Shown here piece after piece: positions 1-64,000 of a stretch of 64,000 nucleotides of DNA. The notes under the pieces were generated by a model, which was given only the letters and a program-made list of their open reading frames with translations, did no database searches and was not told the DNA's origin. The position numbers were made by a program, and so were the translations under genes. The stretch comes from a virus. Location: IMG/VR virus record IMGVR_UViG_3300010430_000014, positions 1 through 64,000 of that record; one strand, 5' to 3'. How positions within the stretch are numbered: position 1 is the first letter of the stretch; each line of letters opens with the position of its first letter.

Positions 1-102
1 GACAGCTTTTTCACAACAAACAACTGCATTCAGAAAAGCCCTGATGAAATCAAAGCAAGGTTTAAAACCCATTTATAAATGATTTTAACGGAGTGTTTAC
101 AT

Positions 103-150
103 ATGCCCCTATCTTTTAATTAATTATATGTTATTAGATAGGGGCATTTT
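103..150 (+). terminator. Putative intrinsic terminator/hairpin
   Basis: ATGCCCCTATCT (103-114) pairs with AGATAGGGGCAT (136-147), followed by TTT; long AT loop. Confidence 0.55.
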
Positions 151-167
151 CACATAAAGGAGAGTTA

Positions 168-503
168 ATGTATAAATATAAAACCGCAGTTAAAAAAAGG
201 ATTGGAGAACACATATGTCCTTATTGCAAAAAGACTTTTCATTTATCTGAATCATTGGCAGGGCATATAGGTGGAGCGCACAGACGTTTTATTACTCAAA
301 GTGAAGAACCTAAATGTAAATTCTGTGAAGTTAAATTAATTGAAGATGATAATTGGCCTTTTTGGGCAGTTAAACAACGGAACTTAATTTGTAAAAGATG
401 CAAACGGATACAAAATCGAAAGTCTTATATGAAGCGGTTAACAAAACGAAAGAAGAATCTAAGAGAACATTTAAAACGCAAAAGAAAGGCATTAGCAAGA
501 TGA
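168..503 (+). CDS. C2H2 zinc finger plus CxxC protein
   Basis: CPYC-x12-HIGGAH, then CKFC and CKRC, basic tail; AAGGAG RBS. Confidence 0.75.
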   Translation: MYKYKTAVKKRIGEHICPYCKKTFHLSESLAGHIGGAHRRFITQSEEPKCKFCEVKLIEDDNWPFWAVKQRNLICKRCKRIQNRKSYMKRLTKRKKNLREHLKRKRKALAR

Positions 504-1162
504 GTAATCCTACACCAATCATACCACGCAAATCTTTCATCGAATTAATTGAAGAAATGAATCTCGATGATTTTGCCACCATTCATTTCAAATGTCTAAA
601 GTATGTTTCAGGTAATATCTCAATGACTGAATTATTTTATCTTGTGATGACAGTTCGCTTATTCAAACCTGCAATGATCATGGAGTTTGGTACTTACAAT
701 GGTAGAAGTACATTGAATATGGCAATTAATACAGAAGGAACAATCACCACTGTTGATTTACCAAGATCCAAAAAACTCAGAACAAGTTATCCTTTAGCAA
801 GAGAAAAAGATTTAGATGAAAGTGGATATGTTGGATTAAAACACAAACTCTGGCAAGGCCAAGACAAAGAGATTACAAGTCGAATTGTACAAGTTTGGCA
901 AGATACCGCTAAATTAAAATTTGAACGATATATGAATAAATATGGTTTTATATTCATTGATGCTTCTCATACAAAAGATAATTGTAAAAATGATTCCTAC
1001 AATGCTCATAAAATGAAAACGAGACATGGAATCATTTATTGGCATGACTACAACGGTTGGCCTGGAGTCACAGAAGCATTGAATGAATATTACGAAGAAG
1101 AAGGTAGACCAGAAAAAATGTATTGGTTCAATGACACTTCACTTGTAGGGAGATTTTTCTAA
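500..1162 (+). CDS. Class I SAM methyltransferase (Methyltransf_24-like)
   Basis: MEFGTYNGRS, FIFIDASH, IYWHDY motifs; start at ATG 500 overlapping the upstream TGA. Confidence 0.85.
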   Translation: MSNPTPIIPRKSFIELIEEMNLDDFATIHFKCLKYVSGNISMTELFYLVMTVRLFKPAMIMEFGTYNGRSTLNMAINTEGTITTVDLPRSKKLRTSYPLAREKDLDESGYVGLKHKLWQGQDKEITSRIVQVWQDTAKLKFERYMNKYGFIFIDASHTKDNCKNDSYNAHKMKTRHGIIYWHDYNGWPGVTEALNEYYEEEGRPEKMYWFNDTSLVGRFF

Positions 1163-1326
1163 TGCATGATGCTCTATTAAAATTATTAGACCTACCAATC
1201 ACTACATCTATAGATTTTACACCTTTATTTTGGTTTGGAATAATTGTTGGAATTATTATATCTGTTATTGGATGGATAACAATTAAAGGAATTATCTGGT
1301 TAATATCACATTTACAATGGATATAG
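1162..1326 (+). CDS. Small membrane protein (54 aa, not in ORF track)
   Basis: TAATG coupling to previous gene; hydrophobic LFWFGIIVGIIISVIGWITI. Confidence 0.6.
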   Translation: MHDALLKLLDLPITTSIDFTPLFWFGIIVGIIISVIGWITIKGIIWLISHLQWI

Positions 1327-1337
1327 GAAAACTTTAA

Positions 1338-2285
1338 ATGAATGATTATATAAATAACTTTACAAGTAACCCAACTAAACTTCTTTTTCATACAGACCGA
1401 TTAAACGAAATGAAAATTGGTATTTTTAAACCTTTATCTTTACATTTTTCTTTAACAGATACTTGTAATCTTGATTGTGAATTTTGTTCAAATAAAAAAA
1501 GAGATGGTTATGAATTTACATTTGAAGAAGTAAAAAATATATTAAATGTATTTCATACTCTTGGTGCAGTTTCAGTAGAATTCACTGGAGGAGAACCTAC
1601 ATTACATAAAAACATCAATGAAATAATTGCTCATGCAAAATCAATTGGATACTCTGTTGGATTAAAATCAAATGGAGTAGACATAAAAAAATATCTGTTA
1701 AAAGATACCTTTAAAAAATTAACATGGCTCAGAATATCATTAAATTCCCTTGATTATGTTTCAGAAGATAAACTTAATTTTACAAACATATCAAATCTTA
1801 CTTTTCTTGGATTTTCCTATGTCTATAATGATAAAACCAATGATGCTGTATTTAATAAATTAAAAGAATTCAAAAACAAATATGATGGAAGATATTTAAG
1901 AATCATTCCTGATAATTCTTATGATGCCAAAAAACTAAATACACTGAATAAGACAATAAAATTAAATTCAATATTCAATGAAACTGGAGTTTTTTGGCAT
2001 GAGAAGAATTATTCTATTCCAGAAAAATGTTGGATGATGTGGTTAGTACCTTTTATAAACACCGACAAAAATATTTACTATTGTTGTGCAACTCAAATGT
2101 TTGAAAGAAAATTTGTACCAAAATATAAACTTTGTTCAACTGATATTACAGATATAATTCAAACATGGATGAAACCATATGTTTATTCTGGAAAAATGTG
2201 TGAAAATGGAATTTGTTATTATAGAGAACATAATATTGTAATTCAACAGATCACAGAAGGAAATCCCCATTCAGATTTCATTTAA
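1338..2285 (+). CDS. Radical SAM protein with C-terminal SPASM/twitch-like Cys
   Basis: CNLDCEFC (CxxxCxxC), FTGGEP, WLRISL, distal C..YYCC..C..C. Confidence 0.9.
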   Translation: MNDYINNFTSNPTKLLFHTDRLNEMKIGIFKPLSLHFSLTDTCNLDCEFCSNKKRDGYEFTFEEVKNILNVFHTLGAVSVEFTGGEPTLHKNINEIIAHAKSIGYSVGLKSNGVDIKKYLLKDTFKKLTWLRISLNSLDYVSEDKLNFTNISNLTFLGFSYVYNDKTNDAVFNKLKEFKNKYDGRYLRIIPDNSYDAKKLNTLNKTIKLNSIFNETGVFWHEKNYSIPEKCWMMWLVPFINTDKNIYYCCATQMFERKFVPKYKLCSTDITDIIQTWMKPYVYSGKMCENGICYYREHNIVIQQITEGNPHSDFI

Positions 2286-2298
2286 ACAAGGAGAAACT

Positions 2299-3057
2299 AT
2301 GAAATATTTTATCACAATGCGAGTTATTGATCGATCTCCAAAGGAAAACTACATACATACTACAATGGAAAGTTTAATTAAATCAGGATTGTTTGAATCT
2401 AAAATTTCATTTGAGTTACATCTATTTGATGGCAAATCTTCTTCTCTTGATTATTTGAATCAATATAAATTATTAAGAAATACATTTATTCATAAAACAA
2501 AAAAGAATATAACCAGAAATGAAAATTGGTTACGATCAGTACATCATTGTAAAAATAAAAATTGTAAATTTATTATTCAAATAGAAGATGATATTTTATT
2601 TTGTAAAAATTGGTTAGAATCAATTAATTCTTATGTGACAAAACATGAGAAATTAGTTAATAAAAACCCAATGGTTACTTTTTATGCTGCCTATCAAGAA
2701 ATAAAAAGAAGAACTAACAAGAAAGTAGAATATTGGGAAGAATCATTTCAACAGTTTTATGGTACACAATGCATTCTATTTAAAAAGGATATTGCTTTAA
2801 AAGCAGTAAAACATATTACAGATGGTATTAAAAACATCAATAATTATACTTTTAAATATCGCAAAAAAGATGTTATTCCATTAGGAATGAAAGGTGCTTG
2901 CATCGATCTATGGCTACAAGAATGGGGGATACATGAATATAAAGGTAAATTTTTTCTTGCTTCCTGTCCTTCTTTTGTTCAACATATTGGAAGATCAGAA
3001 AATAAACATCTCCATCAATCACATTTTTTAGGAGAAGATCATGCCTATGAAAAATGA
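2299..3057 (+). CDS. GT-A fold glycosyltransferase
   Basis: IQIEDD (DxD-like) and PSFVQHIG motifs. Confidence 0.75.
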   Translation: MKYFITMRVIDRSPKENYIHTTMESLIKSGLFESKISFELHLFDGKSSSLDYLNQYKLLRNTFIHKTKKNITRNENWLRSVHHCKNKNCKFIIQIEDDILFCKNWLESINSYVTKHEKLVNKNPMVTFYAAYQEIKRRTNKKVEYWEESFQQFYGTQCILFKKDIALKAVKHITDGIKNINNYTFKYRKKDVIPLGMKGACIDLWLQEWGIHEYKGKFFLASCPSFVQHIGRSENKHLHQSHFLGEDHAYEK

Positions 3058-3640
3058 TCCTAAAAGTACTGCACTATATGGAAAACAATTTCAAAAAGGA
3101 CAAATGACTAAACCATATCTTTTTGGAAAAGCAATACTACCTATCCTAACAAAATACTTTGCTATTAAATCCATCATTGATATTGGATCTGGTAATTGTG
3201 GATTTTTAAAAGCAGCTATGGAGATGGGCATAACAGATGTTATTGGAGTCGATGGTAATTGGATTGATAATCTAATGATTCCTAAAAAATATTTCAAGAC
3301 TTCTAATTTAAGACTACCTTTTAAACTTGATCGAGAATTTGATCTGGTAGTAAGTCTTGAAGTGGCAGAACATATAAATGAAACCTTTGCAGAAACATTT
3401 ATTGAAACCTTGACCGGATTAGGTGATACTATACTATTTTCTGCTGCAAGAGTAGGTCAAGGTGGAGTAAACCATGTTAATTGTCAGCCCTTTGAATATT
3501 GGGAAAAAATATTTAATTCATTTAACTTTGTTAAACTATCAAGTTGCAATATACAAAATGTTTTAAAAAATAATAAAACTGTTAATGATCTATGGCAAAC
3601 AAAAAACTCAATGATGTATATAAGGAAAGAAAATGATTAA
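3041..3640 (+). CDS. Class I SAM methyltransferase
   Basis: IIDIGSGNCG, FDLVVSLEVAEH, GQGGVNHVNCQ. Confidence 0.88.
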   Translation: MPMKNDPKSTALYGKQFQKGQMTKPYLFGKAILPILTKYFAIKSIIDIGSGNCGFLKAAMEMGITDVIGVDGNWIDNLMIPKKYFKTSNLRLPFKLDREFDLVVSLEVAEHINETFAETFIETLTGLGDTILFSAARVGQGGVNHVNCQPFEYWEKIFNSFNFVKLSSCNIQNVLKNNKTVNDLWQTKNSMMYIRKEND

Positions 3641-4211
3641 AATAATTGATCCACATTATTGGCAAGTTGAAGTAGAAGACTTTGGCAGAAGACCTACAAA
3701 CAAATATGATATTTCGGCTTTATTATACTTAATAGAATCTTGTAAAAAGAACATTGTTGAAATTGGAACTTGGTATGGAAAAACTACTTATGAAATAGCA
3801 TCAAGATTTCCAAAAAAAATAATTTATACATTGGATTACATGGAAGAAGATTTAGCAATCAGTAAACATGAGTTAAAAACAAGATGTAAAACCAAAGAAG
3901 ACATAGGCAAATATACCAGTGAACTTGGTAATGTTTTCCTTATTTATGCGAATTCTCAAACTTATGATTTTAACCTATTTAAAGAAGTTGATTTCTTTTT
4001 TATCGATGGTAATCATGGATTCGATGAAGTTAGAATAGATTCAGTAAAAGCAATTACATATTTAATGAAAAATGATGGTGGTACAATTGCTTGGCATGAT
4101 GTTCATACTAAAAACTTAACCCAAGTACCTAATTACATGCAACACCTTTCTAAAACGCAAGATATTTATTATCTTAAAAATTCAAACATTGGTTTTATAA
4201 AGGTGAGTTGA
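3633..4211 (+). CDS. Class I SAM methyltransferase (Methyltransf_24-like)
   Basis: VEIGTWYGKT, FFIDGNH, IAWHD; paralog of 500..1162. Confidence 0.85.
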   Translation: MIKIIDPHYWQVEVEDFGRRPTNKYDISALLYLIESCKKNIVEIGTWYGKTTYEIASRFPKKIIYTLDYMEEDLAISKHELKTRCKTKEDIGKYTSELGNVFLIYANSQTYDFNLFKEVDFFFIDGNHGFDEVRIDSVKAITYLMKNDGGTIAWHDVHTKNLTQVPNYMQHLSKTQDIYYLKNSNIGFIKVS

Positions 4212-4212
4212 A

Positions 4213-4626
4213 TTGACTCCAGATGAATTAGAAGAATTAAAAAAAGTATATGGAGCAATTAAATGTGTTTATGAATTAGCCTATGTTTCTGGAAAAAGTA
4301 ACCCTAATAATAAATTTAATGAATTAGAATTCGCTCTTAATAAACTTGCAAAAATAATTAAAAGAAAAACATTCATTGAAATAGATCCAAATTTAGAATA
4401 TATTGCTGAATATAAAATAGATAATTTTAAAATTCAATATAAACAATGGGTACAACAATGTAAAGAAGCAATTCTTAATGTTGCTGAAAGAAAAACCAAT
4501 AACATAACTCAAGCATGTAAGTTAATTGGTTGTTATCGAGAAACAGCCCGTTATATAAGAGGAACAAGCACTAAAAATAAAAAAAGGAGAAAAAATGAAA
4601 AAAGGAAAAATTCGCAAACTAATTAA
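4213..4626 (+). CDS. Hypothetical protein, possible Fis-like HTH
   Basis: NNITQACKLIGCYRET resembles HTH_8; TTG start. Confidence 0.5.
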   Translation: MTPDELEELKKVYGAIKCVYELAYVSGKSNPNNKFNELEFALNKLAKIIKRKTFIEIDPNLEYIAEYKIDNFKIQYKQWVQQCKEAILNVAERKTNNITQACKLIGCYRETARYIRGTSTKNKKRRKNEKRKNSQTN

Positions 4627-4777
4627 TCTGGAAGAAAAAGATGGAAAGGTAAAATCAATTAAAAGATTAAACAAACGTCTTAATTATATTAAATCTAAAT
4701 TAGGTAAATATAAAACAACTTCTAATCAAATAAAATATATTGAATTTCATCTTAAAAAGTTAGGAGTAAAAATATGA
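4595..4777 (+). CDS. Small basic hypothetical protein
   Basis: AGGAG RBS, coupled to next gene. Confidence 0.55.
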   Translation: MKKGKIRKLINLEEKDGKVKSIKRLNKRLNYIKSKLGKYKTTSNQIKYIEFHLKKLGVKI

Positions 4778-4971
4778 AACGTGGTGGAGTTAGAACAACT
4801 AAACAATATGTGACTGAAGAAGATGGCAAAAAAATAATTAAATACGCAATTCAAGGCCGAAAAGGAAAACTTTGGATTCCAGTAGTTGAAAACAAAATTC
4901 CTATGGTCTATGATACATTAAAAGAAGCAGAAGAAAAACTATTGGAGATTGTCAGACAAATAAGGAAATAG
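4774..4971 (+). CDS. Hypothetical protein
   Basis: AGGAG RBS, ATGA overlap. Confidence 0.6.
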   Translation: MKRGGVRTTKQYVTEEDGKKIIKYAIQGRKGKLWIPVVENKIPMVYDTLKEAEEKLLEIVRQIRK

Positions 4972-4974
4972 TTA

Positions 4975-5178
4975 ATGAAATTAAGTGATGCTAAATTTTT
5001 ATTAGAAGAATTAGCAAGTGAAGAATGCCAATGTGGAAAATATAAAAAAAAGGGCAATTCATTTTGTTATAATTGTTACTCCAGTTTACCCAATGATATA
5101 CAAAAACGTTTATACAAGAGATTCAGAAACGGATATGAAGAAGCATATGAGGATGCAATTGAACATCTCAAGGAGTAA
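4975..5178 (+). CDS. Small Zn-binding hypothetical protein
   Basis: CQCG...FCYNC. Confidence 0.65.
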   Translation: MKLSDAKFLLEELASEECQCGKYKKKGNSFCYNCYSSLPNDIQKRLYKRFRNGYEEAYEDAIEHLKE

Positions 5179-5180
5179 TA

Positions 5181-5657
5181 ATGAAAAAAATATTTTGGAC
5201 TTTAATTGGTATTTTAATTTTTCTTATAATTTGTGTATTTGTTGATTATTGTAATGCAGAAACTACTATTCATCCTGATTTAACTCTTTATACAATGACC
5301 ACAGATGTACCATTAACAATCGAATGGGATGATACTAATTCTCTTGTTGATTTCTTTGAATTTTATTTATGGAATTATGGAGAAGAAAAAAAATATCTAA
5401 TTGGTAAAACCCAACAAATACGAGCAACCATGTTTCTTCCACGTACAGGTCTTTGGGTATTTTATATTAAAACCTGTGACAAAGTTGAAACCGATGATAC
5501 CAGAGAATGCTCTGATTGGGTGCATTCTAACTTATTAGATTCACAAGGCGTACCTTATGGAAAAGTTGAAGATTCAAATAACCCAGGAACATATATTAAA
5601 GGAAAATGGATGATCTACGGTCACGTTGCACCACCAACAAGCGGTGGTATTGAATAA
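5181..5657 (+). CDS. Signal-anchored FN3/Ig-like protein
   Basis: N-terminal hydrophobic helix; LTIEWD..FEFYLW..FYIKTC..SDW beta-sandwich pattern. Confidence 0.55.
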   Translation: MKKIFWTLIGILIFLIICVFVDYCNAETTIHPDLTLYTMTTDVPLTIEWDDTNSLVDFFEFYLWNYGEEKKYLIGKTQQIRATMFLPRTGLWVFYIKTCDKVETDDTRECSDWVHSNLLDSQGVPYGKVEDSNNPGTYIKGKWMIYGHVAPPTSGGIE

Positions 5658-5686
5658 CTAATCATTTAACAAGGAGGAAAATTATC

Positions 5687-6025
5687 ATGGCAGCAAGGAT
5701 TAAATTTAAACAATCAGGAAGTCAAGATGTGGTATCAAACATGATCTATGTTAAACCCCACAATCCGGCAGCAGAACCAATCACCAAAGATAACTATTTG
5801 GAAAAGGCAGAATTAGATCCGATACCTGCACCAGAAGCAGATGGCTACATTCATTTTGATATTCAGCCTTTATTTCCTAATCTCGATGGTGATTACGATT
5901 TTGGAGTTGCAGCAATTGATGATGCCGGAAACATTTCACCACTATTAACTCAAGGACTTGTTAATATAGGATTAGATTTCGTTGCACCAAGCCCTCCTAC
6001 GGACGCAAGCGTTTACTACGATTAA
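5687..6025 (+). CDS. FN3/Ig-like protein, possibly virion-associated
   Basis: GDYDFGVAAIDDAGNISP...DFVAPSPP; AGGAGG RBS. Confidence 0.6.
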   Translation: MAARIKFKQSGSQDVVSNMIYVKPHNPAAEPITKDNYLEKAELDPIPAPEADGYIHFDIQPLFPNLDGDYDFGVAAIDDAGNISPLLTQGLVNIGLDFVAPSPPTDASVYYD

Positions 6026-6133
6026 TCCAATGCTATTGGCATATTTGGATTACTTCTAAAAATTTTGGACAATTTTGGAAAAAAATTAAAAATCGTTCAG
6101 ACTTAGACGCTTGCTTAGAAAAAAAGAAATAAC

Positions 6134-6412
6134 ATGTATTTATATGATCCAAGAGTTAATAGTTTTGTAAATACAGATAACCCTGCTATTATTCTTGCTG
6201 ATGCTATGATAAGAATTGGCGCAGTTGTACCTGATAACAACTTTTGGGATAAGATAAAAATACTTGCTAATTACGCTGAAGCAGGAAATGGAATGGGAAA
6301 AATTGTTAAAGCTGAATTTAAAAAATACAACAAATCATTAAAGTTGAAATTAGATGAACAAAAAAAGAAAAATACACTTCGATCCAAAATACCGAAAGTT
6401 AAAAAGACATAA
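6134..6412 (+). CDS. Hypothetical protein with a tail-tip-J-like motif
   Basis: YDPR...TDNPAIILAD. Confidence 0.5.
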   Translation: MYLYDPRVNSFVNTDNPAIILADAMIRIGAVVPDNNFWDKIKILANYAEAGNGMGKIVKAEFKKYNKSLKLKLDEQKKKNTLRSKIPKVKKT

Positions 6413-6767
6413 ACTGACCTTTTATTGTAAACTTTTTAATGCGGATCTATCAGGGTGTAATATGTCATGCCCTTTTTGTGCTGCCTCTAAATATAAACAT
6501 TGTAAAACAAAAGTAGTTAATGTTAAAGATGAAGACTATGATGTTTATATTGGCAAAGGAACAAAGTGGGGCAACATCTTCAGGGAAGGGGTTGATGGAA
6601 CAAGAGAAGAAGTAATTGTGAAGTATGACAAAGACATTCGCAATAAGCCTTGGCTGATTCATGAGATTGGACATGAATTGAAAGGGCGCATCTTAGGCTG
6701 TCATTGTAAACCCCTTCCCTGTCATGGTGATATACTTGTTAAACTTGCTGAAAAAGGAAATCACTAA
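6354..6767 (+). CDS. DUF4326 family protein
   Basis: VYIGKGTKWGN, LKGRILGCHCKPLPCHGDIL. Confidence 0.9.
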   Translation: MNKKRKIHFDPKYRKLKRHKLTFYCKLFNADLSGCNMSCPFCAASKYKHCKTKVVNVKDEDYDVYIGKGTKWGNIFREGVDGTREEVIVKYDKDIRNKPWLIHEIGHELKGRILGCHCKPLPCHGDILVKLAEKGNH

Positions 6768-7153
6768 TGGAAACAGAATTCTTATATCGGTTAACATTAA
6801 TTGTACTCAGGCTATTGATCATGTCTTATGGTGATCAATATGATATCGAACAACCCTACCTGTTTTTTCTTGAAGGTGAAAAAATTGTTCTTACCGGAGA
6901 ATTTGAAGGAGTAGAAAAGATAGTCTTATGTGATAACATATTATATAATAAATGTGGTCTACGCAATGAACAAAAAATTATTTTACATGGACAAACTCAA
7001 ATTCTTCTTAAAATTTCTACTTATCCTTGGTCATATGGTGATATGGTATGGTATCATGTTATACCATCATCTAAAAAACATAAAAAAGGTTATCGTTTTT
7101 TTATTGGACAAATTTATGATCGGGTAATGCCGATTGAAAAAGGAGGTTATTAA
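6767..7153 (+). CDS. Hypothetical protein
   Basis: TAATG-coupled ORF. Confidence 0.6.
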   Translation: METEFLYRLTLIVLRLLIMSYGDQYDIEQPYLFFLEGEKIVLTGEFEGVEKIVLCDNILYNKCGLRNEQKIILHGQTQILLKISTYPWSYGDMVWYHVIPSSKKHKKGYRFFIGQIYDRVMPIEKGGY

Positions 7154-7425
7154 TGAATGACAAACAAAGGAGGAAAAAAGGAACAGAAATATGGCTTAGA
7201 GATACAGATCCAATCCGACTTGGTATTTATCAATGTTTAATTTGTATTAAATATTTTTTAATTGCTTTATTTGTTTATTTAACTATTTTATCTATTAGTG
7301 AAGGTGTTTTTACTTTACAAAACGCAAGAGATCATGCAGTTGGACATATTTATGTTAAACCAGAAGAAAATATAAAACAATGGCAACTCCCGAAAATGAA
7401 AATAAAAATTGTACTTAATGTTTAA
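7153..7425 (+). CDS. Membrane hypothetical protein
   Basis: GGAGG RBS, one TM segment. Confidence 0.6.
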   Translation: MNDKQRRKKGTEIWLRDTDPIRLGIYQCLICIKYFLIALFVYLTILSISEGVFTLQNARDHAVGHIYVKPEENIKQWQLPKMKIKIVLNV

Positions 7426-7443
7426 ATAAAAAGGAAAAAAATC

Positions 7444-7836
7444 ATGAATCAAAAATTTGATCCAAAATTACTTAGCAATCAAGGAACACAACCAGGACAA
7501 ATAGTTATAACTAAAGAAATTATTGAACAGGCAGAAGATATAACTTGTATCAATCAACTTCCTAAACTGGATACAAGAGGAAAGATAATTGATGGAGAAT
7601 TCATATTGTGTAATGGTCAGGTTTTTACTGATGCATTCAGATTAAAATATGTTTCTCCAATTTTATCACCTACCGGAAAACAGACCATTGGTAATCTCTT
7701 TATAGGCAAAATATGTCTTGTCTGTGGTAAAATTTTTAATCCTGATGAATGGGTAAAACAAAGAGATGAACATGTCAAAGCAACAAAAAATACAATCTTA
7801 GATAAGGAGAACAAAGATGCCAAAACCAAACTGTGA
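7444..7836 (+). CDS. Zn-ribbon hypothetical protein
   Basis: C..C, VSPILSPTG, CLVCG. Confidence 0.7.
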   Translation: MNQKFDPKLLSNQGTQPGQIVITKEIIEQAEDITCINQLPKLDTRGKIIDGEFILCNGQVFTDAFRLKYVSPILSPTGKQTIGNLFIGKICLVCGKIFNPDEWVKQRDEHVKATKNTILDKENKDAKTKL

Positions 7837-8134
7837 TGATGAAACAAGAGGGGAGTACATGAGCAGATGCATTCCTGAAGTAATGGATGAAGGACTCAAT
7901 CAAGATCAGGCTGTAGGCCGTTGTGCCGGAATGTGGAATAGTGCCTGAGAGGAAGACGATCAAATAGATCTGGATGAGATCTATCAATGTTCTAATTGTA
8001 TGAATGCTATGAAACTACGTGATTGGTTTGATAGTTATTGTTGTTCCCTTCAAGAATTTACTTGCCCTAAATGCACCAAAATACTTATTGGATTTGTAGA
8101 ATTAAAAAAATGGAGAAATGACAATGCCACTTAA
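7817..8134 (+). CDS. 43-aa phage peptide (YMSRCIP..EG..QDQAV..C..MW) ending in TGA 7946-7948, in frame with a 61-codon Zn ribbon; candidate Sec readthrough
   Basis: Own translation; AAGGAG RBS; frame stays open after TGA through CSNC...CPKC to TAA 8134. Confidence 0.55.
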
Positions 8135-8282
8135 ATCAATGATGCTTTATTCATGCCCTATATGTGGTAACACATTATGTGGTATAGAATGGGAAGAACA
8201 TACAGGGAATGGCAATAAAGAATACTGCTGTCCTTCTTGTGGTGGTGGTTTAAATGAGGATGAATTAGTATCGGAGGAATAA
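8124..8282 (+). CDS. Small Zn-ribbon protein (not in ORF track)
   Basis: GGAG RBS; CPICG...CCPSCG. Confidence 0.7.
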   Translation: MPLKSMMLYSCPICGNTLCGIEWEEHTGNGNKEYCCPSCGGGLNEDELVSEE

Positions 8283-8297
8283 TTAAAAGGAGTAATT

Positions 8298-8624
8298 ATG
8301 CTAACTGCACCCATTAAACAAACATTTCCAATTATGATGAATCAAAAAGAATGGAATGAATTAAATACTTATAATGTTCCTAAAGATCTTCCAATGAAAT
8401 TTATGGCACAGTTTAGAGTACAAGTAATGGAAAATCACTATCAAACACTGGAACGATTAGCAGAACGTGGAGGGCTATGCCCAACTGAAATCTGTGCTGC
8501 TATGTATAATTTAAGTTTTCATATTTATTGGGGCCATAATACTATTACTATTGAACAAAAAAAAGTAGCACTACGTTTAATTTCATTACAATTAGCAAAA
8601 TTCAATAAAGATAAAAATGAATAA
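8298..8624 (+). CDS. Phage hypothetical protein
   Basis: NHYQTLERLAERGGL motif; AAGGAG RBS. Confidence 0.7.
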   Translation: MLTAPIKQTFPIMMNQKEWNELNTYNVPKDLPMKFMAQFRVQVMENHYQTLERLAERGGLCPTEICAAMYNLSFHIYWGHNTITIEQKKVALRLISLQLAKFNKDKNE

Positions 8625-8950
8625 AAGAGAAAAAAAACTTATTGAATATTTAAATTGGGCTTTAGAAATGATTGATAATAATTTTAAAGAAACAGGCAAA
8701 ATTGATATTGCAGAAGTAATTGTTTATAAAGCTGCAAAAAATTTTGTTAAAACTTTAAAAGAAGAAGAAGAAAAGGAGGACTAAATGGAAATACATGTGC
8801 CGTATAAATTAACTCAATTAATGTATTGGATAGATACTACAACATGGGAAACATTAGGAATTTACTTTTTTGCTATAATAGGCTTACTTGTATCCATCCG
8901 GTATTTTTGGCATTGGGCATTAGGAATTAGAACATAAGGAAAATAAACAT

Positions 8951-9145
8951 ATGTCAAAAATACAATTAACACCAAAACAAGTTTTAGAATGGATAATTTT
9001 GGGCATTAAAAATGAACGGTATCAAGCAGCAATGGATTTAGCTCAAGATTGTATTAATATATTTAATGAACAAGATGATAAAATACCTGAAAGATATAAA
9101 CGTAAATTAACTTTTGATATAAAAGAGAAAAAAGGAGATTTATAA
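8951..9145 (+). CDS. Hypothetical protein with KRKLTF motif
   Basis: AAGGA RBS. Confidence 0.6.
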   Translation: MSKIQLTPKQVLEWIILGIKNERYQAAMDLAQDCINIFNEQDDKIPERYKRKLTFDIKEKKGDL

Positions 9146-9656
9146 TGCCGAATAATAATGAAGAAAATACAGAATCAGAATACCTTAAAGAAAGCATGGG
9201 CATTGACGCACATCTTGAAAAACAATTTGAAACAATTGATAAAGATCGATTGGATTTACTCGATGAGGAATTATCTAATACCCAATCTGATAAGGAATTA
9301 TATAATATGATGCACAATGTTGATGCGTCAGCATCCTTATTCAAATTCCCTCTTGGAACAAAAGTCCGAAACCGCCACATGGAAGATGGTTATGTAAACA
9401 TGTGCGGAATTGACATGAGAGGAGTAATATACCGTGTCATTCATACAGAGGGCAGAAGACAATGGTACACCGAAACCGAAATTAAAATTGTTCTCTTTGA
9501 TCCCGAAAACAAAAAATCTGAATCAATTGAAACTTCTTCAACAATTAAAACGGATATCCCTCAACCTGGAGGAGATGAATCAACCTGGAGATCCCCAAAT
9601 GGAAATAAGGCAACTTGTGAATTCAATAACAAGTAAATTAACTTTTAATATAAAAG
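9102..9656 (+). repeat. 24-bp direct repeat pair (9102-9125, 9633-9656)
   Basis: GTAAATTAACTTTT[G/A]ATATAAAAG, 1 mismatch. Confidence 0.75.
9145..9636 (+). CDS. Hypothetical protein with SH3-like FKFPLGTKV domain
   Basis: ORF with RBS, flanked by 24-bp direct repeats. Confidence 0.6.
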   Translation: MPNNNEENTESEYLKESMGIDAHLEKQFETIDKDRLDLLDEELSNTQSDKELYNMMHNVDASASLFKFPLGTKVRNRHMEDGYVNMCGIDMRGVIYRVIHTEGRRQWYTETEIKIVLFDPENKKSESIETSSTIKTDIPQPGGDESTWRSPNGNKATCEFNNK

Positions 9657-9666
9657 GAGACTGATT

Positions 9667-9882
9667 ATGAAACTGTATTTTGTAGCATGGAAAATGTATG
9701 ATTCTGAACAATCAAACTTTGATTCACAATGGGTAGGATCTCAGGCTGAAGCTGCATCATTAAGAAAGAATGTAAGACAAAAACATGGTTACATACCAAA
9801 ATCAGTTGGAACAAAAACAATTAATGTGCCGACTGATAAAAGAGGTTTATTGAAATTTTTAAATGAACCTTCAAATTTCTAA
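9667..9882 (+). CDS. Hypothetical protein
   Basis: AAGGAG RBS; VPTDKRGLLKFLN. Confidence 0.65.
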   Translation: MKLYFVAWKMYDSEQSNFDSQWVGSQAEAASLRKNVRQKHGYIPKSVGTKTINVPTDKRGLLKFLNEPSNF

Positions 9883-9896
9883 AGGAATTATTAGTT

Positions 9897-10082
9897 ATGC
9901 CTAAAAAAATTAAAAGATTCTTTTCAACATATCGAGAAGCTAAAAAATATTTAAATACATTAATAAAAAGTAATTCTAATTTTAAACATACTCATATGAT
10001 TTACGATCTAAAGAAAACCCATCCAAGAAGAATAAAAACCCATTATTTAGTCGGAACATATTATGATTGGTTAGAATTATAA
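9897..10082 (+). CDS. Hypothetical protein
   Basis: AAGGA RBS. Confidence 0.55.
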   Translation: MPKKIKRFFSTYREAKKYLNTLIKSNSNFKHTHMIYDLKKTHPRRIKTHYLVGTYYDWLEL

Positions 10083-10122
10083 ATATTTAATTAATTTTTC
10101 GGGATCATAAGGAAAATTTGTT

Positions 10123-10584
10123 ATGAGTGATAATTGGTTTTCCAATTTTAAGCCATTCGATAAACCTATGTTATATGGTCTTTATCGTTATGAGACTCCA
10201 GAGCATTTCTATCAAGCAATGAAGACTGATAATAAAACCCAAAGACATATGATTGCAACTGCACATACTCCTGGGCAAGCCAAAAAGTTAGGACGCATAT
10301 GCGATATCAAACCTAATTGGAATGATATTAAAGATGATTACATGTTATATGCTCTCCAATATAAATTCAGAAAAGGTACACTATTTAATAAGCAATTATT
10401 GCAGACCAAAGGACTCATATGTGAATGGAATAAATGGCATGACAACTATTGGGGATCTTGCACTTGCAATACTTGCATATCTATTAAAGGAAAGAATAAA
10501 TTGGGCAAAATGTTAATGTCTATTCGGTTATTGTCTAAATTTGGAATAGAACCTAAGATATTAGCTGCATTAGTATTGAAATAG
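10123..10584 (+). CDS. NADAR (YbiA-like) family protein
   Basis: FSNF, EHFYQAMK, AKKLGR, WHDNYWG, GKNKLGKMLM. Confidence 0.92.
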   Translation: MSDNWFSNFKPFDKPMLYGLYRYETPEHFYQAMKTDNKTQRHMIATAHTPGQAKKLGRICDIKPNWNDIKDDYMLYALQYKFRKGTLFNKQLLQTKGLICEWNKWHDNYWGSCTCNTCISIKGKNKLGKMLMSIRLLSKFGIEPKILAALVLK

Positions 10585-10602
10585 TTTTATTTTAATCAGT
10601 AG

Positions 10603-10638
10603 ATAGCTCGGTCTTTAATTGGATCGGGCTATTTTTTT
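10603..10638 (+). terminator. Intrinsic terminator
   Basis: ATAGCTCGGTC/GATCGGGCTAT stem followed by T7. Confidence 0.8.
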
Positions 10639-10870
10639 GTCTTGAAATCCCCGAAAACCCCACTTTTAAATAACCTTCCGAAAATAAAGACATATCATTA
10701 TATAACCTTTTATAATAACCCATTTTTGCATATATAGGTTTAAATTACCGAATAATACGTTATTTTTTAATGTATTCCGCAGGTTGAAATTTTGAAAATT
10801 TATTATATATAGTATTCATATAAGGTTTTTGCAACTTTATTAATGAAAATGAAAAAATTGTAAAAAATTT

Positions 10871-11050
10871 GTAGCGGTAGGCGGTAGGTTCAATCAATCA
10901 ATTGAATTGGATCGGTCGGTTTTCAATTGATTGGCATTGTAATTGCATATAGTTAATTGATTAATTGATTGCATTCCAATTGATTGAACTTGACTTGATT
11001 GCAATTGATTAATTGATACAATTGCCTTGCAATCTGATAACCTTAACTTG
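10871..11050. repeat. Junction with GCGGTAG x2, then low-complexity ATTG/CAAT array
   Basis: GTAGCGGTAGGCGGTAGG then many AATTGATT units, CAATTG at 10899, 10924, 10977, 11002, 11019. Confidence 0.65.
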
Positions 11051-11159
11051 ATTGCACTTGAAAGCTTCATAATGGAATGCAATCCCATAAGGTATAGCAA
11101 TGCCACTTCAATATGATATCGTCTTATATATGGCAAATGAAGCGACATTGCTTTCAAGT

Positions 11160-11468
11160 TTAGATACCTTGATTGACCGTAGCAATATAAGCATTCATAG
11201 TATCCAGACAATGACTTTTGAAGGGCATATTAGCAATCAAAGGTATAAGCTTCACTTGATTACTTTCAATATGCCTAAAGTCAAATGCATTGTAAAGATA
11301 CCATGCGAATTGACGCAATGTTTCTTGACCTATATCAGATAGCAAATAGGTATCGATAATCCCGTCAATTTCTATCAAAGCAATATATTCAAATTCGCTT
11401 TTAGTATCCAGTATATCAGTAATGGAATTCAAAGCTTTGAAGCATTCGGTCTTATTGTTATCATTCAT
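11160..11468 (-). CDS. Hypothetical early protein
   Basis: GAAAGGA RBS on minus strand. Confidence 0.7.
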   Translation of the reverse strand: MNDNNKTECFKALNSITDILDTKSEFEYIALIEIDGIIDTYLLSDIGQETLRQFAWYLYNAFDFRHIESNQVKLIPLIANMPFKSHCLDTMNAYIATVNQGI

Positions 11469-11522
11469 TGTTTTATTTTCCTTTCAATGGTCTTATATTC
11501 AATTAAGTGCAATCGCTTCATA

Positions 11523-11602
11523 TACGGTAAATGATAAGCTTTAAAAGCAGAAAACCGATACCACTATAAAGCTAATTATGATATCGGTTTTCTTTTACCG
11601 TA
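11523..11602 (-). terminator. Long hairpin / possibly bidirectional terminator
   Basis: AGAAAACCGATA/TATCGGTTTTCT 12-bp stem plus outer TACGGTAA/TTACCGTA stem. Confidence 0.6.
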
Positions 11603-11611
11603 TTAAATGGA

Positions 11612-12577
11612 CTATGCGAATTTAGATGTTTTTAAATAAGTGAAAAAATCGCCATGATTAACTCCAGATAAATCATTGACTGAATTCTCATTCAAATATT
11701 CTGCAATCAAGCTTGACGTTTTATTATTCAATCCTTCCTGCTTCACCAAATCAACTACTTCAGATATAATCGATTTATCTGCAATCCCATATTGACTTGA
11801 CCAGTAGGCAAAGTCTTTCACTTCAGTATTGACCTTGCTATCAGATACACTGTTATCTGCAATCAAGTCAAGATCATTGCCTATAGCAATCAAGCTTTTG
11901 ACAGCAAGCTTCATGCTGTTCGGAGCAAATATCATTTGATTATTATTTGCATTCTTAAAAGCCTGCCATTGCGCTCTGGTAGTGGCATCAATAGTATCCA
12001 ATGAAGTGAAGTCAATTCCATTAATGAAAAATGAAAATTCGCTCAATTTATCCGCTTTACTGGACTTTGCGAATTTATGATTAAATTGACTTTTGAAAAG
12101 TTCGTATAATGCCTGAACTTCACCCTGCTCAAGACCTTCAATTACCGATTTAAACTCTGAAGTTTTTGCAGTCAATTTAGAATGCTGTTTTCTATTAATA
12201 ATGGTATCTGGATTACTATCGACAATTGCCATTGTCGGTAAAATTTTGGCAAAGTTACCATGCAGAGAATTAACTGCATTCAATGTTGACTTGATATCCT
12301 TAGCCGTGCTTGCGGTAAATTGATTGCATTCCATAATTACTTTGGTCAAAGCTTCAATATCGGATTGCATATTGACGGTATCTAATTGAAGGTTTTTAAT
12401 TTCTTGACGCAAAGCTTCAACTTGAGCAAATTTTTCGGCCGTCATAGAAGCTTCAGAAATGACCGAATCTTTACTTGCAAGCTTTGCAGCTAAACTACTT
12501 TTTTGTAATTGATTATTTGCATTTGCTGTAATGGGATTGACGTTTTTACTTGCATTTAATTTGTCTTTTAAACTCAT
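11612..12577 (-). CDS. Coiled-coil early protein (in-frame extension to 12754)
   Basis: GAAAGGA before MSLKDKL at 12577; second RBS and ATG at 12754. Confidence 0.75.
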   Translation of the reverse strand: MSLKDKLNASKNVNPITANANNQLQKSSLAAKLASKDSVISEASMTAEKFAQVEALRQEIKNLQLDTVNMQSDIEALTKVIMECNQFTASTAKDIKSTLNAVNSLHGNFAKILPTMAIVDSNPDTIINRKQHSKLTAKTSEFKSVIEGLEQGEVQALYELFKSQFNHKFAKSSKADKLSEFSFFINGIDFTSLDTIDATTRAQWQAFKNANNNQMIFAPNSMKLAVKSLIAIGNDLDLIADNSVSDSKVNTEVKDFAYWSSQYGIADKSIISEVVDLVKQEGLNNKTSSLIAEYLNENSVNDLSGVNHGDFFTYLKTSKFA

Positions 12578-12936
12578 GATTTTTCCTTTCATTTGGTTTA
12601 AATCAGCATAAATAGTGGGATTAAAAATCCTATGAATGATTATTTCATTTAATTCATTCTTAAAATATTGATTGACTGAAAAGCAATCAATTCTTGACTC
12701 TGCATATGGAATTAAGTGATTAATCATTGCGCTATTGCCAAAGGTATTTTCCATAATTTTTTCCTTTCTTTTTAAGTGTTAGTCCGATAGCTTATTCATT
12801 TGTTCCATAAATACCGAATAAGCTTTTACCTTACCTTCAATTGCTTTGCCTGTAGGATTATTCCCATTGAAAGCATTCCAGATAGTAAATAAGCAAATTA
12901 CGAAAACGATTGCTAATAAATAACCAATTAAAAATT

Positions 12937-13242
12937 TCATGATTCATTCCTTTCATTGTTTAAAATGCTTTCCAAGTCAGTTAAGTCAAAAACTGATTTT
13001 GAGTCAATTTGATAAGTGATGCAATTGTCTTTCAAGTATTCCCTTTCAAATTTTGCGTTTTCAATTGCTTCAAAGCTATCTGCAATTTCTTTTTTATTTT
13101 CCATATAAAATTCAAAAAATTGCGCTATTGCATTTGAGCAAAGCTTTGAAAGATTGACCTTGATTTTTTCTTGCATTTCAAGTTCTTTCAATTGCCTTGC
13201 TAAGTCCATTGGAATTGAGATGTTAGTTCGTTTTGTTTTCAT
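12937..13242 (-). CDS. Ribbon-helix-helix (CcdA-like) regulator
   Basis: KRTNISIPMDL...VNLSKLCSNAI. Confidence 0.7.
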   Translation of the reverse strand: MKTKRTNISIPMDLARQLKELEMQEKIKVNLSKLCSNAIAQFFEFYMENKKEIADSFEAIENAKFEREYLKDNCITYQIDSKSVFDLTDLESILNNERNES

Positions 13243-13315
13243 TGTTTTTAATTCCTTTCATGTAGTTAAATTGTTTTGTAGTTGTATAGTGTTTTGTGAT
13301 TGCCATTGAAGTTAA

Positions 13316-13344
13316 AATATAATTCATTAAAATGCTATTGTCAA
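13316..13344 (-). promoter_or_regulatory. sigma70 promoter, leftward
   Basis: TTGACA-17-TATATT on minus strand. Confidence 0.75.
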
Positions 13345-13557
13345 GTGTTTATACCTATTTTATTAAAGAAAAAGGGATTATTTTTTAAGTAATTGAATAA
13401 TATCTAATTAAATCAATTAATTAATTGTTATCAAATAATCAATTACGGTATTGTAATTAATTCTTATCAAATAACTGATTATTAGATTATTTCATTTGAT
13501 TGAAAAATATTTTTTTGCTTTAATTGAATATCTAATAATATTAAGTACTTATAAAAT

Positions 13558-13587
13558 TTGACAAGTCAATTTTTCTTATGATATACT
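13558..13587 (+). promoter_or_regulatory. sigma70 promoter, rightward
   Basis: TTGACA-18-TATACT with extended TGn; -35 lies in the TTGAC-AA-GTCAA palindrome. Confidence 0.75.
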
Positions 13588-13749
13588 GTTTTTAATCTAA
13601 TAAATTCAATTAGTTATTAGATTAATTGATTGACCGGAAAAACCTTACCAGAAAAAAGGAAAAAAAGCGATCAATCAATTAGGCAGGTGTGATTGAATCA
13701 TTTTTTAAGTGGCGTATGCTGAGAGATTGATTAAAAATAATTAATCAAT

Positions 13750-13782
13750 AACAAAGCTTCCACAGAAAAATTTTTCAATTAA
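13750..13782 (+). repeat. Dispersed leader motif ACAAA..CACAG.A.(A)TTTTTCAATTAA, copy 1 of 4 (others 16254-16290, 16788-16825, 23305-23336)
   Basis: Direct comparison; all copies are on the + strand, upstream of an RBS. Confidence 0.8.
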
Positions 13783-13832
13783 TTGTCAATTAATTCACAT
13801 TTCAAATCACATTCAATTAAAGGAGAGTAATT

Positions 13833-14663
13833 ATGAAAAAACATCATTTAATTAATCAATCAACTGGCATGACGTACTGTGGCATTAACCCTCTCAATCA
13901 ATTAATTGCATTTGAATATGAAAACGATTGGTTTGATTCAACTGTGCATCCAATTGATCATACCAATTATAAAGAAGTCCTCTGCATTAATTGTACGAAA
14001 CAGCATGACATTCAATTGATTGAAAAGTTTGAGTATGATGCATTCTTAATTGATTACAATAACCGATTGCCTAAAAGTGGTAGGGCAATGAAATTTTTTA
14101 AATCCCAATCCCGATTGAATCGAAAAGCCAATCAATCGAAAAAACCTTCCAATACCATTCAATCAAAACCTTCCGTACCTTCTAAAGAGAAGCAATCCAA
14201 ACCTGTTCAATCCAATCAATCAATCAAAACCTTTCCCAAATCATCTAAAGGCAAGGCAAGGCAAGAAAAGAAAAAAGCCAATCAATCAAAGGCTACTGAA
14301 TCAAAATGTGTTGTAATTGATAAGCCAAAAAAATCATTGATTGAAAAGCCCAAAGATGATATAATTGTATTAAAAGATGAAGTCAAACCATTGATTGATT
14401 TGTCTAAAGGTAGTCAAACGATTATTGCAATTGAAGAAGTTCCAATTGATAAGGATTGGCGATTCGGTGATCCAATTGAAAATGATGTAATTGAATTGGA
14501 AGTCAATGACGATTGGAAAATTGTTAGGCATGATAAGAAATTGAATCAATGGAAGTTTGTCAATCGAATCACCATTAAAGGATTGCCAAAATGGTCTGAT
14601 GATTCTGAATGGATTAATTATAAAGATGCTTGTCAATTAATCAATGACGGATACTGTGATTAA
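13833..14663 (+). CDS. Hypothetical early protein with K/S/Q-rich linker
   Basis: AAGGAG RBS; H..TYCG..CINC Zn-like N-terminus. Confidence 0.7.
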   Translation: MKKHHLINQSTGMTYCGINPLNQLIAFEYENDWFDSTVHPIDHTNYKEVLCINCTKQHDIQLIEKFEYDAFLIDYNNRLPKSGRAMKFFKSQSRLNRKANQSKKPSNTIQSKPSVPSKEKQSKPVQSNQSIKTFPKSSKGKARQEKKKANQSKATESKCVVIDKPKKSLIEKPKDDIIVLKDEVKPLIDLSKGSQTIIAIEEVPIDKDWRFGDPIENDVIELEVNDDWKIVRHDKKLNQWKFVNRITIKGLPKWSDDSEWINYKDACQLINDGYCD

Positions 14664-14670
14664 TCAATCA

Positions 14671-14741
14671 CCCTATTCCAGAACCCTATTCCAGAACTCA
14701 ATTAATCAATCCCTATTCCAGAACTCGATTAGGGATTGATT
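14671..14741 (+). repeat. CCCTATTCCAGAAC x3 with hairpin; 4th copy at 17703
   Basis: Copies at 14671, 14684, 14711; AATCAATCCCTA/TAGGGATTGATT stem. Confidence 0.8.
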
Positions 14742-14756
14742 GAAAGGATTAATATC

Positions 14757-15176
14757 ATGCAATTAACAATTAATACTGAACATTTAAATGCAATTGAAAA
14801 GTATTTGCAATTGACTTTCAATCAAACGAATCGAATCAGCGAAAATCATGTAATTATTAAGACTAATGCATTTCATTTCTATTCATTGCTTAGTCGAATG
14901 AATGAGGAATTGATTGAAGCTGATCTATTGAATGCCTATACAATTCCTTCTAATGGAATCAATGATGGTGGTATTGAATATAATGATGATGAAATGCAAT
15001 TGATTCGATCAGAAGAGATGATCGATAAGATTAGATTGATTGATCAAACTCCAGAACCCAATCAATGTAGCAATTGCATATGTTGTATGAATAAGGAATT
15101 TAATCCATTTTGCATTGAAAGGAATAAATCAGTTCAATTGAATGAAACCTGTATTAATCATGAAAGGAATGATTAA
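14757..15176 (+). CDS. Hypothetical protein, Cys-rich C-terminus
   Basis: GAAAGGA RBS; CSNC..C..C..H. Confidence 0.7.
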   Translation: MQLTINTEHLNAIEKYLQLTFNQTNRISENHVIIKTNAFHFYSLLSRMNEELIEADLLNAYTIPSNGINDGGIEYNDDEMQLIRSEEMIDKIRLIDQTPEPNQCSNCICCMNKEFNPFCIERNKSVQLNETCINHERND

Positions 15177-15376
15177 TGAATTATAAACGGCAATTGGAAT
15201 TGAAAGCAGATCCAGATCAATTGGCAATTGAGGAATTGACCAATCCTAAAATCAATCAATTAAACTTCACTGATTGGATTGCCGATAAACGTTCAATTGG
15301 TAAAAAGAAATTGAATCGAATCAGTAAAAGGCAAAGACGATTTGCAATTAAAAAGAAGCAATTGGGATTGCGATAA
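15176..15376 (+). CDS. Hypothetical basic protein
   Basis: TAATG coupling, RBS. Confidence 0.65.
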   Translation: MNYKRQLELKADPDQLAIEELTNPKINQLNFTDWIADKRSIGKKKLNRISKRQRRFAIKKKQLGLR

Positions 15377-15383
15377 TTCAATC

Positions 15384-15430
15384 AAGGCATATGGTCTGTA
15401 CTTGACATATGCCTTTTTATATTCTATAAT
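15384..15430 (+). promoter_or_regulatory. Consensus sigma70 promoter overlapping a terminator hairpin
   Basis: TTGACA(15402)-17-TATAAT(15425); AAGGCATATG/CATATGCCTT stem followed by TTT. Confidence 0.85.
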
Positions 15431-15481
15431 CAATTTTTCAATAACGTTCAATCACTTAATTAAATGAAAGGAATTAATCAT

Positions 15482-15748
15482 ATGAAGCAAAAAGATGCAA
15501 TCAATGGAGATACTTTAGGGGATATACAATTGGAATCATTTAATCATCCAATCAAGCAAACCTATGATCATTTTATGATAGTAAAAGCCGATGCCGAATC
15601 AATTGCCGAATCAATTAATCACTATCCATTATCTGAAATTGAAAATCAGGAAAAGCTTAATCAATTGATTAATACAATCGAAACCTATCGAGATAATATC
15701 CTATCACATCTGCATTGTATTGATGAAATAATTAACTCACCTGTTTAA
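15482..15748 (+). CDS. Hypothetical early protein
   Basis: GAAAGGA RBS. Confidence 0.7.
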   Translation: MKQKDAINGDTLGDIQLESFNHPIKQTYDHFMIVKADAESIAESINHYPLSEIENQEKLNQLINTIETYRDNILSHLHCIDEIINSPV

Positions 15749-15775
15749 TCAATCAATCATACAATTAAATAATTA

Positions 15776-15820
15776 AAGATCCCTGTTGCGATTCATTCAA
15801 TTGCAATCAGGGATTTTTAT
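15776..15820 (+). terminator. Intrinsic terminator
   Basis: ATCCCTG-TTGCGATT/AATTGCAA-CAGGGAT stem followed by T run. Confidence 0.7.
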
Positions 15821-15979
15821 TGCCTAAATTCCTAAATGAAAGGATCTATCAATGGATAAACAGTCAATCCTAATAGCTCTATTTTCAATCATAATTCTTT
15901 TAATATATCTGTATCCCGATATTTTAAAATGGCTAATCTCTCATTGAAATCACTCAATCAAATGAAAGGAATCAATCAA

Positions 15980-16192
15980 ATGGCTAATAAGAAATTCATT
16001 GTCTTTTGGCAAATGGGTAATCGAATTGGATCAATTGAATTCACTAATTCCAATTGGATTGAAGTTCAAAGTCTATTTACTTTCAATGTAATTCAAACAG
16101 ATGATTCAGGAACTATTCATTTGGAATTGCTTGGAAAAGCCAATTCAAATGTAATTAAACTATCCGATTTAATCATTCAATCACTTAATTAA
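15980..16192 (+). CDS. Hypothetical early protein
   Basis: GAAAGGA RBS. Confidence 0.65.
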   Translation: MANKKFIVFWQMGNRIGSIEFTNSNWIEVQSLFTFNVIQTDDSGTIHLELLGKANSNVIKLSDLIIQSLN

Positions 16193-16308
16193 TCAATCAA
16201 TCAATATATTAAAAAAATAGTAATGATTCATTAATTGATAATCATCCATATGTATATGACAAACCTATCACAGAAAATTTTTCAATTAAACTATGAAAGG
16301 AATCAATT

Positions 16309-16734
16309 ATGGGAAAGCAAATGATTAAAACAGATTTGAATTATGAACAATTGGCAGAAGCATTTCAGATTGAATTAGAGAATGTAGTATTACTCTATAA
16401 AGTAATCAACAATGACATTGACTTAGGCATATTTGAATCAGTTAAACAATTAAGAAGTCAATGCTACAATCCTCCCAAAGTAATTGATGAACAAATGGAA
16501 GCATTGAATGGATTGATTGAAGGATTTGGCATTGAAGCACTCACAAATGAAAACTTTTGGCATTCTCATTACTGGCAAGATACCTATGGATTATATGTCA
16601 ATCAAGGTGAATCCTATGCTTTGACAATCGTTTATAATGTGATTGATGATATATTTGAATTTACGTCAATGGGTGATTTTGTTGAATCTATGGAGAATCA
16701 ATTGCAATCAGAATCCGATGAAAATAATCTGTAA
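16309..16734 (+). CDS. Phage early-region hypothetical protein
   Basis: EGFGIEAL..YVNQGESY..TI motif; RBS. Confidence 0.75.
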   Translation: MGKQMIKTDLNYEQLAEAFQIELENVVLLYKVINNDIDLGIFESVKQLRSQCYNPPKVIDEQMEALNGLIEGFGIEALTNENFWHSHYWQDTYGLYVNQGESYALTIVYNVIDDIFEFTSMGDFVESMENQLQSESDENNL

Positions 16735-16751
16735 AATAATGTATTTTTTTC

Positions 16752-16780
16752 TTGACAAGTCAATCAATATTATATATAGT
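16752..16780 (+). promoter_or_regulatory. sigma70 promoter
   Basis: TTGACA-17-TATAGT; shares TTGACAAGTCAAT with 13558. Confidence 0.8.
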
Positions 16781-16866
16781 TCCATTTTATATGACAAACC
16801 CTTCACAGCAGTTTTTTTCAATTAACTACAAACAATTAACAATCTAATCAATCGAAAGGAGTCATT

Positions 16867-17694
16867 ATGGATCACAAATTTTTCAATCAATTAATCGAAG
16901 ACATTAACATTACTATTGGATTACACATTGATTCAATGGAAAACATTCATTCCAAATGCATTTGTGATGATCCTGAATGTCATGGCAAATGTCCTCATTG
17001 TTTAACAAAAATAAATATTCACAACCTATCCAATGCAATCACTTCTTTAAATGACTACACTATTAACACTTCCAATCTCATTCAATTAATTGATGCTGAA
17101 GCATTTCGATATGCATTAGAAAACCATACTGATTTAAAATGTGTCAAATGCTATCCTGTATTCAATGATCCTAATGCAGAACTCGATTACCCTAATTCAG
17201 AACCCGATTCATTTGCAATTGAAGCAACTTATGAAAGGTATGCAATGAATCCAATGGGATATCATATTGGATATGAAACTGTTGTATTTAAATGGATGGC
17301 AATTAAAAAGAGTCAATTAGAAATACTTGGATTACCTAAATTGCTTTCCAATTGGGTTGTAATGATTGATAAGTATGTAATTGAATCAAAAGATCTTCCT
17401 GATAATGAAGATCCAATTCATAATGCCGATTGCGAATTTGATGATGTTTTCGCTTCATTTGATAATTGCGATTGCGCTGATTCATTTGAAGGCTATTGGC
17501 AACCAGATGATGACTTCTTTTATCAAGAAATGAATCATATCATTGAAATGATGCAAATCCCTGAAGCATCATTCAATCCAGATAAACGTGAATGGTGGTT
17601 AGGTGATATCTCATTCAATCTCGATGAATTTGAATCAATTAAAGAATATCATGAATGTTGTATAGAAGATAATGGAATGCCTTTTACTGGATAA
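16867..17694 (+). CDS. Acidic Cys-rich hypothetical protein
   Basis: GAAAGGAG RBS; D/E-rich. Confidence 0.75.
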   Translation: MDHKFFNQLIEDINITIGLHIDSMENIHSKCICDDPECHGKCPHCLTKINIHNLSNAITSLNDYTINTSNLIQLIDAEAFRYALENHTDLKCVKCYPVFNDPNAELDYPNSEPDSFAIEATYERYAMNPMGYHIGYETVVFKWMAIKKSQLEILGLPKLLSNWVVMIDKYVIESKDLPDNEDPIHNADCEFDDVFASFDNCDCADSFEGYWQPDDDFFYQEMNHIIEMMQIPEASFNPDKREWWLGDISFNLDEFESIKEYHECCIEDNGMPFTG

Positions 17695-17747
17695 TTGATT
17701 ATCCTATTCCAGAACTCAATTAATCCTATTATAGAAAGGAATTAATC

Positions 17748-17891
17748 ATGGCGAAATGTATTCAATCAATCAAAGATGGTAAAGTTAAACGTGTATCCAA
17801 TGATCAAGCAAAAGAAGATGTTCAATCAGGCAAATGGAAGTATATAGGTAAATCAGAATACGCACGAATCAAACAATCAAAGGAGAAATAA
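17748..17891 (+). CDS. Small hypothetical protein (not in ORF track)
   Basis: GAAAGGA RBS; MAKCIQSIKDGKVKRVSND...WKY. Confidence 0.7.
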   Translation: MAKCIQSIKDGKVKRVSNDQAKEDVQSGKWKYIGKSEYARIKQSKEK

Positions 17892-17895
17892 GCCT

Positions 17896-18204
17896 ATGAT
17901 CTATTATGTAATTGATTGTGGATTCAATCAAACAAATTATCCTGATTTAATTGGGCAATTCTTTTCAAATGCTCCATCTTATTCAATTGTTAAATTATTA
18001 CCTGATCCTTATCGAAAACATAGCTGTTGGAATTGTGATAAGGATTGGATTGTAAAAGTTGAATTGAATAAAACAACAATTAATCTATCAGGTGAAAAAA
18101 CTCAATATTGTCCTGAATGCAATCAAAAGTCTTCCATTGCAAGTAATTGGATTCAATCAAATAATAATCCATATCCATTTCCAAAACCTAAACTAATTAA
18201 ATGA
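17896..18204 (+). CDS. Zn-ribbon hypothetical protein
   Basis: CWNC...CPEC. Confidence 0.7.
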   Translation: MIYYVIDCGFNQTNYPDLIGQFFSNAPSYSIVKLLPDPYRKHSCWNCDKDWIVKVELNKTTINLSGEKTQYCPECNQKSSIASNWIQSNNNPYPFPKPKLIK

Positions 18205-18216
18205 AAGGAGTCAATT

Positions 18217-18768
18217 ATGATAGTAATTTATTCACCGACTACCAAATCAAGAATGGCAATCGATGGTATTATCCGCAATCAATCATCCTTATGGTATCTC
18301 ATTGGAATTGGAATGGGATTTGAAACCTGTTGTTTACTTGTCAATTGCGAATCAGAAGATGAAGCAATGGGTATATATGCCGATTCCAAATACGCTCATT
18401 TAACTGAGGTTGAATTAAAAGATTTAAATGATCATCTTATTCCAGAACGTAAAGAAGCAATTGATTTAATGGAACAGATTAGAGATGAAGCTGAAGATGC
18501 AATTGATCAATTAGAAAATCAATATGATTATAAAGATTATAATTTGGATCAATCAGGTATTTGTATTCGTGATTGGGCAAATGATTTAAGTTCAATTGAT
18601 TGGGATAACGATGAACTTCATTCCAATCTCACTTATTTAGGTAATGAAAGCAAACCACATCAATTGGATGAATTACGATTGTTTGAATGCATTCCCAAAA
18701 GTCAAATTGATTTCTTTCACAAAAAGACCGATCTTATGTTCGATCCCAAACGCAATCAACAGTTTTAA
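18217..18768 (+). CDS. Acidic hypothetical protein
   Basis: GAAAGGAG RBS. Confidence 0.75.
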   Translation: MIVIYSPTTKSRMAIDGIIRNQSSLWYLIGIGMGFETCCLLVNCESEDEAMGIYADSKYAHLTEVELKDLNDHLIPERKEAIDLMEQIRDEAEDAIDQLENQYDYKDYNLDQSGICIRDWANDLSSIDWDNDELHSNLTYLGNESKPHQLDELRLFECIPKSQIDFFHKKTDLMFDPKRNQQF

Positions 18769-18784
18769 TTAAAAGGAATCAATT

Positions 18785-19009
18785 ATGCCAGATAAACTAT
18801 TACCATTAGACAATCGAATATTGAATGCAGGTAATCATATTTGTAAATGGTGGAATCAATCAAGTAAAAAGGATGGTCATTGGGATAATGAAGGATATAA
18901 ACAGGGATTAAGGGATGCATTAGTAATTCTAAAAAAGCATCATGTAATTGAAAATTATTCAATGATCAATGGAATTACTCTAAACGAATCAGATAAACGA
19001 AAGGATTAA
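18785..19009 (+). CDS. Hypothetical protein
   Basis: RBS. Confidence 0.65.
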   Translation: MPDKLLPLDNRILNAGNHICKWWNQSSKKDGHWDNEGYKQGLRDALVILKKHHVIENYSMINGITLNESDKRKD

Positions 19010-19011
19010 TT

Positions 19012-20160
19012 ATGAAAAAAGAGATTCTAATTGGTAAAATCGGCAAAGACAAAGTTCAATTGGAAATTGAATTAAAAAACAACAAGCAATCAATAAATTC
19101 AATTACAACCCTATTAACTCCCTGTCCACCTACCTATAAAACTCTATCAATTACCGGATCAATTGGAAACCATGCATTCGGTCAAATTTATGATCAAATT
19201 TATCCTGCTGATTTTGATGAATTATATGTTGATCGAGATTGGTTAATTAAACTGCTTGCAATTTGGAAAGCTGCTCATTTAAATGATCTCAATGCCGGAT
19301 CTGAATTGCAAATGAAATATACTGATTTCTATCGAGAGCATTACTTGAAACATAATCGATGGGCATATGATGAAATCTCTGCAATGCTTAAACAACATCA
19401 TCTATTGATTGACAATGAAACCAATCCCAATCTATCAGTTGGATATAAATATGGATCACTTTGGTTGATTCGATTGCTTCCAGATTCAGTAATTGAATTT
19501 TTCCATCAAGCACCTACCACTTCTCCCGATCAATTACGTTCTCCAATAATGGATTATCTATTAAGCCATAATTATAAATGGAAAATTTGTTTAGTTAGTA
19601 ATAATCCTAATATGCAATCCAATCAATCAATGGATCATTGGCAAGTAACACTGATTCGTGAAACTCAAGAAAATTTTATTACATGGTTTAGTACGGGATT
19701 TGGGCATCGATTGATGCTTAAAGATCCAATGGATATTCATGACAAACCATTCAGTGTCAATTCATTACTTACCAATTGGAAAAACAAAACAATTAGAATG
19801 TTAGGACATAAACCTAAACAAATGAAATCAAATCAATCTAATGATGAATACAAAACAGTTCAGGAATTAGGTTTTATTATTCCTCCAATTGGACATTACA
19901 ATCGATCTAATAAACCTTTCAATGGATTGCCAGTACCACCTATGCCAGATACAGTAATTGAAACAATACTTAGTGATTGGTTATCAATTGAAAATTACAA
20001 TTCATGGGATGATTGGGCTTATGATATAGGATTTGATCTGAAACTTAAAGATCAGCGAAGGAATGCTAAAAGAAGTTATAATGCAATCATTCAACAATCA
20101 GAAGATGCTCAATGCTTTTTCTTATCTGATTGGTCACAATTAATTGAATTGGTATATTAA
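19012..20160 (+). CDS. Two-domain phage hypothetical protein
   Basis: W...HLNDL.AG, GYKYGS.W motifs, second domain F.TG.GH. Confidence 0.75.
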   Translation: MKKEILIGKIGKDKVQLEIELKNNKQSINSITTLLTPCPPTYKTLSITGSIGNHAFGQIYDQIYPADFDELYVDRDWLIKLLAIWKAAHLNDLNAGSELQMKYTDFYREHYLKHNRWAYDEISAMLKQHHLLIDNETNPNLSVGYKYGSLWLIRLLPDSVIEFFHQAPTTSPDQLRSPIMDYLLSHNYKWKICLVSNNPNMQSNQSMDHWQVTLIRETQENFITWFSTGFGHRLMLKDPMDIHDKPFSVNSLLTNWKNKTIRMLGHKPKQMKSNQSNDEYKTVQELGFIIPPIGHYNRSNKPFNGLPVPPMPDTVIETILSDWLSIENYNSWDDWAYDIGFDLKLKDQRRNAKRSYNAIIQQSEDAQCFFLSDWSQLIELVY

Positions 20161-20175
20161 TCGAAAGGATTAATT

Positions 20176-20499
20176 ATGCATAAACACACAAAAAGACATT
20201 TGGATTTAATTAATAATTGGTTTGATCTTGCTTCAATTCATGCAATTACAGCAATTGAAACAGAAGCAAGGTATATTCTGGAACAAAGACTTGAATTAGA
20301 TGAATTTGTAATGGCAATGGGATCATTTTTTTTTACTTCTAAAGACCGAAACAATCCAAGTCCTAATAATGTAATTGATGAAAAGGATTTAAATGAACCT
20401 GAATTCTATGAAATGGTTTGGAAATTAAATGATAAATTTAATTGTTGCGGTCATCCAATGAGATTCAAAGCAGGACTTCCAACAATTAATAATTGGTAA
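20176..20499 (+). CDS. Hypothetical protein
   Basis: RBS; LDEFVMAMGS. Confidence 0.7.
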   Translation: MHKHTKRHLDLINNWFDLASIHAITAIETEARYILEQRLELDEFVMAMGSFFFTSKDRNNPSPNNVIDEKDLNEPEFYEMVWKLNDKFNCCGHPMRFKAGLPTINNW

Positions 20500-20533
20500 A
20501 TAAAGGGAATTAGTATATTAGAAAGGATTAATT

Positions 20534-20809
20534 ATGCTTAAAAAAGAATGTACTTCAAAGCAATATGAAATTGAAATTGACGATCTAATGGCAATTATTG
20601 ATGCCGATGCGGATCATGAAGATGATAGTGATTGGGATGAAGTATTAAGTGAACAATTGGATTTACTTGATGGTATAACTGATTCCGATTACAATGGTCA
20701 TTTTGGAAATTACATTTTCTTAACAATTGACTCAAAATATGATAACGATAAAACGTGGGATGCAATTGAAACAACAATTAAAAATCATATAAAAGGAATT
20801 AGCATATGA
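20534..20809 (+). CDS. Small acidic protein (possible DNA mimic)
   Basis: Very Asp/Glu-rich; DYNGHFG. Confidence 0.65.
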   Translation: MLKKECTSKQYEIEIDDLMAIIDADADHEDDSDWDEVLSEQLDLLDGITDSDYNGHFGNYIFLTIDSKYDNDKTWDAIETTIKNHIKGISI

Positions 20810-21153
20810 ATAGAAAATCAATTATAGATAAAGTTAATCGAATTAAAAAAGAACTGCACCAATTAGCTGAAGCAATCAGAAAGCTACCACCTAACCCTAA
20901 TGTAGAGCAGTTATCACATAATTGCATAGTGATTAAATCAAGCGAATTGTTTAAGCAAGACAAATGGAGTCCTGATTACTATATCTTCTATAATCAATAC
21001 AATCTCATTGCTGATTTACTTGAAGAATTTCCGATTCAATCAGCATTGCAAAGATTAGATCGAATCATTGATGATGGTAAAATCATTCATCATAATGTTT
21101 ACACTCAATTTCATCCATTGGTAATCCAGAACCTCAAAACAATAATCAATTAA
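20806..21153 (+). CDS. Hypothetical protein
   Basis: ATGA coupling; WSPDYY. Confidence 0.7.
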   Translation: MNRKSIIDKVNRIKKELHQLAEAIRKLPPNPNVEQLSHNCIVIKSSELFKQDKWSPDYYIFYNQYNLIADLLEEFPIQSALQRLDRIIDDGKIIHHNVYTQFHPLVIQNLKTIIN

Positions 21154-21165
21154 AAGGAGTCAATT

Positions 21166-21396
21166 ATGATTAAATCACTTAGAGTAAGTCCTGCAACTTT
21201 CCCTGCATTAATCAATCAAACGGTAACACCTAAACAAAGGGCAAAACAAATCATTAAAAGGCAAATGAATACCGATTTCTATATCCTGAAGCAAGAGGAA
21301 TTATATCGTGATGATTCAATGACTGATCGAGAATGGAATTTGGTTCAAGAACAGATGCATAAATACTTTGATAGAATCGATAAAGTAATCGGTTAA
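21166..21396 (+). CDS. Hypothetical protein
   Basis: AAGGAG RBS. Confidence 0.65.
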   Translation: MIKSLRVSPATFPALINQTVTPKQRAKQIIKRQMNTDFYILKQEELYRDDSMTDREWNLVQEQMHKYFDRIDKVIG

Positions 21397-21412
21397 TTGA
21401 AAGGAGTCAATT

Positions 21413-21706
21413 ATGTCTAAACTATGGAAAATTGAATTCACAGTTCAATCAAAGTCAAAGTTAGTTCGTGCATTTCCAATTGATATGCTTCGATATGATT
21501 CATGCTATCCGGCAAGAGATCAATATTCAACTGCACGAATAATTGATTCATTGGATCAAAACATATCAGCAAAAGAATTCGATCCACAACCAATTGCATT
21601 GATTCATAATTCACATGGCAATAAGCAATGGCAACCAACTGCTCCAAGATGGGAATCATTTGGTTACACTGTAATTGAAGTTAAACAAGCAAGAGAAGGA
21701 TATTAA
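21413..21706 (+). CDS. Phage hypothetical protein
   Basis: FPIDMLRYD..P, PT..RWESFG motif. Confidence 0.75.
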   Translation: MSKLWKIEFTVQSKSKLVRAFPIDMLRYDSCYPARDQYSTARIIDSLDQNISAKEFDPQPIALIHNSHGNKQWQPTAPRWESFGYTVIEVKQAREGY

Positions 21707-21710
21707 TCAA

Positions 21711-21998
21711 ATGAAAATGGCAATTATATTTGAACATGATGATTTGATTAAACTCCAGACTCCAATTATAGTTGAAATGTGGGATCGAGTAATGAATACC
21801 GGATCTGGAAAACGAAAGCTTAACAATGAATTCACTCCAGAGGAAATCAATCGGATTAGACAATTATATAAAGTTTTTTATATATGGCATTTCAAAAAAT
21901 TTGGTGGTACTGGAATTCCCAAAGAATGCCATTCAATGACAATCGCAGATTATCAATTAACTGAAAGAACAGTTCACTTCTTTGCAACAATCAATTGA
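21711..21998 (+). CDS. Hypothetical protein
   Basis: AAGGA RBS before ATG 21711. Confidence 0.65.
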   Translation: MKMAIIFEHDDLIKLQTPIIVEMWDRVMNTGSGKRKLNNEFTPEEINRIRQLYKVFYIWHFKKFGGTGIPKECHSMTIADYQLTERTVHFFATIN

Positions 21999-22008
21999 AG
22001 TACATATT

Positions 22009-22263
22009 ATGAATAAAAAGAAAACACAATCCAATTGGGAAAAAGATTTAATAGAACTTCAAGATAAACTTGCTATTGAAAGTAAAGTATTTGCTAACAT
22101 TTTAAAATCTGAAAGAACAAAAGATATACAATCAACTAATCATCCTAAATCAAAAACACGAAATGCAATAATAATTAAACAATTGTATAAAACTATTAAA
22201 GAATGGGAAAATGATTTATTAACAAATGATTTTTATAAAATTGAAAGGGGATTAAATGAATGA
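22009..22263 (+). CDS. Hypothetical protein
   Basis: Fills gap in operon. Confidence 0.5.
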   Translation: MNKKKTQSNWEKDLIELQDKLAIESKVFANILKSERTKDIQSTNHPKSKTRNAIIIKQLYKTIKEWENDLLTNDFYKIERGLNE

Positions 22264-22409
22264 TCTATAAACTTTACGGAACTTACAAAGGCAATCGAGA
22301 GCTAATTGATCAAGCGGATACATTGGCTGAAGCTCAATATATGCAAAGTGAATATCAATTAGCATTTGGTAATGAATGGTTAATTACAATTAAAAAGGAA
22401 AGGAATTAA
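22260..22409 (+). CDS. Small phage protein (not in ORF track)
   Basis: ATGA coupling; ELID...EAQYMQSEYQLAFG..W. Confidence 0.7.
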   Translation: MIYKLYGTYKGNRELIDQADTLAEAQYMQSEYQLAFGNEWLITIKKERN

Positions 22410-22412
22410 ATT

Positions 22413-23306
22413 ATGTATCAATCAAAAACTACAAGAGATCCGAATAATTACAATGATTTAAACTTCTATCTCCAAAATGATAAGAGAGGCAAACGCAAAT
22501 CAATTGATGATAGACCAATTGATAATAATACAAGAGTAATCAGACGATCTCACAATTCAATTGCAATTAAATTGTGGGATACTGATATAATCACATTCTA
22601 TGACAATGGATCAATTCAATTGGATACAGGTGGGTGGAAAACAGTATTAACAAAAGAACGAATGAATCAATACCTACCTTCAACCATTCGTGTTTATTCA
22701 GAACAATACATTTGGTATATTCGATTCAATAAAAAGCAATATCTTTTTGAAAACGGAATGTATTTAACTTATGATCGAATTATAACTGATTCCGATGGCA
22801 ATCCAATTGCAGAACATTCCAAAGATGTTGAAAAGAAAAAGCGAAGTCAATTGAAAAAAATCAATGAATACATTCAATTATTTCTTAAAGCATTACAAAA
22901 TGGTGAAGTACCTGCTCCATCTCAAGGTGATTGCTTTATTTGCCAAGCATTCAATGGTCAACCAATTGCCGATAAAATGAGTGAAGGTAAATTAGTCAAT
23001 GGTAAACTGGAACTCACTCCATTCAAAGACAATCCCCATTGTGATTGCATTCAATCACATATCGATGAACCTTATTTCGTTCCTACCTTACTCTGGAATG
23101 CAATTAAATCCGAATGCTATGATGCTGAAGGAATATTTGGCAATCCTAAAATGACTTATGGATTAAGTCGATGGGATAAGCATAACATATCATGTTGGTT
23201 TAATCATGATTCTAATTTAGAACATAAACCATTTGCAAGTGATATGACAATTAAACGATTGCAAAAGGTTATGAAACAATTTATCTTGAAGCAATTAAAC
23301 TTCTAA
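22413..23306 (+). CDS. Phage early-region protein
   Basis: TDIITF..LDTGGW.T..TKERMN..LP, GDCFIC. Confidence 0.8.
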   Translation: MYQSKTTRDPNNYNDLNFYLQNDKRGKRKSIDDRPIDNNTRVIRRSHNSIAIKLWDTDIITFYDNGSIQLDTGGWKTVLTKERMNQYLPSTIRVYSEQYIWYIRFNKKQYLFENGMYLTYDRIITDSDGNPIAEHSKDVEKKKRSQLKKINEYIQLFLKALQNGEVPAPSQGDCFICQAFNGQPIADKMSEGKLVNGKLELTPFKDNPHCDCIQSHIDEPYFVPTLLWNAIKSECYDAEGIFGNPKMTYGLSRWDKHNISCWFNHDSNLEHKPFASDMTIKRLQKVMKQFILKQLNF

Positions 23307-23355
23307 CAAAGCAACCACAGAAAATTTTTCAATTAAAAAACGAAAGGAATTAATT

Positions 23356-24102
23356 ATGGAAGATCCATATGAAACAATTGAATATCGTGGTTTCAACATC
23401 AACATTCATACTGACATTGATCCATTAGATCCAATTGATAATCATCATTGGTTCGGAACTATGATTACATGGCATCGTAATTATTCATTAGGTCATGAAC
23501 AACCTAAAAGAGATCCAGATGAATTCCTACAAGATCTTGCAATCAATGCCGATCAATCATTACAAGATGTGATCCTTTATTGGGAAGAATTGCCTCATTC
23601 AAAATATGCTGAAAAACAAATCAAAACATCAATTCAAAGAAGAATCGATAAACACTATATCATCCTACCTTTATACCTTTACGATCATTCCGGCATTACA
23701 ATGAGAACAAGTCCATTTTCCTGCCCTTGGGATTCAGGTCAAGTTGGATTCATTTATGTATCTAATGATAAGGTAAAAAAGGAATTCAATCGAAAACGAA
23801 TGTCAAAGAAGTTAAAACAAAAAGCAATTGATTTGATGATAGGTGAAGTCAATACTTATGATCAATATCTAACCGGAGAAATTTTTGGTTACATGATTGA
23901 ACCTACCGATAAGAATAAATCAATTAATTGTGATGATTCCTGTTGGGGATTTTATGGTTATGATCATGAAAAGTCTGGATTGCTTGAAATGTCAAAGGAT
24001 GCAATTAATTGTGCAATCAAATCTTATAAAGAGGAATGTAAACAAAACCATCAAAGGCAAATGCAAATGAATCAATTCATGCAATCCTGTTGGGCATTCT
24101 AA
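23356..24102 (+). CDS. Mobile-element hypothetical protein (YDHSG/WDSGQVG family)
   Basis: LPLYLYDHSGITM...PWDSGQVGFIY...YDQYLTGE..DSCWGFYG. Confidence 0.8.
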   Translation: MEDPYETIEYRGFNINIHTDIDPLDPIDNHHWFGTMITWHRNYSLGHEQPKRDPDEFLQDLAINADQSLQDVILYWEELPHSKYAEKQIKTSIQRRIDKHYIILPLYLYDHSGITMRTSPFSCPWDSGQVGFIYVSNDKVKKEFNRKRMSKKLKQKAIDLMIGEVNTYDQYLTGEIFGYMIEPTDKNKSINCDDSCWGFYGYDHEKSGLLEMSKDAINCAIKSYKEECKQNHQRQMQMNQFMQSCWAF

Positions 24103-24128
24103 CAAACAAATGAAAGGAGATAATTGAA

Positions 24129-24497
24129 ATGACATACGATGAAATATGTGAAAAAATTGAAATAGGTGATTACAATGATTATACTGATATGAATGATATT
24201 AATATTGAAATTAGTTTAATTGAGTATAGTCCAATTCGTAATCCTAAAACAAATGAATGCCTATTCTGGATCGATGATTGTAAAGGTGATTTACCAAATG
24301 ACGATCATGAAATGATAATCAAATCAGTTGACATTTCAATTGATGATATTAAAGAATACTTAGAGAAATGGGCAACTGATGGATTTTTCTCATTCATTGG
24401 ATCTGATAAACAAAAAGAATTAGATCAATTGGATAATGATTATTTAGCAGGTATAATCCAGAGCATTACTATGTACGATGGACACTTTACTAATTAA
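24129..24497 (+). CDS. Acidic hypothetical protein
   Basis: GAAAGGAG RBS. Confidence 0.7.
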   Translation: MTYDEICEKIEIGDYNDYTDMNDINIEISLIEYSPIRNPKTNECLFWIDDCKGDLPNDDHEMIIKSVDISIDDIKEYLEKWATDGFFSFIGSDKQKELDQLDNDYLAGIIQSITMYDGHFTN

Positions 24498-24527
24498 ACT
24501 TCTAACAAACAAACGAAAGGAATCAAT

Positions 24528-24695
24528 ATGGATGTATTCAACAAACATCAGAAAGCAATTGCAATTAAAACATTGCGAATGTCTGATGAAATGGCAGATG
24601 TAATGGGGGGAACGACTAAAAAAGAAGCAATTGAATTCCTAAAATCCCAAGGCTATTCAGATAAACAAATAACAAACATGATTGAAAGGAAATAA
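24528..24695 (+). CDS. Small protein (not in ORF track)
   Basis: RBS; KTLRMSD..VMGG.TK.EA.EFL. Confidence 0.7.
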   Translation: MDVFNKHQKAIAIKTLRMSDEMADVMGGTTKKEAIEFLKSQGYSDKQITNMIERK

Positions 24696-24700
24696 TTAAA

Positions 24701-24985
24701 ATGCCAATTACATTAGAACAAGCAAAGCAATTGAAATATGGTGATTACCTTTATGCTAATTGTCTTTTTAATGCTGATGAAAAAACTCCAAGAAAATATA
24801 AAATTAATGGAAAACCTAAAACTTGGAAACGTGATCCTGATAGAATTAAAGTACCTTTAAAATGGGGATTATATGAATATGGTGAATTGACCAATGGAAC
24901 ATATGAGGGTAATCAGTTTACCTATTTTTTAAATGAAATGGAATTAACTGAAGAAGCTGCAATTAAACAATCAACAAAGGAATGA
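24701..24985 (+). CDS. Phage hypothetical protein
   Basis: INGKPKTWKRDP..VPLKWGLY. Confidence 0.75.
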   Translation: MPITLEQAKQLKYGDYLYANCLFNADEKTPRKYKINGKPKTWKRDPDRIKVPLKWGLYEYGELTNGTYEGNQFTYFLNEMELTEEAAIKQSTKE

Positions 24986-25227
24986 ATCCTATGGCAACTA
25001 ACAAAGAGCTTGACCGAATGATAATGAATGTTGAACAATCAATTGGAATAGTTATGGATAAAATCAATTGTCTTGTTACCGTTTGGGATCATAAAAAACA
25101 AAGGCTTAATGATGAATTTCTTCAATTGCGATCACAACAATCCAAACTGATTGAAGTATCAACCAAACTTCAATTGCAACATTGTGATAACTATCAAAAA
25201 ACACTTAAAATAACGAAAGGAGAATGA
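24982..25227 (+). CDS. Coiled-coil hypothetical protein
   Basis: Coupled ORF. Confidence 0.6.
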   Translation: MNPMATNKELDRMIMNVEQSIGIVMDKINCLVTVWDHKKQRLNDEFLQLRSQQSKLIEVSTKLQLQHCDNYQKTLKITKGE

Positions 25228-25868
25228 TTATGGAAGAAGAAAAATATGTTATAGGAATTGTAGAGTCAAGTGGTGGTCGATTAGTAATTCACCTTGAAAC
25301 AGGCAAAGTACTTAATTATTTTGTCGATGATGCAGATTATACAGCAGCATTTGCATCAATTAATCATTTTAATATGGTTGAATGGCATGAACGTTATCCA
25401 TTTGATCAAAATAGTGATTCATTTGATATCCTTGATTTAGGATACACAAATAAAGATGGAAAATATATACCTCCCGATGAAGATTATCGAAGTCAATCTC
25501 ATTGGGATCATGTCTATGAATTAAAACAAATATTAATTGATGAAGTAATATTACATATTCAAAATGATCTTCATGAAGTTCCTGATACAGATCCAATTAC
25601 ACAACTCATTAATCAATTACCCATTCCTAATCTTTATCATTACCTATCTGAAAACATGACTCACCAAAACAGATTCAAATATCTAATTGATCAAGGCTTA
25701 ACTGAATTCAAACATAGTCATAAAGAGTGCAATGATCGTTTTGGATTAGCTTGCCCTCAGTGTAGAACTCCAATTGATTCATTTGATGAATCTTTAATTG
25801 ATCAATCAACACGATATTATTGTGATAAATGTAAAGTTATAATCACAATTCAACCATTGGAGGATTAA
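25224..25868 (+). CDS. Hypothetical protein with C-terminal Zn ribbon
   Basis: DILDLGY; CPQC..CDKC. Confidence 0.7.
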   Translation: MIMEEEKYVIGIVESSGGRLVIHLETGKVLNYFVDDADYTAAFASINHFNMVEWHERYPFDQNSDSFDILDLGYTNKDGKYIPPDEDYRSQSHWDHVYELKQILIDEVILHIQNDLHEVPDTDPITQLINQLPIPNLYHYLSENMTHQNRFKYLIDQGLTEFKHSHKECNDRFGLACPQCRTPIDSFDESLIDQSTRYYCDKCKVIITIQPLED

Positions 25869-25869
25869 T

Positions 25870-26070
25870 ATGATACCTCAATTAGAAATAACTCAACAAG
25901 GATCAATATCAATTGAACAAGATCTATACATAGGTGTTCTAATTGGAGATTTTGGATTACAAGTAGCAAAAGATGGTAGAATTTGGATCTGTTTAAATGA
26001 TCAAGCTCTAATTAGATTTAAACCATTAACTAATGAAATGATAAAACTATTAAAAAAGAAAGGAAATTGA
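25870..26070 (+). CDS. Hypothetical protein
   Basis: GGAGG RBS; GLQVAKDGRIWIC. Confidence 0.7.
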   Translation: MIPQLEITQQGSISIEQDLYIGVLIGDFGLQVAKDGRIWICLNDQALIRFKPLTNEMIKLLKKKGN

Positions 26071-26267
26071 TTATGGCATATCCAATTAAATATCTTAATG
26101 CAGAAGACTTTGTTCAAATGAAAGAAAACATTTCTGCAACAATCTTTGACTATGAACCTGAATTAGCAGGAATTAGTTCATTTAGATTACATGAAGAAGA
26201 TTGCAATGCTATTGCAGAACTCATTATGAAAAACCTCAATTATCAATGGGATGAAAAGGAGAATTAA
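26067..26267 (+). CDS. Hypothetical protein
   Basis: RBS. Confidence 0.6.
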   Translation: MIMAYPIKYLNAEDFVQMKENISATIFDYEPELAGISSFRLHEEDCNAIAELIMKNLNYQWDEKEN

Positions 26268-26269
26268 TC

Positions 26270-26623
26270 ATGGCTAAAAAAATAATTCAATTAAGCAGAC
26301 CTAAAGTATTTAATATTGAAACCTATAAACTGTGGGATATTACAGAAGAAAACCATCGAAGAAAATTAATATGTACTTCTCCTAAAGGTGATTCAATTGA
26401 ATTTTCAATTGATATTAAACGAGAATCATTTGCACCTGAATTCAGTTGTATTTACAGAAATAAAGATGGTCAAGGTTGTGTTCTATATAGAGCAAAACCA
26501 AATGATCATGTTCAAAAATTCTGGATTGATCTTGGAAGTGAATATTTTAAAAGAACTTCCGGCAATCAGGATTTCATTCGGGATAAGTTTCTAAAAGAAT
26601 TCGACTTTAATTGGGAGGGTTAA
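26270..26623 (+). CDS. Hypothetical protein
   Basis: RBS. Confidence 0.65.
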   Translation: MAKKIIQLSRPKVFNIETYKLWDITEENHRRKLICTSPKGDSIEFSIDIKRESFAPEFSCIYRNKDGQGCVLYRAKPNDHVQKFWIDLGSEYFKRTSGNQDFIRDKFLKEFDFNWEG

Positions 26624-26627
26624 TCAT

Positions 26628-27143
26628 ATGATTAAAAAAAGAAAATACTCTGACAAATGGATATTGGCAATTAAATCTTATTCAAATGTTTCAGCAGATA
26701 AATATCTTGACATTGTTTTTTGTTATTTGCCTCATAATAAAATAACTCCATATGTTACATGGATCTACAATCATTCAGATGGTGGGTTTCATGAAGGACA
26801 TTATTTCAATCTCATTAACAAAGCTATTCTTGATTTTTTAATAAGAGGTAAAAAAGCAGTACGTTTCAATGATGATTGGATTAAACAACATGATGCAATT
26901 GAAACTCATTATGTTAGATATCTTAAAGAACATAGTTGTTGGGAAGAATGCAATGCTGAAGATGCTCAAATGATCTCTGTTTATCTCCATAAGCCGGAAG
27001 GTGGAATTGAATGCATTTCAGATCATTATGATCCTAAAGATGCAATGCGGATTGTCCGGTGGATTTCCAATCAATATGAATTACCAATTCAATATCAACC
27101 TAAAGATGTTCATTATACTAAATTACAACCAATTATTAAATAA
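26628..27143 (+). CDS. Hypothetical protein
   Basis: PYVTW..GHYF motif. Confidence 0.7.
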   Translation: MIKKRKYSDKWILAIKSYSNVSADKYLDIVFCYLPHNKITPYVTWIYNHSDGGFHEGHYFNLINKAILDFLIRGKKAVRFNDDWIKQHDAIETHYVRYLKEHSCWEECNAEDAQMISVYLHKPEGGIECISDHYDPKDAMRIVRWISNQYELPIQYQPKDVHYTKLQPIIK

Positions 27144-27152
27144 GGAGAAATT

Positions 27153-27338
27153 ATGGCGCAATTAACTAAACATATAAATGTACGAATTACTGAACCTGTT
27201 AGTAAACAAATTGATTCAATCAAAGAAGAATTGACTGAAAAAGATGCTATGATTTATACTCGATCTCAAGTGATCTTTATGTTGATTGTTAGAGGGATTG
27301 AAAAATACAATGAAAATCAATTAAATGAAATTAATTAG
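27153..27338 (+). CDS. Ribbon-helix-helix regulator
   Basis: KHINVRIT...TRSQVIFMLI. Confidence 0.7.
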   Translation: MAQLTKHINVRITEPVSKQIDSIKEELTEKDAMIYTRSQVIFMLIVRGIEKYNENQLNEIN

Positions 27339-27360
27339 TTAAATCAACAGGTTTTAGAGC

Positions 27361-27389
27361 TTGACACCTGATTTAAGGTGTGTTATGCT
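27361..27389 (+). promoter_or_regulatory. sigma70 promoter of the replication block with operator-like palindrome
   Basis: TTGACA-17-TATGCT; ACACCT-N6-AGGTGT inverted repeat in the spacer. Confidence 0.75.
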
Positions 27390-27438
27390 TATATAATCAA
27401 TCAAAAGACCATAACAAACAAACGAAAGGAAAAATTTT

Positions 27439-27924
27439 ATGAATGATTGGAAAAAATTCAATAATGAAATCAAAGAAGCAATTGATCAGCCAAGTAAAAA
27501 AGATATGCTTCAAATGAATGATTTACACTTAGCTATTTATGAACTCGATCAAGAAAAAATTTCTTTATCCGAATCATTAAATAAAGTCGATGAACAATTA
27601 AAAATACATTATGATCGAGTTAGTGAATTACTTGATTCAAAAGATCCTCCCAATTGGGCATGGACTTGGGAATTTAAAAAGTCTAATATTAAATGGAAAG
27701 AAGAATTCATTAATCGATTAGGCAAAGCTGAAGCAAACAAAATTCTATCCGTTGCCAAACAAAAATCTTATCCTAAGATTGGCATTCAATATATCGATCC
27801 TAATCCTGACCATATTCCCGAAACTCCAATTGCAAAATTAAAGAAAGGAAAACCTGTAAGATTAGATCTACCCATTCCTAAATCCAATCCTTTATTTGAT
27901 AGATTAGAAAAATTAAAAGGTTAA
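27439..27924 (+). CDS. Coiled-coil hypothetical protein
   Basis: GAAAGGA RBS. Confidence 0.7.
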   Translation: MNDWKKFNNEIKEAIDQPSKKDMLQMNDLHLAIYELDQEKISLSESLNKVDEQLKIHYDRVSELLDSKDPPNWAWTWEFKKSNIKWKEEFINRLGKAEANKILSVAKQKSYPKIGIQYIDPNPDHIPETPIAKLKKGKPVRLDLPIPKSNPLFDRLEKLKG

Positions 27925-28233
27925 TCACAATTGTATGTTCAATTACCACTCTGGAAATGTTATCTTTATAGTCTTATCCAGAGATGGAGATTGTACAAAG
28001 CAATTAATACCAATCGCTATCGATGGGGTTTTAATAAAGAAGAAGTTCTTTTGTTACGTCAAATGTTTTCTAAATATATGGTGAAAGGAGGAATGAAAAA
28101 ATTAAATGTAATTAGGTATGACCGATTGATTGATAAAGTCTTAGGTCATAGAATCGTGGTTGCTGATAAAGAAGAAATTGAATTAGCCCACAGGTTATTA
28201 ATCATAAAAAAAATCAATTACAGGAGGTTAATC

Positions 28234-29553
28234 ATGGAAATTAAACAAGTTAAAGAATTTGGTAAAGAAGTTGGATTGAAGCTTGCTGAAATGAACAAAT
28301 TGGCAGAAGATGAATTGATCCTTGAAATCATCCGTAATGTAGAACCTAAAATCCAATACAGCAAAGAACTTGTAGCATGGTATAATGAATTGGATGATGC
28401 TTTATTTGATAAAGCTGAAGCTGAATCAGGAGCTACTTCTGATGGAGAATCAGCAGCAAATGGTGACGTTTCAATTGCCGATGTGATCGAAGTCATTGAA
28501 GGATACACAAAAGTTGCTGAATTGAAAGAAATCCTTACTGATAACGATGTTGCTCCATTATTTGCAACATTCGATCCTGCACCTTTCAAAATGCCTAAGA
28601 AGTTAAAAGCTGCAATGATTGAACATCTACAAACACCTGCTGAAAAACCTGATACCAATGGTGATGATCAAACAGAAGAAATCCTTGAATTAATCAATGA
28701 AGCTGAAGATGAGGATGGATTAGTTACAATCTATGGTGAATATCAAACTGTATTCAATGATATGGAAGTGCCAGATGATATTGATGCAGAAGCACTTCAA
28801 ACGGCAATGGTTGCTCACGTTGAATCAAAAAAAGGCACTACTCCCGAACCGGATAAACCAATTTCATTGAAAGATCGATTGGCTAATAAAGGCAAAAGCA
28901 AAAAGGACAAACCTGAAGTTGATCTTGCTGAAAAATTTGATTGGTGGACACCTGATGCTGATGGATTCAGTGTTGATGATGCATTTGCAAAAGTGGAAGA
29001 ATTGAAAATGACTGAATTGCGTCAATTTGCAAAACACATTGGTCTTTCAATTGGTGTTGGTGGTGGTAATACAAAAGATGTGATTCTTGATAAGGTTGCC
29101 AGTAAGATTCAAGAAATTACTGAAGGTGTTACTCAATCTACTACTGCCGGAGAAATTGAACTTACTGCTCAATTAATTAAAGATGCAGTAAAGGCAAAGG
29201 ATCGGGAGGCTTTAGCTGAAATGTGTGAACAAGCAGACATTCAATTGAATGCACTCCAGAAAAAATCAATCCCTGGAATGGAAAAGAAATTGCTTGAAAC
29301 AATCAAAGACAAAACTGATGATAAATCTACTACAACCAAAGGTAAAGCTAAACTATCTGCAAAAGAACCTATTTCAGATGCACAATCCGTTTATGCAATT
29401 ATGGAAGCAATGGTTCTTGAAGGTAAATCGGAAGATGCAATCACAAAGAAAGTATCTCCTATTTACAAAGAAAAAGGTCAATCAATTATCTTTATCAAAA
29501 AGCGTGTCAATACCATGACTCAGATTATTAAACTCGACAATAATCTGGAATAA
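28234..29553 (+). CDS. Large acidic multi-helical protein with Rho-N/HeH-like modules (ORF open from 27931)
   Basis: AGGAGG RBS at MEIKQ; modules such as LKMTELRQFAKHIGL, TKVAELKEIL. Confidence 0.65.
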   Translation: MEIKQVKEFGKEVGLKLAEMNKLAEDELILEIIRNVEPKIQYSKELVAWYNELDDALFDKAEAESGATSDGESAANGDVSIADVIEVIEGYTKVAELKEILTDNDVAPLFATFDPAPFKMPKKLKAAMIEHLQTPAEKPDTNGDDQTEEILELINEAEDEDGLVTIYGEYQTVFNDMEVPDDIDAEALQTAMVAHVESKKGTTPEPDKPISLKDRLANKGKSKKDKPEVDLAEKFDWWTPDADGFSVDDAFAKVEELKMTELRQFAKHIGLSIGVGGGNTKDVILDKVASKIQEITEGVTQSTTAGEIELTAQLIKDAVKAKDREALAEMCEQADIQLNALQKKSIPGMEKKLLETIKDKTDDKSTTTKGKAKLSAKEPISDAQSVYAIMEAMVLEGKSEDAITKKVSPIYKEKGQSIIFIKKRVNTMTQIIKLDNNLE

Positions 29554-29574
29554 TCTTTTAATCGATTATAACTT

Positions 29575-29607
29575 AGCAGGGGATTGAACTCTTGATCCCC
29601 TGCTTAT
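29575..29607 (+). terminator. GC-rich hairpin, likely terminator
   Basis: AGCAGGGGAT/ATCCCCTGCT stem followed by TATTAT. Confidence 0.55.
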
Positions 29608-29624
29608 TATCTCATGGTGATAAC

Positions 29625-31196
29625 ATGACTTTTTATTATCCCCTGCCTCAATCAAAACAGACCACAATTAAATATGATTGTGAAAAATGTGGACTGTATT
29701 CAAATACCAAATTAGAAACCCCTTTCTTTGAACCTATAATTGGAGAAAATTACAATGGATTGGTTATATTAGGACAGCAACCATCTAAAGATGATGATTT
29801 TAAATCAATTCCATTTTCAAATAAAAGAGCGCAATTAGTTAGAGCAACAGCATTTAAAAATGGAGTTAATCTAAAAAAAGTAAGTGCATTTGTATATGCA
29901 TTGCAATGTCATTCAGGAAAGAAAACTACTGATGTTCAATATAGATGTTGCCGTGAACGATTAAAAACTCAATTAGAAGAATTAAAACCAAAGATGGTTA
30001 TCTGCTGTGGAGAAATGGCATTTAAATCATTATTCGATCTAAAGAACAAAATCCCTCCAACAAAACTCAGAGGAAGATTAATACCTAATTTTGAATTCAA
30101 TTGCATAGTATTCACTCTACTTAATCCAAATGATGTTTATTCCTTTGACCGTCAATACTCAATTAAATTAGATATAAAACGTGCATTAAAATTTTGGGTT
30201 AAGTATAACAAACGTAAAAGTGTCAATCAATTACTTGAAGAACGTAAAATTCTAAAAGATACTCATATAATGGAAATCACAAACCCTGGAGAATTAGAAG
30301 GTTTGTTTTATTGTATTGGTAAAATGAAAAGAATAGCACTTGACTATGAAACAACCAATGTAAAACCATATGATAAATACTTTGAAATTACTCATATTCA
30401 ATTCGGTAATGCTAATAATGGATGGGTAATTAATGAATCACTTTGGAAGAACTATCCTGTCTGGAAATTAATTAAAGAATTTATGCGTCATTTTTTAACA
30501 GATCCATCAATTGAAAAGATAATCCAGAATGTTAAGTTTGAAGAAAATTGTAGTCGATGGGTTTTTGGTATTGATAAAATAATAAATACTCAAGATCCAA
30601 TGCTTGCTACTCATGTGATTGATGAACGTAGAGGATGTACTTCATTAGATTTTCAAAATTTAATTAGATTTGGAATTCCTCCTTATTCAGATACAGTTAA
30701 ATCTTTTCTTAAAAAGAAAAACAAAGATGATAAACGTAATCGAATTCGACAAGCACCATATGATGATATGATTACCTATGCCGGATTAGATGTAATTACA
30801 ACTTTTCATAATTGGCTTTTCATTGAAAAAATATTACCTATTGCTTATCCTCAAGCTAATTTCGATTACCAATTTCTACATAGAGGGCATCAATTGTTTT
30901 CTAATATGACACACAAAGGAATCAATGCAGGAAATGATGAACTGGAAGAAATTGAAACTACTTTAGTAAATCATATGGAAGATGTTTTAACACGTATTAC
31001 TCAAATTCCTGAGTTTATTGAATACAACAAATATCTGGAAGACAAAACCAATCTTAAAAGCACAAGCAATAAACAATTAAAAACACTTTCGATTAAAATG
31101 AAAGGAGATGGAAAATATGAAAAATCAATCGATAATGATGCAACAAACAATAATGAAAAAAAGAAAAAACCAATTAGAAGAAAGTTATCATTTTAA
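29625..31196 (+). CDS. polA: Split family A DNA polymerase, N-part: UDG-like domain + 3'-5' exonuclease + start of thumb
   Basis: CEKC..GQQP..LQC..CC (family-4 UDG-like); ExoI DYET, ExoII NVKFE, ExoIII YAGLD. Confidence 0.85.
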   Translation: MTFYYPLPQSKQTTIKYDCEKCGLYSNTKLETPFFEPIIGENYNGLVILGQQPSKDDDFKSIPFSNKRAQLVRATAFKNGVNLKKVSAFVYALQCHSGKKTTDVQYRCCRERLKTQLEELKPKMVICCGEMAFKSLFDLKNKIPPTKLRGRLIPNFEFNCIVFTLLNPNDVYSFDRQYSIKLDIKRALKFWVKYNKRKSVNQLLEERKILKDTHIMEITNPGELEGLFYCIGKMKRIALDYETTNVKPYDKYFEITHIQFGNANNGWVINESLWKNYPVWKLIKEFMRHFLTDPSIEKIIQNVKFEENCSRWVFGIDKIINTQDPMLATHVIDERRGCTSLDFQNLIRFGIPPYSDTVKSFLKKKNKDDKRNRIRQAPYDDMITYAGLDVITTFHNWLFIEKILPIAYPQANFDYQFLHRGHQLFSNMTHKGINAGNDELEEIETTLVNHMEDVLTRITQIPEFIEYNKYLEDKTNLKSTSNKQLKTLSIKMKGDGKYEKSIDNDATNNNEKKKKPIRRKLSF

Positions 31197-31782
31197 AGAA
31201 GAATTAGGTTCTCATTCATTTATTTACAAAGGAAAGAAAGCATTTATTTTAAACATAAATGAAAATATAACATTGATTAGTTCTTTTATGAAATATAGAA
31301 AAGAACTTTCTGATAGAACTAATTTAATTCATCAAAATAAATCAGTTAATTTTGATGATTATTATAAATTCTTATTAAATTGTATGGGAATCATTGGTAA
31401 TATGCTTGATGATGAAAAAATGGGATCTATTACTGCTTATTTAGATCATATTTGGAATGGTATAAATAAAATAATAGAAAATAAAGATATAACTAACTTT
31501 GCAAAAGCTGTGGGAGAAATATCAGACATAATTACAATGATTGATTTTGTAACTGAAAAAAGTTTAAATAAAATAGATCAATCAGATATTAAACTGGCAA
31601 TTGCTCAAGCTGCCATTAATGAATATAATCCTAATCTGGAAGTTCTTGATGTTCTTGAAATCACAGATGATGGATCAATTAAAAGATTAAAAATTAAACA
31701 AAGTGAAATGGATAAACCTGAATCAAAAGAACAACAATATGATCTTAAACATATGATACCATTGAATACAAAGGAAATCTAA
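31117..31782 (+). CDS. Hypothetical protein inserted between polymerase halves
   Basis: AAAGGAG RBS; no homing-endonuclease motif seen. Confidence 0.7.
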   Translation: MKNQSIMMQQTIMKKRKNQLEESYHFKEELGSHSFIYKGKKAFILNINENITLISSFMKYRKELSDRTNLIHQNKSVNFDDYYKFLLNCMGIIGNMLDDEKMGSITAYLDHIWNGINKIIENKDITNFAKAVGEISDIITMIDFVTEKSLNKIDQSDIKLAIAQAAINEYNPNLEVLDVLEITDDGSIKRLKIKQSEMDKPESKEQQYDLKHMIPLNTKEI

Positions 31783-32993
31783 TGATTAGTGAAGCAGACT
31801 TTAATTTCAATCTTAGATCTAATCCACAAATGCAGGAATTCTTATATGAATTTCTTGGATTGACTCCTATTACAGAACCTAATGCAAAAACAGGTAATTA
31901 TAAAACAGATGAACCGACAATCATTCATTATGCAGAAAATGAAAATATTGAATTCTGTAAATTGTTATTGCAATATAGAAAACTTAACAAAGCATTGAAT
32001 ACTTATATTGCAGATTTAAAAAGAAATATATCTGTACATGACAATCGCATTCATCATGAATTATGGTTGAATATACCTGAAACCTATCGATCAAGTTCAT
32101 CTGATCCAAATTTACACAATCAACCTAAACATGGTGATATACTCCCAAATTTAGCTTGGAAAATAATTAGAAAAGTATTTATTCGATTAGGTACAGATTG
32201 GTTTTTATGTGAATTTGATTATGATGGTGCAGAAGTTAAAGTTGCAGGTATGTTAAGCAATGATCCACAAATGATTGAAGATCTAAACAATGATTTAGAC
32301 ATGCATTCACATTGGGCAATTAGATTATTCGGAATTAAAGGATTGTCTTATACACAAATAAAAGAACAACATGAAGTAGAGAGGTTTTTAGCCAAAAATA
32401 ATTTCACCTTTGCAAATTTCTTTGGTGCAGGATTTAAATCAATTGCAGAAGAAATGCGAAAAAATGATTTTTATAAAAATTATATTCATTCAATTTACAA
32501 TCAACGTGCAACAAAATTAGAAACATTCGATACTTACTTTGTTAATTATTCAATCAATCATATACAAAAGTGTCAAAATCAATTTTGGGATAGATACACT
32601 GTTTATAAAAAATGGCAAGAATTTTTAATTGACAGTTATTACAAAAAAGGATATGTAGAAAATCCTTTTGGATTTAGAAGAAGATATCCATTAACTTATA
32701 ATGAAGTAATTAATTTTCCAATTCAGTCTTCTTCATTTTTATTATTACTTGATTCTTTAATTCAAATTGAAGATGAACTGATGAAAGGAGGTTGGGAATC
32801 ACATTTAATCAATCAGATTCATGACTCAGGTATGGGAAATGTCTATAAGTATGAAGCAGGAGATTTCATTGATATGGTAGATAATAAAATGATTTATAAA
32901 CCTCATTTACAATGGACTACCAAAGTCAAAATGAAAACTGATTGGGAATTCGGCAAAAACTGGCTCGATATGAAAAAAATTAAAACCAATTAA
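31782..32993 (+). CDS. polA: Split family A DNA polymerase, catalytic C-part
   Basis: FNLRSNPQ, RSSSSDPNLHN, motif A DYDGAEVK, motif B R..AK..F..FFG, motif C QIHDS. Confidence 0.92.
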   Translation: MISEADFNFNLRSNPQMQEFLYEFLGLTPITEPNAKTGNYKTDEPTIIHYAENENIEFCKLLLQYRKLNKALNTYIADLKRNISVHDNRIHHELWLNIPETYRSSSSDPNLHNQPKHGDILPNLAWKIIRKVFIRLGTDWFLCEFDYDGAEVKVAGMLSNDPQMIEDLNNDLDMHSHWAIRLFGIKGLSYTQIKEQHEVERFLAKNNFTFANFFGAGFKSIAEEMRKNDFYKNYIHSIYNQRATKLETFDTYFVNYSINHIQKCQNQFWDRYTVYKKWQEFLIDSYYKKGYVENPFGFRRRYPLTYNEVINFPIQSSSFLLLLDSLIQIEDELMKGGWESHLINQIHDSGMGNVYKYEAGDFIDMVDNKMIYKPHLQWTTKVKMKTDWEFGKNWLDMKKIKTN

Positions 32994-33009
32994 ACAAACG
33001 AAAGGAGTA

Positions 33010-34506
33010 ATGCTTATGTTAAACTTAACTAACTATCAAAAGGCAGGGTATGGTTGTGTGTTTGTCGAAACAATGGAAATTAAACGTGCAATCAAATCAA
33101 TTGAAATCGATGAACCATTTAAGAAAAAAATCTGGAGTCCTATTCGGGGCATCATCAATGATATGCACCAATTCGATAAAGATCAACCAATAAGTCCAAT
33201 TGATGTTCTTCGATTATCTGTCGGACAACAGGAAGATGGATCATTTGGCAATGCTCCACAAAACACCGCTTTTATTTTGGAAAATTTCGATGAATTCATT
33301 GAACAATTCGATGTAGTCCAGACTATCCTTGATATTTATGATCTATTAAAAGCCAATGCTACCATGATTATTATGGTGGGATCTAATGCAGAGGCGATTC
33401 CCTCCAAACTTAAAGAATTCATCCCTGTTGAAAAATTTGAATTACCAAATGATGAAGAAATCAAATTGATTGCTGATGGTATTGCCGAATCTTCAATTGA
33501 AGAATTAGGTGATAGCTATAAGGATAAATTTACAGTTAACAATTCAGTAATTGAAGCATTCAAAGGGTTGACTTGGGAAGAAATTGAAAACGCAGCAGCT
33601 AAATCAGCAGTTGAAACCCGATCATTCGATTATCGTCATATCATGGATCGTAAAGCAATGGTAATTAAAAAGACCGGATTCATGCAATTCATTGAACCTG
33701 AACCATTGGAAAATCTTGGTGGTCTGGATGAGTACAAAGAATATTGGCAATTAAGATCAGAACCTTTCCTTAATGAATCATCCAATAAGCCTAAAGTCAA
33801 AGCTATCCTTTGTGCCGGATACCCTGGAACTGGAAAAACACTTGCTGCTAAAGTCCTTTGTTCTATTCTCAATTGGCCTGGGATCTTATTCGACATTGGT
33901 GCAATTAAAGAGGGTATTGTAGGTGAAACTGAGAAGAAGATGCGTAGAGCAACATATACAATTGATTCCATTGGAAGATGCGTAATCATTATGGATGAAA
34001 TTGAAAAGTTCTTTGGATCTGAAAGTAATACAATGGACAGTGGTGTTCAATCAGGAATGCTTGGACATATGCTTACATGGATGCAAGAAAGACAATCTGA
34101 AGGTATTCTATTTGGAACGGCAAATAAACTCGATGCACTTCCACCTGAATTCAAAAGAGCAGGTGGTCGATGGGATACTATCTTCTTTGTTAATTTACCT
34201 AATCCTAATGAAGTCAAAAAGATAATTGAAATTCACAATCGAAAATATAATGCTGATGTTCAAACAGATAATAAATTTTGCGCTCAATTATCTAATGATG
34301 GATGGTCTGGAGCAGAAATTGAACAATTGGTTAAAGATTCTCATTATGAACCAATTGAAGAAGCAATGATACATATTCCTGTTCTTTCCAAACATGAAGC
34401 TAAAAAGTTTCAAAGAACAAGAGAACAAGCACAATTGTTTCGATGGGCTAATGAAAAGAAAGAAACAACAGAAGTTAAAAAACCCCGAAAAATTAAACTT
34501 CAGTAA
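33010..34506 (+). CDS. Ycf46-like AAA+ ATPase
   Basis: Degenerate N-terminal AAA, LGGL, GYPGTGKT, MDEIEK, ANKLDALPPEFKRAGGRWD. Confidence 0.88.
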   Translation: MLMLNLTNYQKAGYGCVFVETMEIKRAIKSIEIDEPFKKKIWSPIRGIINDMHQFDKDQPISPIDVLRLSVGQQEDGSFGNAPQNTAFILENFDEFIEQFDVVQTILDIYDLLKANATMIIMVGSNAEAIPSKLKEFIPVEKFELPNDEEIKLIADGIAESSIEELGDSYKDKFTVNNSVIEAFKGLTWEEIENAAAKSAVETRSFDYRHIMDRKAMVIKKTGFMQFIEPEPLENLGGLDEYKEYWQLRSEPFLNESSNKPKVKAILCAGYPGTGKTLAAKVLCSILNWPGILFDIGAIKEGIVGETEKKMRRATYTIDSIGRCVIIMDEIEKFFGSESNTMDSGVQSGMLGHMLTWMQERQSEGILFGTANKLDALPPEFKRAGGRWDTIFFVNLPNPNEVKKIIEIHNRKYNADVQTDNKFCAQLSNDGWSGAEIEQLVKDSHYEPIEEAMIHIPVLSKHEAKKFQRTREQAQLFRWANEKKETTEVKKPRKIKLQ

Positions 34507-34507
34507 A

Positions 34508-34792
34508 ATGAATAAATATATACAACAATATTGGACAATTGATTATGAAGATCCTGATCCATATCGAATATTAAAATGTCCTAATCCTAAATGTGGACAT
34601 GAACAAGCAGAAACAAAATGGGTAGGATGGCATTCAATGGAAATTGAAGCTAAATGTCCTAAATGTAAATGTGTTTATCTACATGATTGTGAAACAGGAG
34701 CAAGTGATTTAATTTTTGTTAAAAATATAATGACATTAAAACAAAAATTAAATGCAATTAAATTTAAATACCAATTAGAAAAAGGAGATTGA
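34508..34792 (+). CDS. Zn-ribbon hypothetical protein
   Basis: CPNPKC..CPKC. Confidence 0.65.
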   Translation: MNKYIQQYWTIDYEDPDPYRILKCPNPKCGHEQAETKWVGWHSMEIEAKCPKCKCVYLHDCETGASDLIFVKNIMTLKQKLNAIKFKYQLEKGD

Positions 34793-34793
34793 T

Positions 34794-35234
34794 ATGTCAC
34801 ATAATGAAATAATTGATTTAGAAATAGGTGATCTCAAAGTATTAGCTGCAACAGTTAAACGAATGAATGGCGAATTGATACTTAATAAAAAAACCTATCG
34901 TTGGTATGGACATAATGTTGGTGATTACCCTTTACCGGAAGGTGTTAAAGCAGAAGATCTTGGCAAATGTAAACATGCAATTGTATTTCCTGATATTGAT
35001 TATCAAGTCGGAGTAATTGAATCTCGATCTAAAAAAGGAGCATATGAATTACTTTGGGATTTTTATGATCGTCAATTGAAAGAAAGAATGGGAGGAGAAA
35101 AAGGAATTGCACTTATTCAACATTATACAATGGTAAAAGCTAAAAATGCTGCTACTCAAAAAGGTAAAATATGTCGTGAATCAATGATTAAAACCAAAAC
35201 AGGAATCAAACGCAAAATAGTAATCAACGTATAA
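34794..35234 (+). CDS. DUF1257 (Ycf35-like) protein
   Basis: MSH..I..EI.DL..L, YRWYG, Y.L.WDFY; next to Ycf46-like AAA. Confidence 0.75.
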   Translation: MSHNEIIDLEIGDLKVLAATVKRMNGELILNKKTYRWYGHNVGDYPLPEGVKAEDLGKCKHAIVFPDIDYQVGVIESRSKKGAYELLWDFYDRQLKERMGGEKGIALIQHYTMVKAKNAATQKGKICRESMIKTKTGIKRKIVINV

Positions 35235-35245
35235 AGGAGTCAATT

Positions 35246-35449
35246 ATGCAAAAACAAATAATCATAGAAGTCGATGAAAATGGAAAGATCAATTTTGAAA
35301 CTGACGGATTTGTTGGGCCAGAATGCGTTAATAATGATATAGTCAATCATATTAAAAATGCATTAGGCAATGGACTTGGGCCAGATCTTAAACCTATATT
35401 TTATCAGAAAGGTCAAACAAAAACAGTTCATAAAAATCTCTGTGGTTAA
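35246..35449 (+). CDS. DUF2997 protein
   Basis: IIIEVDENGKI.FETDGFVGPEC...LG...KP.FY. Confidence 0.85.
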   Translation: MQKQIIIEVDENGKINFETDGFVGPECVNNDIVNHIKNALGNGLGPDLKPIFYQKGQTKTVHKNLCG

Positions 35450-35477
35450 ACATAAAACAGGGGAATCATACTTTCAA

Positions 35478-36020
35478 ATGGATCTTTATAAAGTTATATT
35501 TATTATACCCTCAACTGGCAATCGAATTATATTTGATCAAGTTCAAGCTGAAGTTGAAATACAAGAAAAAAATTATGAACATAAAAATGCATTTGGTGCA
35601 ATTGATGCTATAATACCATTATCGCATTATTTAGATATTGTTCTTACAATACATCATCATGATATAGCTCAATTGAATGAAGTTAAAGGACAATTATATT
35701 CAGAAGAATTATATCTTCATTTTAAAGATGCTCATCCTTGTTTAATTCGTGGAACAGTAAGAGCAATGACATTTGATAATCATAATGCAACAGTTAGATT
35801 CAAGGGTAATACAATTGATAAAACTTACGATGATTATATTACAGAAGCAACTACTCAATTAAATGAAGCTTTTGAATATACTTTAGAATCAGAAAATCCA
35901 ATTGACGATGGTAAAACAGATTTTGATGAATGGAAAGAAGGTACAATTGTGAGTAAAGGAATAAATCAAGCAGATAAAGAAAAGAAAGGTAAAGTAATTA
36001 AACGCAAACTTACTTTTTAA
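35478..36020 (+). CDS. Hypothetical protein ending KRKLTF
   Basis: Open frame; start inferred at ATG 35478. Confidence 0.6.
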   Translation: MDLYKVIFIIPSTGNRIIFDQVQAEVEIQEKNYEHKNAFGAIDAIIPLSHYLDIVLTIHHHDIAQLNEVKGQLYSEELYLHFKDAHPCLIRGTVRAMTFDNHNATVRFKGNTIDKTYDDYITEATTQLNEAFEYTLESENPIDDGKTDFDEWKEGTIVSKGINQADKEKKGKVIKRKLTF

Positions 36021-36037
36021 AAGAAAGGAATAATGCT

Positions 36038-36931
36038 ATGCCGAAAATATCAAAAAACAAAAGCAATGAAATTAATATTTTTGACCTTGGAACCTTATGC
36101 CAATTTGAAACTCATTCATGGCAAGCACGTAAAACCATACCTAAAGAGATTAAAGAACGAATGACTGAAGAAACTGAATGGGTATCTGGTTTTAGACGAT
36201 TAATTAAAAAGGAACGTCTACAACCAATCAATTCAGTCATTACTTCAGTTCGGAACTATATTTGGGATATCTCTTTGGAATTTCCAATTAAATCCGTTCA
36301 TTTCATTTCCAATCAAGTTACAGAAGAAGCAGACATTAAACTCAGGGCATATGTTAAAATGCTTAAAAAAGAAGTTAATCTATTTGCCAAAGACTATGAC
36401 AAATGGATTAAGGAATCTGAAAAAGCCTTAAAGAAAGACGGATTATTCGATAAGGGATTATATCCAATGAATGTTAGGAATTTATATTCAATTGAATGGA
36501 GATGGTTTGACATGACTATCCCTGCCGGAATTACTGATGAGATGTATAAGGTTGAATCTGATCGTATTCAAAATATGATGGATGAAACAAGGCATAACTG
36601 CATTATCGCAATGCGTGAAGGATTTGGTCAATTGGTAATGCATTTAACCGATACTCTGAATGGTAAATTGGATGGTGAAAAGCGCAGGGTCAGACCTGAA
36701 TCATTGGAAAAGATTGACAAGTTCTTTGAAACCTTCAAATACAAAAATATATTCAATGATAATCAATTGCAAGGTATAGTTACTCAAGCTAAAGATCTGT
36801 TGTCTGATGTAACTCCTAAAGATATTCGCAATGATGAATCATTGACCAAATTGATTCATTCTGAATTAAGTGATATGCAAAATGAACTTTCTAAAGCAAC
36901 TGAAACATATAAACGTAAGTTAACCTTTTAG
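36038..36931 (+). CDS. DUF3150-like protein ending KRKLTF
   Basis: W...K...RRLI, F...Y.....E, YP...R..Y...W pattern; context with AAA/DUF1257/DUF2997. Confidence 0.6.
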   Translation: MPKISKNKSNEINIFDLGTLCQFETHSWQARKTIPKEIKERMTEETEWVSGFRRLIKKERLQPINSVITSVRNYIWDISLEFPIKSVHFISNQVTEEADIKLRAYVKMLKKEVNLFAKDYDKWIKESEKALKKDGLFDKGLYPMNVRNLYSIEWRWFDMTIPAGITDEMYKVESDRIQNMMDETRHNCIIAMREGFGQLVMHLTDTLNGKLDGEKRRVRPESLEKIDKFFETFKYKNIFNDNQLQGIVTQAKDLLSDVTPKDIRNDESLTKLIHSELSDMQNELSKATETYKRKLTF

Positions 36932-36941
36932 GAGTTACCTA

Positions 36942-37385
36942 ATGGCATATGATCCAGAATTTTCAGTTGATCGATATAACCTTGAAATTGAAGCAGAACG
37001 TCAATCAGCATTGATGCGTAAATGGACTAAACGACAAGGAAGACATAAATCATTACTCAAATCAGCACAAAAAAATCTGGATATTCTGGAAGGTGAATTA
37101 GCTGAAGAATATAGACGTAACAAAAAAACATATGGTATTCAAAAGGATACTGATCAAGTAATCTTTCGATTAATTAAAGGTGATCCTAAATATGAAACTC
37201 AATACAAAGAAGTAATAAAATATCAACGATTGTATGATGATGCTAAATCAGCAGTAGATTCAATTGTTGAGAAAGGATGGATGATTAAAGAATTGGTTAA
37301 ACTATGGTTAAATAATTATTATTCAAATCCAATTGTTAAAGAAAATGAAATTAAACCCAAACGAATTATTTTAAAGGAGGATTAA
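36942..37385 (+). CDS. UvsY-like recombination mediator
   Basis: DRYNLEIEAERQS..MRKW helical protein; next to SSB and RecA. Confidence 0.55.
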   Translation: MAYDPEFSVDRYNLEIEAERQSALMRKWTKRQGRHKSLLKSAQKNLDILEGELAEEYRRNKKTYGIQKDTDQVIFRLIKGDPKYETQYKEVIKYQRLYDDAKSAVDSIVEKGWMIKELVKLWLNNYYSNPIVKENEIKPKRIILKED

Positions 37386-37387
37386 TT

Positions 37388-38584
37388 ATGTCATTACAAG
37401 ATCGATTGAACAAAAACAAAGCAAAATTGGGATTAGGTACAAAATCTTCTGAAAGTGCAATTGTTGATAAGTTTAAAAAGCGCAGTACAACTACATTGGA
37501 AAAAACATATGATGATAGAGATAAACAGACTAAATCAGGTGGAATGGGTAAAACTATTTTTGATCCTGAAATGCTTATAGAATATGGATTAGAAGAATGG
37601 CAACCTCATCAAACAGTAGGTGATCACTTTTTTGATATCATGCCTGTTTCATTCGATCCATTGATTCCTTATTGCTTTGAAACATTAGTTCATTTTGCAG
37701 TAGGTTTCGCAAAAGATCAATACATTTGTCCTCATCATTCTCATAGAAAAACTTGCTATCGATGTGAAGCTCAATCAAAACTCTATCGTAAAAAGGAAGA
37801 AATGCTTAAAATATGGTCAGAAGAACGATTCAAAGATGCAGCAAAACGATTGTATCCAAGAGATAGAGTTATTTTCTTAATCTGGAAACGTACTGAAGAA
37901 TTACTGCAAGATGAACCATCTGATCTTACATTACGATTGTGGAATGCACCAAAAGAAGCAGTTCATAAAGAAATCCAAGCAAAAGTTAGAGATAAGATCA
38001 ATCGAACAACATTGGATATTTCTGATATCTCTCCTAATGGTGAAGGTCGAACTGTTGGAATGGAAATTGCAAAAAATAAAACATCAGCAGGTACATTTCC
38101 TGGGTATAGTGCATTTGAATTACATCCAAGAGAAAAACCAATTCCAAAGGAAATATTAGAACAATTGAATAAAATCATAATTGATGCAGATGAAAATGGT
38201 TTTAATAACGCAATTGAAATGTTCATTCACTTCCCTACCTATGAAGAAATCAAAGAATCAATGTTGACTGAAGAAGATGATGATGAAAAAACTCCTACTG
38301 CTTCTGACAAAAAATCATCATTAAAACAACAATTACAATCAAAAGACATAGAAGATGATAATAACAAAACAGTTACCGTTGAAGAAGTTTTAAAAGAAAT
38401 TGAATTAATATGTGCTGAATTACAAGAAATGCTTAATAAAAAATCTTCAATTGCATTTAAAGCATGGTGCAAAAATAATAATTACGAAGAAGCATTAGAA
38501 TTTTCTGAACAGACAGCAGCAGTTGAAGCTATTATTGAAGATTTTTATGAAAAACAAATAGCTGAAGCAGATGTTGATATTTAA
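37388..38584 (+). CDS. gp32-like single-stranded DNA-binding protein
   Basis: H..VG...CP....CYRCE Zn site, acidic C-terminus, next to recA. Confidence 0.7.
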   Translation: MSLQDRLNKNKAKLGLGTKSSESAIVDKFKKRSTTTLEKTYDDRDKQTKSGGMGKTIFDPEMLIEYGLEEWQPHQTVGDHFFDIMPVSFDPLIPYCFETLVHFAVGFAKDQYICPHHSHRKTCYRCEAQSKLYRKKEEMLKIWSEERFKDAAKRLYPRDRVIFLIWKRTEELLQDEPSDLTLRLWNAPKEAVHKEIQAKVRDKINRTTLDISDISPNGEGRTVGMEIAKNKTSAGTFPGYSAFELHPREKPIPKEILEQLNKIIIDADENGFNNAIEMFIHFPTYEEIKESMLTEEDDDEKTPTASDKKSSLKQQLQSKDIEDDNNKTVTVEEVLKEIELICAELQEMLNKKSSIAFKAWCKNNNYEEALEFSEQTAAVEAIIEDFYEKQIAEADVDI

Positions 38585-38615
38585 CTTTTAATTAATTATA
38601 TAATAAGGAGCAATC

Positions 38616-39743
38616 ATGGCAAGAATTAAATTGGAATCCAAAATACCCAATTTACGTGAGCGATTAAAAACTTGCGAAATATTGCCAGAAGTAGAGATAG
38701 GTTTAAAAAAACCTCTCTATTTTGTGGATTCGGGTTCTTGGATGTTAAATTTAGCATTAACAAATCAAGTGGATCAAGGTTATCCAGTCGGTAGAGTAAT
38801 TAATCCAATTGGAGATTATTCTACCGGAAAAACCTTATTAGCATGTGAAGAAGTCAATTCAATATGGTATTTGGAGCATATACTTAAAAATAAAAAAGTT
38901 AAAATCTATTATGATGAACCAGAACATGCTTTTGATTATCGATTAGCTGCAAAGTTTAATGTACCATTAAATGAAGTATATGGATTACGTGAAGATCTAA
39001 AAGGATACAAACATAAAAAAGGTGAAAAACCTTTTACACGATCACGTACAGTTGAAGATCTTTATAATAATCTTGATCGCATTACTAAAACTGAAAGTGA
39101 TTATGACATTGTTCTTTATGTATTAGATTCACTTGATTCATTAAGAGATGCAAGAGAAATTAAACATCTTAAAACAAAAGGTATTGCTAAACAAGACATG
39201 GGAGGATCTAAAGCAAGGGTATTATCTCAATTGTTTCGTAATATGATTGAAGGTGTACATAATTCAAATATTCTATTGTTTATCTTATCTCAAATCCGAA
39301 TGAATGTCGGTGTAGTATTTGGAGATCCAAATGGAAGGGCAGGTGGCAAAGCTCTGGATCATTATGCTTCACAAATGTTTATGCTCAAAGAAATTGGAAA
39401 AATTCAAACTGAGAAAAAAATCAATCAAGGAATTGAAGTTAGAGTTAAAATTAAAAAGAACAAAACAGGTAGTCGTTACAATGATGTTGTTTTTAATATT
39501 TTACATGGATATGGAATTGATAACTATGGATCTGCTGTAAATTTTCTTTGGGATGAAAAACAATTTGAACGATCCGGTAATTATCTTATTTTTAATGGAG
39601 AAAAAATGTATCGAGCAGATCTAATTGAATTAGCAGCTAACAATATAAATGTTGCAGATCTTTTAAAAGAAAAATTACAATTCTATTGGAATGAAATCGT
39701 TCTTGAAGCTGAGATTGATCGAAAACCTAAATGGGGAGGTTAA
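38616..39743 (+). CDS. recA: RecA/UvsX recombinase
   Basis: SGS..LN.AL, GDYSTGKT, VLDSLD, SQIR, GGKALDHYAS, KNK. Confidence 0.95.
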   Translation: MARIKLESKIPNLRERLKTCEILPEVEIGLKKPLYFVDSGSWMLNLALTNQVDQGYPVGRVINPIGDYSTGKTLLACEEVNSIWYLEHILKNKKVKIYYDEPEHAFDYRLAAKFNVPLNEVYGLREDLKGYKHKKGEKPFTRSRTVEDLYNNLDRITKTESDYDIVLYVLDSLDSLRDAREIKHLKTKGIAKQDMGGSKARVLSQLFRNMIEGVHNSNILLFILSQIRMNVGVVFGDPNGRAGGKALDHYASQMFMLKEIGKIQTEKKINQGIEVRVKIKKNKTGSRYNDVVFNILHGYGIDNYGSAVNFLWDEKQFERSGNYLIFNGEKMYRADLIELAANNINVADLLKEKLQFYWNEIVLEAEIDRKPKWGG

Positions 39744-39744
39744 C

Positions 39745-40158
39745 TTGGATGATTTAAAAAAGTTTTTTGATTTTTTTTTGAGTGCAGATTCCAAAGAAAG
39801 AGAAGCAGTTTTTGGAAAAATACCCAATTTTCGTGGACTATTAAAAATCAATCAAGAGTTTAATTTTATTAAGCTAACGGATTTAATTCAATTATATGTC
39901 TATCTTTTTTATCCAAAGGATATTATTGTAGTTATTTTAGATCCTCAATTAGCAATAGAATATGTACCAAAAATTAAAATGTTAAAGAGGGATAATTTTG
40001 ATGCATATTTAAAAGCCAAATATTGTAATTTTATTGTAATTGATTTTGAATCAATTGTAGCAGCAGAAGATTGGGTATTTTCTTTTCCTACTAATGAAAT
40101 CAAATATGAAATTTATTCAAAAACAAAATTAGTTCGGAGTCAAGAAGGAAAAATATAA
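39745..40158 (+). CDS. Hypothetical protein
   Basis: GGAGG RBS before TTG 39745. Confidence 0.6.
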   Translation: MDDLKKFFDFFLSADSKEREAVFGKIPNFRGLLKINQEFNFIKLTDLIQLYVYLFYPKDIIVVILDPQLAIEYVPKIKMLKRDNFDAYLKAKYCNFIVIDFESIVAAEDWVFSFPTNEIKYEIYSKTKLVRSQEGKI

Positions 40159-40159
40159 T

Positions 40160-40795
40160 ATGGCAAAAGGTGGAACATATGAAGGGGAAATATCAAAAGA
40201 ACTATCTCTTTATTTAACCCATATGAAAACTGAAGATGGGATCTGGAGAACTGAACAATCAGGTGGTAGAGCAACAACTAAAGCAAAAGCTAATATGCAA
40301 GTGCGCCAAGATCAATATGGAGATATAACCTATACTATTCCAGAAACAAAATTCTGGTTCGATATATTTTCAATTGAATGCAAAACGGGATATGCAAAGA
40401 AAACCAAATCAAAGAAAAAGAAAAGTACAACAGTAACAATGTGGTCACTTCTGGATTTAATTGATTCACAACAAATAATGACTCAGTTTCATGAATTTTG
40501 GAATCAATGTCTTAATGATGCAATTGAATCAAAACGTGAACCAATGCTTATATTCCGTAGAAACAGACGATCTTCCTGTATTGCTATGCATATTGATATT
40601 TTTATAGGATTTATAAAACGTTTTGGAGATCCTACTTTTAATTTTATAACTGTTAATGGTGAGTTTTGTTATCTTCCAGTTACTATAATGAATTTACGAC
40701 AATTTTTTGATTGGACTGAAGCTATTAATCCTATTGTAGTACAGAACTATATTGTACGACAATTGATGCGGAGGAAAAAAAATGAAACGAAATAA
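40160..40795 (+). CDS. PD-(D/E)xK Holliday junction resolvase
   Basis: KG..YE..I...L, R...SGG, GDI, IECK, PMLIFRRNR. Confidence 0.85.
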   Translation: MAKGGTYEGEISKELSLYLTHMKTEDGIWRTEQSGGRATTKAKANMQVRQDQYGDITYTIPETKFWFDIFSIECKTGYAKKTKSKKKKSTTVTMWSLLDLIDSQQIMTQFHEFWNQCLNDAIESKREPMLIFRRNRRSSCIAMHIDIFIGFIKRFGDPTFNFITVNGEFCYLPVTIMNLRQFFDWTEAINPIVVQNYIVRQLMRRKKNETK

Positions 40796-41351
40796 CATAA
40801 ACTGGATATTTAACAATCATTCAACAGAAAGGTTTTTTGAACGTACCTCTTTAAATTCAACTAAAAAACAAATTGCTAAAGCAATAATTAATAAACAAAT
40901 AACACCCTTCAAAAGAATAAATGTTACTCGATCTATGACTTACATTCATGTGAATAAAGAAATCATTAAAACTGTTATGCATCGAAAGAAAAATAAAATC
41001 ATTACAATCCTACCCTGGAAGTCCATCTATCAATACATTATCAAATTAGAAATTACTCAATATCAAAGTGGAGTATATACTATTCATCTATTCCCTGATT
41101 GTTACCTTGAAACTAATAAACCAAATGCTTTGACCAAAATATATAGAGAAAATATTGAAAATATTGAATACAATCATCCATTATTCAATACAATATTTAA
41201 TATAGCATGGTATTATTTTCAATTAGATGAAGAACATAAAACTATACAAAAGAAAAGGATAACAGGGAATGAAACGTTTGAAATTAAAAGAAAAGCCAAA
41301 ACGATTGAGCCTATCATCCGATACGGAATCGACCATTGCGAATTACATTGA
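40782..41351 (+). CDS. Hypothetical protein (RelE/DUF4258-like H..ER..ER)
   Basis: HSTERFFER...IITILP. Confidence 0.55.
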   Translation: MKRNNINWIFNNHSTERFFERTSLNSTKKQIAKAIINKQITPFKRINVTRSMTYIHVNKEIIKTVMHRKKNKIITILPWKSIYQYIIKLEITQYQSGVYTIHLFPDCYLETNKPNALTKIYRENIENIEYNHPLFNTIFNIAWYYFQLDEEHKTIQKKRITGNETFEIKRKAKTIEPIIRYGIDHCELH

Positions 41352-41610
41352 TAATATAGAATATTTGTTAGACGAATATCATTTACACACAAAAATAAAT
41401 GAAGATCTTCCCTATTATAAATGGATTAAATACACTGACCATTTACCATTAAATGAACATAGACCTATCTTAATTTACGATTCACATTATGATAACATAT
41501 CTGAAGGTATCTCTTTTGTTGCTCTACAACATGGTTTATACAGTAAGTACATGAAATATGATAAGTATTTACCTTCCCACTGGATGCGAATAAAAAAACC
41601 GGAGGATTAA
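41269..41610 (+). CDS. DUF551-like protein
   Basis: WIK..D.LP...SHWM.I..P. Confidence 0.7.
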   Translation: MKRLKLKEKPKRLSLSSDTESTIANYIDNIEYLLDEYHLHTKINEDLPYYKWIKYTDHLPLNEHRPILIYDSHYDNISEGISFVALQHGLYSKYMKYDKYLPSHWMRIKKPED

Positions 41611-41611
41611 T

Positions 41612-41821
41612 ATGCCTACAGAAAAAATATTAGAAGATAAAATAGTAATAACAGGAAAACGATTAGAAGACATGCCAAATGATTTAAGAATAATTGCTGC
41701 ATTGGTTAAACGTTTAGGCGGTGAAGTTATATTAGCAGATAAAGAAGTAGCAATCACTAATTTTAAAGGAGTCATGCTTCAACTATCAAAACATGGTAGT
41801 GTAATTATAAAGGTTAAATAA
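41612..41821 (+). CDS. Hypothetical protein
   Basis: GGAGG RBS. Confidence 0.65.
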   Translation: MPTEKILEDKIVITGKRLEDMPNDLRIIAALVKRLGGEVILADKEVAITNFKGVMLQLSKHGSVIIKVK

Positions 41822-42891
41822 TGTATTTCACAGAACTCATAGTTAAAGCATTCGGATTGCATGAAAGTGTAAAGGTTAAATTTACACAAGGATTGAATGT
41901 GCTTGTTGGTGAATCGGAAACTGGCAAAACTACTTTAATCAGAGCATTATACCTTTTAATTGAAAATCAACCAAGAGCAGGAGAAAAACTATATCACAAT
42001 TGGGATATTGACGATCCAGTAGATATTCAATTAACCACTAATAAAGGTGATACAGTTAGACGTAAAGATAATAAATATTATCTCAATGATGGTCGGCCTT
42101 TAAAAGCCTTTGGTTCATCTGTTCCAGAACCAATACGTCAATTGTTTAATTTTAAAGAAATCAATTGGCAAAGACAAATGGATATACATTATCTTTTATT
42201 TTCTACCGGAGGTAAAGCAGCAAGGCTTTTAAATAAAGCAACTGGATTATCTGATCAAGAGATAATCATTGCAGATATAAAAGAAAATTTATCTAAATCA
42301 AAATCTGAAATCAAACGATTGAAAAAAAATAATCATGAACATCAACAAACTATTGAAAGGTTAAAAAATGTAACTCGATATAAAATTAAAATTGAAGCAG
42401 TTTTGTATATAAAAGAAGAAGCAAAAGATTTACAATTAAAAGCAAATAAATTAGAAAATATATTAGTTCAACTTCAATTAATAGAGGAAATCAAAATGGA
42501 TTATAATAAATTAAAACCTTATAGAATTAATTTGAATAAAATATTTAAAAAATTTGAAGAAGTTCAAGATTTTAAAGAATACGTTGAAGAACTTAGAACC
42601 ATATTAACAAAAATAGAAGAAACTCATACTGTCGATCCTGATCTTGTACTGAATTATTTAGAAACATTACAAACCCTCCACAGCAGATTTTCAGAAAATT
42701 CTACAATGTTAAACAAAACCATTTTGTTAGAACGATTATTAGCAGATATTGAAACAACAAAGAAAATAAAAAATCAATTAACAACTGAAATTAAACAAGA
42801 CAAAAAAGAAATAGACAATAAATTTATAGAATTAGGTTACTGTCCATTCTGTAATAGAAAGGTAAAAGATGGAGATACTTGTAGTTGCTGA
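41821..42891 (+). CDS. sbcC: SbcC/Rad50-like ATPase, N-terminal half
   Basis: GLNVLVGESETGKTTLIRAL, Q-loop WQRQ, coiled coil, CPFC zinc hook at the C-end. Confidence 0.88.
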   Translation: MYFTELIVKAFGLHESVKVKFTQGLNVLVGESETGKTTLIRALYLLIENQPRAGEKLYHNWDIDDPVDIQLTTNKGDTVRRKDNKYYLNDGRPLKAFGSSVPEPIRQLFNFKEINWQRQMDIHYLLFSTGGKAARLLNKATGLSDQEIIIADIKENLSKSKSEIKRLKKNNHEHQQTIERLKNVTRYKIKIEAVLYIKEEAKDLQLKANKLENILVQLQLIEEIKMDYNKLKPYRINLNKIFKKFEEVQDFKEYVEELRTILTKIEETHTVDPDLVLNYLETLQTLHSRFSENSTMLNKTILLERLLADIETTKKIKNQLTTEIKQDKKEIDNKFIELGYCPFCNRKVKDGDTCSC

Positions 42892-43807
42892 TAGTCATTT
42901 AACCGGACGCAATCCTATTGCACGTTTAGATGATCTTGTTGAACTCCAATTTGAAAAATGGAAAGAAATTGTACATCATGCAAATTATTATGATGTACCA
43001 ATCATTCATGCCGGAGATATATTTAACGTTGCAGTAGTAGCAAACTCATTACTTACTCGATTGGGAGAAATATTAAATAAATTAAAACAACCATTATATT
43101 TTGTTTGGGGCAATCATGATCTTCAATATCATTCACCTGAAATGTGGGATCGTACATCTCTTGGAGTACTTTGGAAAAACAATAATAAAGTAAAACATAT
43201 CTCTGAATTTTTCATGAATTATAAAGCTAAAATTAATTGGGCATGGTGGGATTGGGGATCAGATGATATACAATGGTTAGGTAATCCTCCAAAATTATTG
43301 CTCAGTCATAAAGCAATTGTTAATGATAAATTAACTGGAACAAACTCATGGATTCAAAATGATCGAGAATTCTGTCATCCAATAAAGGAAGTACATCCAA
43401 AATTTAAACTTGTTATCTGTGGTCATTGGCATAGAACTTATAACTATAACTATCAAGGTACAAGGGTTATAAATCCTGGGCCAATGATCAGACGCACAGT
43501 TGATGAATGGTTAAAACCTTCAGTTATATTATTAAATATTGATACATTAATACATAAGAAAATCTATTTAGACACCCCTGATCCAGAACTCATATTATCC
43601 AGAACACATATTGAACAGAAAATTGAAACCAGAACAGATAATATTGTCAAATTTGTTGATGCATTAAAAATTAAAAAGGAATCTAAAAAAGCATCGTTTA
43701 TGAAAAATCTATTTCATAACTTAGATCAACATGAAATTCCACCAAGAGTTGAAAAGGTAATTAGAGAAACAGTAATGAGATTAATAGAAAAAGGACAATT
43801 AAAATGA
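42869..43807 (+). CDS. sbcD: SbcD/Mre11-like nuclease
   Basis: DSH, GDIF, GNHD, GHWH, NPGP. Confidence 0.92.
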   Translation: MEILVVADSHLTGRNPIARLDDLVELQFEKWKEIVHHANYYDVPIIHAGDIFNVAVVANSLLTRLGEILNKLKQPLYFVWGNHDLQYHSPEMWDRTSLGVLWKNNNKVKHISEFFMNYKAKINWAWWDWGSDDIQWLGNPPKLLLSHKAIVNDKLTGTNSWIQNDREFCHPIKEVHPKFKLVICGHWHRTYNYNYQGTRVINPGPMIRRTVDEWLKPSVILLNIDTLIHKKIYLDTPDPELILSRTHIEQKIETRTDNIVKFVDALKIKKESKKASFMKNLFHNLDQHEIPPRVEKVIRETVMRLIEKGQLK

Positions 43808-44319
43808 CAAAAAGAAAATTATTTTTTAAAAACACAACTCCCTCTACTTCTTGTGATCATGTTCAACACCATTGGTTATCTGATTTATCGTGGAAAATGC
43901 AAACAGTAATAAACCAGGGGTTTCGTGCGCCTGATACACATTTTTGTAAAAAAGTTAAAATAATATGTAGATGGATAAGATCAGTTGTGTTACAAAATGC
44001 AGACAAAGAACATACTTTCATGTGTACAAAAAAAGAAATGCCTGAAGTAGAAGAATTAGAACATGAATTAAACTATTGCTCTGTTCATTTTGCCTCTCAT
44101 TTTTTATATGCTTTAGAAATAATCGGTTATATGCATCCTGATTCAGAAATAAGAGCTTTGGGTATTAAATATTATGAAGGAATCACAAAAGATCTTTGGC
44201 ATTTTAATTGTGAAACTAAAAAACAATTAAAAATACGTTTAGCAGATGTAGATCATACACCTGTTGTAAAAGAGTGTCCAAAAGAAGAATATAATGATAG
44301 ATATATAAACTATGGATAA
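43804..44319 (+). CDS. Phage hypothetical protein
   Basis: W...L..KMQ....RAPD, HF..H...ALEIIGY.HP. Confidence 0.7.
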   Translation: MTKRKLFFKNTTPSTSCDHVQHHWLSDLSWKMQTVINQGFRAPDTHFCKKVKIICRWIRSVVLQNADKEHTFMCTKKEMPEVEELEHELNYCSVHFASHFLYALEIIGYMHPDSEIRALGIKYYEGITKDLWHFNCETKKQLKIRLADVDHTPVVKECPKEEYNDRYINYG

Positions 44320-44376
44320 AAATAACTTGAATAAATTCAAAATTTAATTTTTAAAAATTTTTTATGGGGCAAATTA

Positions 44377-44628
44377 ATGAATACAATAGAAGATAAACTT
44401 ATAAGAATGAAAAAACTTTTGGATGAAAAAAAAGATAAAAATTCAAAAGCAATTGCTCAAGAAGAATTACTTTTAAAACAATTAAAAGAGGAATTCGGAA
44501 TAGATAATTTAGATGAAGGATATGAGTTATATGAGCAATTGATTGATGAAAAAAATGATAAAGAAAAAAGAGTTGCAAACGAAACAAATTCATTATATGA
44601 TTCTATAACCAATGAGGGTTTAATATAA
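44377..44628 (+). CDS. Small coiled-coil protein, possible SbcC middle piece
   Basis: Heptad pattern; LKEEFGI. Confidence 0.6.
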   Translation: MNTIEDKLIRMKKLLDEKKDKNSKAIAQEELLLKQLKEEFGIDNLDEGYELYEQLIDEKNDKEKRVANETNSLYDSITNEGLI

Positions 44629-44646
44629 ATACCACAGAGTAACACT

Positions 44647-45222
44647 ATGATAGAACAATTATACGAAAACATTACAAATTTAGAAACCGAATTGGTGATA
44701 GCTGAACGGTTTCTGAATTCCAATAGGATCACCATTGCAAAGGAAAAATCTTTAATAGAAACCTTTGAGATGGCAAAAGCATATATTATTCGTGTCGGAG
44801 AACACACACAAAAGGAGGTAAAGAAGTTCATTGAAGACACTGTAACTTTTGCTATACAAACTGTTCATGGAGATGAATATAGTTTTATAGCAGATTTTAA
44901 TTATGACAAAAGAGATCAACTTGAAATTAAATGGTTCATTAGTAAATATGGTAATCTTCTTGAACCACGTAAAGATACAATTTCTGGTAGTTTAACTGAC
45001 GTTAGTGCTTTCTCACTCAGATTTGTCATTCATGCATTAGAAGAACCTGAACCTGCACCTATCTTTATTATGGATGAACCATTTAAAAATTGTTCAAAGA
45101 AGTATATCCCTTTGGTGTCACAAATGGTAAAAGAAATTTCTAAATTATTAAACCTTCAGATTGTTATGTGTAGTCACACTGATGAGTTAATTGAAATGGC
45201 AGACAATATTATTTATATGTAG
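44647..45222 (+). CDS. sbcC: SbcC/Rad50-like ATPase, C-terminal half
   Basis: Signature ISGS, Walker B IFIMDEPF, H-loop CSH. Confidence 0.88.
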   Translation: MIEQLYENITNLETELVIAERFLNSNRITIAKEKSLIETFEMAKAYIIRVGEHTQKEVKKFIEDTVTFAIQTVHGDEYSFIADFNYDKRDQLEIKWFISKYGNLLEPRKDTISGSLTDVSAFSLRFVIHALEEPEPAPIFIMDEPFKNCSKKYIPLVSQMVKEISKLLNLQIVMCSHTDELIEMADNIIYM

Positions 45223-45359
45223 ACCAGAGAGGACATTGACTATGAAATGGAAACAAGTTGAGCATGAAAATCATAAAGGGTTAATAACAAACAAAGGACA
45301 GAATTATTTAAAAAAAATAAAAGACATATGTAAAAAATTATATTGATGGAGATATAGCC

Positions 45360-45767
45360 ATGTACTGTGAATGCTTTCAGGCTACTATGTCCGTCAATGC
45401 TTGCATAAGAAGACAAGGATGGGCAAAGTTATACAAAAAAGAAGTGACAGACAAACCTGTTCATGACCATTCACTAATTACCTGCCAAATGTGTACCACA
45501 GGTAAAAAGGTAATTAAAAATCCCGACTGTTTTATAAATAGAGATTATCAATCCTTAAAAAATAAACACTTACAAACTATCAGATGTAGAGGATGGTTAT
45601 TCAAAGATGGTATCTCTTATGAATCTTTATTTGATTCTTTTAATTATACTATGATTAAAAAAGGAGGAAATAACAATGGTGAAAATTCAGCAATCTTTAA
45701 ACTCAATCAACAAGAACGAATTAATAGATTTGTTAGAAAACACAGGCGTCTTGCAAGAAGTAAATAG
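45360..45767 (+). CDS. Cys-containing hypothetical protein
   Basis: C...C..RQ...CQMC..G. Confidence 0.6.
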   Translation: MYCECFQATMSVNACIRRQGWAKLYKKEVTDKPVHDHSLITCQMCTTGKKVIKNPDCFINRDYQSLKNKHLQTIRCRGWLFKDGISYESLFDSFNYTMIKKGGNNNGENSAIFKLNQQERINRFVRKHRRLARSK

Positions 45768-46296
45768 AACTTTCTTTAACCCTTTAGGATTAAATTTAAT
45801 TTTAAAACCAGATCTGACTTTAGATCTTCAAAAAGCAGACAATGATTATGGTATTGCTGTGCATACAATAGATAAATTTAAATTAGGTGCATTCAATGCT
45901 TACAGAATGAAAAGACATGAAAGAAGACAACAAAGACTTGGTTTTATTATTCAAACCCAAGACTTTATTCGTGGTAACAAATTTGAAGAAGAAGATATTA
46001 ATCTTGCTTCACCGGAATCCTTAAAATTAAATACATTATTACGTTGCATCGATAATATTGCTTATCGTGCAAAAAGAAGACTTATGGAAAACTCTCACGA
46101 CAAAGACAAAGATGCACAATCAATAAATTATAGAGCATTATATCATAGTCTGGAAGTTGATATTGCCAATAGTAATTATGTTGATGCAATAGCAAAATCA
46201 GCTATTTTATTATTTGAATCAGAAATCGATGATAAAATTGAAAAGATAAAAAAAGATAAAGAAAAAAAGGATAAACTATTTAAAAAGGAAAAATAA
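45676..46296 (+). CDS. Phage hypothetical protein
   Basis: G.LQEVNR.FF.PLGL motif; AGGAGG RBS. Confidence 0.75.
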   Translation: MVKIQQSLNSINKNELIDLLENTGVLQEVNRTFFNPLGLNLILKPDLTLDLQKADNDYGIAVHTIDKFKLGAFNAYRMKRHERRQQRLGFIIQTQDFIRGNKFEEEDINLASPESLKLNTLLRCIDNIAYRAKRRLMENSHDKDKDAQSINYRALYHSLEVDIANSNYVDAIAKSAILLFESEIDDKIEKIKKDKEKKDKLFKKEK

Positions 46297-46473
46297 ATGG
46301 CTAAGAAAAAATTAAAAAAGGTAAGAAAAAGATCATTAACCATTAGACTTAAAAAAGAAACAGACAATCATTTATTTATTATCATTGCCATAAGTGATAA
46401 TAATTTTAAATGGCATGAATTAAAATTAAAAATTCCAAAAAGCAGATTTAAAGAAATGTAAAGGAAATAATAA

Positions 46474-46884
46474 ATGGCACGATTAAGTCTTCAAACTAAA
46501 GGAGAAGAAAACTTAGTAATTGAACGAAAGATTTCTTCTAAAGATCCAAACTACATACAAGTAAATGATCCATCTAATTTCAATCTGTTAAGAGACAACA
46601 GACATAATGATGAATCTTTTTCCAGAGTGGACAGATTCATGGTTAATCATTACTGGAGAGTTGGTATTGAAATACTATATGAAAGAATATTCTATCCATC
46701 TCAATTTGGTTTTGAAGAAATAGAAGATGATAAATATCATCCTTATAAAAATATGTGTAATCAATTAATAAAAAAAGGTATTGGTCTTTATGGTGATCGG
46801 CCTATACCTCAAATTAGAAAACCTGTTCAACGTCTTACATTAGAATGTAGACCAAAAAGGATGAAATTAGAATGCAAAGACTAA
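46474..46884 (+). CDS. Hypothetical protein with RLxL repeats
   Basis: AAGGA RBS. Confidence 0.65.
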   Translation: MARLSLQTKGEENLVIERKISSKDPNYIQVNDPSNFNLLRDNRHNDESFSRVDRFMVNHYWRVGIEILYERIFYPSQFGFEEIEDDKYHPYKNMCNQLIKKGIGLYGDRPIPQIRKPVQRLTLECRPKRMKLECKD

Positions 46885-47762
46885 AATTAATACCAAATCT
46901 CGATGATGAAATCACTCTTATAATTGATGGTAGGTTCTTAGCATATCGAACCATGTATTCACAACATGGTAAAATGTCTCATAAAGGAAATGATACTGGA
47001 ATGATTTATGGATTTTTTAAATCCCTTCAGTCTATTGCTAATAAATTTGAAGTTACCAATACAGTTATCATGTGGGATGTAACTCCATCAAAAGAAGGTA
47101 TTCGTAGAGAAGAATATGAAGGTTACAAAGTCAGGGAATTAAAAGAAAAACCTGATCCTAAAGAAATAGCTATGAGAAAACAATTTGAATTTGATTATGA
47201 AGATCTTCTTTTTCTTACACATAAAATGGGATTCGCTGATTACGTTCTTCCACGTTATGAAGCTGATGATATCATAGCTTTATTTTGTAAATGCTTTGGT
47301 GGTAAAAAAATAATAGCTACCAGAGATGAAGACATGTATCAGTTAATCAATGAAAATACTATGGTATATGATCCTGCTGCTAAAAAGAAAAAAGATTTAA
47401 AATGGTTCATGAAAACTTACGGTATCAACCCCGAACAATGGGTAGACTACAAAGCAATTGCCGGATGCAAATCAGATACCGTTCCAGGCATTCCAGGCAT
47501 GGGCCATAAAAGAACATTAGATTATTTACAAGGTAAAAAGGATTATGAAAATAAAATAGTAGAACATGATAATTTATATCAATTATGTTATAATCTTGTT
47601 AAACTGCCTCATCCTTCATTAGATGGTCAAAGAATGCAATGGTTAAGAACTAATTTAGATGAAGAACAATTCATATCTTTTTGTCAATCATATAACTTTC
47701 AATCATTTTTAAATGAGATACATAACTTTTATATTTTTATGGAAGGAGGGAAATCTTGGTGA
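46872..47762 (+). CDS. 5'-3' exonuclease / flap endonuclease (PolI N-domain type)
   Basis: IIDG, YK..R, EADD, D.D..QL, G.KSD.VPG.PG.G. Confidence 0.93.
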   Translation: MQRLKLIPNLDDEITLIIDGRFLAYRTMYSQHGKMSHKGNDTGMIYGFFKSLQSIANKFEVTNTVIMWDVTPSKEGIRREEYEGYKVRELKEKPDPKEIAMRKQFEFDYEDLLFLTHKMGFADYVLPRYEADDIIALFCKCFGGKKIIATRDEDMYQLINENTMVYDPAAKKKKDLKWFMKTYGINPEQWVDYKAIAGCKSDTVPGIPGMGHKRTLDYLQGKKDYENKIVEHDNLYQLCYNLVKLPHPSLDGQRMQWLRTNLDEEQFISFCQSYNFQSFLNEIHNFYIFMEGGKSW

Positions 47763-48424
47763 GTCATAAACCTAAATTTGAAAAAGATTATTATGAAAGG
47801 TGCGCCAGTGAAGGTATGGACTATGCCTACTATGGTAATTGGCAAAAACAATATGTAAAGATGGTAATATTCGTTACTCAAATTTATATGAATGATTTAA
47901 GTAATAAAGTTTTTCTTGATGTAGGTACTGCTTGTGGTGCTACCCTTCTTGCATTTAAAGAAACAAAAATATTTGAAAAATGTATAGGAATAGATACAAG
48001 TGAATTTCTGGTAGCATTAGGAAATGAAAAATTTAATTTTAAAAAAGGTGAATTAATTGTTGAAAACAGTACAACTATGGAATCGATCAAAGACAATTCA
48101 ATTGATCTCTTACATTGTTCACAATTATTTGAATATTTAAGTGAAAGTGACGCAAATATTACACTTGAACAATTTAAAAGAGTAATGAAAACTGGAAGTA
48201 TAGGATTTATTAACATATCTACTATTAAAGAAAAACAAAACAAATCACAATTAACTATGCTATCAGAAAAAGTATGGAAAGAAAAAATAAAAGAATATGG
48301 TTTTACTCTTAAAAAGGACACAATAAAATTAATGAAACAAGCAGCATTCTTCCCAGGAAATGATAAGCGAAACTTCTATGAACATTATATTGATGATTGG
48401 AGTGTATTTACATTCACTAAATAA
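47756..48424 (+). CDS. Class I SAM methyltransferase, YYGNWQK family A
   Basis: LDVGTACG, GIDTS, DNSIDLLHC..LFE. Confidence 0.85.
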   Translation: MVSHKPKFEKDYYERCASEGMDYAYYGNWQKQYVKMVIFVTQIYMNDLSNKVFLDVGTACGATLLAFKETKIFEKCIGIDTSEFLVALGNEKFNFKKGELIVENSTTMESIKDNSIDLLHCSQLFEYLSESDANITLEQFKRVMKTGSIGFINISTIKEKQNKSQLTMLSEKVWKEKIKEYGFTLKKDTIKLMKQAAFFPGNDKRNFYEHYIDDWSVFTFTK

Positions 48425-48446
48425 AGTAGAAAGGATATAGCCTGAA

Positions 48447-49835
48447 ATGGAACTGGACTTCAATAATCATTTCCTTAATCAAATAATATATCATTCTATT
48501 AAAGACGATACTTTTTTAAAAGCAATAAGGAATTCAATTCCTATTGAAATATATAAAACAAAAGATCGTAAATTTCTTATGCAAATGATATATGGTTATT
48601 ATGATGACTTCAAAGAATCACCAAAAGAAAACTTTACAGATCTATTTAAAGAACAAGAATCTATTATCAATGAAGATCTCCAAAAAAAATGTATTAACTT
48701 ATTTAATATAATTAATGAGATTACCGGATCAAATGGTGAATACATTCTTACCCGAATTAATGATGCTGTTTATCACTTCCAATTAGAAGAAGCAAGTATT
48801 GACTTTGCATCATTAATAAAAGGACAAAAGTATAATGATGCTGTTGCTACTATTTTAAAAGCAATCAAACAACCAAAGGTGGTTGAAGATCCCTATTATA
48901 ATTATTTTGAAGACAGATCATTTGTTGAAGAAAGAATAAAAGAAAAAAGATATAAAATGATAACTCAAATTCCTATGTTAGATAATATAATAGGTGGGTT
49001 TCAATCTAAATGGTTAATCACTTGTCTTGGAGCAACAAAAACAGGAAAGACATGGATGCTCATAGATCTTACTCTTGCTGCGGTATGGCAGGGGTTAAAT
49101 GTTTTATTCATTTCCTTAGAAATGGGTAAAGAACAAATCGATGAACGTTTTGATATGGCAGTTGGCTTTATGTCATCAGAACCTAATGGTCAAGCTGAAA
49201 TACTTCGCAAAATGAATGACAATTATGTTAAAACACTTGAAAAAGTTAATAGCATATATGAAGTTGAAAAAGTTATCAAAGCACGTAACACATATAAAAA
49301 ATATTCATCTGGAGGAAATCTTGAAATAGTTGCATTCAATCGTGGTCGTTTAAATTATCATGATGTAGATAGACTTCTCGATGAACTGGAAGAAAAGAAA
49401 GGATTTTATGCTGATGTGGTTGTCGTAGATTATTTAGGACAAATGAAAGAAACTGTTTCAGGTCAAACTAAAAAAGAAAGAATATCTGAAAACAGTATTG
49501 GTTTAAAAGAAATTGCAGGTACACGCAATGTAATATCAATCTCAGCAATGCAGGGTAATCGTAAAGCAATGACAGCTAAAGTATTCAAATCAAATCTGGT
49601 AGCTGATGATATTGATACTATATTTAATTCTGATTTGGTAGTTGCTATTTGTCAAACAGAAATAGAAGAAAAAGAAAACAAAGCACGACTTTATATAGCT
49701 AATGCCCGACATGGCAAACAACATGGATCAGTAGGTATATATAGAGATCTTGCTATTGGTCAATTTTCTATTGATACCTTTGAGGTAAAAGAATTAACTC
49801 CCGATGAAGAAAAGGAAATAGGAATTGATTATTGA
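48447..49835 (+). CDS. dnaB: Replicative DnaB-like helicase
   Basis: GATKTGKT, ISLEM, VVDY, Q.NR, R.G. Confidence 0.92.
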   Translation: MELDFNNHFLNQIIYHSIKDDTFLKAIRNSIPIEIYKTKDRKFLMQMIYGYYDDFKESPKENFTDLFKEQESIINEDLQKKCINLFNIINEITGSNGEYILTRINDAVYHFQLEEASIDFASLIKGQKYNDAVATILKAIKQPKVVEDPYYNYFEDRSFVEERIKEKRYKMITQIPMLDNIIGGFQSKWLITCLGATKTGKTWMLIDLTLAAVWQGLNVLFISLEMGKEQIDERFDMAVGFMSSEPNGQAEILRKMNDNYVKTLEKVNSIYEVEKVIKARNTYKKYSSGGNLEIVAFNRGRLNYHDVDRLLDELEEKKGFYADVVVVDYLGQMKETVSGQTKKERISENSIGLKEIAGTRNVISISAMQGNRKAMTAKVFKSNLVADDIDTIFNSDLVVAICQTEIEEKENKARLYIANARHGKQHGSVGIYRDLAIGQFSIDTFEVKELTPDEEKEIGIDY

Positions 49836-51195
49836 AATTGAACAATATGATGCTCATAAATGTAGATTAACTAATAGACTACAACAAAAAGTAGTCTGGA
49901 AAATACTCTCATGGTTTGATGAAGGAGTAGGTGTACAAAAGTCTATGCTCAGATGTATAGGTAAACATGGCTGTTATTTTTCAATAGGGTTATTACCATT
50001 TATATATAAGCAATTAAAAATACTTGGTCATGCTATGGAATATACCTATCTTGATTTTCCTATTATAAAACATAAACTCATTCCTAAATTGCCAGGAATT
50101 AAATTTGAACCATATCAAAATAAGATTCTTTCTAAAATTGGTGCTAAGAAACGTGGTATCATTGTCAGTCCAACAGGATCAGGCAAATCAATTGTTATTG
50201 GTGGTATAGTTGATAAATTAAGAGTACCAGAAACTATTATAGTTGTACCTACTAAAGATATTTTTAATCAGTTAAGTCATGACTTTTCCAATTGGTTTCC
50301 AGATAAAAAAATAGGACAAATGGGAGATGGTAAAAAATTTATGGGAAAAATTACCATCAGTTTATTTCAAACTCTTAGAGAAATGAATCTCAAAAAAAAT
50401 AAATCACAATTAGTTATTGTAGATGAGGCTCATCGTATTGCTGAATCTCACATTAAAATTTTATCTAAATTAAGATGGGCTAACTATCGATATGGTTTAA
50501 CTGCTACTCCTCATATTCAAAAAAATTTTAAAAAATGGGCTAACATGATTGGATGTATTGGCCCTATTATATATGAAGCACAAGAAGAAGAAGTCACAGC
50601 AAGAGTAGTTCCAGTTCAAGTTAACATGATACACTTTCACGTTACTAAAAAACATTCACCTTATCAGAAATGCTTACGTGAAGACGTATTATTTAATAAG
50701 AAACGTAATACTAAACTTATTACAGCAGCAAAAATATTAGCATTAGACAAAGGGATGAACTGTCTATTTTTAATAGATGAAATTGAACAAGGTAAAGTAG
50801 TATTAAAAATAGCTGAACAAATGAATATCCCTACAGAGTTTGCTCATGGTAATAATAAAAAAGATCAAAATAATCAAATTAAAGAAAAACTTAATGAAGG
50901 AAAAACTAAATTTGTTATTGCTACTCAAGTATTTGGCCTTGGAACAAATATACCTAATATTGATTGTGTTGTTTTAGGCTCAGTTAAAAAAAGTTATATC
51001 GATACTATTCAAAAAATAGGTCGTGGTCGTAGACGTACATCTGTAAAGAATAAACTTATTGTTATTGATAGTATTGACAGAGTTTCCGGCAAACCTAAAT
51101 TCTGTAACTATTTTTATGGATATTCTATGGAACGAATCAAACATTACAAATCTAAAAAATGGGAAATCAAAAGATTTTTAGCATCAACACTTTAA
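49825..51195 (+). CDS. SF2 (UvsW-like) helicase
   Basis: PTGSGKS, DEAH, GLTATP, QKIGRG.R. Confidence 0.92.
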   Translation: MIIEIEQYDAHKCRLTNRLQQKVVWKILSWFDEGVGVQKSMLRCIGKHGCYFSIGLLPFIYKQLKILGHAMEYTYLDFPIIKHKLIPKLPGIKFEPYQNKILSKIGAKKRGIIVSPTGSGKSIVIGGIVDKLRVPETIIVVPTKDIFNQLSHDFSNWFPDKKIGQMGDGKKFMGKITISLFQTLREMNLKKNKSQLVIVDEAHRIAESHIKILSKLRWANYRYGLTATPHIQKNFKKWANMIGCIGPIIYEAQEEEVTARVVPVQVNMIHFHVTKKHSPYQKCLREDVLFNKKRNTKLITAAKILALDKGMNCLFLIDEIEQGKVVLKIAEQMNIPTEFAHGNNKKDQNNQIKEKLNEGKTKFVIATQVFGLGTNIPNIDCVVLGSVKKSYIDTIQKIGRGRRRTSVKNKLIVIDSIDRVSGKPKFCNYFYGYSMERIKHYKSKKWEIKRFLASTL

Positions 51196-51211
51196 CAAAG
51201 GGAGAATAAGT

Positions 51212-51907
51212 ATGAAAAAGAAATTGTACGATGTAAATGAATTAAAAGAGTATGGAGAAACATGGTTTAATTGGGCTAAAGATGAAAGAGAAGTTGATTT
51301 AACTTACTATGGCAACTGGCAAAAAGATTTTGGAAAATTAATTATTGAACTGGCAGAACTTGAAGGGTCAATTGAAACAATTCTTGATGTAGGTTGTGCT
51401 ACTGCTCTTAATTTAAGAGCTATCGATGAATTAGGTGTCTTTGGTAAATTGTATGGTACAGATATTTCAGAATACATGATCAATATGATTCCTTCCCTTC
51501 ATGACTTTGGATCTTATGCTGAATTTTATACTACTCCTGCATGGGATCAACCAATGATAAGTGATAACAGTATTGATTTTATTCTTTGTACTCATGTTCT
51601 TGAACATATACCTGATGAAGATCTCTTAGACAAAACATTAAAAGAATTTAAACGTATCCTTTATAAAGATGGTAAAATTATAATTATTATGCCTATCAAA
51701 ACATCACCAGATGAAGAAAAAACACATTCTATTATTAAAAATTCAATTTGGTGGAGCAAAACATTTTCAAAACATTTTAAATCAGAAACAACTAATGCAC
51801 GTAAAAAATTTAAAGCAACTAAACTAAAACCAAATCGTAAACATAAAAATACTTTCTATGATGAATATGATGAAGTCTGGAAAATATATAGGCTTATTCA
51901 AAAATGA
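51212..51907 (+). CDS. Class I SAM methyltransferase, YYGNWQK family B
   Basis: LDVGCATA, GTDIS, DNSIDFILCTHVLEH. Confidence 0.88.
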   Translation: MKKKLYDVNELKEYGETWFNWAKDEREVDLTYYGNWQKDFGKLIIELAELEGSIETILDVGCATALNLRAIDELGVFGKLYGTDISEYMINMIPSLHDFGSYAEFYTTPAWDQPMISDNSIDFILCTHVLEHIPDEDLLDKTLKEFKRILYKDGKIIIIMPIKTSPDEEKTHSIIKNSIWWSKTFSKHFKSETTNARKKFKATKLKPNRKHKNTFYDEYDEVWKIYRLIQK

Positions 51908-52944
51908 TAGACGATCCAAGATTAGAAAAAGCAATTGATGTATTCGACTTGCTTTCTTTTTTAGATGAATGCCAAGTGGATTATGCTCTTGAAGGTGAAA
52001 ACATTGGTAGAAATTTTATTGGTGTTTCTCCCTGTCCTAATTGTGGTGATACAATGAATCACTTTGGTATTCATCTTGAAAAGAAATTTGGAACTTGTTT
52101 TAAATGCAAATTTGGAATGAATACAATTTACATTGTTAAATACTTTGCACATCTACCTACATTTGATGAAGCAAAAGAATTCCTTACAGATAAACTCGAT
52201 GAAGGAGATTATGATCTTGTTGCCAGAGTTAAAGATATTATAAGAATAGAGAAAAAAGAAAAAACTTATACTCCTCCAAAGAAAGATCTCTTTCCTTATA
52301 ATACTTATCCTATAACATATAAAACATTAAGAAGAAATAAATATATTAAAAATTTTTTTAAAGAACGTAAACTATATCTATGGCATGTCAATAGATATGA
52401 TCTAAGAATGGGGGGTGTTCACAGTGATTGGCATGGATATATTTTATTTCCAATTTATTTAAGAGGTAAAATCGTATCCTGGCAAGCTCGACATGTACTT
52501 TCTAAACGGTATCATAATCCTCAAAATATGGGTGAATATATATACAATGAAGATAATATCATAAAAAACAAACCTTTAATATTAGTTGAAGGATTCTTAG
52601 ATCTCACAAGAGTTGATTCTTATTTAAAAATATATTATAATAATAGTATATCAGCTACTACAGGATTTGTAAAAATGATTTCAAAAAAACAAATTCAAAG
52701 AATTATAAATTGTAAACCTTCTAAAATAATTGTTATGTTTGACGCTGATTCGTGGTTTGATTATAATCGTATAAAATCTGAAGTTCCCATAGATGTTGAT
52801 TTCACCATACTTCCCAAAGGTAAAGATCCGAATGATCTAAATTGGGATGAATTGAATGGAGTATTTAATGACATACTATCGGGATACGACACCGGAATAC
52901 ACAAATCCAGAAAAGGAAAAAATACTAAAATGGGATTACATTAA
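51904..52944 (+). CDS. dnaG: DNA primase (Zn finger + TOPRIM)
   Basis: CPNC..CFKC, VEG.LD, FDAD, KDPND. Confidence 0.9.
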   Translation: MIDDPRLEKAIDVFDLLSFLDECQVDYALEGENIGRNFIGVSPCPNCGDTMNHFGIHLEKKFGTCFKCKFGMNTIYIVKYFAHLPTFDEAKEFLTDKLDEGDYDLVARVKDIIRIEKKEKTYTPPKKDLFPYNTYPITYKTLRRNKYIKNFFKERKLYLWHVNRYDLRMGGVHSDWHGYILFPIYLRGKIVSWQARHVLSKRYHNPQNMGEYIYNEDNIIKNKPLILVEGFLDLTRVDSYLKIYYNNSISATTGFVKMISKKQIQRIINCKPSKIIVMFDADSWFDYNRIKSEVPIDVDFTILPKGKDPNDLNWDELNGVFNDILSGYDTGIHKSRKGKNTKMGLH

Positions 52945-53095
52945 CAAACATAAACGCTGTCCAAGATGTAAAGAAAGATTATTATTAAATAATAAAAAAA
53001 GAATAAGTATGATAGCAATTGTAATTGAATGTAGGAAATGCAATGTTACAATATGGTTCGGAAAAAATATCTGGTTCGGGGCTTTTTACTTATAG
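52856..53095 (+). CDS. Zn-ribbon protein
   Basis: CPRC..CRKC. Confidence 0.6.
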   Translation: MEYLMTYYRDTTPEYTNPEKEKILKWDYINKHKRCPRCKERLLLNNKKRISMIAIVIECRKCNVTIWFGKNIWFGAFYL

Positions 53096-53108
53096 AGGAG
53101 GAAAGAAT

Positions 53109-53561
53109 ATGGATCTATTCAAACCTACCTATATAATAATACATCATTCATTAACAAAAGATTCAAAGACAGTTTCATGGCAAGCAATTCGTAACTATCA
53201 TGTTAACACATTAGGATGGCAAGAAATAGGGTATCACTATGGAATCGAATTGGTTAATGATCAACATGAAATCCTGGTGGGCAGAATGGAAGGCACTCAA
53301 GGCGCACATTGCGTACAAAAAAGAATCAATCATAAGTCCATTGGCATCTGTTGTATTGGAAATTATGATAATGATCTTCCAAATCTTGCTATTTGGAGTA
53401 TGCTTCTTGATTTATGTACAAATATTTGCGTGAGATACGATATTCCGGCAGGAAATGTAAAAGGGCATAGGGAATATGCCTCTTACAAATCCTGCCCAGG
53501 AAACGCATTTAACATGGTTGATCTTAGAAATGATTTAGAAGCCTATCTATTGAATGAATAA
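53109..53561 (+). CDS. N-acetylmuramoyl-L-alanine amidase (Amidase_2) endolysin
   Basis: IIIHHS, IGYHY, GAH, SIGIC, GHRE..K.CPG. Confidence 0.93.
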   Translation: MDLFKPTYIIIHHSLTKDSKTVSWQAIRNYHVNTLGWQEIGYHYGIELVNDQHEILVGRMEGTQGAHCVQKRINHKSIGICCIGNYDNDLPNLAIWSMLLDLCTNICVRYDIPAGNVKGHREYASYKSCPGNAFNMVDLRNDLEAYLLNE

Positions 53562-54035
53562 TAATCGTTTAGCACCAGACCATCCATGACGATACATACA
53601 ATCATCATATGTATTAATCATAAATGTAGATCTAAAATAACCAATTCTTGTACTCAATATCGAAATAGCTAATTCAACCTTTTCTCCCCAAATCTTTTCA
53701 GATACCATATAAGTGATCAACTGATCATGAGTTAAATTAGGATACCTATCATTATAAAAGACAGCTACCCTACCCAAATAATCAGCAATCCATTCCTTTT
53801 TAATTACATCAGTAATCAACATAATTCTGGCAGTATCAATAAGGCCATAGTAAACTTCATTAAGAGGAACATTATATTCCTCCTGAATTTTAAGCAATAA
53901 AGAATTAGGTTTATCTGCCTCATACAATTGACAAAGAGTAGGTGGAATAGGTGGCGCACCAAATCCACCACCATTAGCACAACCAAAAGCAAACATACAC
54001 AGTACTAATCCAATAATTAATTTTTTCATAACCAT
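53547..54035 (-). CDS. Lipoprotein
   Basis: MKK + hydrophobic stretch + AFGC lipobox. Confidence 0.7.
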   Translation of the reverse strand: MVMKKLIIGLVLCMFAFGCANGGGFGAPPIPPTLCQLYEADKPNSLLLKIQEEYNVPLNEVYYGLIDTARIMLITDVIKKEWIADYLGRVAVFYNDRYPNLTHDQLITYMVSEKIWGEKVELAISILSTRIGYFRSTFMINTYDDCMYRHGWSGAKRLLFIQ

Positions 54036-54862
54036 TTCTCCTTTAGTTTAAGTTGTTTATAAATTGTTCCTGATTTATATTCATTCACAGAAACAGTAGT
54101 GATATGTTTTGGTAAAAAATTATTATGCTTTTTTTGATTTTCAAGTCCTATAAGACGATCCGTTCCAAGCAATGCTGAAGCAAGGTATATTGGGCCAGAA
54201 TCTACACCAACAAAAAACTTACATTTACCTGTTTCTTGTATCATTCTTAAAAGATTAGGTTCCGTATATCTCAATGAACATGATTTATTAATACAGTCAA
54301 TATAATCTGCTTCAATAAAATCAGGATAATCACTTGCAAAATTAGGAGTCATATGAATTTCATATGGTTTATATCCTGCACTAATTATCTCATGCCAAAT
54401 TTCCTCTGCTACATCTACCGGACAAAACTTTTTATCCATTCCAGTATGACCAAACAAATGAATTCCTACACGTTTAGAGTTATTTACCTTCCATCTATTT
54501 AACATCCGATAAGGTTTCCACGTAAATTCTTCCATACCTAATTCATAATAAGCACAAATATAAGGTTTAGCTGCTTCTTCAGAAATAACTATAGGGATAG
54601 ATGTATTCTTAGGATCAGGGTACATAACTTTATATACATAATCAAATTGATAACGTAAATGTGTAAAATCTTCAATCTCAATTATTTTTTTATTTATATA
54701 TTTAAATTGTCTTTTAGGAGAAGTACCAAGAACTACTCTACAACGAGTTTGATCACGAAATTCTTTAAAAACAGGTAAAAAATTAATAAGATCACCTAAA
54801 CCATGTTCAAAAATAAATAAAACTTTACCTCTGGCATTTTTTACTTTATCAATTGGTTTCAT
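54026..54862 (-). CDS. GT9 (heptosyltransferase-like) glycosyltransferase
   Basis: HGLGD, FVGVDSGP.YLA. Confidence 0.85.
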   Translation of the reverse strand: MKPIDKVKNARGKVLFIFEHGLGDLINFLPVFKEFRDQTRCRVVLGTSPKRQFKYINKKIIEIEDFTHLRYQFDYVYKVMYPDPKNTSIPIVISEEAAKPYICAYYELGMEEFTWKPYRMLNRWKVNNSKRVGIHLFGHTGMDKKFCPVDVAEEIWHEIISAGYKPYEIHMTPNFASDYPDFIEADYIDCINKSCSLRYTEPNLLRMIQETGKCKFFVGVDSGPIYLASALLGTDRLIGLENQKKHNNFLPKHITTVSVNEYKSGTIYKQLKLKEKWL

Positions 54863-54872
54863 TATTTCTCCA

Positions 54873-55727
54873 CTAAAACAACTTAGTTATAAATCCTTCA
54901 GCTTCTACTATATTATAAATATCATATGTATTAGAAATAACTATTTCATTATCTACTAATCCATCATAATTTAAGAATACTAATCGAGCAGACATAAGAG
55001 GAACATTCTCTCTCTCAGCAGATAAAGCTATCCAGTAACCATTGTTCTCTCGATCTTCTATTACTCCTCTTGGATATCCTCCCAAATAAACAATGTTTTG
55101 TCCAAAATGAAATAGTCCTTTACCAGATTCACAAAAACATAATTCATCATTACGATTAAAAAACAATGAATTAGGTTGATTTATATTAGAGTATATCTTT
55201 CTATTATTTGATGACAATTCAATGATAGCACCATTTTCAAAATTTCCATCTCTCCATCCTTCACCAAAAAATGATGCATACCATCTACGATCCCAATTTA
55301 TAAGAGAATTAAAATGTATATCTTGATCAAATTTATAATGATGAACATCTCTTATGATATTATTTGTGGCAGGACTAAGTACTACTTGATTCATAGAATT
55401 AGTTCCTGTTGAACTTACATAAAATCGTCCTCTAAAAACAGAATTAATACTATGAATATCGGAAGATCTAATACAATTAGCTATTTTACACTGTTGATCA
55501 ACTACATTTATTATTAATATTTTATCTTTCTTACTATTAGTTATCACAGAAACAACAAGAAAATCTCCTGAATAAGCAATTCCTTTTGTACCTACAATAT
55601 CTTTAAAATCAGAAATTTCTACTGGCAACCAATTAATCTTTTCTGTTTCTGTGTTTAATAATAAAAGTAAATGATCTTTATTTGTAACTGACTTAACATC
55701 ATGAATACAACTCAAAATTAACCGCAT
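54873..55727 (-). CDS. Beta-propeller protein (DUF4915-like)
   Basis: DIHS, STGTN, HFNSL, P.S, GYPRG repeats. Confidence 0.6.
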   Translation of the reverse strand: MRLILSCIHDVKSVTNKDHLLLLLNTETEKINWLPVEISDFKDIVGTKGIAYSGDFLVVSVITNSKKDKILIINVVDQQCKIANCIRSSDIHSINSVFRGRFYVSSTGTNSMNQVVLSPATNNIIRDVHHYKFDQDIHFNSLINWDRRWYASFFGEGWRDGNFENGAIIELSSNNRKIYSNINQPNSLFFNRNDELCFCESGKGLFHFGQNIVYLGGYPRGVIEDRENNGYWIALSAERENVPLMSARLVFLNYDGLVDNEIVISNTYDIYNIVEAEGFITKLF

Positions 55728-55748
55728 AATATTATCTCTCTACATAAT

Positions 55749-56291
55749 TTAATTAATGTTCTTCTGAGACATAACTTCTTGCACTACCAATTTAACCATC
55801 TCAACAGTTTCTTCTTTCCTATCTCTTGCTAAAATTGTTTTCATTTGAGTCATAAGCTCTATCAATTTTGCATTCATAGTCGTAATTTCTGTTCGGGTAT
55901 TCTCTCTTTTTCGATCAGCTTGATTTACAATTATTTTCAACTCAGAACTGATAGTATCAAGTTTTCTACAAAAAGTATTTTGAAATTCTTTTTGATGCAT
56001 CTGACACTCCTCTCTTAATCCATGACACATAGGAACAGTTGGAAATTTAAGTTGATTATTATGATCAAACAAAGTAGATTTACCAATAGGTTCTCTATCC
56101 TCCATTTTTTTAATTTTATAAAAAACATCATCCATTCTTTTTTCAAGAAGTGGAATTTTACTTTTTAATACTATAAGAATAGATCCTGCAAAAGTTAAAA
56201 TAGCAACAATTATAGTCCAATAATCTTTTATAAAATGAACAACTGCATGACTATCATTTGCTACATGAGTTATCGCATTTGGATCAGTCAT
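55749..56291 (-). CDS. Single-TM coiled-coil protein (possible holin)
   Basis: TM YWTIIVAILTFAGSILIV; near lysis/tail genes. Confidence 0.5.
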   Translation of the reverse strand: MTDPNAITHVANDSHAVVHFIKDYWTIIVAILTFAGSILIVLKSKIPLLEKRMDDVFYKIKKMEDREPIGKSTLFDHNNQLKFPTVPMCHGLREECQMHQKEFQNTFCRKLDTISSELKIIVNQADRKRENTRTEITTMNAKLIELMTQMKTILARDRKEETVEMVKLVVQEVMSQKNIN

Positions 56292-56310
56292 AAAAACATT
56301 AGCTCCTCTT

Positions 56311-57345
56311 TTAAGTTTTATTTAACTCAACCCCAAATTCACAGGCATTTATTTTTGCTTGAGTCCAGGGATTAGAATCATCTGGATCATCTTCCCAAAT
56401 ACTTTGTTTATAACCAAGAAAGTTTTCTCCACAAGGCCAATCCTGAGATCCATAATAATCTGATCCACCTGATCTAACCATATTTCTTAAATCTATATTA
56501 CCAACAGATAACGTTCTTTGACCAACAGATTGTACTGACACTCCATAAATATTACTATCATCTATATCCACATTTACATTCTCATAAGTATAAGTATCTT
56601 TTTCACCATCTGTATCCCCTTCTACATAATCTGCCGTTTCTATTGGATCTTCATCAACACATTCGTAATTATCTCCTACTGATGGAGTTAATTGACTATA
56701 ATTCCCATCTCCATTTGGAAAAATAGTATCTACTCTACAGTCTCCAAGAAAATCAGTTAACCCAACAGCATCATTCATTATAACATACATATCATCTACT
56801 TTACATGCTGAATAAGCCTGATTGTAAACATATATTCCAACCATTGAATTAGCAGTAGAATATTTCGTATCTCCAGTATAGTCAACTATCTCATCTGTTC
56901 CATTTACTATTATCTGGTGTCTTCCACCAGAATCAGCCATTTTATAACGCCACTCAACATAATACCATGTACCTTGTGTAATTGGATAATAAGTAGAAGG
57001 TTGATAAGAATTCCACTGTCTACTCCTAATTTCAGTTTTTGTCCAATAAACCCCCCATGCCTCTGTATATGATCCTGAAGCTATACACCTTATACCTCCT
57101 GGTTGTGTACCTCCATTTGAACAAATAGCAAGTCCAACAATAATTTCAGATCCAACAGAAAAACCAAAATCAGTAAAATAAATCCGTAAACCCATACTAC
57201 TACTGGCACTATTTTTTTGAATCGCTTGTCCTCCAAATCGTCCGGCAACAATAGCTGAATCACTTGCCCAAGAGCTTGAATGAAAAACTTTATTTACATC
57301 CCCTATAGCAAGACCTTCAAATCCCTGCATATAAATTAAACTCAT
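56311..57345 (-). CDS. Tail protein with LamG/ConA-like domain
   Basis: GFE, WYYVE, DDMY, GDCRV.T..P.GDG; paralog of 57645..58652. Confidence 0.75.
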   Translation of the reverse strand: MSLIYMQGFEGLAIGDVNKVFHSSSWASDSAIVAGRFGGQAIQKNSASSSMGLRIYFTDFGFSVGSEIIVGLAICSNGGTQPGGIRCIASGSYTEAWGVYWTKTEIRSRQWNSYQPSTYYPITQGTWYYVEWRYKMADSGGRHQIIVNGTDEIVDYTGDTKYSTANSMVGIYVYNQAYSACKVDDMYVIMNDAVGLTDFLGDCRVDTIFPNGDGNYSQLTPSVGDNYECVDEDPIETADYVEGDTDGEKDTYTYENVNVDIDDSNIYGVSVQSVGQRTLSVGNIDLRNMVRSGGSDYYGSQDWPCGENFLGYKQSIWEDDPDDSNPWTQAKINACEFGVELNKT

Positions 57346-57355
57346 TTTTTTTCTC

Positions 57356-57634
57356 CTAAGTAATTATTATTGTTTGTACACCTGAAGATGGTACATATAC
57401 CTTTGAAAGAACTTGAACCATTTGATGAACAAGCTGTCCTTTATTAGCAGTATAAACAGAAGTCGGTCTTGAAATAGAATGAACTACTTGATGGGCAACT
57501 TGTATAGCATTAAAATTATCTATATCTTCTCTTAATACTTCAATAGTTGATTGAGTTATTTTAACTCCTTCATTACCCGTTTCTTCACGAAGAACTTCAA
57601 TAGTTGATTGAGTTATTTTTCCTTCATCAGCCAT
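57356..57634 (-). CDS. Small virion protein with KITQSTIEVLRE duplication
   Basis: Internal repeat. Confidence 0.65.
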   Translation of the reverse strand: MADEGKITQSTIEVLREETGNEGVKITQSTIEVLREDIDNFNAIQVAHQVVHSISRPTSVYTANKGQLVHQMVQVLSKVYVPSSGVQTIIIT

Positions 57635-57644
57635 TTTTTACTCC

Positions 57645-58652
57645 TTAAATTGTAGATATAAATGCACCTGCTTCCATAGCATTAATGTCTGCTTCTTCCC
57701 AAGCAGCAGCATCGTCAGGATTATCATCCCATATAGTTTGAAAAATTCGATAAGTAGTTTCTAACTCCTTTTCAACTGAATCATCATAATCTGAACCATT
57801 TACTCTAACAGTATTTTTTATTTTAACAGTATTCACATCTGTTTTTTGAGCAATATTATTTACTGCAATACCTTTAATTGCTGATCCAGATAATGCAGGT
57901 ATGCTTTCAAAAGTAAATGTATCCCGTTCATCTGCTGCATCTCCAGTTACATAATCAGAAGTATTCCACATAAGAGAATCATCGACACATTCGTAATTAT
58001 CCCCTGCTGATGGAGCCATTTGACTATAATTCCCATCCCCATCAGGCCAAAGAGTTTCTATTCGACATGGGCCATGAAATTGTGCATCATCAATCCAAAA
58101 ATCATCTATATACATAGCTCCACGCATATGTACTGCTGTGATTGTTTCATTGCCACTAAGCAATGTATCTTGACTTGTTAAATTAATAACGGTAACTCCA
58201 TTTTTCTTTACATGAACTACTCCTACGGTATCACTAAGAACAACATTAAACTCCCAATAATTCCAATCAGCTTGAGGAAAAATAGTATCCACACTATCCC
58301 ATAATTGTGTTCCTCCAGTTCCACGATAAATAATGAGTGATCCATCAGCTTGTATATCAAAATGAACTTGAACAGCAGTTGAATTTGAAATACTTATATC
58401 TGGCTGTTGAGATTCATGATCTGATCTTATTGCTAATCCCATATAAATCTCACTCAATGACAACCAATACCAATGAACTAATCGATCAGCAGCTAAAAGA
58501 TTTAATACTCTTGCGCCAGTTCTTAATGTATCATCCTGCAAACCCTGCACCCAATACCCACTTGAAGTATCAAATTTATATCGATCTGTATCATCAGCAT
58601 GAGCAGATCCAATACGATGATGATCAAAACCGTCCATTCTTATTAATGCCAT
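57645..58652 (-). CDS. Tail protein with LamG/ConA-like domain
   Basis: DGFD, WNYWE, DDFW, GPCRIETL.PDGDG. Confidence 0.75.
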   Translation of the reverse strand: MALIRMDGFDHHRIGSAHADDTDRYKFDTSSGYWVQGLQDDTLRTGARVLNLLAADRLVHWYWLSLSEIYMGLAIRSDHESQQPDISISNSTAVQVHFDIQADGSLIIYRGTGGTQLWDSVDTIFPQADWNYWEFNVVLSDTVGVVHVKKNGVTVINLTSQDTLLSGNETITAVHMRGAMYIDDFWIDDAQFHGPCRIETLWPDGDGNYSQMAPSAGDNYECVDDSLMWNTSDYVTGDAADERDTFTFESIPALSGSAIKGIAVNNIAQKTDVNTVKIKNTVRVNGSDYDDSVEKELETTYRIFQTIWDDNPDDAAAWEEADINAMEAGAFISTI

Positions 58653-58678
58653 TTTCTTATCTCCTAACTAATTATTAT

Positions 58679-59452
58679 TTAAGTTCTAATACCCTCAATA
58701 GTAATAGCTACATCCTCCAAAGTGGCATCTGCTGATACAGGGCCAGTAACTTTTACAATATCTCCGGCAATTAAAGTTATATCATTAGTCCAAGTAAATG
58801 ATCCTGTGGTTACAGAATCTAAAATAGTGGCTGTACCTTTAGATACTCCATTAACTAAAATATCAAAATCTGCCTGTGCCGTAGGAGCAGTTCCACATTT
58901 TATTATACTATAAGGAAGACGTTTTCTTAATTTTACCGTTTCACTTCCGGCAACGGCATGAAGGGCAACTACTTGTGCATCAATCAATGTTCCAGGGATA
59001 CTAATACCTATAATATATATATTTTTAAATTTTGTCGGTTTACTTTTACCTTTAGTATCCCCCACATCCCCCGATCCAGTATCCCAAAGAACAGTAGCCA
59101 CTGGAACTTGAGTAGAAAGATTCCAAATAGTTTGACTTGCTACTAAAACACCAGAAGAATTATAAGAAATATACCAAAGAGCATCAACATCATCTATCTG
59201 AACAGTATCAGCTTCAGTTTTTTCAAACCGAGTTCCAAATGCCCAAAAAACAAATGAATCTCCTACAGGAGTAATTGAAAATATTCTGGTTCCATCATCA
59301 AAAGATAATGTACTATTAGCAGGATCAACAAACCCCGTACCTTCCGTTACTTCCGTATAGTAATTATTAATTTCATTTACTACAGTATTATTCTCAATCG
59401 TTTCATTAATTATAGTCGATGATGCACCTAACGGTTTTATATTTGTTTTCAT
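58679..59452 (-). CDS. Tail/virion structural protein
   Basis: Beta-rich; C-terminal TAPT..DI..NG...AGD...DATL domain. Confidence 0.7.
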   Translation of the reverse strand: MKTNIKPLGASSTIINETIENNTVVNEINNYYTEVTEGTGFVDPANSTLSFDDGTRIFSITPVGDSFVFWAFGTRFEKTEADTVQIDDVDALWYISYNSSGVLVASQTIWNLSTQVPVATVLWDTGSGDVGDTKGKSKPTKFKNIYIIGISIPGTLIDAQVVALHAVAGSETVKLRKRLPYSIIKCGTAPTAQADFDILVNGVSKGTATILDSVTTGSFTWTNDITLIAGDIVKVTGPVSADATLEDVAITIEGIRT

Positions 59453-59460
59453 TTTTCCTC

Positions 59461-59883
59461 CTAAACTCTTTGTTCACAATAAACTGTTCCGGCAACATCA
59501 AACACAAAAATAATTTGTTCAACATTATAATCTAATAAAATAATACGTTCTGTATTAGGATGGCATGGAATTCCAGGGTAATTGGTTAATAAACCTAAAT
59601 AAGCTAATACATTTGCACTACCTGAATTAAAAACAGACATTTCACTTGAATATAAATTTATCTGAATAGTTTGATTATCACCTGATCCTGAACTTACTAC
59701 AGTATCTTGTTGATAAATAGGATTATATCGTGGAAAATCATTAAGCTTTGTAAAATTAACATCAGTTAAAATACGAGTAGTTTCTACATGTTCTCCTGGG
59801 TTAATTTTAAATACTCTTTTTCGGCCCCTAACAATAATAGTTTCTACAATAGTTTCTAATGTTTGATTTTCATAAATTGGCAT
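59461..59883 (-). CDS. Virion-region hypothetical protein
   Basis: GGAGAGG RBS. Confidence 0.65.
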   Translation of the reverse strand: MPIYENQTLETIVETIIVRGRKRVFKINPGEHVETTRILTDVNFTKLNDFPRYNPIYQQDTVVSSGSGDNQTIQINLYSSEMSVFNSGSANVLAYLGLLTNYPGIPCHPNTERIILLDYNVEQIIFVFDVAGTVYCEQRV

Positions 59884-59901
59884 AATCCCTCTCCCTATTA
59901 T

Positions 59902-60774
59902 TTAATTTATATAACTTAAAACCTCATTTACAATTCTTTCAGGTTTAATCATAGCAATACACCTTCCATAAGGTTTACCATGCCAACGATTTTTACAATC
60001 TTCTGCATAGGAAATCCAACATCCTCTTTGCTGACAACAATCCAATAAACCAATAGTATCTAAATATCGATGACCAGGATAAGACTCCCATCTACAATCT
60101 TCTCTACCACCTGCAATTACAACACAAGGTTTATTAAAAGCAGCAGCAACATGCATATGCATTGAGACATGCCCAATTGTACCTTCAGAATGAAATACCA
60201 TTGAAAAAAAATCTCTTAAATTTGTTTGACCTATTATACTCTGAACATCATGATGAATAGGATGAATATCATTTTGATTACCTGCCTGAACTAAATTAAT
60301 ACCTGCTTTTTTTAAATCCATAATAACTTTTTGCCATAAATCAGGAGGATATCCTTTTATGGGTATATCAATTTTTACTCCAGAATTAATTATCCAATAA
60401 GGTTTTTTAACCCTAAGACGATCAAGAATATTTTCTGACATTTCATCTTCGGTCAAATGAATATCAGGACACATTGAAGTTTTTTGAATATTTAAACCAT
60501 ACATCTGATTAAGAAGATAAATAAAAGCATCTGAAAAATGAAAACCTAAAGGAGCAAGTTTATCTCTTACTTTATTATATTCTAAATTTATTATAGGTAC
60601 TCCTTTATTTTTAGAAAAATAAGTAATGTTAGGATTATTAAAAAATACTTCTGGATAACAACTAAACACACCTGTACGCATAAGAGTAGGATAACTTTTA
60701 TGTAAATCCCTAAGAGCAACAGAAAGCATCAAAAGATCTCCTGGTGCTTGCCATTGTTTAAATATTATATCCAT
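59902..60774 (-). CDS. GT9-like glycosyltransferase
   Basis: APGD.LM...L, NNPNI, G.TNLR, S..MH.AAA..KPCVVI.GGRE. Confidence 0.88.
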   Translation of the reverse strand: MDIIFKQWQAPGDLLMLSVALRDLHKSYPTLMRTGVFSCYPEVFFNNPNITYFSKNKGVPIINLEYNKVRDKLAPLGFHFSDAFIYLLNQMYGLNIQKTSMCPDIHLTEDEMSENILDRLRVKKPYWIINSGVKIDIPIKGYPPDLWQKVIMDLKKAGINLVQAGNQNDIHPIHHDVQSIIGQTNLRDFFSMVFHSEGTIGHVSMHMHVAAAFNKPCVVIAGGREDCRWESYPGHRYLDTIGLLDCCQQRGCWISYAEDCKNRWHGKPYGRCIAMIKPERIVNEVLSYIN

Positions 60775-61976
60775 TATATTAACCTTATGTAATAGTGAAA
60801 CCCATTATAATTCCTACCTGACATTTGTGGAACACAAAATCGAGTAGAAGGATCATAGTTACCATATGGAAGTCGATAAACATAATCATATACCGTTTCT
60901 CCGGCATCCCATGCAATCATAAGCATATAATCTTCATACTTAGAGTCAAAATGAAAAGGAGGGCCAGTAACACCATTAAGAGAAGCAAAAACAGTTAAAG
61001 AATTACCATCTTTCATATAATAACCCTTATCATTTACTGCAAACTGTATCCAACAATCACCATCCCATTTTGCTCCTCCCCAAAGTCCTTGACTACTTAT
61101 AGGTAATCTACCATCCCACCAAATTGATCCCCAAGTAGTTCCATCATCAAATGATTCCCACGCACAATTAGGAGAATAAGATACATCATCAATTCCAACA
61201 ATCCATTTATCTGAATCTGGAAAATACATTACATTTACTGGATAACCACCTATATCATAAGGACGCATCATATAAGTCCAAGTGGTTTTACTTGTCCAAT
61301 TAATGCCATCGGTTGAGTGATATATTGTTGGAGTAGTTGAATAATTAACAATCATTAATTCATTATTAACTAAATCAACTGCTATTCCACTTGAAGTACA
61401 ATTGGGTAATCCTGTTCGTGTTGTCCAATTAATTCCATCTGAAGAAGTACAATATGTTCCTCCTGAATTGGCACATAGTAACCATTGCGTTCCATCCCAT
61501 ATAAGATAATCCCAATTTCCAGAAGAAGGTAATGTTACTGAATTCCAAGTAATTCCATCAGATGAATATGCTGCCTGAGTACCACCATATGCTGCTGCTA
61601 CAAATTGACTATTCGCATAAGCGCATACTCTCCAATCACCTGATGCCGGAAGATTAACTGAATATTCTGTCCAATTATCTCCACCATCAGATGTTCGCCA
61701 ATGGTATCTTGTTGTTCCTCCTAACATTACAGCAATATCACCATTTACTGCTACTGTTTTAATTTGTGCTGCCGGAGTATTTGTAAACCATATTTTTTCA
61801 CATGTTTGAAATCTTAAAGGATGTAAATCAAAATTACCATTAATATAATCAGAATAATTACTTTTAAGATAATCAGATCCATCACACAATACCCATCCTG
61901 CTCCTGGTGATCCAACAGAAGGAATAATTTGACCAAGAGGAAATTCTGCTACATTAGAAGTAGGATAAAGTTTCAT
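60774..61976 (-). CDS. Tail fibre: split tail-collar domain enclosing BNR/Asp-box propeller
   Basis: PLGQI..GWVLCDG; S.DG..W repeats; F.VP..YYIR. Confidence 0.85.
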   Translation of the reverse strand: MKLYPTSNVAEFPLGQIIPSVGSPGAGWVLCDGSDYLKSNYSDYINGNFDLHPLRFQTCEKIWFTNTPAAQIKTVAVNGDIAVMLGGTTRYHWRTSDGGDNWTEYSVNLPASGDWRVCAYANSQFVAAAYGGTQAAYSSDGITWNSVTLPSSGNWDYLIWDGTQWLLCANSGGTYCTSSDGINWTTRTGLPNCTSSGIAVDLVNNELMIVNYSTTPTIYHSTDGINWTSKTTWTYMMRPYDIGGYPVNVMYFPDSDKWIVGIDDVSYSPNCAWESFDDGTTWGSIWWDGRLPISSQGLWGGAKWDGDCWIQFAVNDKGYYMKDGNSLTVFASLNGVTGPPFHFDSKYEDYMLMIAWDAGETVYDYVYRLPYGNYDPSTRFCVPQMSGRNYNGFHYYIRLI

Positions 61977-63145
61977 TAGACAATCCTTATATAGTTATGT
62001 ACATTATTAATTCCAAAAGAATTATGAGGTCTTCTTGGTAATTGAAAATAAGTTGATTCATCAAATTTATATTCTTCACAAACAGTCATATACCTATACC
62101 ATCCTTCAATTATAACTATCTTTCCTGAAGAACTGTTATAAAGCATATCTGTTTGTGCTGACTGATTACCAATGTTTTGATACCAGGGATAAAATGTTTT
62201 TAAATCTGGAGATCTAACCCCCACATCATTTGTAGACATTCCAAACCATTGATCCTTAAAATATTTCCACCGAGTAACACTTTCTTGATTATCTCTATCA
62301 TGTGACCAATTAGGCCCACCATAATACCAGATTTGTTTCCAATTATATCCATCATCAGAAATCCATGTATGCCCTGCATTTATATGAGAATTCATCATAA
62401 AATATCCATTAGCATAAGATATTTTTGGCATATCACTAAATCCCCAAGGAAGATAAGGCAAAGTAACTCGATCCCAATTTGTTCCTCCATTACTTGAAAT
62501 TAAAAAATAACTATTAGATATTGCTACCGTCAAACCACTACCATCACTACAAATAGCTTCAGGTGCTTGAAAAAATGTTCCTGCTGCTCCCCATGTAATC
62601 CCATCTGTAGATCGGTAGCATTGTGTTGTATCATCAGCAGCAAGAATGAAATAAGTTCCATCCCAACAAATTCCTTGCCAATCATAAATTCCTGGCAAAG
62701 TTCGTGCTGTCCATGATGATCCATTATTAGATGTTGCTGCTGAAGTAGTATTTACTCCAACTGTACACCACACAGATCCATTATAAGCAATGCTAAAGTA
62801 ATCTTTTGAAGTATCAGGCAATGTTCCACTTGTCCATGTCACACCATCATCAGAATAAGCAAAATCACCCTCCCATCCTACAGCAACCCATCGACTACCA
62901 TCATCTGCCATTTCCTCTAAACCTGAAGAATCAAATGCTGCATCTAAAGGTCTTATAATTTCTTGCTGTTCCCATGCATTAGGATTATCTGTTTCTAAAA
63001 CAGATAATAAGGTGGCATATGTAGTTCGATTTAATAACTGCCCTTCCATTCTAAGCCAGTTATCATTAGGAGGTTTAGTCGCTTCAATTATAGATCCAAT
63101 AGGATATATTTCTTGTGTTTGAATTGATGGATGCAAAAGAGTCAT
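61976..63145 (-). CDS. Tail fibre paralog (collar + BNR propeller)
   Basis: PIGSI..WLRMEG..L.R.TY..L; S.DG.TW repeats; FQLP..YIR. Confidence 0.85.
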   Translation of the reverse strand: MTLLHPSIQTQEIYPIGSIIEATKPPNDNWLRMEGQLLNRTTYATLLSVLETDNPNAWEQQEIIRPLDAAFDSSGLEEMADDGSRWVAVGWEGDFAYSDDGVTWTSGTLPDTSKDYFSIAYNGSVWCTVGVNTTSAATSNNGSSWTARTLPGIYDWQGICWDGTYFILAADDTTQCYRSTDGITWGAAGTFFQAPEAICSDGSGLTVAISNSYFLISSNGGTNWDRVTLPYLPWGFSDMPKISYANGYFMMNSHINAGHTWISDDGYNWKQIWYYGGPNWSHDRDNQESVTRWKYFKDQWFGMSTNDVGVRSPDLKTFYPWYQNIGNQSAQTDMLYNSSSGKIVIIEGWYRYMTVCEEYKFDESTYFQLPRRPHNSFGINNVHNYIRIV

Positions 63146-63597
63146 TAGGTTACTCCATAATCTATTGAAATATTATCTCCTGAAGATATTGATTCAAGGG
63201 ATACCTTAAATGATTTTGCCCCAAAGATATTAGCAAAAACAATTATGTCTCCCCAAAATCTTCCTGATACTGATTTAGCAAGATTGTTTATAGTAATCAA
63301 TTCTGTATATCCAATCTCAGTATCCCCACTATCAAAAAATAAAAATCGAATTGATGCTACTGCTGCGTTATCATTATATGTATTTTTCAATATGATATAA
63401 TAACGTCCACGCACTTCAATAGCAGAAACAGGATATAATCCAGGTGTTCCTTGCGTAGCAGTAATAGAAGCAAGAGTAATTTCCCCCATGCCAGGAAGAT
63501 CTCTTTCAATTTGTCTGGAAGTTCCACCAATAGACACCTGTACCGTTGAAACATTTTTGCCCGAACCTTCAGTTACGGCAATTTGTGACTCAGACAT
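63145..63597 (-). CDS. Virion structural protein
   Basis: AAGGAG RBS; VTEGSGK N-terminus. Confidence 0.65.
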   Translation of the reverse strand: MSESQIAVTEGSGKNVSTVQVSIGGTSRQIERDLPGMGEITLASITATQGTPGLYPVSAIEVRGRYYIILKNTYNDNAAVASIRFLFFDSGDTEIGYTELITINNLAKSVSGRFWGDIIVFANIFGAKSFKVSLESISSGDNISIDYGVT

Positions 63598-63607
63598 AAT
63601 TTACTCC

Positions 63608-64000
63608 TTATACATCTTGACTATTAATAGTAATAACTAATTTTAATACCTCTGCTGCATTAAAAGGTCTGGAAGAACCAAAACGTGCTGCGGAAAACAA
63701 TATACCAGATCCACTTGCTACATCACCTTTAGTTGAAACATTATTTAACATTCCACCATAAATCGTATTTGATCCAGAGGTACAAGTAAATTCTGCCGGA
63801 GATGCAGAGTTATCAAGAGACTGTGAAGAAATAGCTCCTTCAACCCATTCCTCTCTTGTAGCTTCATCATAATTAGTAAATTCTGTACAGACAGGAACAG
63901 CATATGTCCATCCGGCAGCAGGGGTTGAATCAGAACCAAAGATAGCAATATACCAAGTAGCAGATTGTGAACCTGATTTAAAATAAACATCAAGTACATC
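63608..64000 (-). CDS. Tail structural protein, 5'-truncated by window end (not the frame in the ORF track)
   Basis: Own translation DVLDVIFKSG..TWYIAIF..EFTNYDEATR.EW..G.LFSAARF..; TAA at 63608-63610. Confidence 0.75.
   Translation of the reverse strand, partial: DVLDVYFKSGSQSATWYIAIFGSDSTPAAGWTYAVPVCTEFTNYDEATREEWVEGAISSQSLDNSASPAEFTCTSGSNTIYGGMLNNVSTKGDVASGSGILFSAARFGSSRPFNAAEVLKLVITINSQDV

What the first reader, a model, noticed from the sequence alone, without database searches (positions are those of the whole stretch)
8951..47000. Shared terminal peptide tag KRKL[TS]F / R[LI]xL on many unrelated proteins
Seen: three unrelated proteins end exactly in the motif: Pol N-part RRKLSF* (31196), 35478..36020 KRKLTF* and the DUF3150-like protein KRKLTF* (36931). 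8951..9145 has KRKLTF near its end, 43804 begins KRKLFF, and DUF4326 begins KRKIHF..RHKLTF. Looser versions end the AAA (PRKIKLQ*), DUF1257 (KRKIVI) and UvsY-like (KRIIL) proteins. They also start RecA (MARIKL), the 5'-3' exonuclease (MQRLKL), 41269 (KRLKL..KRLSL) and 46474 (RLSL..RLTL..RMKL). Codons differ between copies (aaa cgc aaa ctt act ttt; aaa cgt aag tta acc ttt; aga aga aag tta tca ttt), so selection is on the peptide, not a DNA repeat. Inference: a phage-wide docking, localisation or degradation tag. Candidates are a clamp/processivity-factor motif (cf. beta-clamp QL[SD]LF) or a substrate tag for the phage Ycf46-like AAA module.
Basis: partly seen in the sequence, partly recalled or inferred. 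Interest (0 to 1): 0.8.

Follow-up and report, generated by a model that had tools for sequence, protein, structure and literature searches.

The report
Shared terminal docking peptide, phage replication proteins
Many unrelated replication and recombination proteins of this uncultured phage carry the same short basic-hydrophobic peptide at one end, probably an address tag for one shared, still unidentified docking site linked to a co-encoded protein-unfolding ATPase module.

Summary
RKLxF occurs 5 times in the 139 ORFs of the 89-kb genome, always within 10 residues of a terminus and 3 times exactly C-terminal (0 of 20,000 shuffles gave 2 or more). The looser form [KR][KR]-h-x-h marks 9 C-termini against about 2 expected, 7 of them in the replication arm. 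Relatives down to 30-45% identity keep the tag, while the linkers before it and its codons vary. So selection acts on the peptide.

The tail R-x-h-x-h is ancestral to the DUF3150 family (114 of 150 homologs). It co-occurs with a Ycf46-like AAA / DUF1257 / DUF2997 cassette whose ATPase folds like Cdc48/p97. In this clade it has spread to the PolA exonuclease subunit, UvsY, RecA, FEN and small accessory ORFs.

The best reading is a docking or recognition tag read by that cassette, but the receptor is not identified. The beta-clamp idea fails the motif definition. The DUF1257 "tag" looks like a structural strand.

This scan has already noted shared tails on this AAA+ module in other phage genomes. 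I found nothing about it in print.

The parts
29625..31196 (+). PolA N-part (UDG-like + 3'-5' exonuclease). A low-complexity linker precedes the C-terminal tag RRKLSF (codons 31176-31193).
   Evidence: Pfam UDG and DNA_pol_A_exo1. Tag kept in 10 of 11 family members, as RRKLSF, KRKIQF, KRKFLF+5 or NRKFDF+acidic.
33010..34506 (+). Ycf46-like AAA ATPase with a Cdc48/p97-like tandem fold. Its disordered C-terminal tail ends PRKIKLQ (34483-34503).
   Evidence: Pfam AAA at 266-395. Foldseek matches p97/Cdc48/Rix7 at E 8e-19 over about 548 columns. Tail pLDDT is below 50. 32 of 33 homologs down to 44% identity end in R-[KQ]-[LIV]-x-[LIY] plus 0-2 aa.
34794..35234 (+). DUF1257 (Ycf35-like) protein ending KRKIVINV. 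The tail is probably a structural strand rather than a tag.
   Evidence: 47% identity, E 1e-37, to an annotated DUF1257. Distant homologs end in alternating hydrophobic strands without the basic residues.
35246..35449 (+). DUF2997-like small protein, untagged; a member of the cassette.
   Evidence: Pfam DUF2997 E 3.1e-4, 21.0 bits, below the 24.1 cutoff. Same gene order as the annotated cassette.
35478..36020 (+). 180-aa protein of unknown family. A hypervariable linker precedes the C-terminal tag KRKLTF (36000-36017).
   Evidence: 7 of 7 homologs down to 39% identity keep KRKLTF (+0/1 aa), while the 20-50 aa before it vary. 15 of 15 in loci.
36038..36931 (+). DUF3150-like protein with C-terminal tag KRKLTF (36911-36928).
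   Evidence: Pfam DUF3150 E 7.3e-4 for the window protein; 35 of 45 aligned homologs match. 114 of 150 homologs have R-x-h-x-h in the last 22 aa, against 5.5% of internal windows.
36942..37385 (+). UvsY-like mediator with C-terminal KPKRIILKED (37353-37382).
   Evidence: phrog_231, phrog_1069. KPKR-[ILF]-x-L is kept with x variable; 18 of 24 members by the strict pattern.
38616..39743 (+). RecA/UvsX-like recombinase with N-terminal tag MARIKL (38616-38633).
   Evidence: Pfam RecA. 19 of 24 family members have [KR]-h-x-h in the aligned first 12 residues; 3 of the 5 misses carry it just upstream of that aligned stretch.
41269..41610 (+). DUF551-like protein beginning MKRLKLK.
   Evidence: Pfam DUF551 E 1e-3. 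MKRLKLK is kept in orthologs.
46474..46884 (+). 136-aa protein with an N-terminal MARLSL and a C-terminal PKRMKLECKD.
   Evidence: One ortholog keeps both: L044 has MAKLNLK (internal start) and PTRMKLTCKEED. L040 ends KRFKL..RVKLNLRLS and shows no clear N-terminal tag.
46872..47762 (+). 5'-3' exonuclease (FEN) beginning MQRLKL.
   Evidence: Pfam 5_3_exonuc_N. Its 2 orthologs begin MPKLKL and (internal start) MQRRRLI.
43804..44319 (+). Accessory 171-aa ORF beginning MTKRKLFF.
   Evidence: No ortholog in 5 related genomes. In relatives a different small tagged ORF lies just after the Mre11-like gene (L006 17982-18251 ends GKRKLTFK).
8951..9145 (+). 64-aa early ORF with KRKLTF (9098-9115) 9 residues from its end.
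   Evidence: No ortholog in 5 related genomes.
6354..6767 (+). DUF4326 protein beginning MNKKRKIHF, with KRHKLTF at residues 18-24.
   Evidence: Pfam DUF4326 E 4e-20. The putative G001 counterpart (140 aa; homology not tested) begins MEAKRKIWFDPEYR.
37388..38584 (+). gp32-like SSB, untagged; a rival candidate receptor. It has an acidic C-terminal helical domain and an acidic tip ADVDI.
   Evidence: Alignment A4 has a conserved C..C-x-x-C zinc motif and C-terminal domain. C-terminal domain pI 4.1. 'gp32-like' rests on my reading of the zinc motif and synteny; Pfam gave no match.

Best explanation
The peptide is a short linear docking or recognition motif with core R-x-h-x-h (h = L/I/F). In this clade the core is flanked by extra Lys/Arg and often a Pro two or three residues upstream. 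It is displayed at the extreme C- or N-terminus, usually after a disordered linker.

It is the ancestral C-terminal tail of DUF3150 proteins, and in this phage group also of the Ycf46-like, Cdc48/p97-fold ATPase. Both belong to a conserved cassette: AAA, DUF1257, DUF2997, DUF3150. In this phage lineage the same tail has been acquired by the PolA exonuclease subunit, UvsY, RecA, FEN and several small accessory ORFs.

Inferred mechanism: all tagged proteins bind, in an extended conformation, one pocket on a phage-encoded component of that cassette. My first choice is the acidic pseudo-ATPase D1 half of the AAA. The second is a DUF1257/DUF2997 complex. This would couple replication and recombination proteins to an ATP-driven remodelling machine, for recruitment, recycling or extraction from DNA.

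Shown: the motif, its terminal position, peptide-level conservation, family-wide ancestry and co-occurrence with the cassette. Inferred: that there is one receptor, which protein it is, and what binding achieves.
For: Terminal enrichment:
- 3 exact C-terminal RKLxF copies against 0.002-0.003 expected; 0 of 20,000 shuffles reached 2.
- 9 C-terminal loose tags, reached by 2 of 20,000 shuffles.
- Replicated in whole related genomes: G001 has 7 against a shuffle mean of 1.76 (5 of 3,000 shuffles reach it). G003 has 8 against 2.57 (5 of 3,000). G002 is weaker, 5 against 2.1 (181 of 3,000).

Peptide-level selection:
- Leu, Thr, Ser, Arg and Phe codons vary inside an unchanged tag.
- Linkers are hypervariable next to invariant KRKLTF.

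Family pattern:
- Among 30 families with 4 or more members, 7 are tagged in most members (68-100%) and the other 23 in 0-2 members.

Ancestry:
- 114 of 150 DUF3150 homologs carry [KRA]-P-x-R-[KR]-[ILF]-x-[LF] near the end, against 5.5% of internal windows.

Co-occurrence outside the clade:
- The tail and the Ycf46-like AAA are both present in Tunturi_3 and a Manganitrophus plasmid.
- Both are absent in 3 plasmids where a DUF3150-like gene sits between a MoxR-type ATPase and a VWA protein.

Other points:
- The AAA has a Cdc48/p97 fold.
- Its D1-like half is acidic: net -13, pI 4.7.
- Non-homologous small ORFs in the slot before DUF3150 carry mostly the same first hydrophobic residue as that genome's DUF3150 tail (L, F or I; two of the pairs differ).
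Against: - No binding was tested or modelled; no multimer prediction was available.
- The AAA carries the tag itself, and in its AF2 monomer model the tail is simply disordered and docks nowhere.
- Co-occurrence outside the clade rests on only 5 records.
- All IMG/VR loci were found through DUF3150 or the gp32-like gene, so they cannot show tags without the cassette.
- The covariation of the hydrophobic residue spans only about 5 lineages and is not clean. In G003 the PolA N-part ends KRISL while DUF3150 ends RRKFSF.
- N-terminal enrichment in the single genome is marginal (374 of 20,000 shuffles).
- DUF1257 is basic (pI 9.4), which does not favour it as receptor for this basic version of the tag.
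Confidence: 0.42

Rival explanations
1. The hub is the phage gp32-like single-strand-binding protein. The tags dock on its clade-specific acidic C-terminal helical domain or its core, recruiting polymerase, RecA, UvsY and FEN to SSB-coated DNA.
For: - From recalled knowledge of T4, the tagged set (polymerase, RecA/UvsX, UvsY, FEN) is the classical set of gp32 interactors.
- The protein has an extra conserved acidic C-terminal domain, pI 4.1.
- It is encoded directly beside the tagged genes.
Against: - The DUF3150 tail is conserved in Tunturi_3 and in Manganitrophus plasmids. The gp32-like profile finds nothing there (0 of 3 records), while it does find G001 and G002.
- This hub does not explain why the AAA and the small ORFs inside the cassette are tagged.
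Confidence: 0.15
2. The tag is a variant clamp-binding motif that tethers phage proteins to the host beta sliding clamp.
For: - Clamp-binding motifs are also short, sit at disordered C- or N-termini, and are shared by unrelated proteins (passages of PMC11139829).
- The tag's hydrophobic residues at i and i+2 resemble L-x-[LF].
Against: - The definition Q-phi-x-[LM]-[FL] or Q-phi-x-[LM]-x-[FL] is not met by any tag: there is no Gln at position 1 and no aliphatic residue at position 2.
- Acidic flanks or a free carboxylate favour clamp binding, whereas these tags are strongly basic.
- The tagged proteins include an AAA ATPase, DUF3150, RecA and UvsY, which I do not recall as clamp clients.
- The first hydrophobic residue varies with phage lineage, which is unexpected for a conserved host pocket.
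Confidence: 0.05
3. The tag is a recognition signal for a host AAA+ protease or chaperone (ClpX-type degron or DnaK-binding site) that controls turnover or remodelling of phage proteins.
For: - 30 of 150 DUF3150 homologs end in Ala-Ala after the motif. From memory this resembles ssrA-type ClpX signals.
- Also from memory, the MuA C-terminal ClpX signal and DnaK-binding peptides are basic-hydrophobic.
- A terminal, disordered placement suits threading.
Against: - None of the window's tags ends in Ala-Ala.
- The motif tracks a phage- and plasmid-borne cassette, not a host lineage.
- Tagging essential replication enzymes for host degradation seems costly.
- Nothing here tests ClpX or DnaK.
Confidence: 0.12
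4. The tails are non-specific anchors to membrane or DNA (polybasic plus hydrophobic), or targeting signals for a compartment or the capsid.
For: - A basic cluster plus two hydrophobic residues at termini resembles membrane-targeting or DNA-binding tails (recalled).
- Oligomers such as an AAA hexamer or a RecA filament would give avidity.
Against: - The core kept across the family is R-x-h-x-h with strict i, i+2 spacing. In many DUF3150 homologs it is followed by acidic residues, and the basic flank is lineage-specific. That fits a protein pocket better than lipid or DNA.
- Pfam, run on about 40 of the 139 ORFs, found no compartment shell protein; none was searched for specifically.
Confidence: 0.08
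5. Chance or compositional artefact of Lys-rich termini in an AT-rich genome.
For: - C-terminal decapeptides are Lys-enriched, 12.4% against 8.5% overall.
- Single pairs of similar C-termini occur by chance.
- The N-terminal signal is marginal.
Against: - Shuffling only the terminal 12 residues still reaches the observed C-terminal count in just 2 of 20,000 trials.
- Orthologs keep the tag through synonymous change and linker turnover.
- The enrichment repeats in other complete genomes.
Confidence: 0.02

Closest known systems
Beta-clamp binding motif (CBM) and PCNA PIP box
   Same: A 5-6 residue linear motif in disordered C- or N-termini of many unrelated replication and repair proteins, all read by one pocket (passages of PMC11139829).
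   Different: The sequence rule is not met: no Gln, and basic instead of acidic flanks. The bearers include an AAA ATPase, DUF3150, RecA and UvsY. No clamp is encoded. The motif tracks a mobile-element cassette.
Docking tails of proteasome activators: HbYX of PAN/Rpt/Cdc48, and GQYL shared by Mpa and Bpa
   Same: A C-terminal tail on a Cdc48-like or classic-clade AAA ATPase, shared with unrelated proteins that dock on the same partner.
   Different: There is no penultimate Tyr. The tag also works from N-termini and with residues after it, so a free carboxylate is not required. No peptidase ring was found among the ORFs that I scanned with Pfam.
Vps4 MIT domain reading MIM tails of ESCRT-III; ClpX N-domain reading the SspB tail (recalled)
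   Same: An AAA+ machine that selects several clients or adaptors through short terminal peptides on flexible linkers.
   Different: No MIT-like or zinc-binding N-domain is present. The N-half of this ATPase is a D1-like alpha/beta domain. The ATPase bears the tag itself.
Acidic C-terminal tails of bacterial SSB, T7 gp2.5 and T7 gp4 (PMC10359462 seen as search listing and abstract only; the rest recalled)
   Same: Shared terminal tails organise a phage replisome. This phage's gp32-like SSB (ADVDI) and DnaB-like helicase (EKEIGIDY) also carry acidic tails of this kind.
   Different: Opposite charge and opposite topology: here many clients carry the tag and one receptor is presumed.
Ycf46 (AAA) / Ycf35 (DUF1257) / DUF2997 gene set of cyanobacteria and plastids, with DUF3150 on mobile elements
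   Same: The window's cassette is homologous and syntenic with an annotated AAA-DUF1257-DUF2997-DUF3150 operon.
   Different: The cellular set has no assigned mechanism in the papers my searches listed (listings and abstract openings only). Here it sits inside a replication operon and shares its tail with replication enzymes.

Membership tests
Beta-clamp binding motif (CBM) | Gln at position 1 followed by an aliphatic residue (Q-phi) | tested here: not met
   Definition from passages of PMC11139829. None of the tags listed has Q-phi. FEN has MQRLKL, where Q is followed by R.
Beta-clamp binding motif (CBM) | [LM] then [FL] directly or after one residue, in a disordered terminal or loop segment | tested here: inconclusive
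   The L-x-F / L-x-L part and the disordered terminal position fit, but this part alone is not specific.
Beta-clamp binding motif (CBM) | Acidic flank or free carboxylate favoured near the pocket | tested here: not met
   Tags are flanked by 2-4 Lys/Arg. The preference is stated in PMC11139829.
HbYX / GQYL proteasome-docking tails | Hydrophobic-Tyr-X (or GQYL) at the extreme C-terminus, needing the free end | tested here: not met
   There is no penultimate Tyr. Tags also occur at N-termini and with 1-10 residues after them. The motif definition is recalled, not from a call.
ssrA-like / MuA-like ClpX C-terminal signals | C-terminal Ala-Ala, or a basic RRKKAI-like end (recalled definitions) | tested here: inconclusive
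   No window tag ends in AA. 30 of 150 DUF3150 homologs do.
DUF3150 (PF11348) | Match to the Pfam profile | tested here: inconclusive
   The window protein scores E 7.3e-4, 19.4 bits, below the 24.9 cutoff. However, 35 of 45 aligned homologs match at E <= 1e-3, best 7.5e-16, and 2,027 homologs were found at E <= 1e-3.
Ycf46-like AAA / DUF1257 / DUF2997 / DUF3150 cassette | Homologs of all four genes in the same order | tested here: met
   AAA: 31% identity, E 7e-62. DUF1257: 47% identity, E 1e-37, both to the annotated Manganitrophus cassette. DUF2997: Pfam E 3.1e-4. The order is AAA, DUF1257, DUF2997, DUF3150, with two inserted ORFs.
Cdc48/p97-type tandem AAA unfoldase | Two stacked AAA-fold domains (D1-D2) matching p97/Cdc48 over both | tested here: met
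   Foldseek against PDB: p97, Cdc48, Rix7, NVL at E about 1e-18 over 505-579 columns, TM (query) 0.41-0.60. Model pLDDT 83.5.
Cdc48/p97-type tandem AAA unfoldase | Active nucleotide sites in both rings, an N-domain for cofactors, and hexamer threading activity | not testable with these tools
   Pfam AAA matches only residues 266-395, so D1 looks like a pseudo-ATPase. No N-domain precedes it. Activity is untested.

The most novel reading that the evidence does not exclude
The tag is the address code of a phage-encoded Cdc48/p97-like segregase. The ATPase and its DUF1257/DUF2997/DUF3150 partners would read R-x-h-x-h tails. Through these tails they would load, recycle or extract the polymerase exonuclease subunit, RecA, UvsY and FEN on DNA. 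That would be a viral counterpart of p97-driven replisome disassembly. It would also give the first mechanistic handle on the Ycf46/Ycf35/DUF2997 genes of cyanobacteria and plastids.
Probability: 0.2. Interest if true: 0.85.

Novelty: new variant of a known kind. Interest (0 to 1): 0.72.

Why it matters
Hub-and-motif wiring (clamp motifs, SSB tails, proteasome docking tails) is how replication machines are organised. Here a different motif appears to wire a phage's polymerase, recombinase, mediator and flap nuclease to an unstudied, widespread ATPase cassette.

- The tag gives a direct experimental hook, by peptide pull-down or tail deletion, for finding what the Ycf46-like / DUF1257 / DUF2997 / DUF3150 module does. 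None of the papers my searches listed addresses this (read as listings and abstract openings, plus one passage).
- It also offers a way to predict the module's clients in any genome from terminal sequence alone.

Tried and rejected
- DNA similarity of 29592-36931 to cultured phages: none.
- The search for related loci with the PolA N-part and with P0105: no relatives.
- Structure of the DUF3150-like protein (pLDDT 90.8): no Foldseek match at E <= 1e-3, and only generic helical-bundle matches by VIA-align (Z up to 10, below the level trusted for helical bundles), so no function could be inferred.
- AF2 monomer of the AAA, to see whether its own tail docks on it: the tail is disordered, which is uninformative.
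- ESM Atlas for the AAA N-half and the 180-aa protein: only unnamed clusters (viral and cyanobacterial) or scores below 0.9.
- PADLOC: only generic IetA-type AAA matches for the ATPase, and nothing for the other 7 proteins.
- Search for relatives that keep UvsY, gp32 and RecA without the cassette: the gp32-like profile returned contigs of the same phage group, nearly all already held, so this test could not be made.
- Wider co-occurrence test in bacterial genomes: alignments A2 and A6 were too divergent for pattern scans. Cultured phage and plasmid collections gave only 1 phage and a few plasmid lineages.
- DUF1257 tail as a tag: rejected as a general feature.
- The pair 7153-7425 / DUF1257 sharing KIV.NV: a single pair is at chance level.
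- Literature: DUF3150 gave 1 paper, unrelated. DUF1257 or DUF2997 gave 5 papers, none on mechanism as far as the 4 listed abstract openings show. Ycf46 + phage gave 4 papers; in one I read a passage that mentions only the ATPase superfamily. Ycf46 + Ycf35 gave 17 papers; the 10 listed are plastid or organelle genome papers by title. Supplementary files were not opened.

Full report
WHAT THE WINDOW IS.
- The window is the first 64 kb of an 89,161-bp, 31% G+C single-contig virus record.
- Genes at 27-53 kb on the + strand form a replication and recombination arm (Pfam and PHROGs). In order:
  - a conserved 540-aa acidic protein;
  - a family A polymerase split into a UDG-like + 3'-5' exonuclease part (29625-31196) and a catalytic part (31782-32993);
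  - an AAA ATPase (33010-34506);
  - small ORFs;
  - a DUF3150-like protein (36038-36931);
  - a UvsY-like mediator;
  - a 398-aa protein that I read as gp32-like SSB from its zinc motif and position (Pfam gave no match);
  - RecA;
  - a PDDEXK nuclease;
  - Rad50/Mre11-like proteins;
  - a 5'-3' exonuclease;
  - two methyltransferases;
  - a DnaB-like helicase, an SF2 helicase and a primase-like protein.
- No clamp or clamp loader was detected.

- In a mechanical set of 139 ORFs (28,448 aa), RKLxF occurs 5 times against 0.33 expected.
  - All 5 copies lie within 10 residues of a terminus.
  - 3 are the last five residues of unrelated proteins: PolA N-part, the 180-aa protein at 35478-36020, and DUF3150-like.
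  - The expected number of exact C-terminal copies is 0.0016, or 0.0031 with C-terminal composition.
  - 34 of 20,000 whole-protein shuffles gave one such copy and none gave two.
- An unbiased count of ORF pairs sharing at least 4 of their last 5 residues gave 5 pairs. Three of them are this trio. Five or more pairs arose in 5 of 5,000 shuffles of the last 30 residues and in 3 of 5,000 draws of random internal pentamers.
- The looser form [KR][KR][ILMF]x[LFI] lies in the last 12 residues of 9 of 143 ORFs.
  - Shuffling just those 12 residues reached 9 in 2 of 20,000 trials.
  - 7 of the 9 are among the 39 ORFs of the 27-53 kb arm. The 70 early ORFs have 1 and the 34 ORFs of the rest of the genome (53-89 kb, mostly structural) have 1.
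- The N-terminal count (5) was reached in 374 of 20,000 trials. It is marginal by itself and partly confounded by signal peptides.

CONSERVATION SHOWS SELECTION ON THE PEPTIDE.
- Forty-two IMG/VR loci from this phage group were retrieved. Several overlap on the same contigs.
- The 180-aa protein keeps KRKLTF in 7 of 7 database homologs down to 39% identity, while the preceding 20-50 residues differ in length and sequence. It also keeps the tag in 15 of 15 locus copies.
- The PolA N-part keeps a tag in 10 of 11 copies: RRKLSF, KRKIQF, KRKFLF plus 5 residues, or NRKFDF plus an acidic tail.
- 32 of 33 homologs of the ATPase, down to 44% identity, end in R-[KQ]-[LIV]-x-[LIY] plus 0-2 residues after a variable linker. 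The one exception is a shorter protein.
- UvsY-like proteins keep KPKR-[ILF]-x-L with x free.
- RecA proteins carry [KR]-h-x-h in the aligned first 12 residues in 19 of 24 copies. In 3 of the 5 misses the motif lies just upstream of that aligned stretch.
- The two FEN orthologs and the DUF551-like orthologs keep their N-terminal copies. One of the two orthologs of 46474 keeps both its tags; the other keeps only C-terminal ones.
- Inside the unchanged tag, codons for Leu (TTA, CTA, CTG, CTT, TTG), Thr, Ser (TCT, AGC, AGT), Arg (CGT, CGC, AGA) and Phe vary.
- Among 30 protein families with at least 4 members, 7 are C-terminally tagged in 68-100% of members and the other 23 in 0-2 members.
- Over 508 unique + strand ORFs, 99 of 238 motif hits end within 4 residues of the C-terminus. 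These ORFs are related, so this is a description and not an independent test.
- Whole related genomes repeat the enrichment:
  - G001: 7 tagged C-termini against a shuffle mean of 1.76 (5 of 3,000 shuffles reach it), all in its replication arm.
  - G003: 8 against 2.57 (5 of 3,000).
  - G002: 5 against 2.1 (181 of 3,000). Its tags use E/Q/D before the Arg and escape my pattern.

WHERE THE TAG COMES FROM.
- The DUF3150-like protein has 2,027 homologs at E <= 1e-3 among 1.84 billion representatives.
- Of the best 150, 114 have R-x-h-x-h in the last 22 residues, against 5.5% of internal 22-residue windows.
  - The consensus is [KRA]-P-x-R-[KR]-[ILF]-x-[LF].
  - It is followed by nothing or by a short tail rich in Asp, Glu and Ala. 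30 of the 150 end in Ala-Ala.
  - So the tail is an old feature of this family, and the invariant part is the Arg and the two hydrophobic residues.
- On a Candidatus Manganitrophus plasmid the annotated gene order is AAA, DUF1257, DUF2997, DUF3150.
  - The window's ATPase is 31% identical to that AAA (E 7e-62).
  - The window's 146-aa protein is 47% identical to that DUF1257 (E 1e-37).
  - 35246-35449 weakly matches DUF2997.
- Tunturiibacter phage Tunturi_3 has the same set more loosely. Its DUF3150 homolog, annotated as HNH endonuclease, ends DRKFHLEGEEF. One other protein of 172 ORFs ends VRKIRLDNE.
- Three plasmids (Cupriavidus, Simplicispira, Rhodovastum) have a more distant DUF3150-like gene between a 341-347-aa ATPase and a VWA-like protein.
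  - There the tail is absent, and the Ycf46-like ATPase profile finds nothing (0 of 3).
  - The same profile does find Tunturi_3 and the Manganitrophus plasmid.

THE ATPASE.
- The AF2 model (pLDDT 83.5) has an N-terminal alpha/beta plus helical half, a canonical AAA half, and a disordered last 14 residues.
- Foldseek aligns both halves with the D1-D2 body of p97, Cdc48, Rix7 and NVL (E about 1e-18, 505-579 columns).
- Pfam sees an AAA domain only in the second half, so the first half looks like a pseudo-ATPase. It is acidic: net -13, pI 4.7.

WHICH PROTEIN READS THE TAG.
- Nothing here shows binding, so this section is inference.
- A phage-encoded reader inside the cassette is favoured for these reasons:
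  - the family-wide ancestry of the tail in DUF3150;
  - its co-occurrence with the Ycf46-like set;
  - the crowding of tagged ORFs in and around the cassette;
  - non-homologous small ORFs in the slot before DUF3150 that end in R-[KR]-h-x-F, mostly with the same first hydrophobic residue as that genome's DUF3150 tail. That residue is L in the window's clade, F in L024 and L025, and I in L027 and L028; two pairs differ (V against I in L022, and one F against I pair in L025).
- This covariation is suggestive only. It covers about five lineages, and G003's polymerase part ends KRISL while its DUF3150 ends RRKFSF.
- The gp32-like SSB is an attractive hub for polymerase, RecA, UvsY and FEN, and it has an acidic extra domain. 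It is absent from Tunturi_3 and two Manganitrophus plasmids that keep the DUF3150 tail, and the positive control worked in G001 and G002.
- The beta clamp fails the published motif definition and its flank preference (passages of PMC11139829).
- A host ClpX- or DnaK-type reader stays possible. The Ala-Ala ends point that way for some DUF3150 homologs. The resemblance to known ClpX and DnaK signals is recalled and comes from no call.
- That the ATPase itself carries the tag argues against a simple 'substrate degron'. It fits better with a common docking site, or with competition between the ATPase's own tail and client tails.

DUF1257.
- Its KRKIVINV end matches the pattern in close relatives (15 of 22).
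- Distant homologs end in alternating hydrophobic strands without the basic residues, for example ..ITLQISVGG and ..VKLVISVS.
- I read it as a structural strand, not as a tag.

RELATION TO EARLIER NOTES OF THIS SCAN.
- I consulted the notes by words and by sequence only after I had reached the reading above.
- I found that 31 findings in at least 25 genomes mention this module. Several follow-ups describe a lineage-specific tail shared by the Cdc48-like ATPase, DUF3150 and other proteins, with the docking site unidentified.
- These are unchecked AI notes. They agree with my result but do not count as evidence for it.
- What this window adds:
  - the tag sits on core replication and recombination enzymes;
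  - it is used at both N- and C-termini;
  - there is a small co-occurrence test against the MoxR/VWA-linked DUF3150-like genes;
  - the gp32-like SSB is excluded as the ancestral reader.

LITERATURE.
- None of the papers that my searches for DUF3150, DUF1257/DUF2997, Ycf46 + phage, and Ycf46 + Ycf35 listed describes the tag or a mechanism for the cassette.
- I read these as listings and abstract openings, plus one passage. Supplements were not opened.

VERDICT.
- This is a genuine, conserved, peptide-level terminal motif shared by at least seven protein families.
- It is most likely a docking or recognition tag tied to the Cdc48-like AAA cassette, and the receptor is unknown.
- It is a new variant of the known hub-and-motif principle and is directly testable.

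Noticed in passing
window 37388-38584 and 48447-49835; L024, L025, L029 orthologs: A second class of tails, acidic with a hydrophobic or aromatic tip. The gp32-like SSB ends ADVDI here and ..GAIPF, ..EDDLPF, ..GDDIPY in relatives. The DnaB-like helicase ends EKEIGIDY. UvsY-like proteins of relatives end ..DEADEY. From memory these resemble bacterial SSB and T7 gp2.5/gp4 tails.
   Followed up: partly
window 29625-32993: The family A polymerase is split. A conserved ORF of about 200-224 aa (31108-31782; 33-40% identical in relatives) lies between the exonuclease part and the catalytic part and overlaps the end of the first part.
   Followed up: partly
window 27931-29553: A conserved 540-aa acidic protein (net -17) directly upstream of the polymerase. 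It has no Pfam, PHROG or PADLOC match. It is present in 11 relatives and is untagged, so it is another conceivable binding platform.
   Followed up: no
L010 11905-12864 (Tunturiibacter phage Tunturi_3 gp96): This gene is annotated as HNH endonuclease but is a DUF3150 homolog (29.8% identity, E 1e-31 to P0105). It sits downstream of an ATPase and of small ORFs placed like DUF1257 and DUF2997 (their homology was not tested), so the annotation is probably wrong.
   Followed up: partly
L029 6935-9256; protein P0190: Some relatives have an enlarged ATPase (773-781 aa) with precomputed intein-splicing and HNH domains, so the AAA gene hosts an intein in those phages.
   Followed up: no
window 53547-54035 (- strand): A 162-aa ORF next to the amidase gene has a lipoprotein-like N-terminus (MVMKKLIIGLVLCM..) and ends AKRLLFIQ. 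It matches the tag pattern outside the replication arm, and whether this is meaningful is unknown.
   Followed up: no
window 7153-7425 and 34794-35234: Two unrelated ORFs end ..KIKIVLNV and ..KRKIVINV. A single pair like this is at chance level in the pair test.
   Followed up: partly
L006 17982-18251, L016 10557-10817, L043 19474-19746; slot between DUF2997 and DUF3150 in L012, L022, L024, L025, L027, L028: Variable small ORFs with no detectable mutual similarity occupy fixed slots and all end in R-[KR]-h-x-F. The tag appears to be gained readily by accessory genes.
   Followed up: partly

Follow-up and report, generated by a model that had tools for sequence, protein, structure and literature searches.

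The closest described counterpart of the feature reported here is HIP1 (GCGATCGC), for which the cited portions of two reports describe a 15- to 300-fold over-representation in cyanobacterial chromosomes, conservation, and recognition by two methylases (PMC5861425, PMC13756078). HIP1-like palindromes have gone unexplained for decades, in part because they are ubiquitous in the genomes that carry them. The hexamer CAATTG described here is likewise a short, unexplained palindrome that is many-fold over-represented, lies within genes, is held against codon usage and kept among relatives, and appears to be kept by selection. HIP1 is however genome-wide and quasi-periodic with known methylases, whereas CAATTG is restricted to one phage transcription domain, is graded and randomly spaced, has enriched half-words, and is accompanied by no methylase found in either the record studied (G000) or its relative (G001). 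The signal stands on a background purged of other palindromes, and its confinement and grading supply both an internal control, the other blocks of the same genome and strand, and a dose axis.

Several other systems share single attributes with this domain. The MunI/MfeI restriction-modification system recognizes the identical sequence (C^AATTG), but a restriction-modification target does not predict the enrichment of half-words seen here. Dam and SeqA read GATC clusters at oriC, and such clusters are also found in the control regions pac of phage P1 and mom of Mu. There too a short palindrome is concentrated in one region, which gives a methylase or binding protein a whole domain to act on; these clusters span hundreds of bases and do not reshape codon use or protein composition, whereas the CAATTG domain covers 30 kb. 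The viral architectural proteins p6 of phi29 and TF1 of SPO1 coat early DNA and read bendability or modified bases. A protein of this type would occupy an early region in a graded manner with low specificity and help to shut off early transcription, but these proteins read no defined hexamer and no homologue was identified here. Avoidance of restriction sites is presented in the cited part of one report as a widespread phage anti-restriction strategy (PMC6286503); it is extreme in these genomes, with 15 palindromes at zero, and CAATTG behaves in the opposite manner. The first-step-transfer region of phage T5, as far as the cited text describes it (10.1101/866236), resembles this domain in two ways: it forms the early arm of a large phage genome, and its boundary element is rich in repeats and palindromes (the T5 record annotates an injection-stop region at 9140-10149); T5 has no word gradient, unlike the CAATTG domain.

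The window, the whole 64,000-nucleotide stretch analyzed, contains the domain of early and replication genes of a tailed phage, uncultured and from marine sediment, with a genome of ~90-108 kb. The window belongs to an 89-kb record (G000) that is 83% complete, and the 108-kb relative (G001) is 100% complete. The organization of the window is as follows.

10585-10870, no strand: spacer separating the rightward accessory block from the domain, with a T-run hairpin after the last accessory gene followed by an AT-rich stretch
10871-11060, no strand: onset array, in which tandem TCAA/ATTG tetramers converge at CAATTG, with repeated AATTGATT units
11160-13242, minus strand: leftward early operon with moderate enrichment (ATTG/CAAT at 29-38 per kb, background ~18)
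12937-13242, minus strand: first gene of the leftward operon, encoding a weakly matched ribbon-helix-helix (RHH) protein (CcdA/RHH_3, E 0.003-0.004, below cut-off)
13243-13832, no strand: divergent early promoter region, with sites at 13344(-) and 13558(+), each one mismatch from TTGACA-N17/18-TATAAT
13833-27400, plus strand: early block of small ORFs of unassigned function, where the bias peaks (5.4 per kb for CAATTG, with ATTG/CAAT reaching 66 per kb)
27400-44700, plus strand: replication/recombination block, in which the bias fades to background (2.9 CAATTG per kb)
44700-53561, plus strand: helicase-primase block, at background (6 CAATTG against 5.2 expected, and 137 ATTG/CAAT against 125)

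The early-block proteins mostly have no Pfam or PHROG name. The replication block encodes a split PolA with UDG-like and exonuclease parts, an AAA ATPase, RecA-like and RusA-like proteins and an exonuclease; the helicase-primase block, which encodes DnaB-like, SNF2-type helicase and primase-like proteins in the same operon direction, is where the gradient ends.

The window contains 145 copies of CAATTG; dinucleotide-preserving shuffles give 41.4±6.7, and none of 100 reaches 145. The 15 positions given in the original prediction are all present (five in 10899-11024 and ten in 14791-15364), and the three tail sites it named, 54850, 60174 and 61399, are the only ones in the window after 54 kb. 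Across the 89-kb record there are 169 copies, 128 of them within the 10.9-44.7 kb domain that makes up 38% of its length, such that the density is 3.8 per kb in the domain and 0.74 per kb elsewhere; uniformity over the genome, which would have spoken against a regional signal, is not seen, and G001 shows the same contrast between inside and outside. Where base composition predicts ~0.65 sites per 2 kb, the observed count is 0-3 before 10 kb, reaches 18 at 14-16 kb, stays at 7-12 as far as 26 kb and at 3-11 as far as 42 kb, and drops to 0-4 beyond. The excess survives synonymous-codon shuffling gene by gene, with 68 copies against 36.8±4.1 at 13.8-27.4 kb and 46 against 17.7±3.5 at 27.4-44.7 kb, and the flanking and late blocks are at expectation in the same shuffles (6 against 4.1, 6 against 5.2, and 28 against 25.5). 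It also survives Markov models summed over local 1-kb expectations: CAATTG is at 4.9-fold (G000) and 5.0-fold (G001) with order 1 and 2.9-fold and 2.5-fold with order 2. A separate order-2 Markov estimate for the domain gives 128 against 42.4. At order 1 no enrichment is seen for words with a matching dinucleotide make-up (GAATTC 1.1/1.2, TGATCA 0.8/0.7 and TCATGA 0.6/0.6 for G000/G001), AAATTT is at or below local expectation, and GAAT, CATT and TGAT are at 1.0-1.16 compared with 1.63/1.75 for ATTG.

The palindrome is the tip of a wider word family, and the original prediction, which had taken CAATTG as the biased word, was correct as to its enrichment and too narrow as to its extent. CAAT and ATTG are enriched twofold on both strands, together with CAATCA, GATTGA and CGATTG, and all four cyclic permutations of the unit are raised (ATTG 2.05-fold, AATC 1.87-fold, TCAA 1.77-fold and ATCA 1.46-fold). 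The twofold tetramer excess accounts for much of the hexamer excess; co-occurrence of CAAT and ATTG at offset 2 is 13-fold in the domain and 11-fold outside it. The bias acts on codon choice, as had been anticipated. The tripeptides [STPA]-I-[VADEG] are spelled nCA-ATT-G at 70 of 94 places in the G000 domain (expected share 0.30) and at 31 of 106 outside it, and in G001 at 70 of 91 (expected 0.27) and 26 of 111. Four-fold codons end in A in 74%/68% of cases before Ile and 47%/44% before other residues, and the Ile codon is ATT in 75-88% of cases when G follows and 51-60% otherwise. The record is 93% coding and 124 of the 128 domain sites lie in coding DNA by rough gene calls, but the bias is present in all three frames and, again as predicted, in non-coding DNA (28.9 against 14.7 and 41.3 against 16.8 ATTG/CAAT per kb); on the sense strand both members of each complementary dinucleotide pair move jointly. 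The excess is strand-symmetric, and neither codon usage nor protein sequence nor the local content of di- and trinucleotides accounts for it. These data support a pressure that works at the sequence level on duplex DNA, overriding the choice of codons and shifting amino-acid composition.

CAATTG peaks immediately downstream of the divergent sigma70-like early promoters and falls approximately linearly over 30 kb, bearing out the predicted fading through the replication block (5.4 to 2.9 per kb). Among 53 genes, word density correlates with position (Spearman -0.79; slope -1.09 per kb, CI -1.45 to -0.72), whereas protein identity is not a significant predictor. Further promoter-like sites of the TTGACA-N17/18-TATAAT type are at 15402(+, perfect), 16752(+) and 16797(-), which with 13344 and 13558 make five of the ten in the whole record. 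The abrupt onset predicted near 10.9 kb is real in so far as the array at 10.87-11.06 kb holds five CAATTG within 126 bp, but the onset has a second step: the array and the moderately enriched leftward operon come first, and the main compositional jump is at 13.3-14 kb. Left of the spacer the word is at background (6 sites across 9.3 kb of genes). In all four blocks the spacing of sites cannot be told from random placement (gap CV of 0.86-0.98 against 0.97-0.98), and the sites show no pairing, no excess of short gaps and no 10.5-nt helical phase.

The enrichment is conserved within the clade and absent outside it. All ten related loci are enriched, as is the complete relative G001, whereas none of four outgroup loci is, and T7 and the first 50 kb of T5 have an index of 0.8-1.26 with neither trend nor enrichment. 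The domain architecture is common to G000, G001 and a third lineage (L027); G001 has an onset array at the matching place (five CAATTG in 56293-56416) and a counterpart of the promoter pair (58499(-)/58730(+)), and L027 has a four-site CAATTG cluster at 7420-7811. The bias is conserved even though the relatives' proteins are merely 45-80% identical, and the word is kept across lineages whose four-fold sites are 53% identical. Aligned CAATTG sites are retained in the relative at 33 of 77 places in the domain, compared with a hexamer mean of 18%, and at 4 of 23 outside it, compared with 16%. A permissive tripeptide is kept in both genomes at 30 places, and the word is present at 27 and 25 of these. 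Kept sites thus follow from kept peptides and near-saturating usage, with no separate sign of site-specific conservation.

Fifteen other hexamer palindromes, for each of which the summed expectation is 12 or more, are missing altogether from the two genomes, including CTTAAG (57 expected), TTCGAA (55) and GGATCC (45), so CAATTG would seem to be tolerated or wanted where the others are lethal. We infer that selection rather than mutation keeps CAATTG, and that some factor probably reads or writes it on DNA. Our leading interpretation, held tentatively at a probability of about 0.45, is that the word is positively maintained as a domain-wide cis signal. CAATTG and its half-words CAAT and ATTG would be maintained on double-stranded DNA at nearly every place that the protein permits, and their density would address a factor acting site by site on the duplex. 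This factor, of phage or host origin, may bind DNA sequence-specifically or may be an enzyme that modifies it, and its occupancy or marking would be graded along the early-to-middle transcription unit.

Several alternatives account for parts of these observations. DNA that is exposed or expressed before anti-defense functions act could lose defense motifs and collapse onto a tolerated vocabulary in which CAAT, ATTG and CAATTG are commonest, with a gradient that would track exposure time. The extreme genome-wide purge fits this proposal, as do the 10-15% fewer distinct 6-mers and lower 4-mer entropy of the early block, its scarcer TpA steps, A/T runs and long A/T-only stretches, and a mirror-dinucleotide index that climbs from 1.3 to 2.1 and then decays smoothly. 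It should, however, raise all tolerated words jointly and only the CAAT family rises; the purge is no stronger inside the domain, and TATAAT-like words show no special depletion. Avoidance cannot yield a positive excess; GAATTC, TGATCA, TCATGA, GAAT and CATT are at or below local expectation, and CAATTG is about fivefold above it. The original prediction of a narrowed k-mer space thus holds as a description and not as a cause, and we regard avoidance as an unlikely source of the signal. Neutral writing, in which slippage or template switching from (CAAT)n arrays spreads functionless cryptic simple sequence, is improbable in our judgment, although several observations fit it: in two genomes the onset is marked by pure tetramer arrays, tandem CAATCAAT and ATTGATTG are at 2.3-3.6 times chance within the domain only (CAATCAAT 30 against 11.4 and 46 against 12.8), all cyclic permutations are enriched and spacing is random. 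The raised CAATCAAT fits a slippage-type writer and counts against our main explanation. Tetramer slippage would nevertheless cause frameshifts in a record that is 93% coding with bias in all three frames, the word persists between lineages with four-fold sites just 53% identical, and weakly conserved genes outside the domain remain at background (14.8-18.5 per kb). We also know of no process that acts on 30 kb of one arm with linear decay.

The original prediction had proposed that this is the first-injected DNA, with the gradient representing entry time and the word serving a DNA-entry or end-protecting protein. The abrupt left edge with one-sided decay does look as if counted from a physical end on a circular map, and the repeat and palindrome array at the edge loosely recalls the T5 injection-stop region. 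The proposal is nonetheless not supported and we consider it quite improbable: X2 and X3 contigs span 10.6-11.0 kb; in G001 the onset lies ~14 kb downstream of the terminase gene (40.2-41.7 kb) and of the point where the late operon starts (~42.3 kb), and a block of accessory genes occupies the interval; the strongest bias begins at the promoters, 2.5-3 kb inside the edge; and T7 and the first 50 kb of T5, which have known polar entry, lack such a gradient. The edge itself is a strain-level recombination junction at 10865-10870; runs X3 and X4 both show loose ends at 10870, and X4 also joins 10865 to 14365. Selection on RNA, by which early transcripts made of complementary CAAU and AUUG words would fold more and mimic strand symmetry, is very improbable. 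Sense 150-nt windows of the early block do fold slightly better than dinucleotide shuffles (mean z -0.89±0.38 and -0.66±0.20, against -0.24 to -0.27 in other blocks), but the effect is small (~1.5 kcal/mol per 150 nt), antisense folds as well, and the bias is also carried by the opposite-strand leftward operon, the untranscribed-looking onset array and the non-coding spacers.

Returning to the domain-wide cis signal, a more specific and doubtful version is that graded CAATTG/CAAT constitutes a cis-encoded 'domain code', a phage-specific marking of ~30 kb of early and middle DNA by which a reader or writer acting site by site on the duplex would gain a graded occupancy that times early shut-off or shields this arm. 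A dimeric binder might read it, as might a modification enzyme from host or phage; in the shielding variant, this arm would be protected and the rest of the genome would rely on the absence of palindromes. Such a code would make CAATTG a regional and functional analog of HIP1, and the first iterated palindrome with a testable positional logic. A reader or writer of any kind would show how a phage marks a whole temporal gene class at the DNA level. Pressure for a DNA word can alter amino-acid composition across dozens of proteins, which matters for annotation and for codon-based host prediction.

CAATTG may be a binding or modification target, as the original prediction suggested. Profile searches of G000 and G001 gave no match to the DNA methylase families PF01555, PF02086 and PF00145, nor to PF05063 (MT-A70) or the MunI nuclease Pfam family, for both of which the control also matched nowhere. 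A type II restriction-modification target of the MunI/MfeI kind is not supported: the searches found no cognate nuclease or methylase gene in genomes that are 83% and 100% complete, and such a site is expected to be avoided in exposed phage DNA, whereas CAATTG is enriched and 15 others are purged. An operator array for an RHH or other dimeric repressor is not supported either, as the sites are not concentrated at promoters and show neither pairs nor phase. The small RHH protein is the sole DNA-binding candidate, present in two of the three leftward operons examined; the L027 operon has none among ORFs of at least 45 aa, and the homologue in G001 matches CcdA at 25.5 bits, above the 22.4 cut-off (pairwise E 4e-6). 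The leftward operon at 11160-13242 is a variable cassette and holds an AAGCTT cluster.

The record containing the window (G000) is a single contig of 89,161 bases, classed as linear and 83% complete, with ~30% G+C; the window is its first 64 kb. Rough gene calls give 125 open reading frames occupying 93% of G000, arranged as follows:

0.4–10.6 kb, rightward: accessory block (radical SAM, SAM-methyltransferases, DUF4326, NADAR)
11.2–13.2 kb, leftward: short operon
13.2–13.8 kb: divergent promoter region
13.8–53.6 kb, rightward: 40-kb gene run, in the order small unknown ORFs; split PolA, AAA ATPase, RecA-like, RusA-like and exonuclease genes; DnaB-like, SNF2 and primase-like genes
From 53.5 kb, leftward: late block with tail proteins

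The complete genome of a relative (G001; 107,962 bases with a 144-base end overlap) shares this map and supplies the head genes missing from G000, with the major head protein, protease and large terminase at 35.5–41.7 kb; no phage tRNAs were found in the window or in G001. The G000 stretch is present, as contigs only, in six marine-sediment metagenome runs from six studies, and no RNA run is listed among its holders. Naming the phage by similarity failed: neither the G000 DNA nor one protein query has a match in the phage collection, and no entry listed there exceeds 28% identity to the G000 PolA. The family A polymerase is split over two genes (window 29625–32993), a UDG-like plus 3'-5' exonuclease part followed by the polymerase part, with ~585 bases including another ORF between them. 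The accessory block encodes DUF4326 (E 4e-20; window 6354–6767) and NADAR (E 3e-20; 10123–10584) proteins beside a radical-SAM enzyme and three SAM-methyltransferases, and these two proteins we take to be a possible counter-defence against ADP-ribosylation of DNA. Three unrelated proteins (gene ends 31196, 36020 and 36931) terminate in RRKLSF or KRKLTF, and other proteins have similar basic-hydrophobic tails.

The hexamer CAATTG occurs 145 times in the window against 41.4±6.7 in dinucleotide shuffles, and 169 times in G000, where 128 copies lie within 10,890–44,700 (3.8 per kb versus 0.74 per kb elsewhere; 5.05-fold). The original prediction drew attention to this palindrome and its abrupt rise at ~10.9 kb; all of its CAATTG coordinates are correct, and the excess outlasts synonymous-codon shuffles within genes (68 versus 36.8±4.1 at 13.8–27.4 kb, and 46 versus 17.7±3.5 at 27.4–44.7 kb). 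In the accessory, helicase-primase and late blocks CAATTG is at expectation by per-gene synonymous shuffles, and the non-coding DNA of the enriched domain, which comprises the early and replication genes, is enriched too. The hexamer has an excess of its own, with 128 copies in G000 against 72 (order 3) or 103 (order 4) expected, and 145 in G001 against 88 or 105.

CAATTG is the strongest member of a word family. Relative to the rest of G000, the domain is enriched in ATTG/CAAT (2.05-fold), AATC (1.87-fold) and TCAA (1.77-fold), as well as GATTGA (5.1-fold), CAATCA (4.9-fold), CAATCG (7.5-fold) and AATTGA (3.8-fold); there is no such enrichment of words beginning CAATA, of CAATTT or of words altered at the two central bases. 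Overlaps of CAAT with ATTG at offset 2 are 13 times as frequent as by chance in the domain and 11 times outside it, so that squaring the twofold tetramer excess yields much of the fivefold hexamer excess. A longer motif was rejected because the flanks of CAATTG are nearly uninformative, A being merely disfavoured directly before the word. Among dinucleotides, the domain prefers AT, GA/TC and CA/TG to the mirror-image TA, AG/CT and AC/GT, which gives A/T runs of the form A^nT^m. In G000 the mirror-dinucleotide index climbs from ~1.3 to a value of 2.12 at 14 kb, then declines smoothly, reaching ~1.25 by 40–44 kb; in G001 it reaches 2.19 at 58 kb and has decayed by 84–92 kb. Both members of each complementary dinucleotide pair shift jointly on the sense strand, showing that the pressure acts on the duplex. 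This dinucleotide grammar is real but insufficient as a cause: over order-1 expectation from local 1-kb composition, CAATTG is raised 4.9- and 5.0-fold and ATTG 1.63- and 1.75-fold in G000 and G001 respectively, whereas the equally grammatical GAAT, CATT, TGAT, GAATTC, TGATCA and TCATGA stand at 0.6–1.2.

The strength of the preference can be gauged from coding sequence. Within the domain the tripeptide [STPA]-I-[VADEG] is encoded as nCA-ATT-G at 70 of 94 places in G000 (expected share 0.30) and 70 of 91 in G001 (expected 0.27), compared with 31/106 and 26/111 outside it; the two halves (CA before AT, ATT before G) are picked separately, with mild synergy. Gln-Leu is written CAATTG at 35/87 and 43/79 places, and amino-acid usage itself favours Q, N, D and I at the expense of T, V and G. 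Codon usage does not account for this, as the share of TTG among Leu codons is 24% in the early block but also 20% in the unenriched late block, and gene-wise codon-keeping shuffles still leave a 1.8–2.6-fold CAATTG excess. Neither does protein composition alone: codon-order permutation yields 11.4 and 9.6 copies against the 68 and 46 observed, and although the proteins are shifted as well, the bias extends to non-coding DNA.

The density of ATTG/CAAT per kb is ~18 up to 10 kb, 29–47 at 10–14 kb, and 66 and 61 at 14–16 kb, from where it falls steadily to ~18 by 44 kb. Across 53 genes it declines with position (Spearman -0.79; -1.09 per kb, CI -1.45 to -0.72), and it is correlated between orthologues (rho 0.79). 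Relaxed constraint on fast-evolving genes was rejected, as identity to the G001 orthologue has no added effect on density in the position model and poorly conserved genes outside the domain have background density. The peak lies directly downstream of two promoters, at 13344(-) and 13558(+), that differ from the sigma70 consensus by one mismatch; with the sigma70-like sites at 15402, 16752 and 16797, they make up five of the ten such sites in G000. TATAAT-like words are not specially depleted, and promoter (-10) avoidance was rejected. Placement of CAATTG within the domain is approximately random, without clustering, even spacing or helical phase. DNA curvature or helical phasing was likewise rejected, as there is no power at 10–11 nt and the copies show no phase.

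The same pattern is found among relatives. All ten loci found via PolA (63–80% identical) carry 1.3–4.0 CAATTG per kb, falling likewise across the polymerase gene, and another lineage has 56 copies in the first 11 kb of its early block. G001 has 211 copies against two of the reversed word GTTAAC. Four outgroup loci with 24–29% identical polymerases have 0.2–0.4 per kb, T7 has 8 copies in 40 kb and T5 21 in 50 kb, and the dinucleotide gradient is absent from T7 and T5. When 66 orthologue pairs are aligned by codon, 33 of 77 G000 copies within the domain have a match in G001 (mean hexamer 18%), as do 4 of 23 outside it (mean hexamer 16%); the 33 matches are explained by kept peptides and near-saturating usage, the word being present at 27 and 25 of 30 shared permissive places. 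These data show that CAATTG and its half-words are under a positive, duplex-level and clade-specific pressure, graded along the early transcription unit.

The left edge of the domain has its own construction. At 10,871–11,060, tandem TCAA and ATTG tetramers converge at five CAATTG, an array with a counterpart of the same construction in G001 at 56.25–56.42 kb, and a third lineage has a four-CAATTG cluster at the equivalent place. Further copies of the onset were sought with one protein query and a two-row alignment, which gave only the G001 copy and a contig ending 168 bp upstream of the gene; a metagenome scan added the third lineage. Contigs from two runs span the edge, the sequence after 10,870 differs in two runs, and one contig joins 10,865 to 14,365, with strain variants replacing or deleting 10866–14364; this marks the edge as a recombination junction, and the leftward operon as a replaceable cassette. 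AAGCTT, nearly confined to window 11062–13759, has 18 of its 19 G000 copies within 10.9–44.7 kb, most of them in this operon, and is absent from G001; the operon appears to be an interchangeable cassette with a different origin.

We favour, at a probability of roughly 45%, the reading that the word is kept by selection for a factor that would read or write CAATTG site by site. The leading rival, although improbable, is that the excess is a by-product of motif avoidance. Fifteen hexamer palindromes, including CTTAAG, TTCGAA, GGATCC, CTGCAG, TCTAGA, CCATGG, CAGCTG and ACTAGT, have zero copies in both G000 and G001 (summed expectations 12–57 each); GATATC, AAGCTT and ACATGT are additionally missing from G001, and CAATTG is the only palindrome clearly over expectation (2.25 overall). 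The phages therefore appear to be unmodified and under strong selection by type II restriction, a background against which hundreds of copies of a single palindrome stand out all the more. Neutral, slippage-type writing of the word is somewhat less probable again. The proposal in the original prediction that the domain is the first-injected DNA is unlikely: a genome end at the onset finds no support, as contigs cross the edge, and in G001 the terminase gene (40.2–41.7 kb) and late-operon start (~42.3 kb) lie ~14 kb upstream of the onset. RNA folding, for which there is a weak trend only, is very unlikely as the cause.

For the favoured reader or writer of CAATTG, three DNA-methylase families have no match in G000 or G001, nor do the MT-A70 and MunI nuclease families, for both of which the controls were also silent. 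Almost none of 33 early-domain and leftward-operon proteins could be named from Pfam or PHROGs, two Atlas look-ups gave no usable match, and a PDB sequence search returned only a weak CcdA match (E 0.029). The leftward operons encode small, related (E 4e-6) ribbon-helix-helix proteins, CcdA-like in G000 (12937–13242, -; profile score below cut-off) and matching CcdA above cut-off in G001 (56724–56930, -; 25.5 bits). The protein is present in two of the three lineages examined, not being seen in the third, and may merely regulate its own operon. Among the papers listed on CAATTG in phages and on over-represented palindromes in early genes, we found no description of a domain of this type; a passage of PMC4916379 concerns only a primer.

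The early-gene spacers contain further repeats. CCTATTCCAGAAC has four exact copies, at window 14672–14724 (three within 53 bases) and 17703–17715, and two more with one mismatch, where ~0.02 copies are expected by chance; it may be an operator or promoter element. Copies of CACAG-N5/6-TTTTCAATTAA precede early genes at 13761–13782, 16804–16825, ~16.27 kb and ~23.33 kb, with a gap of 6 bases in two and 5 in two, and this motif may represent a second promoter class. Early genes at 13.8–27 kb have a stereotyped start region, GAAAGGA[GA]T[CT]AATT-ATG, and TCAATCA(ATCA) comes after several stop codons; late genes have TAAGGAG-type sites and different spacers.
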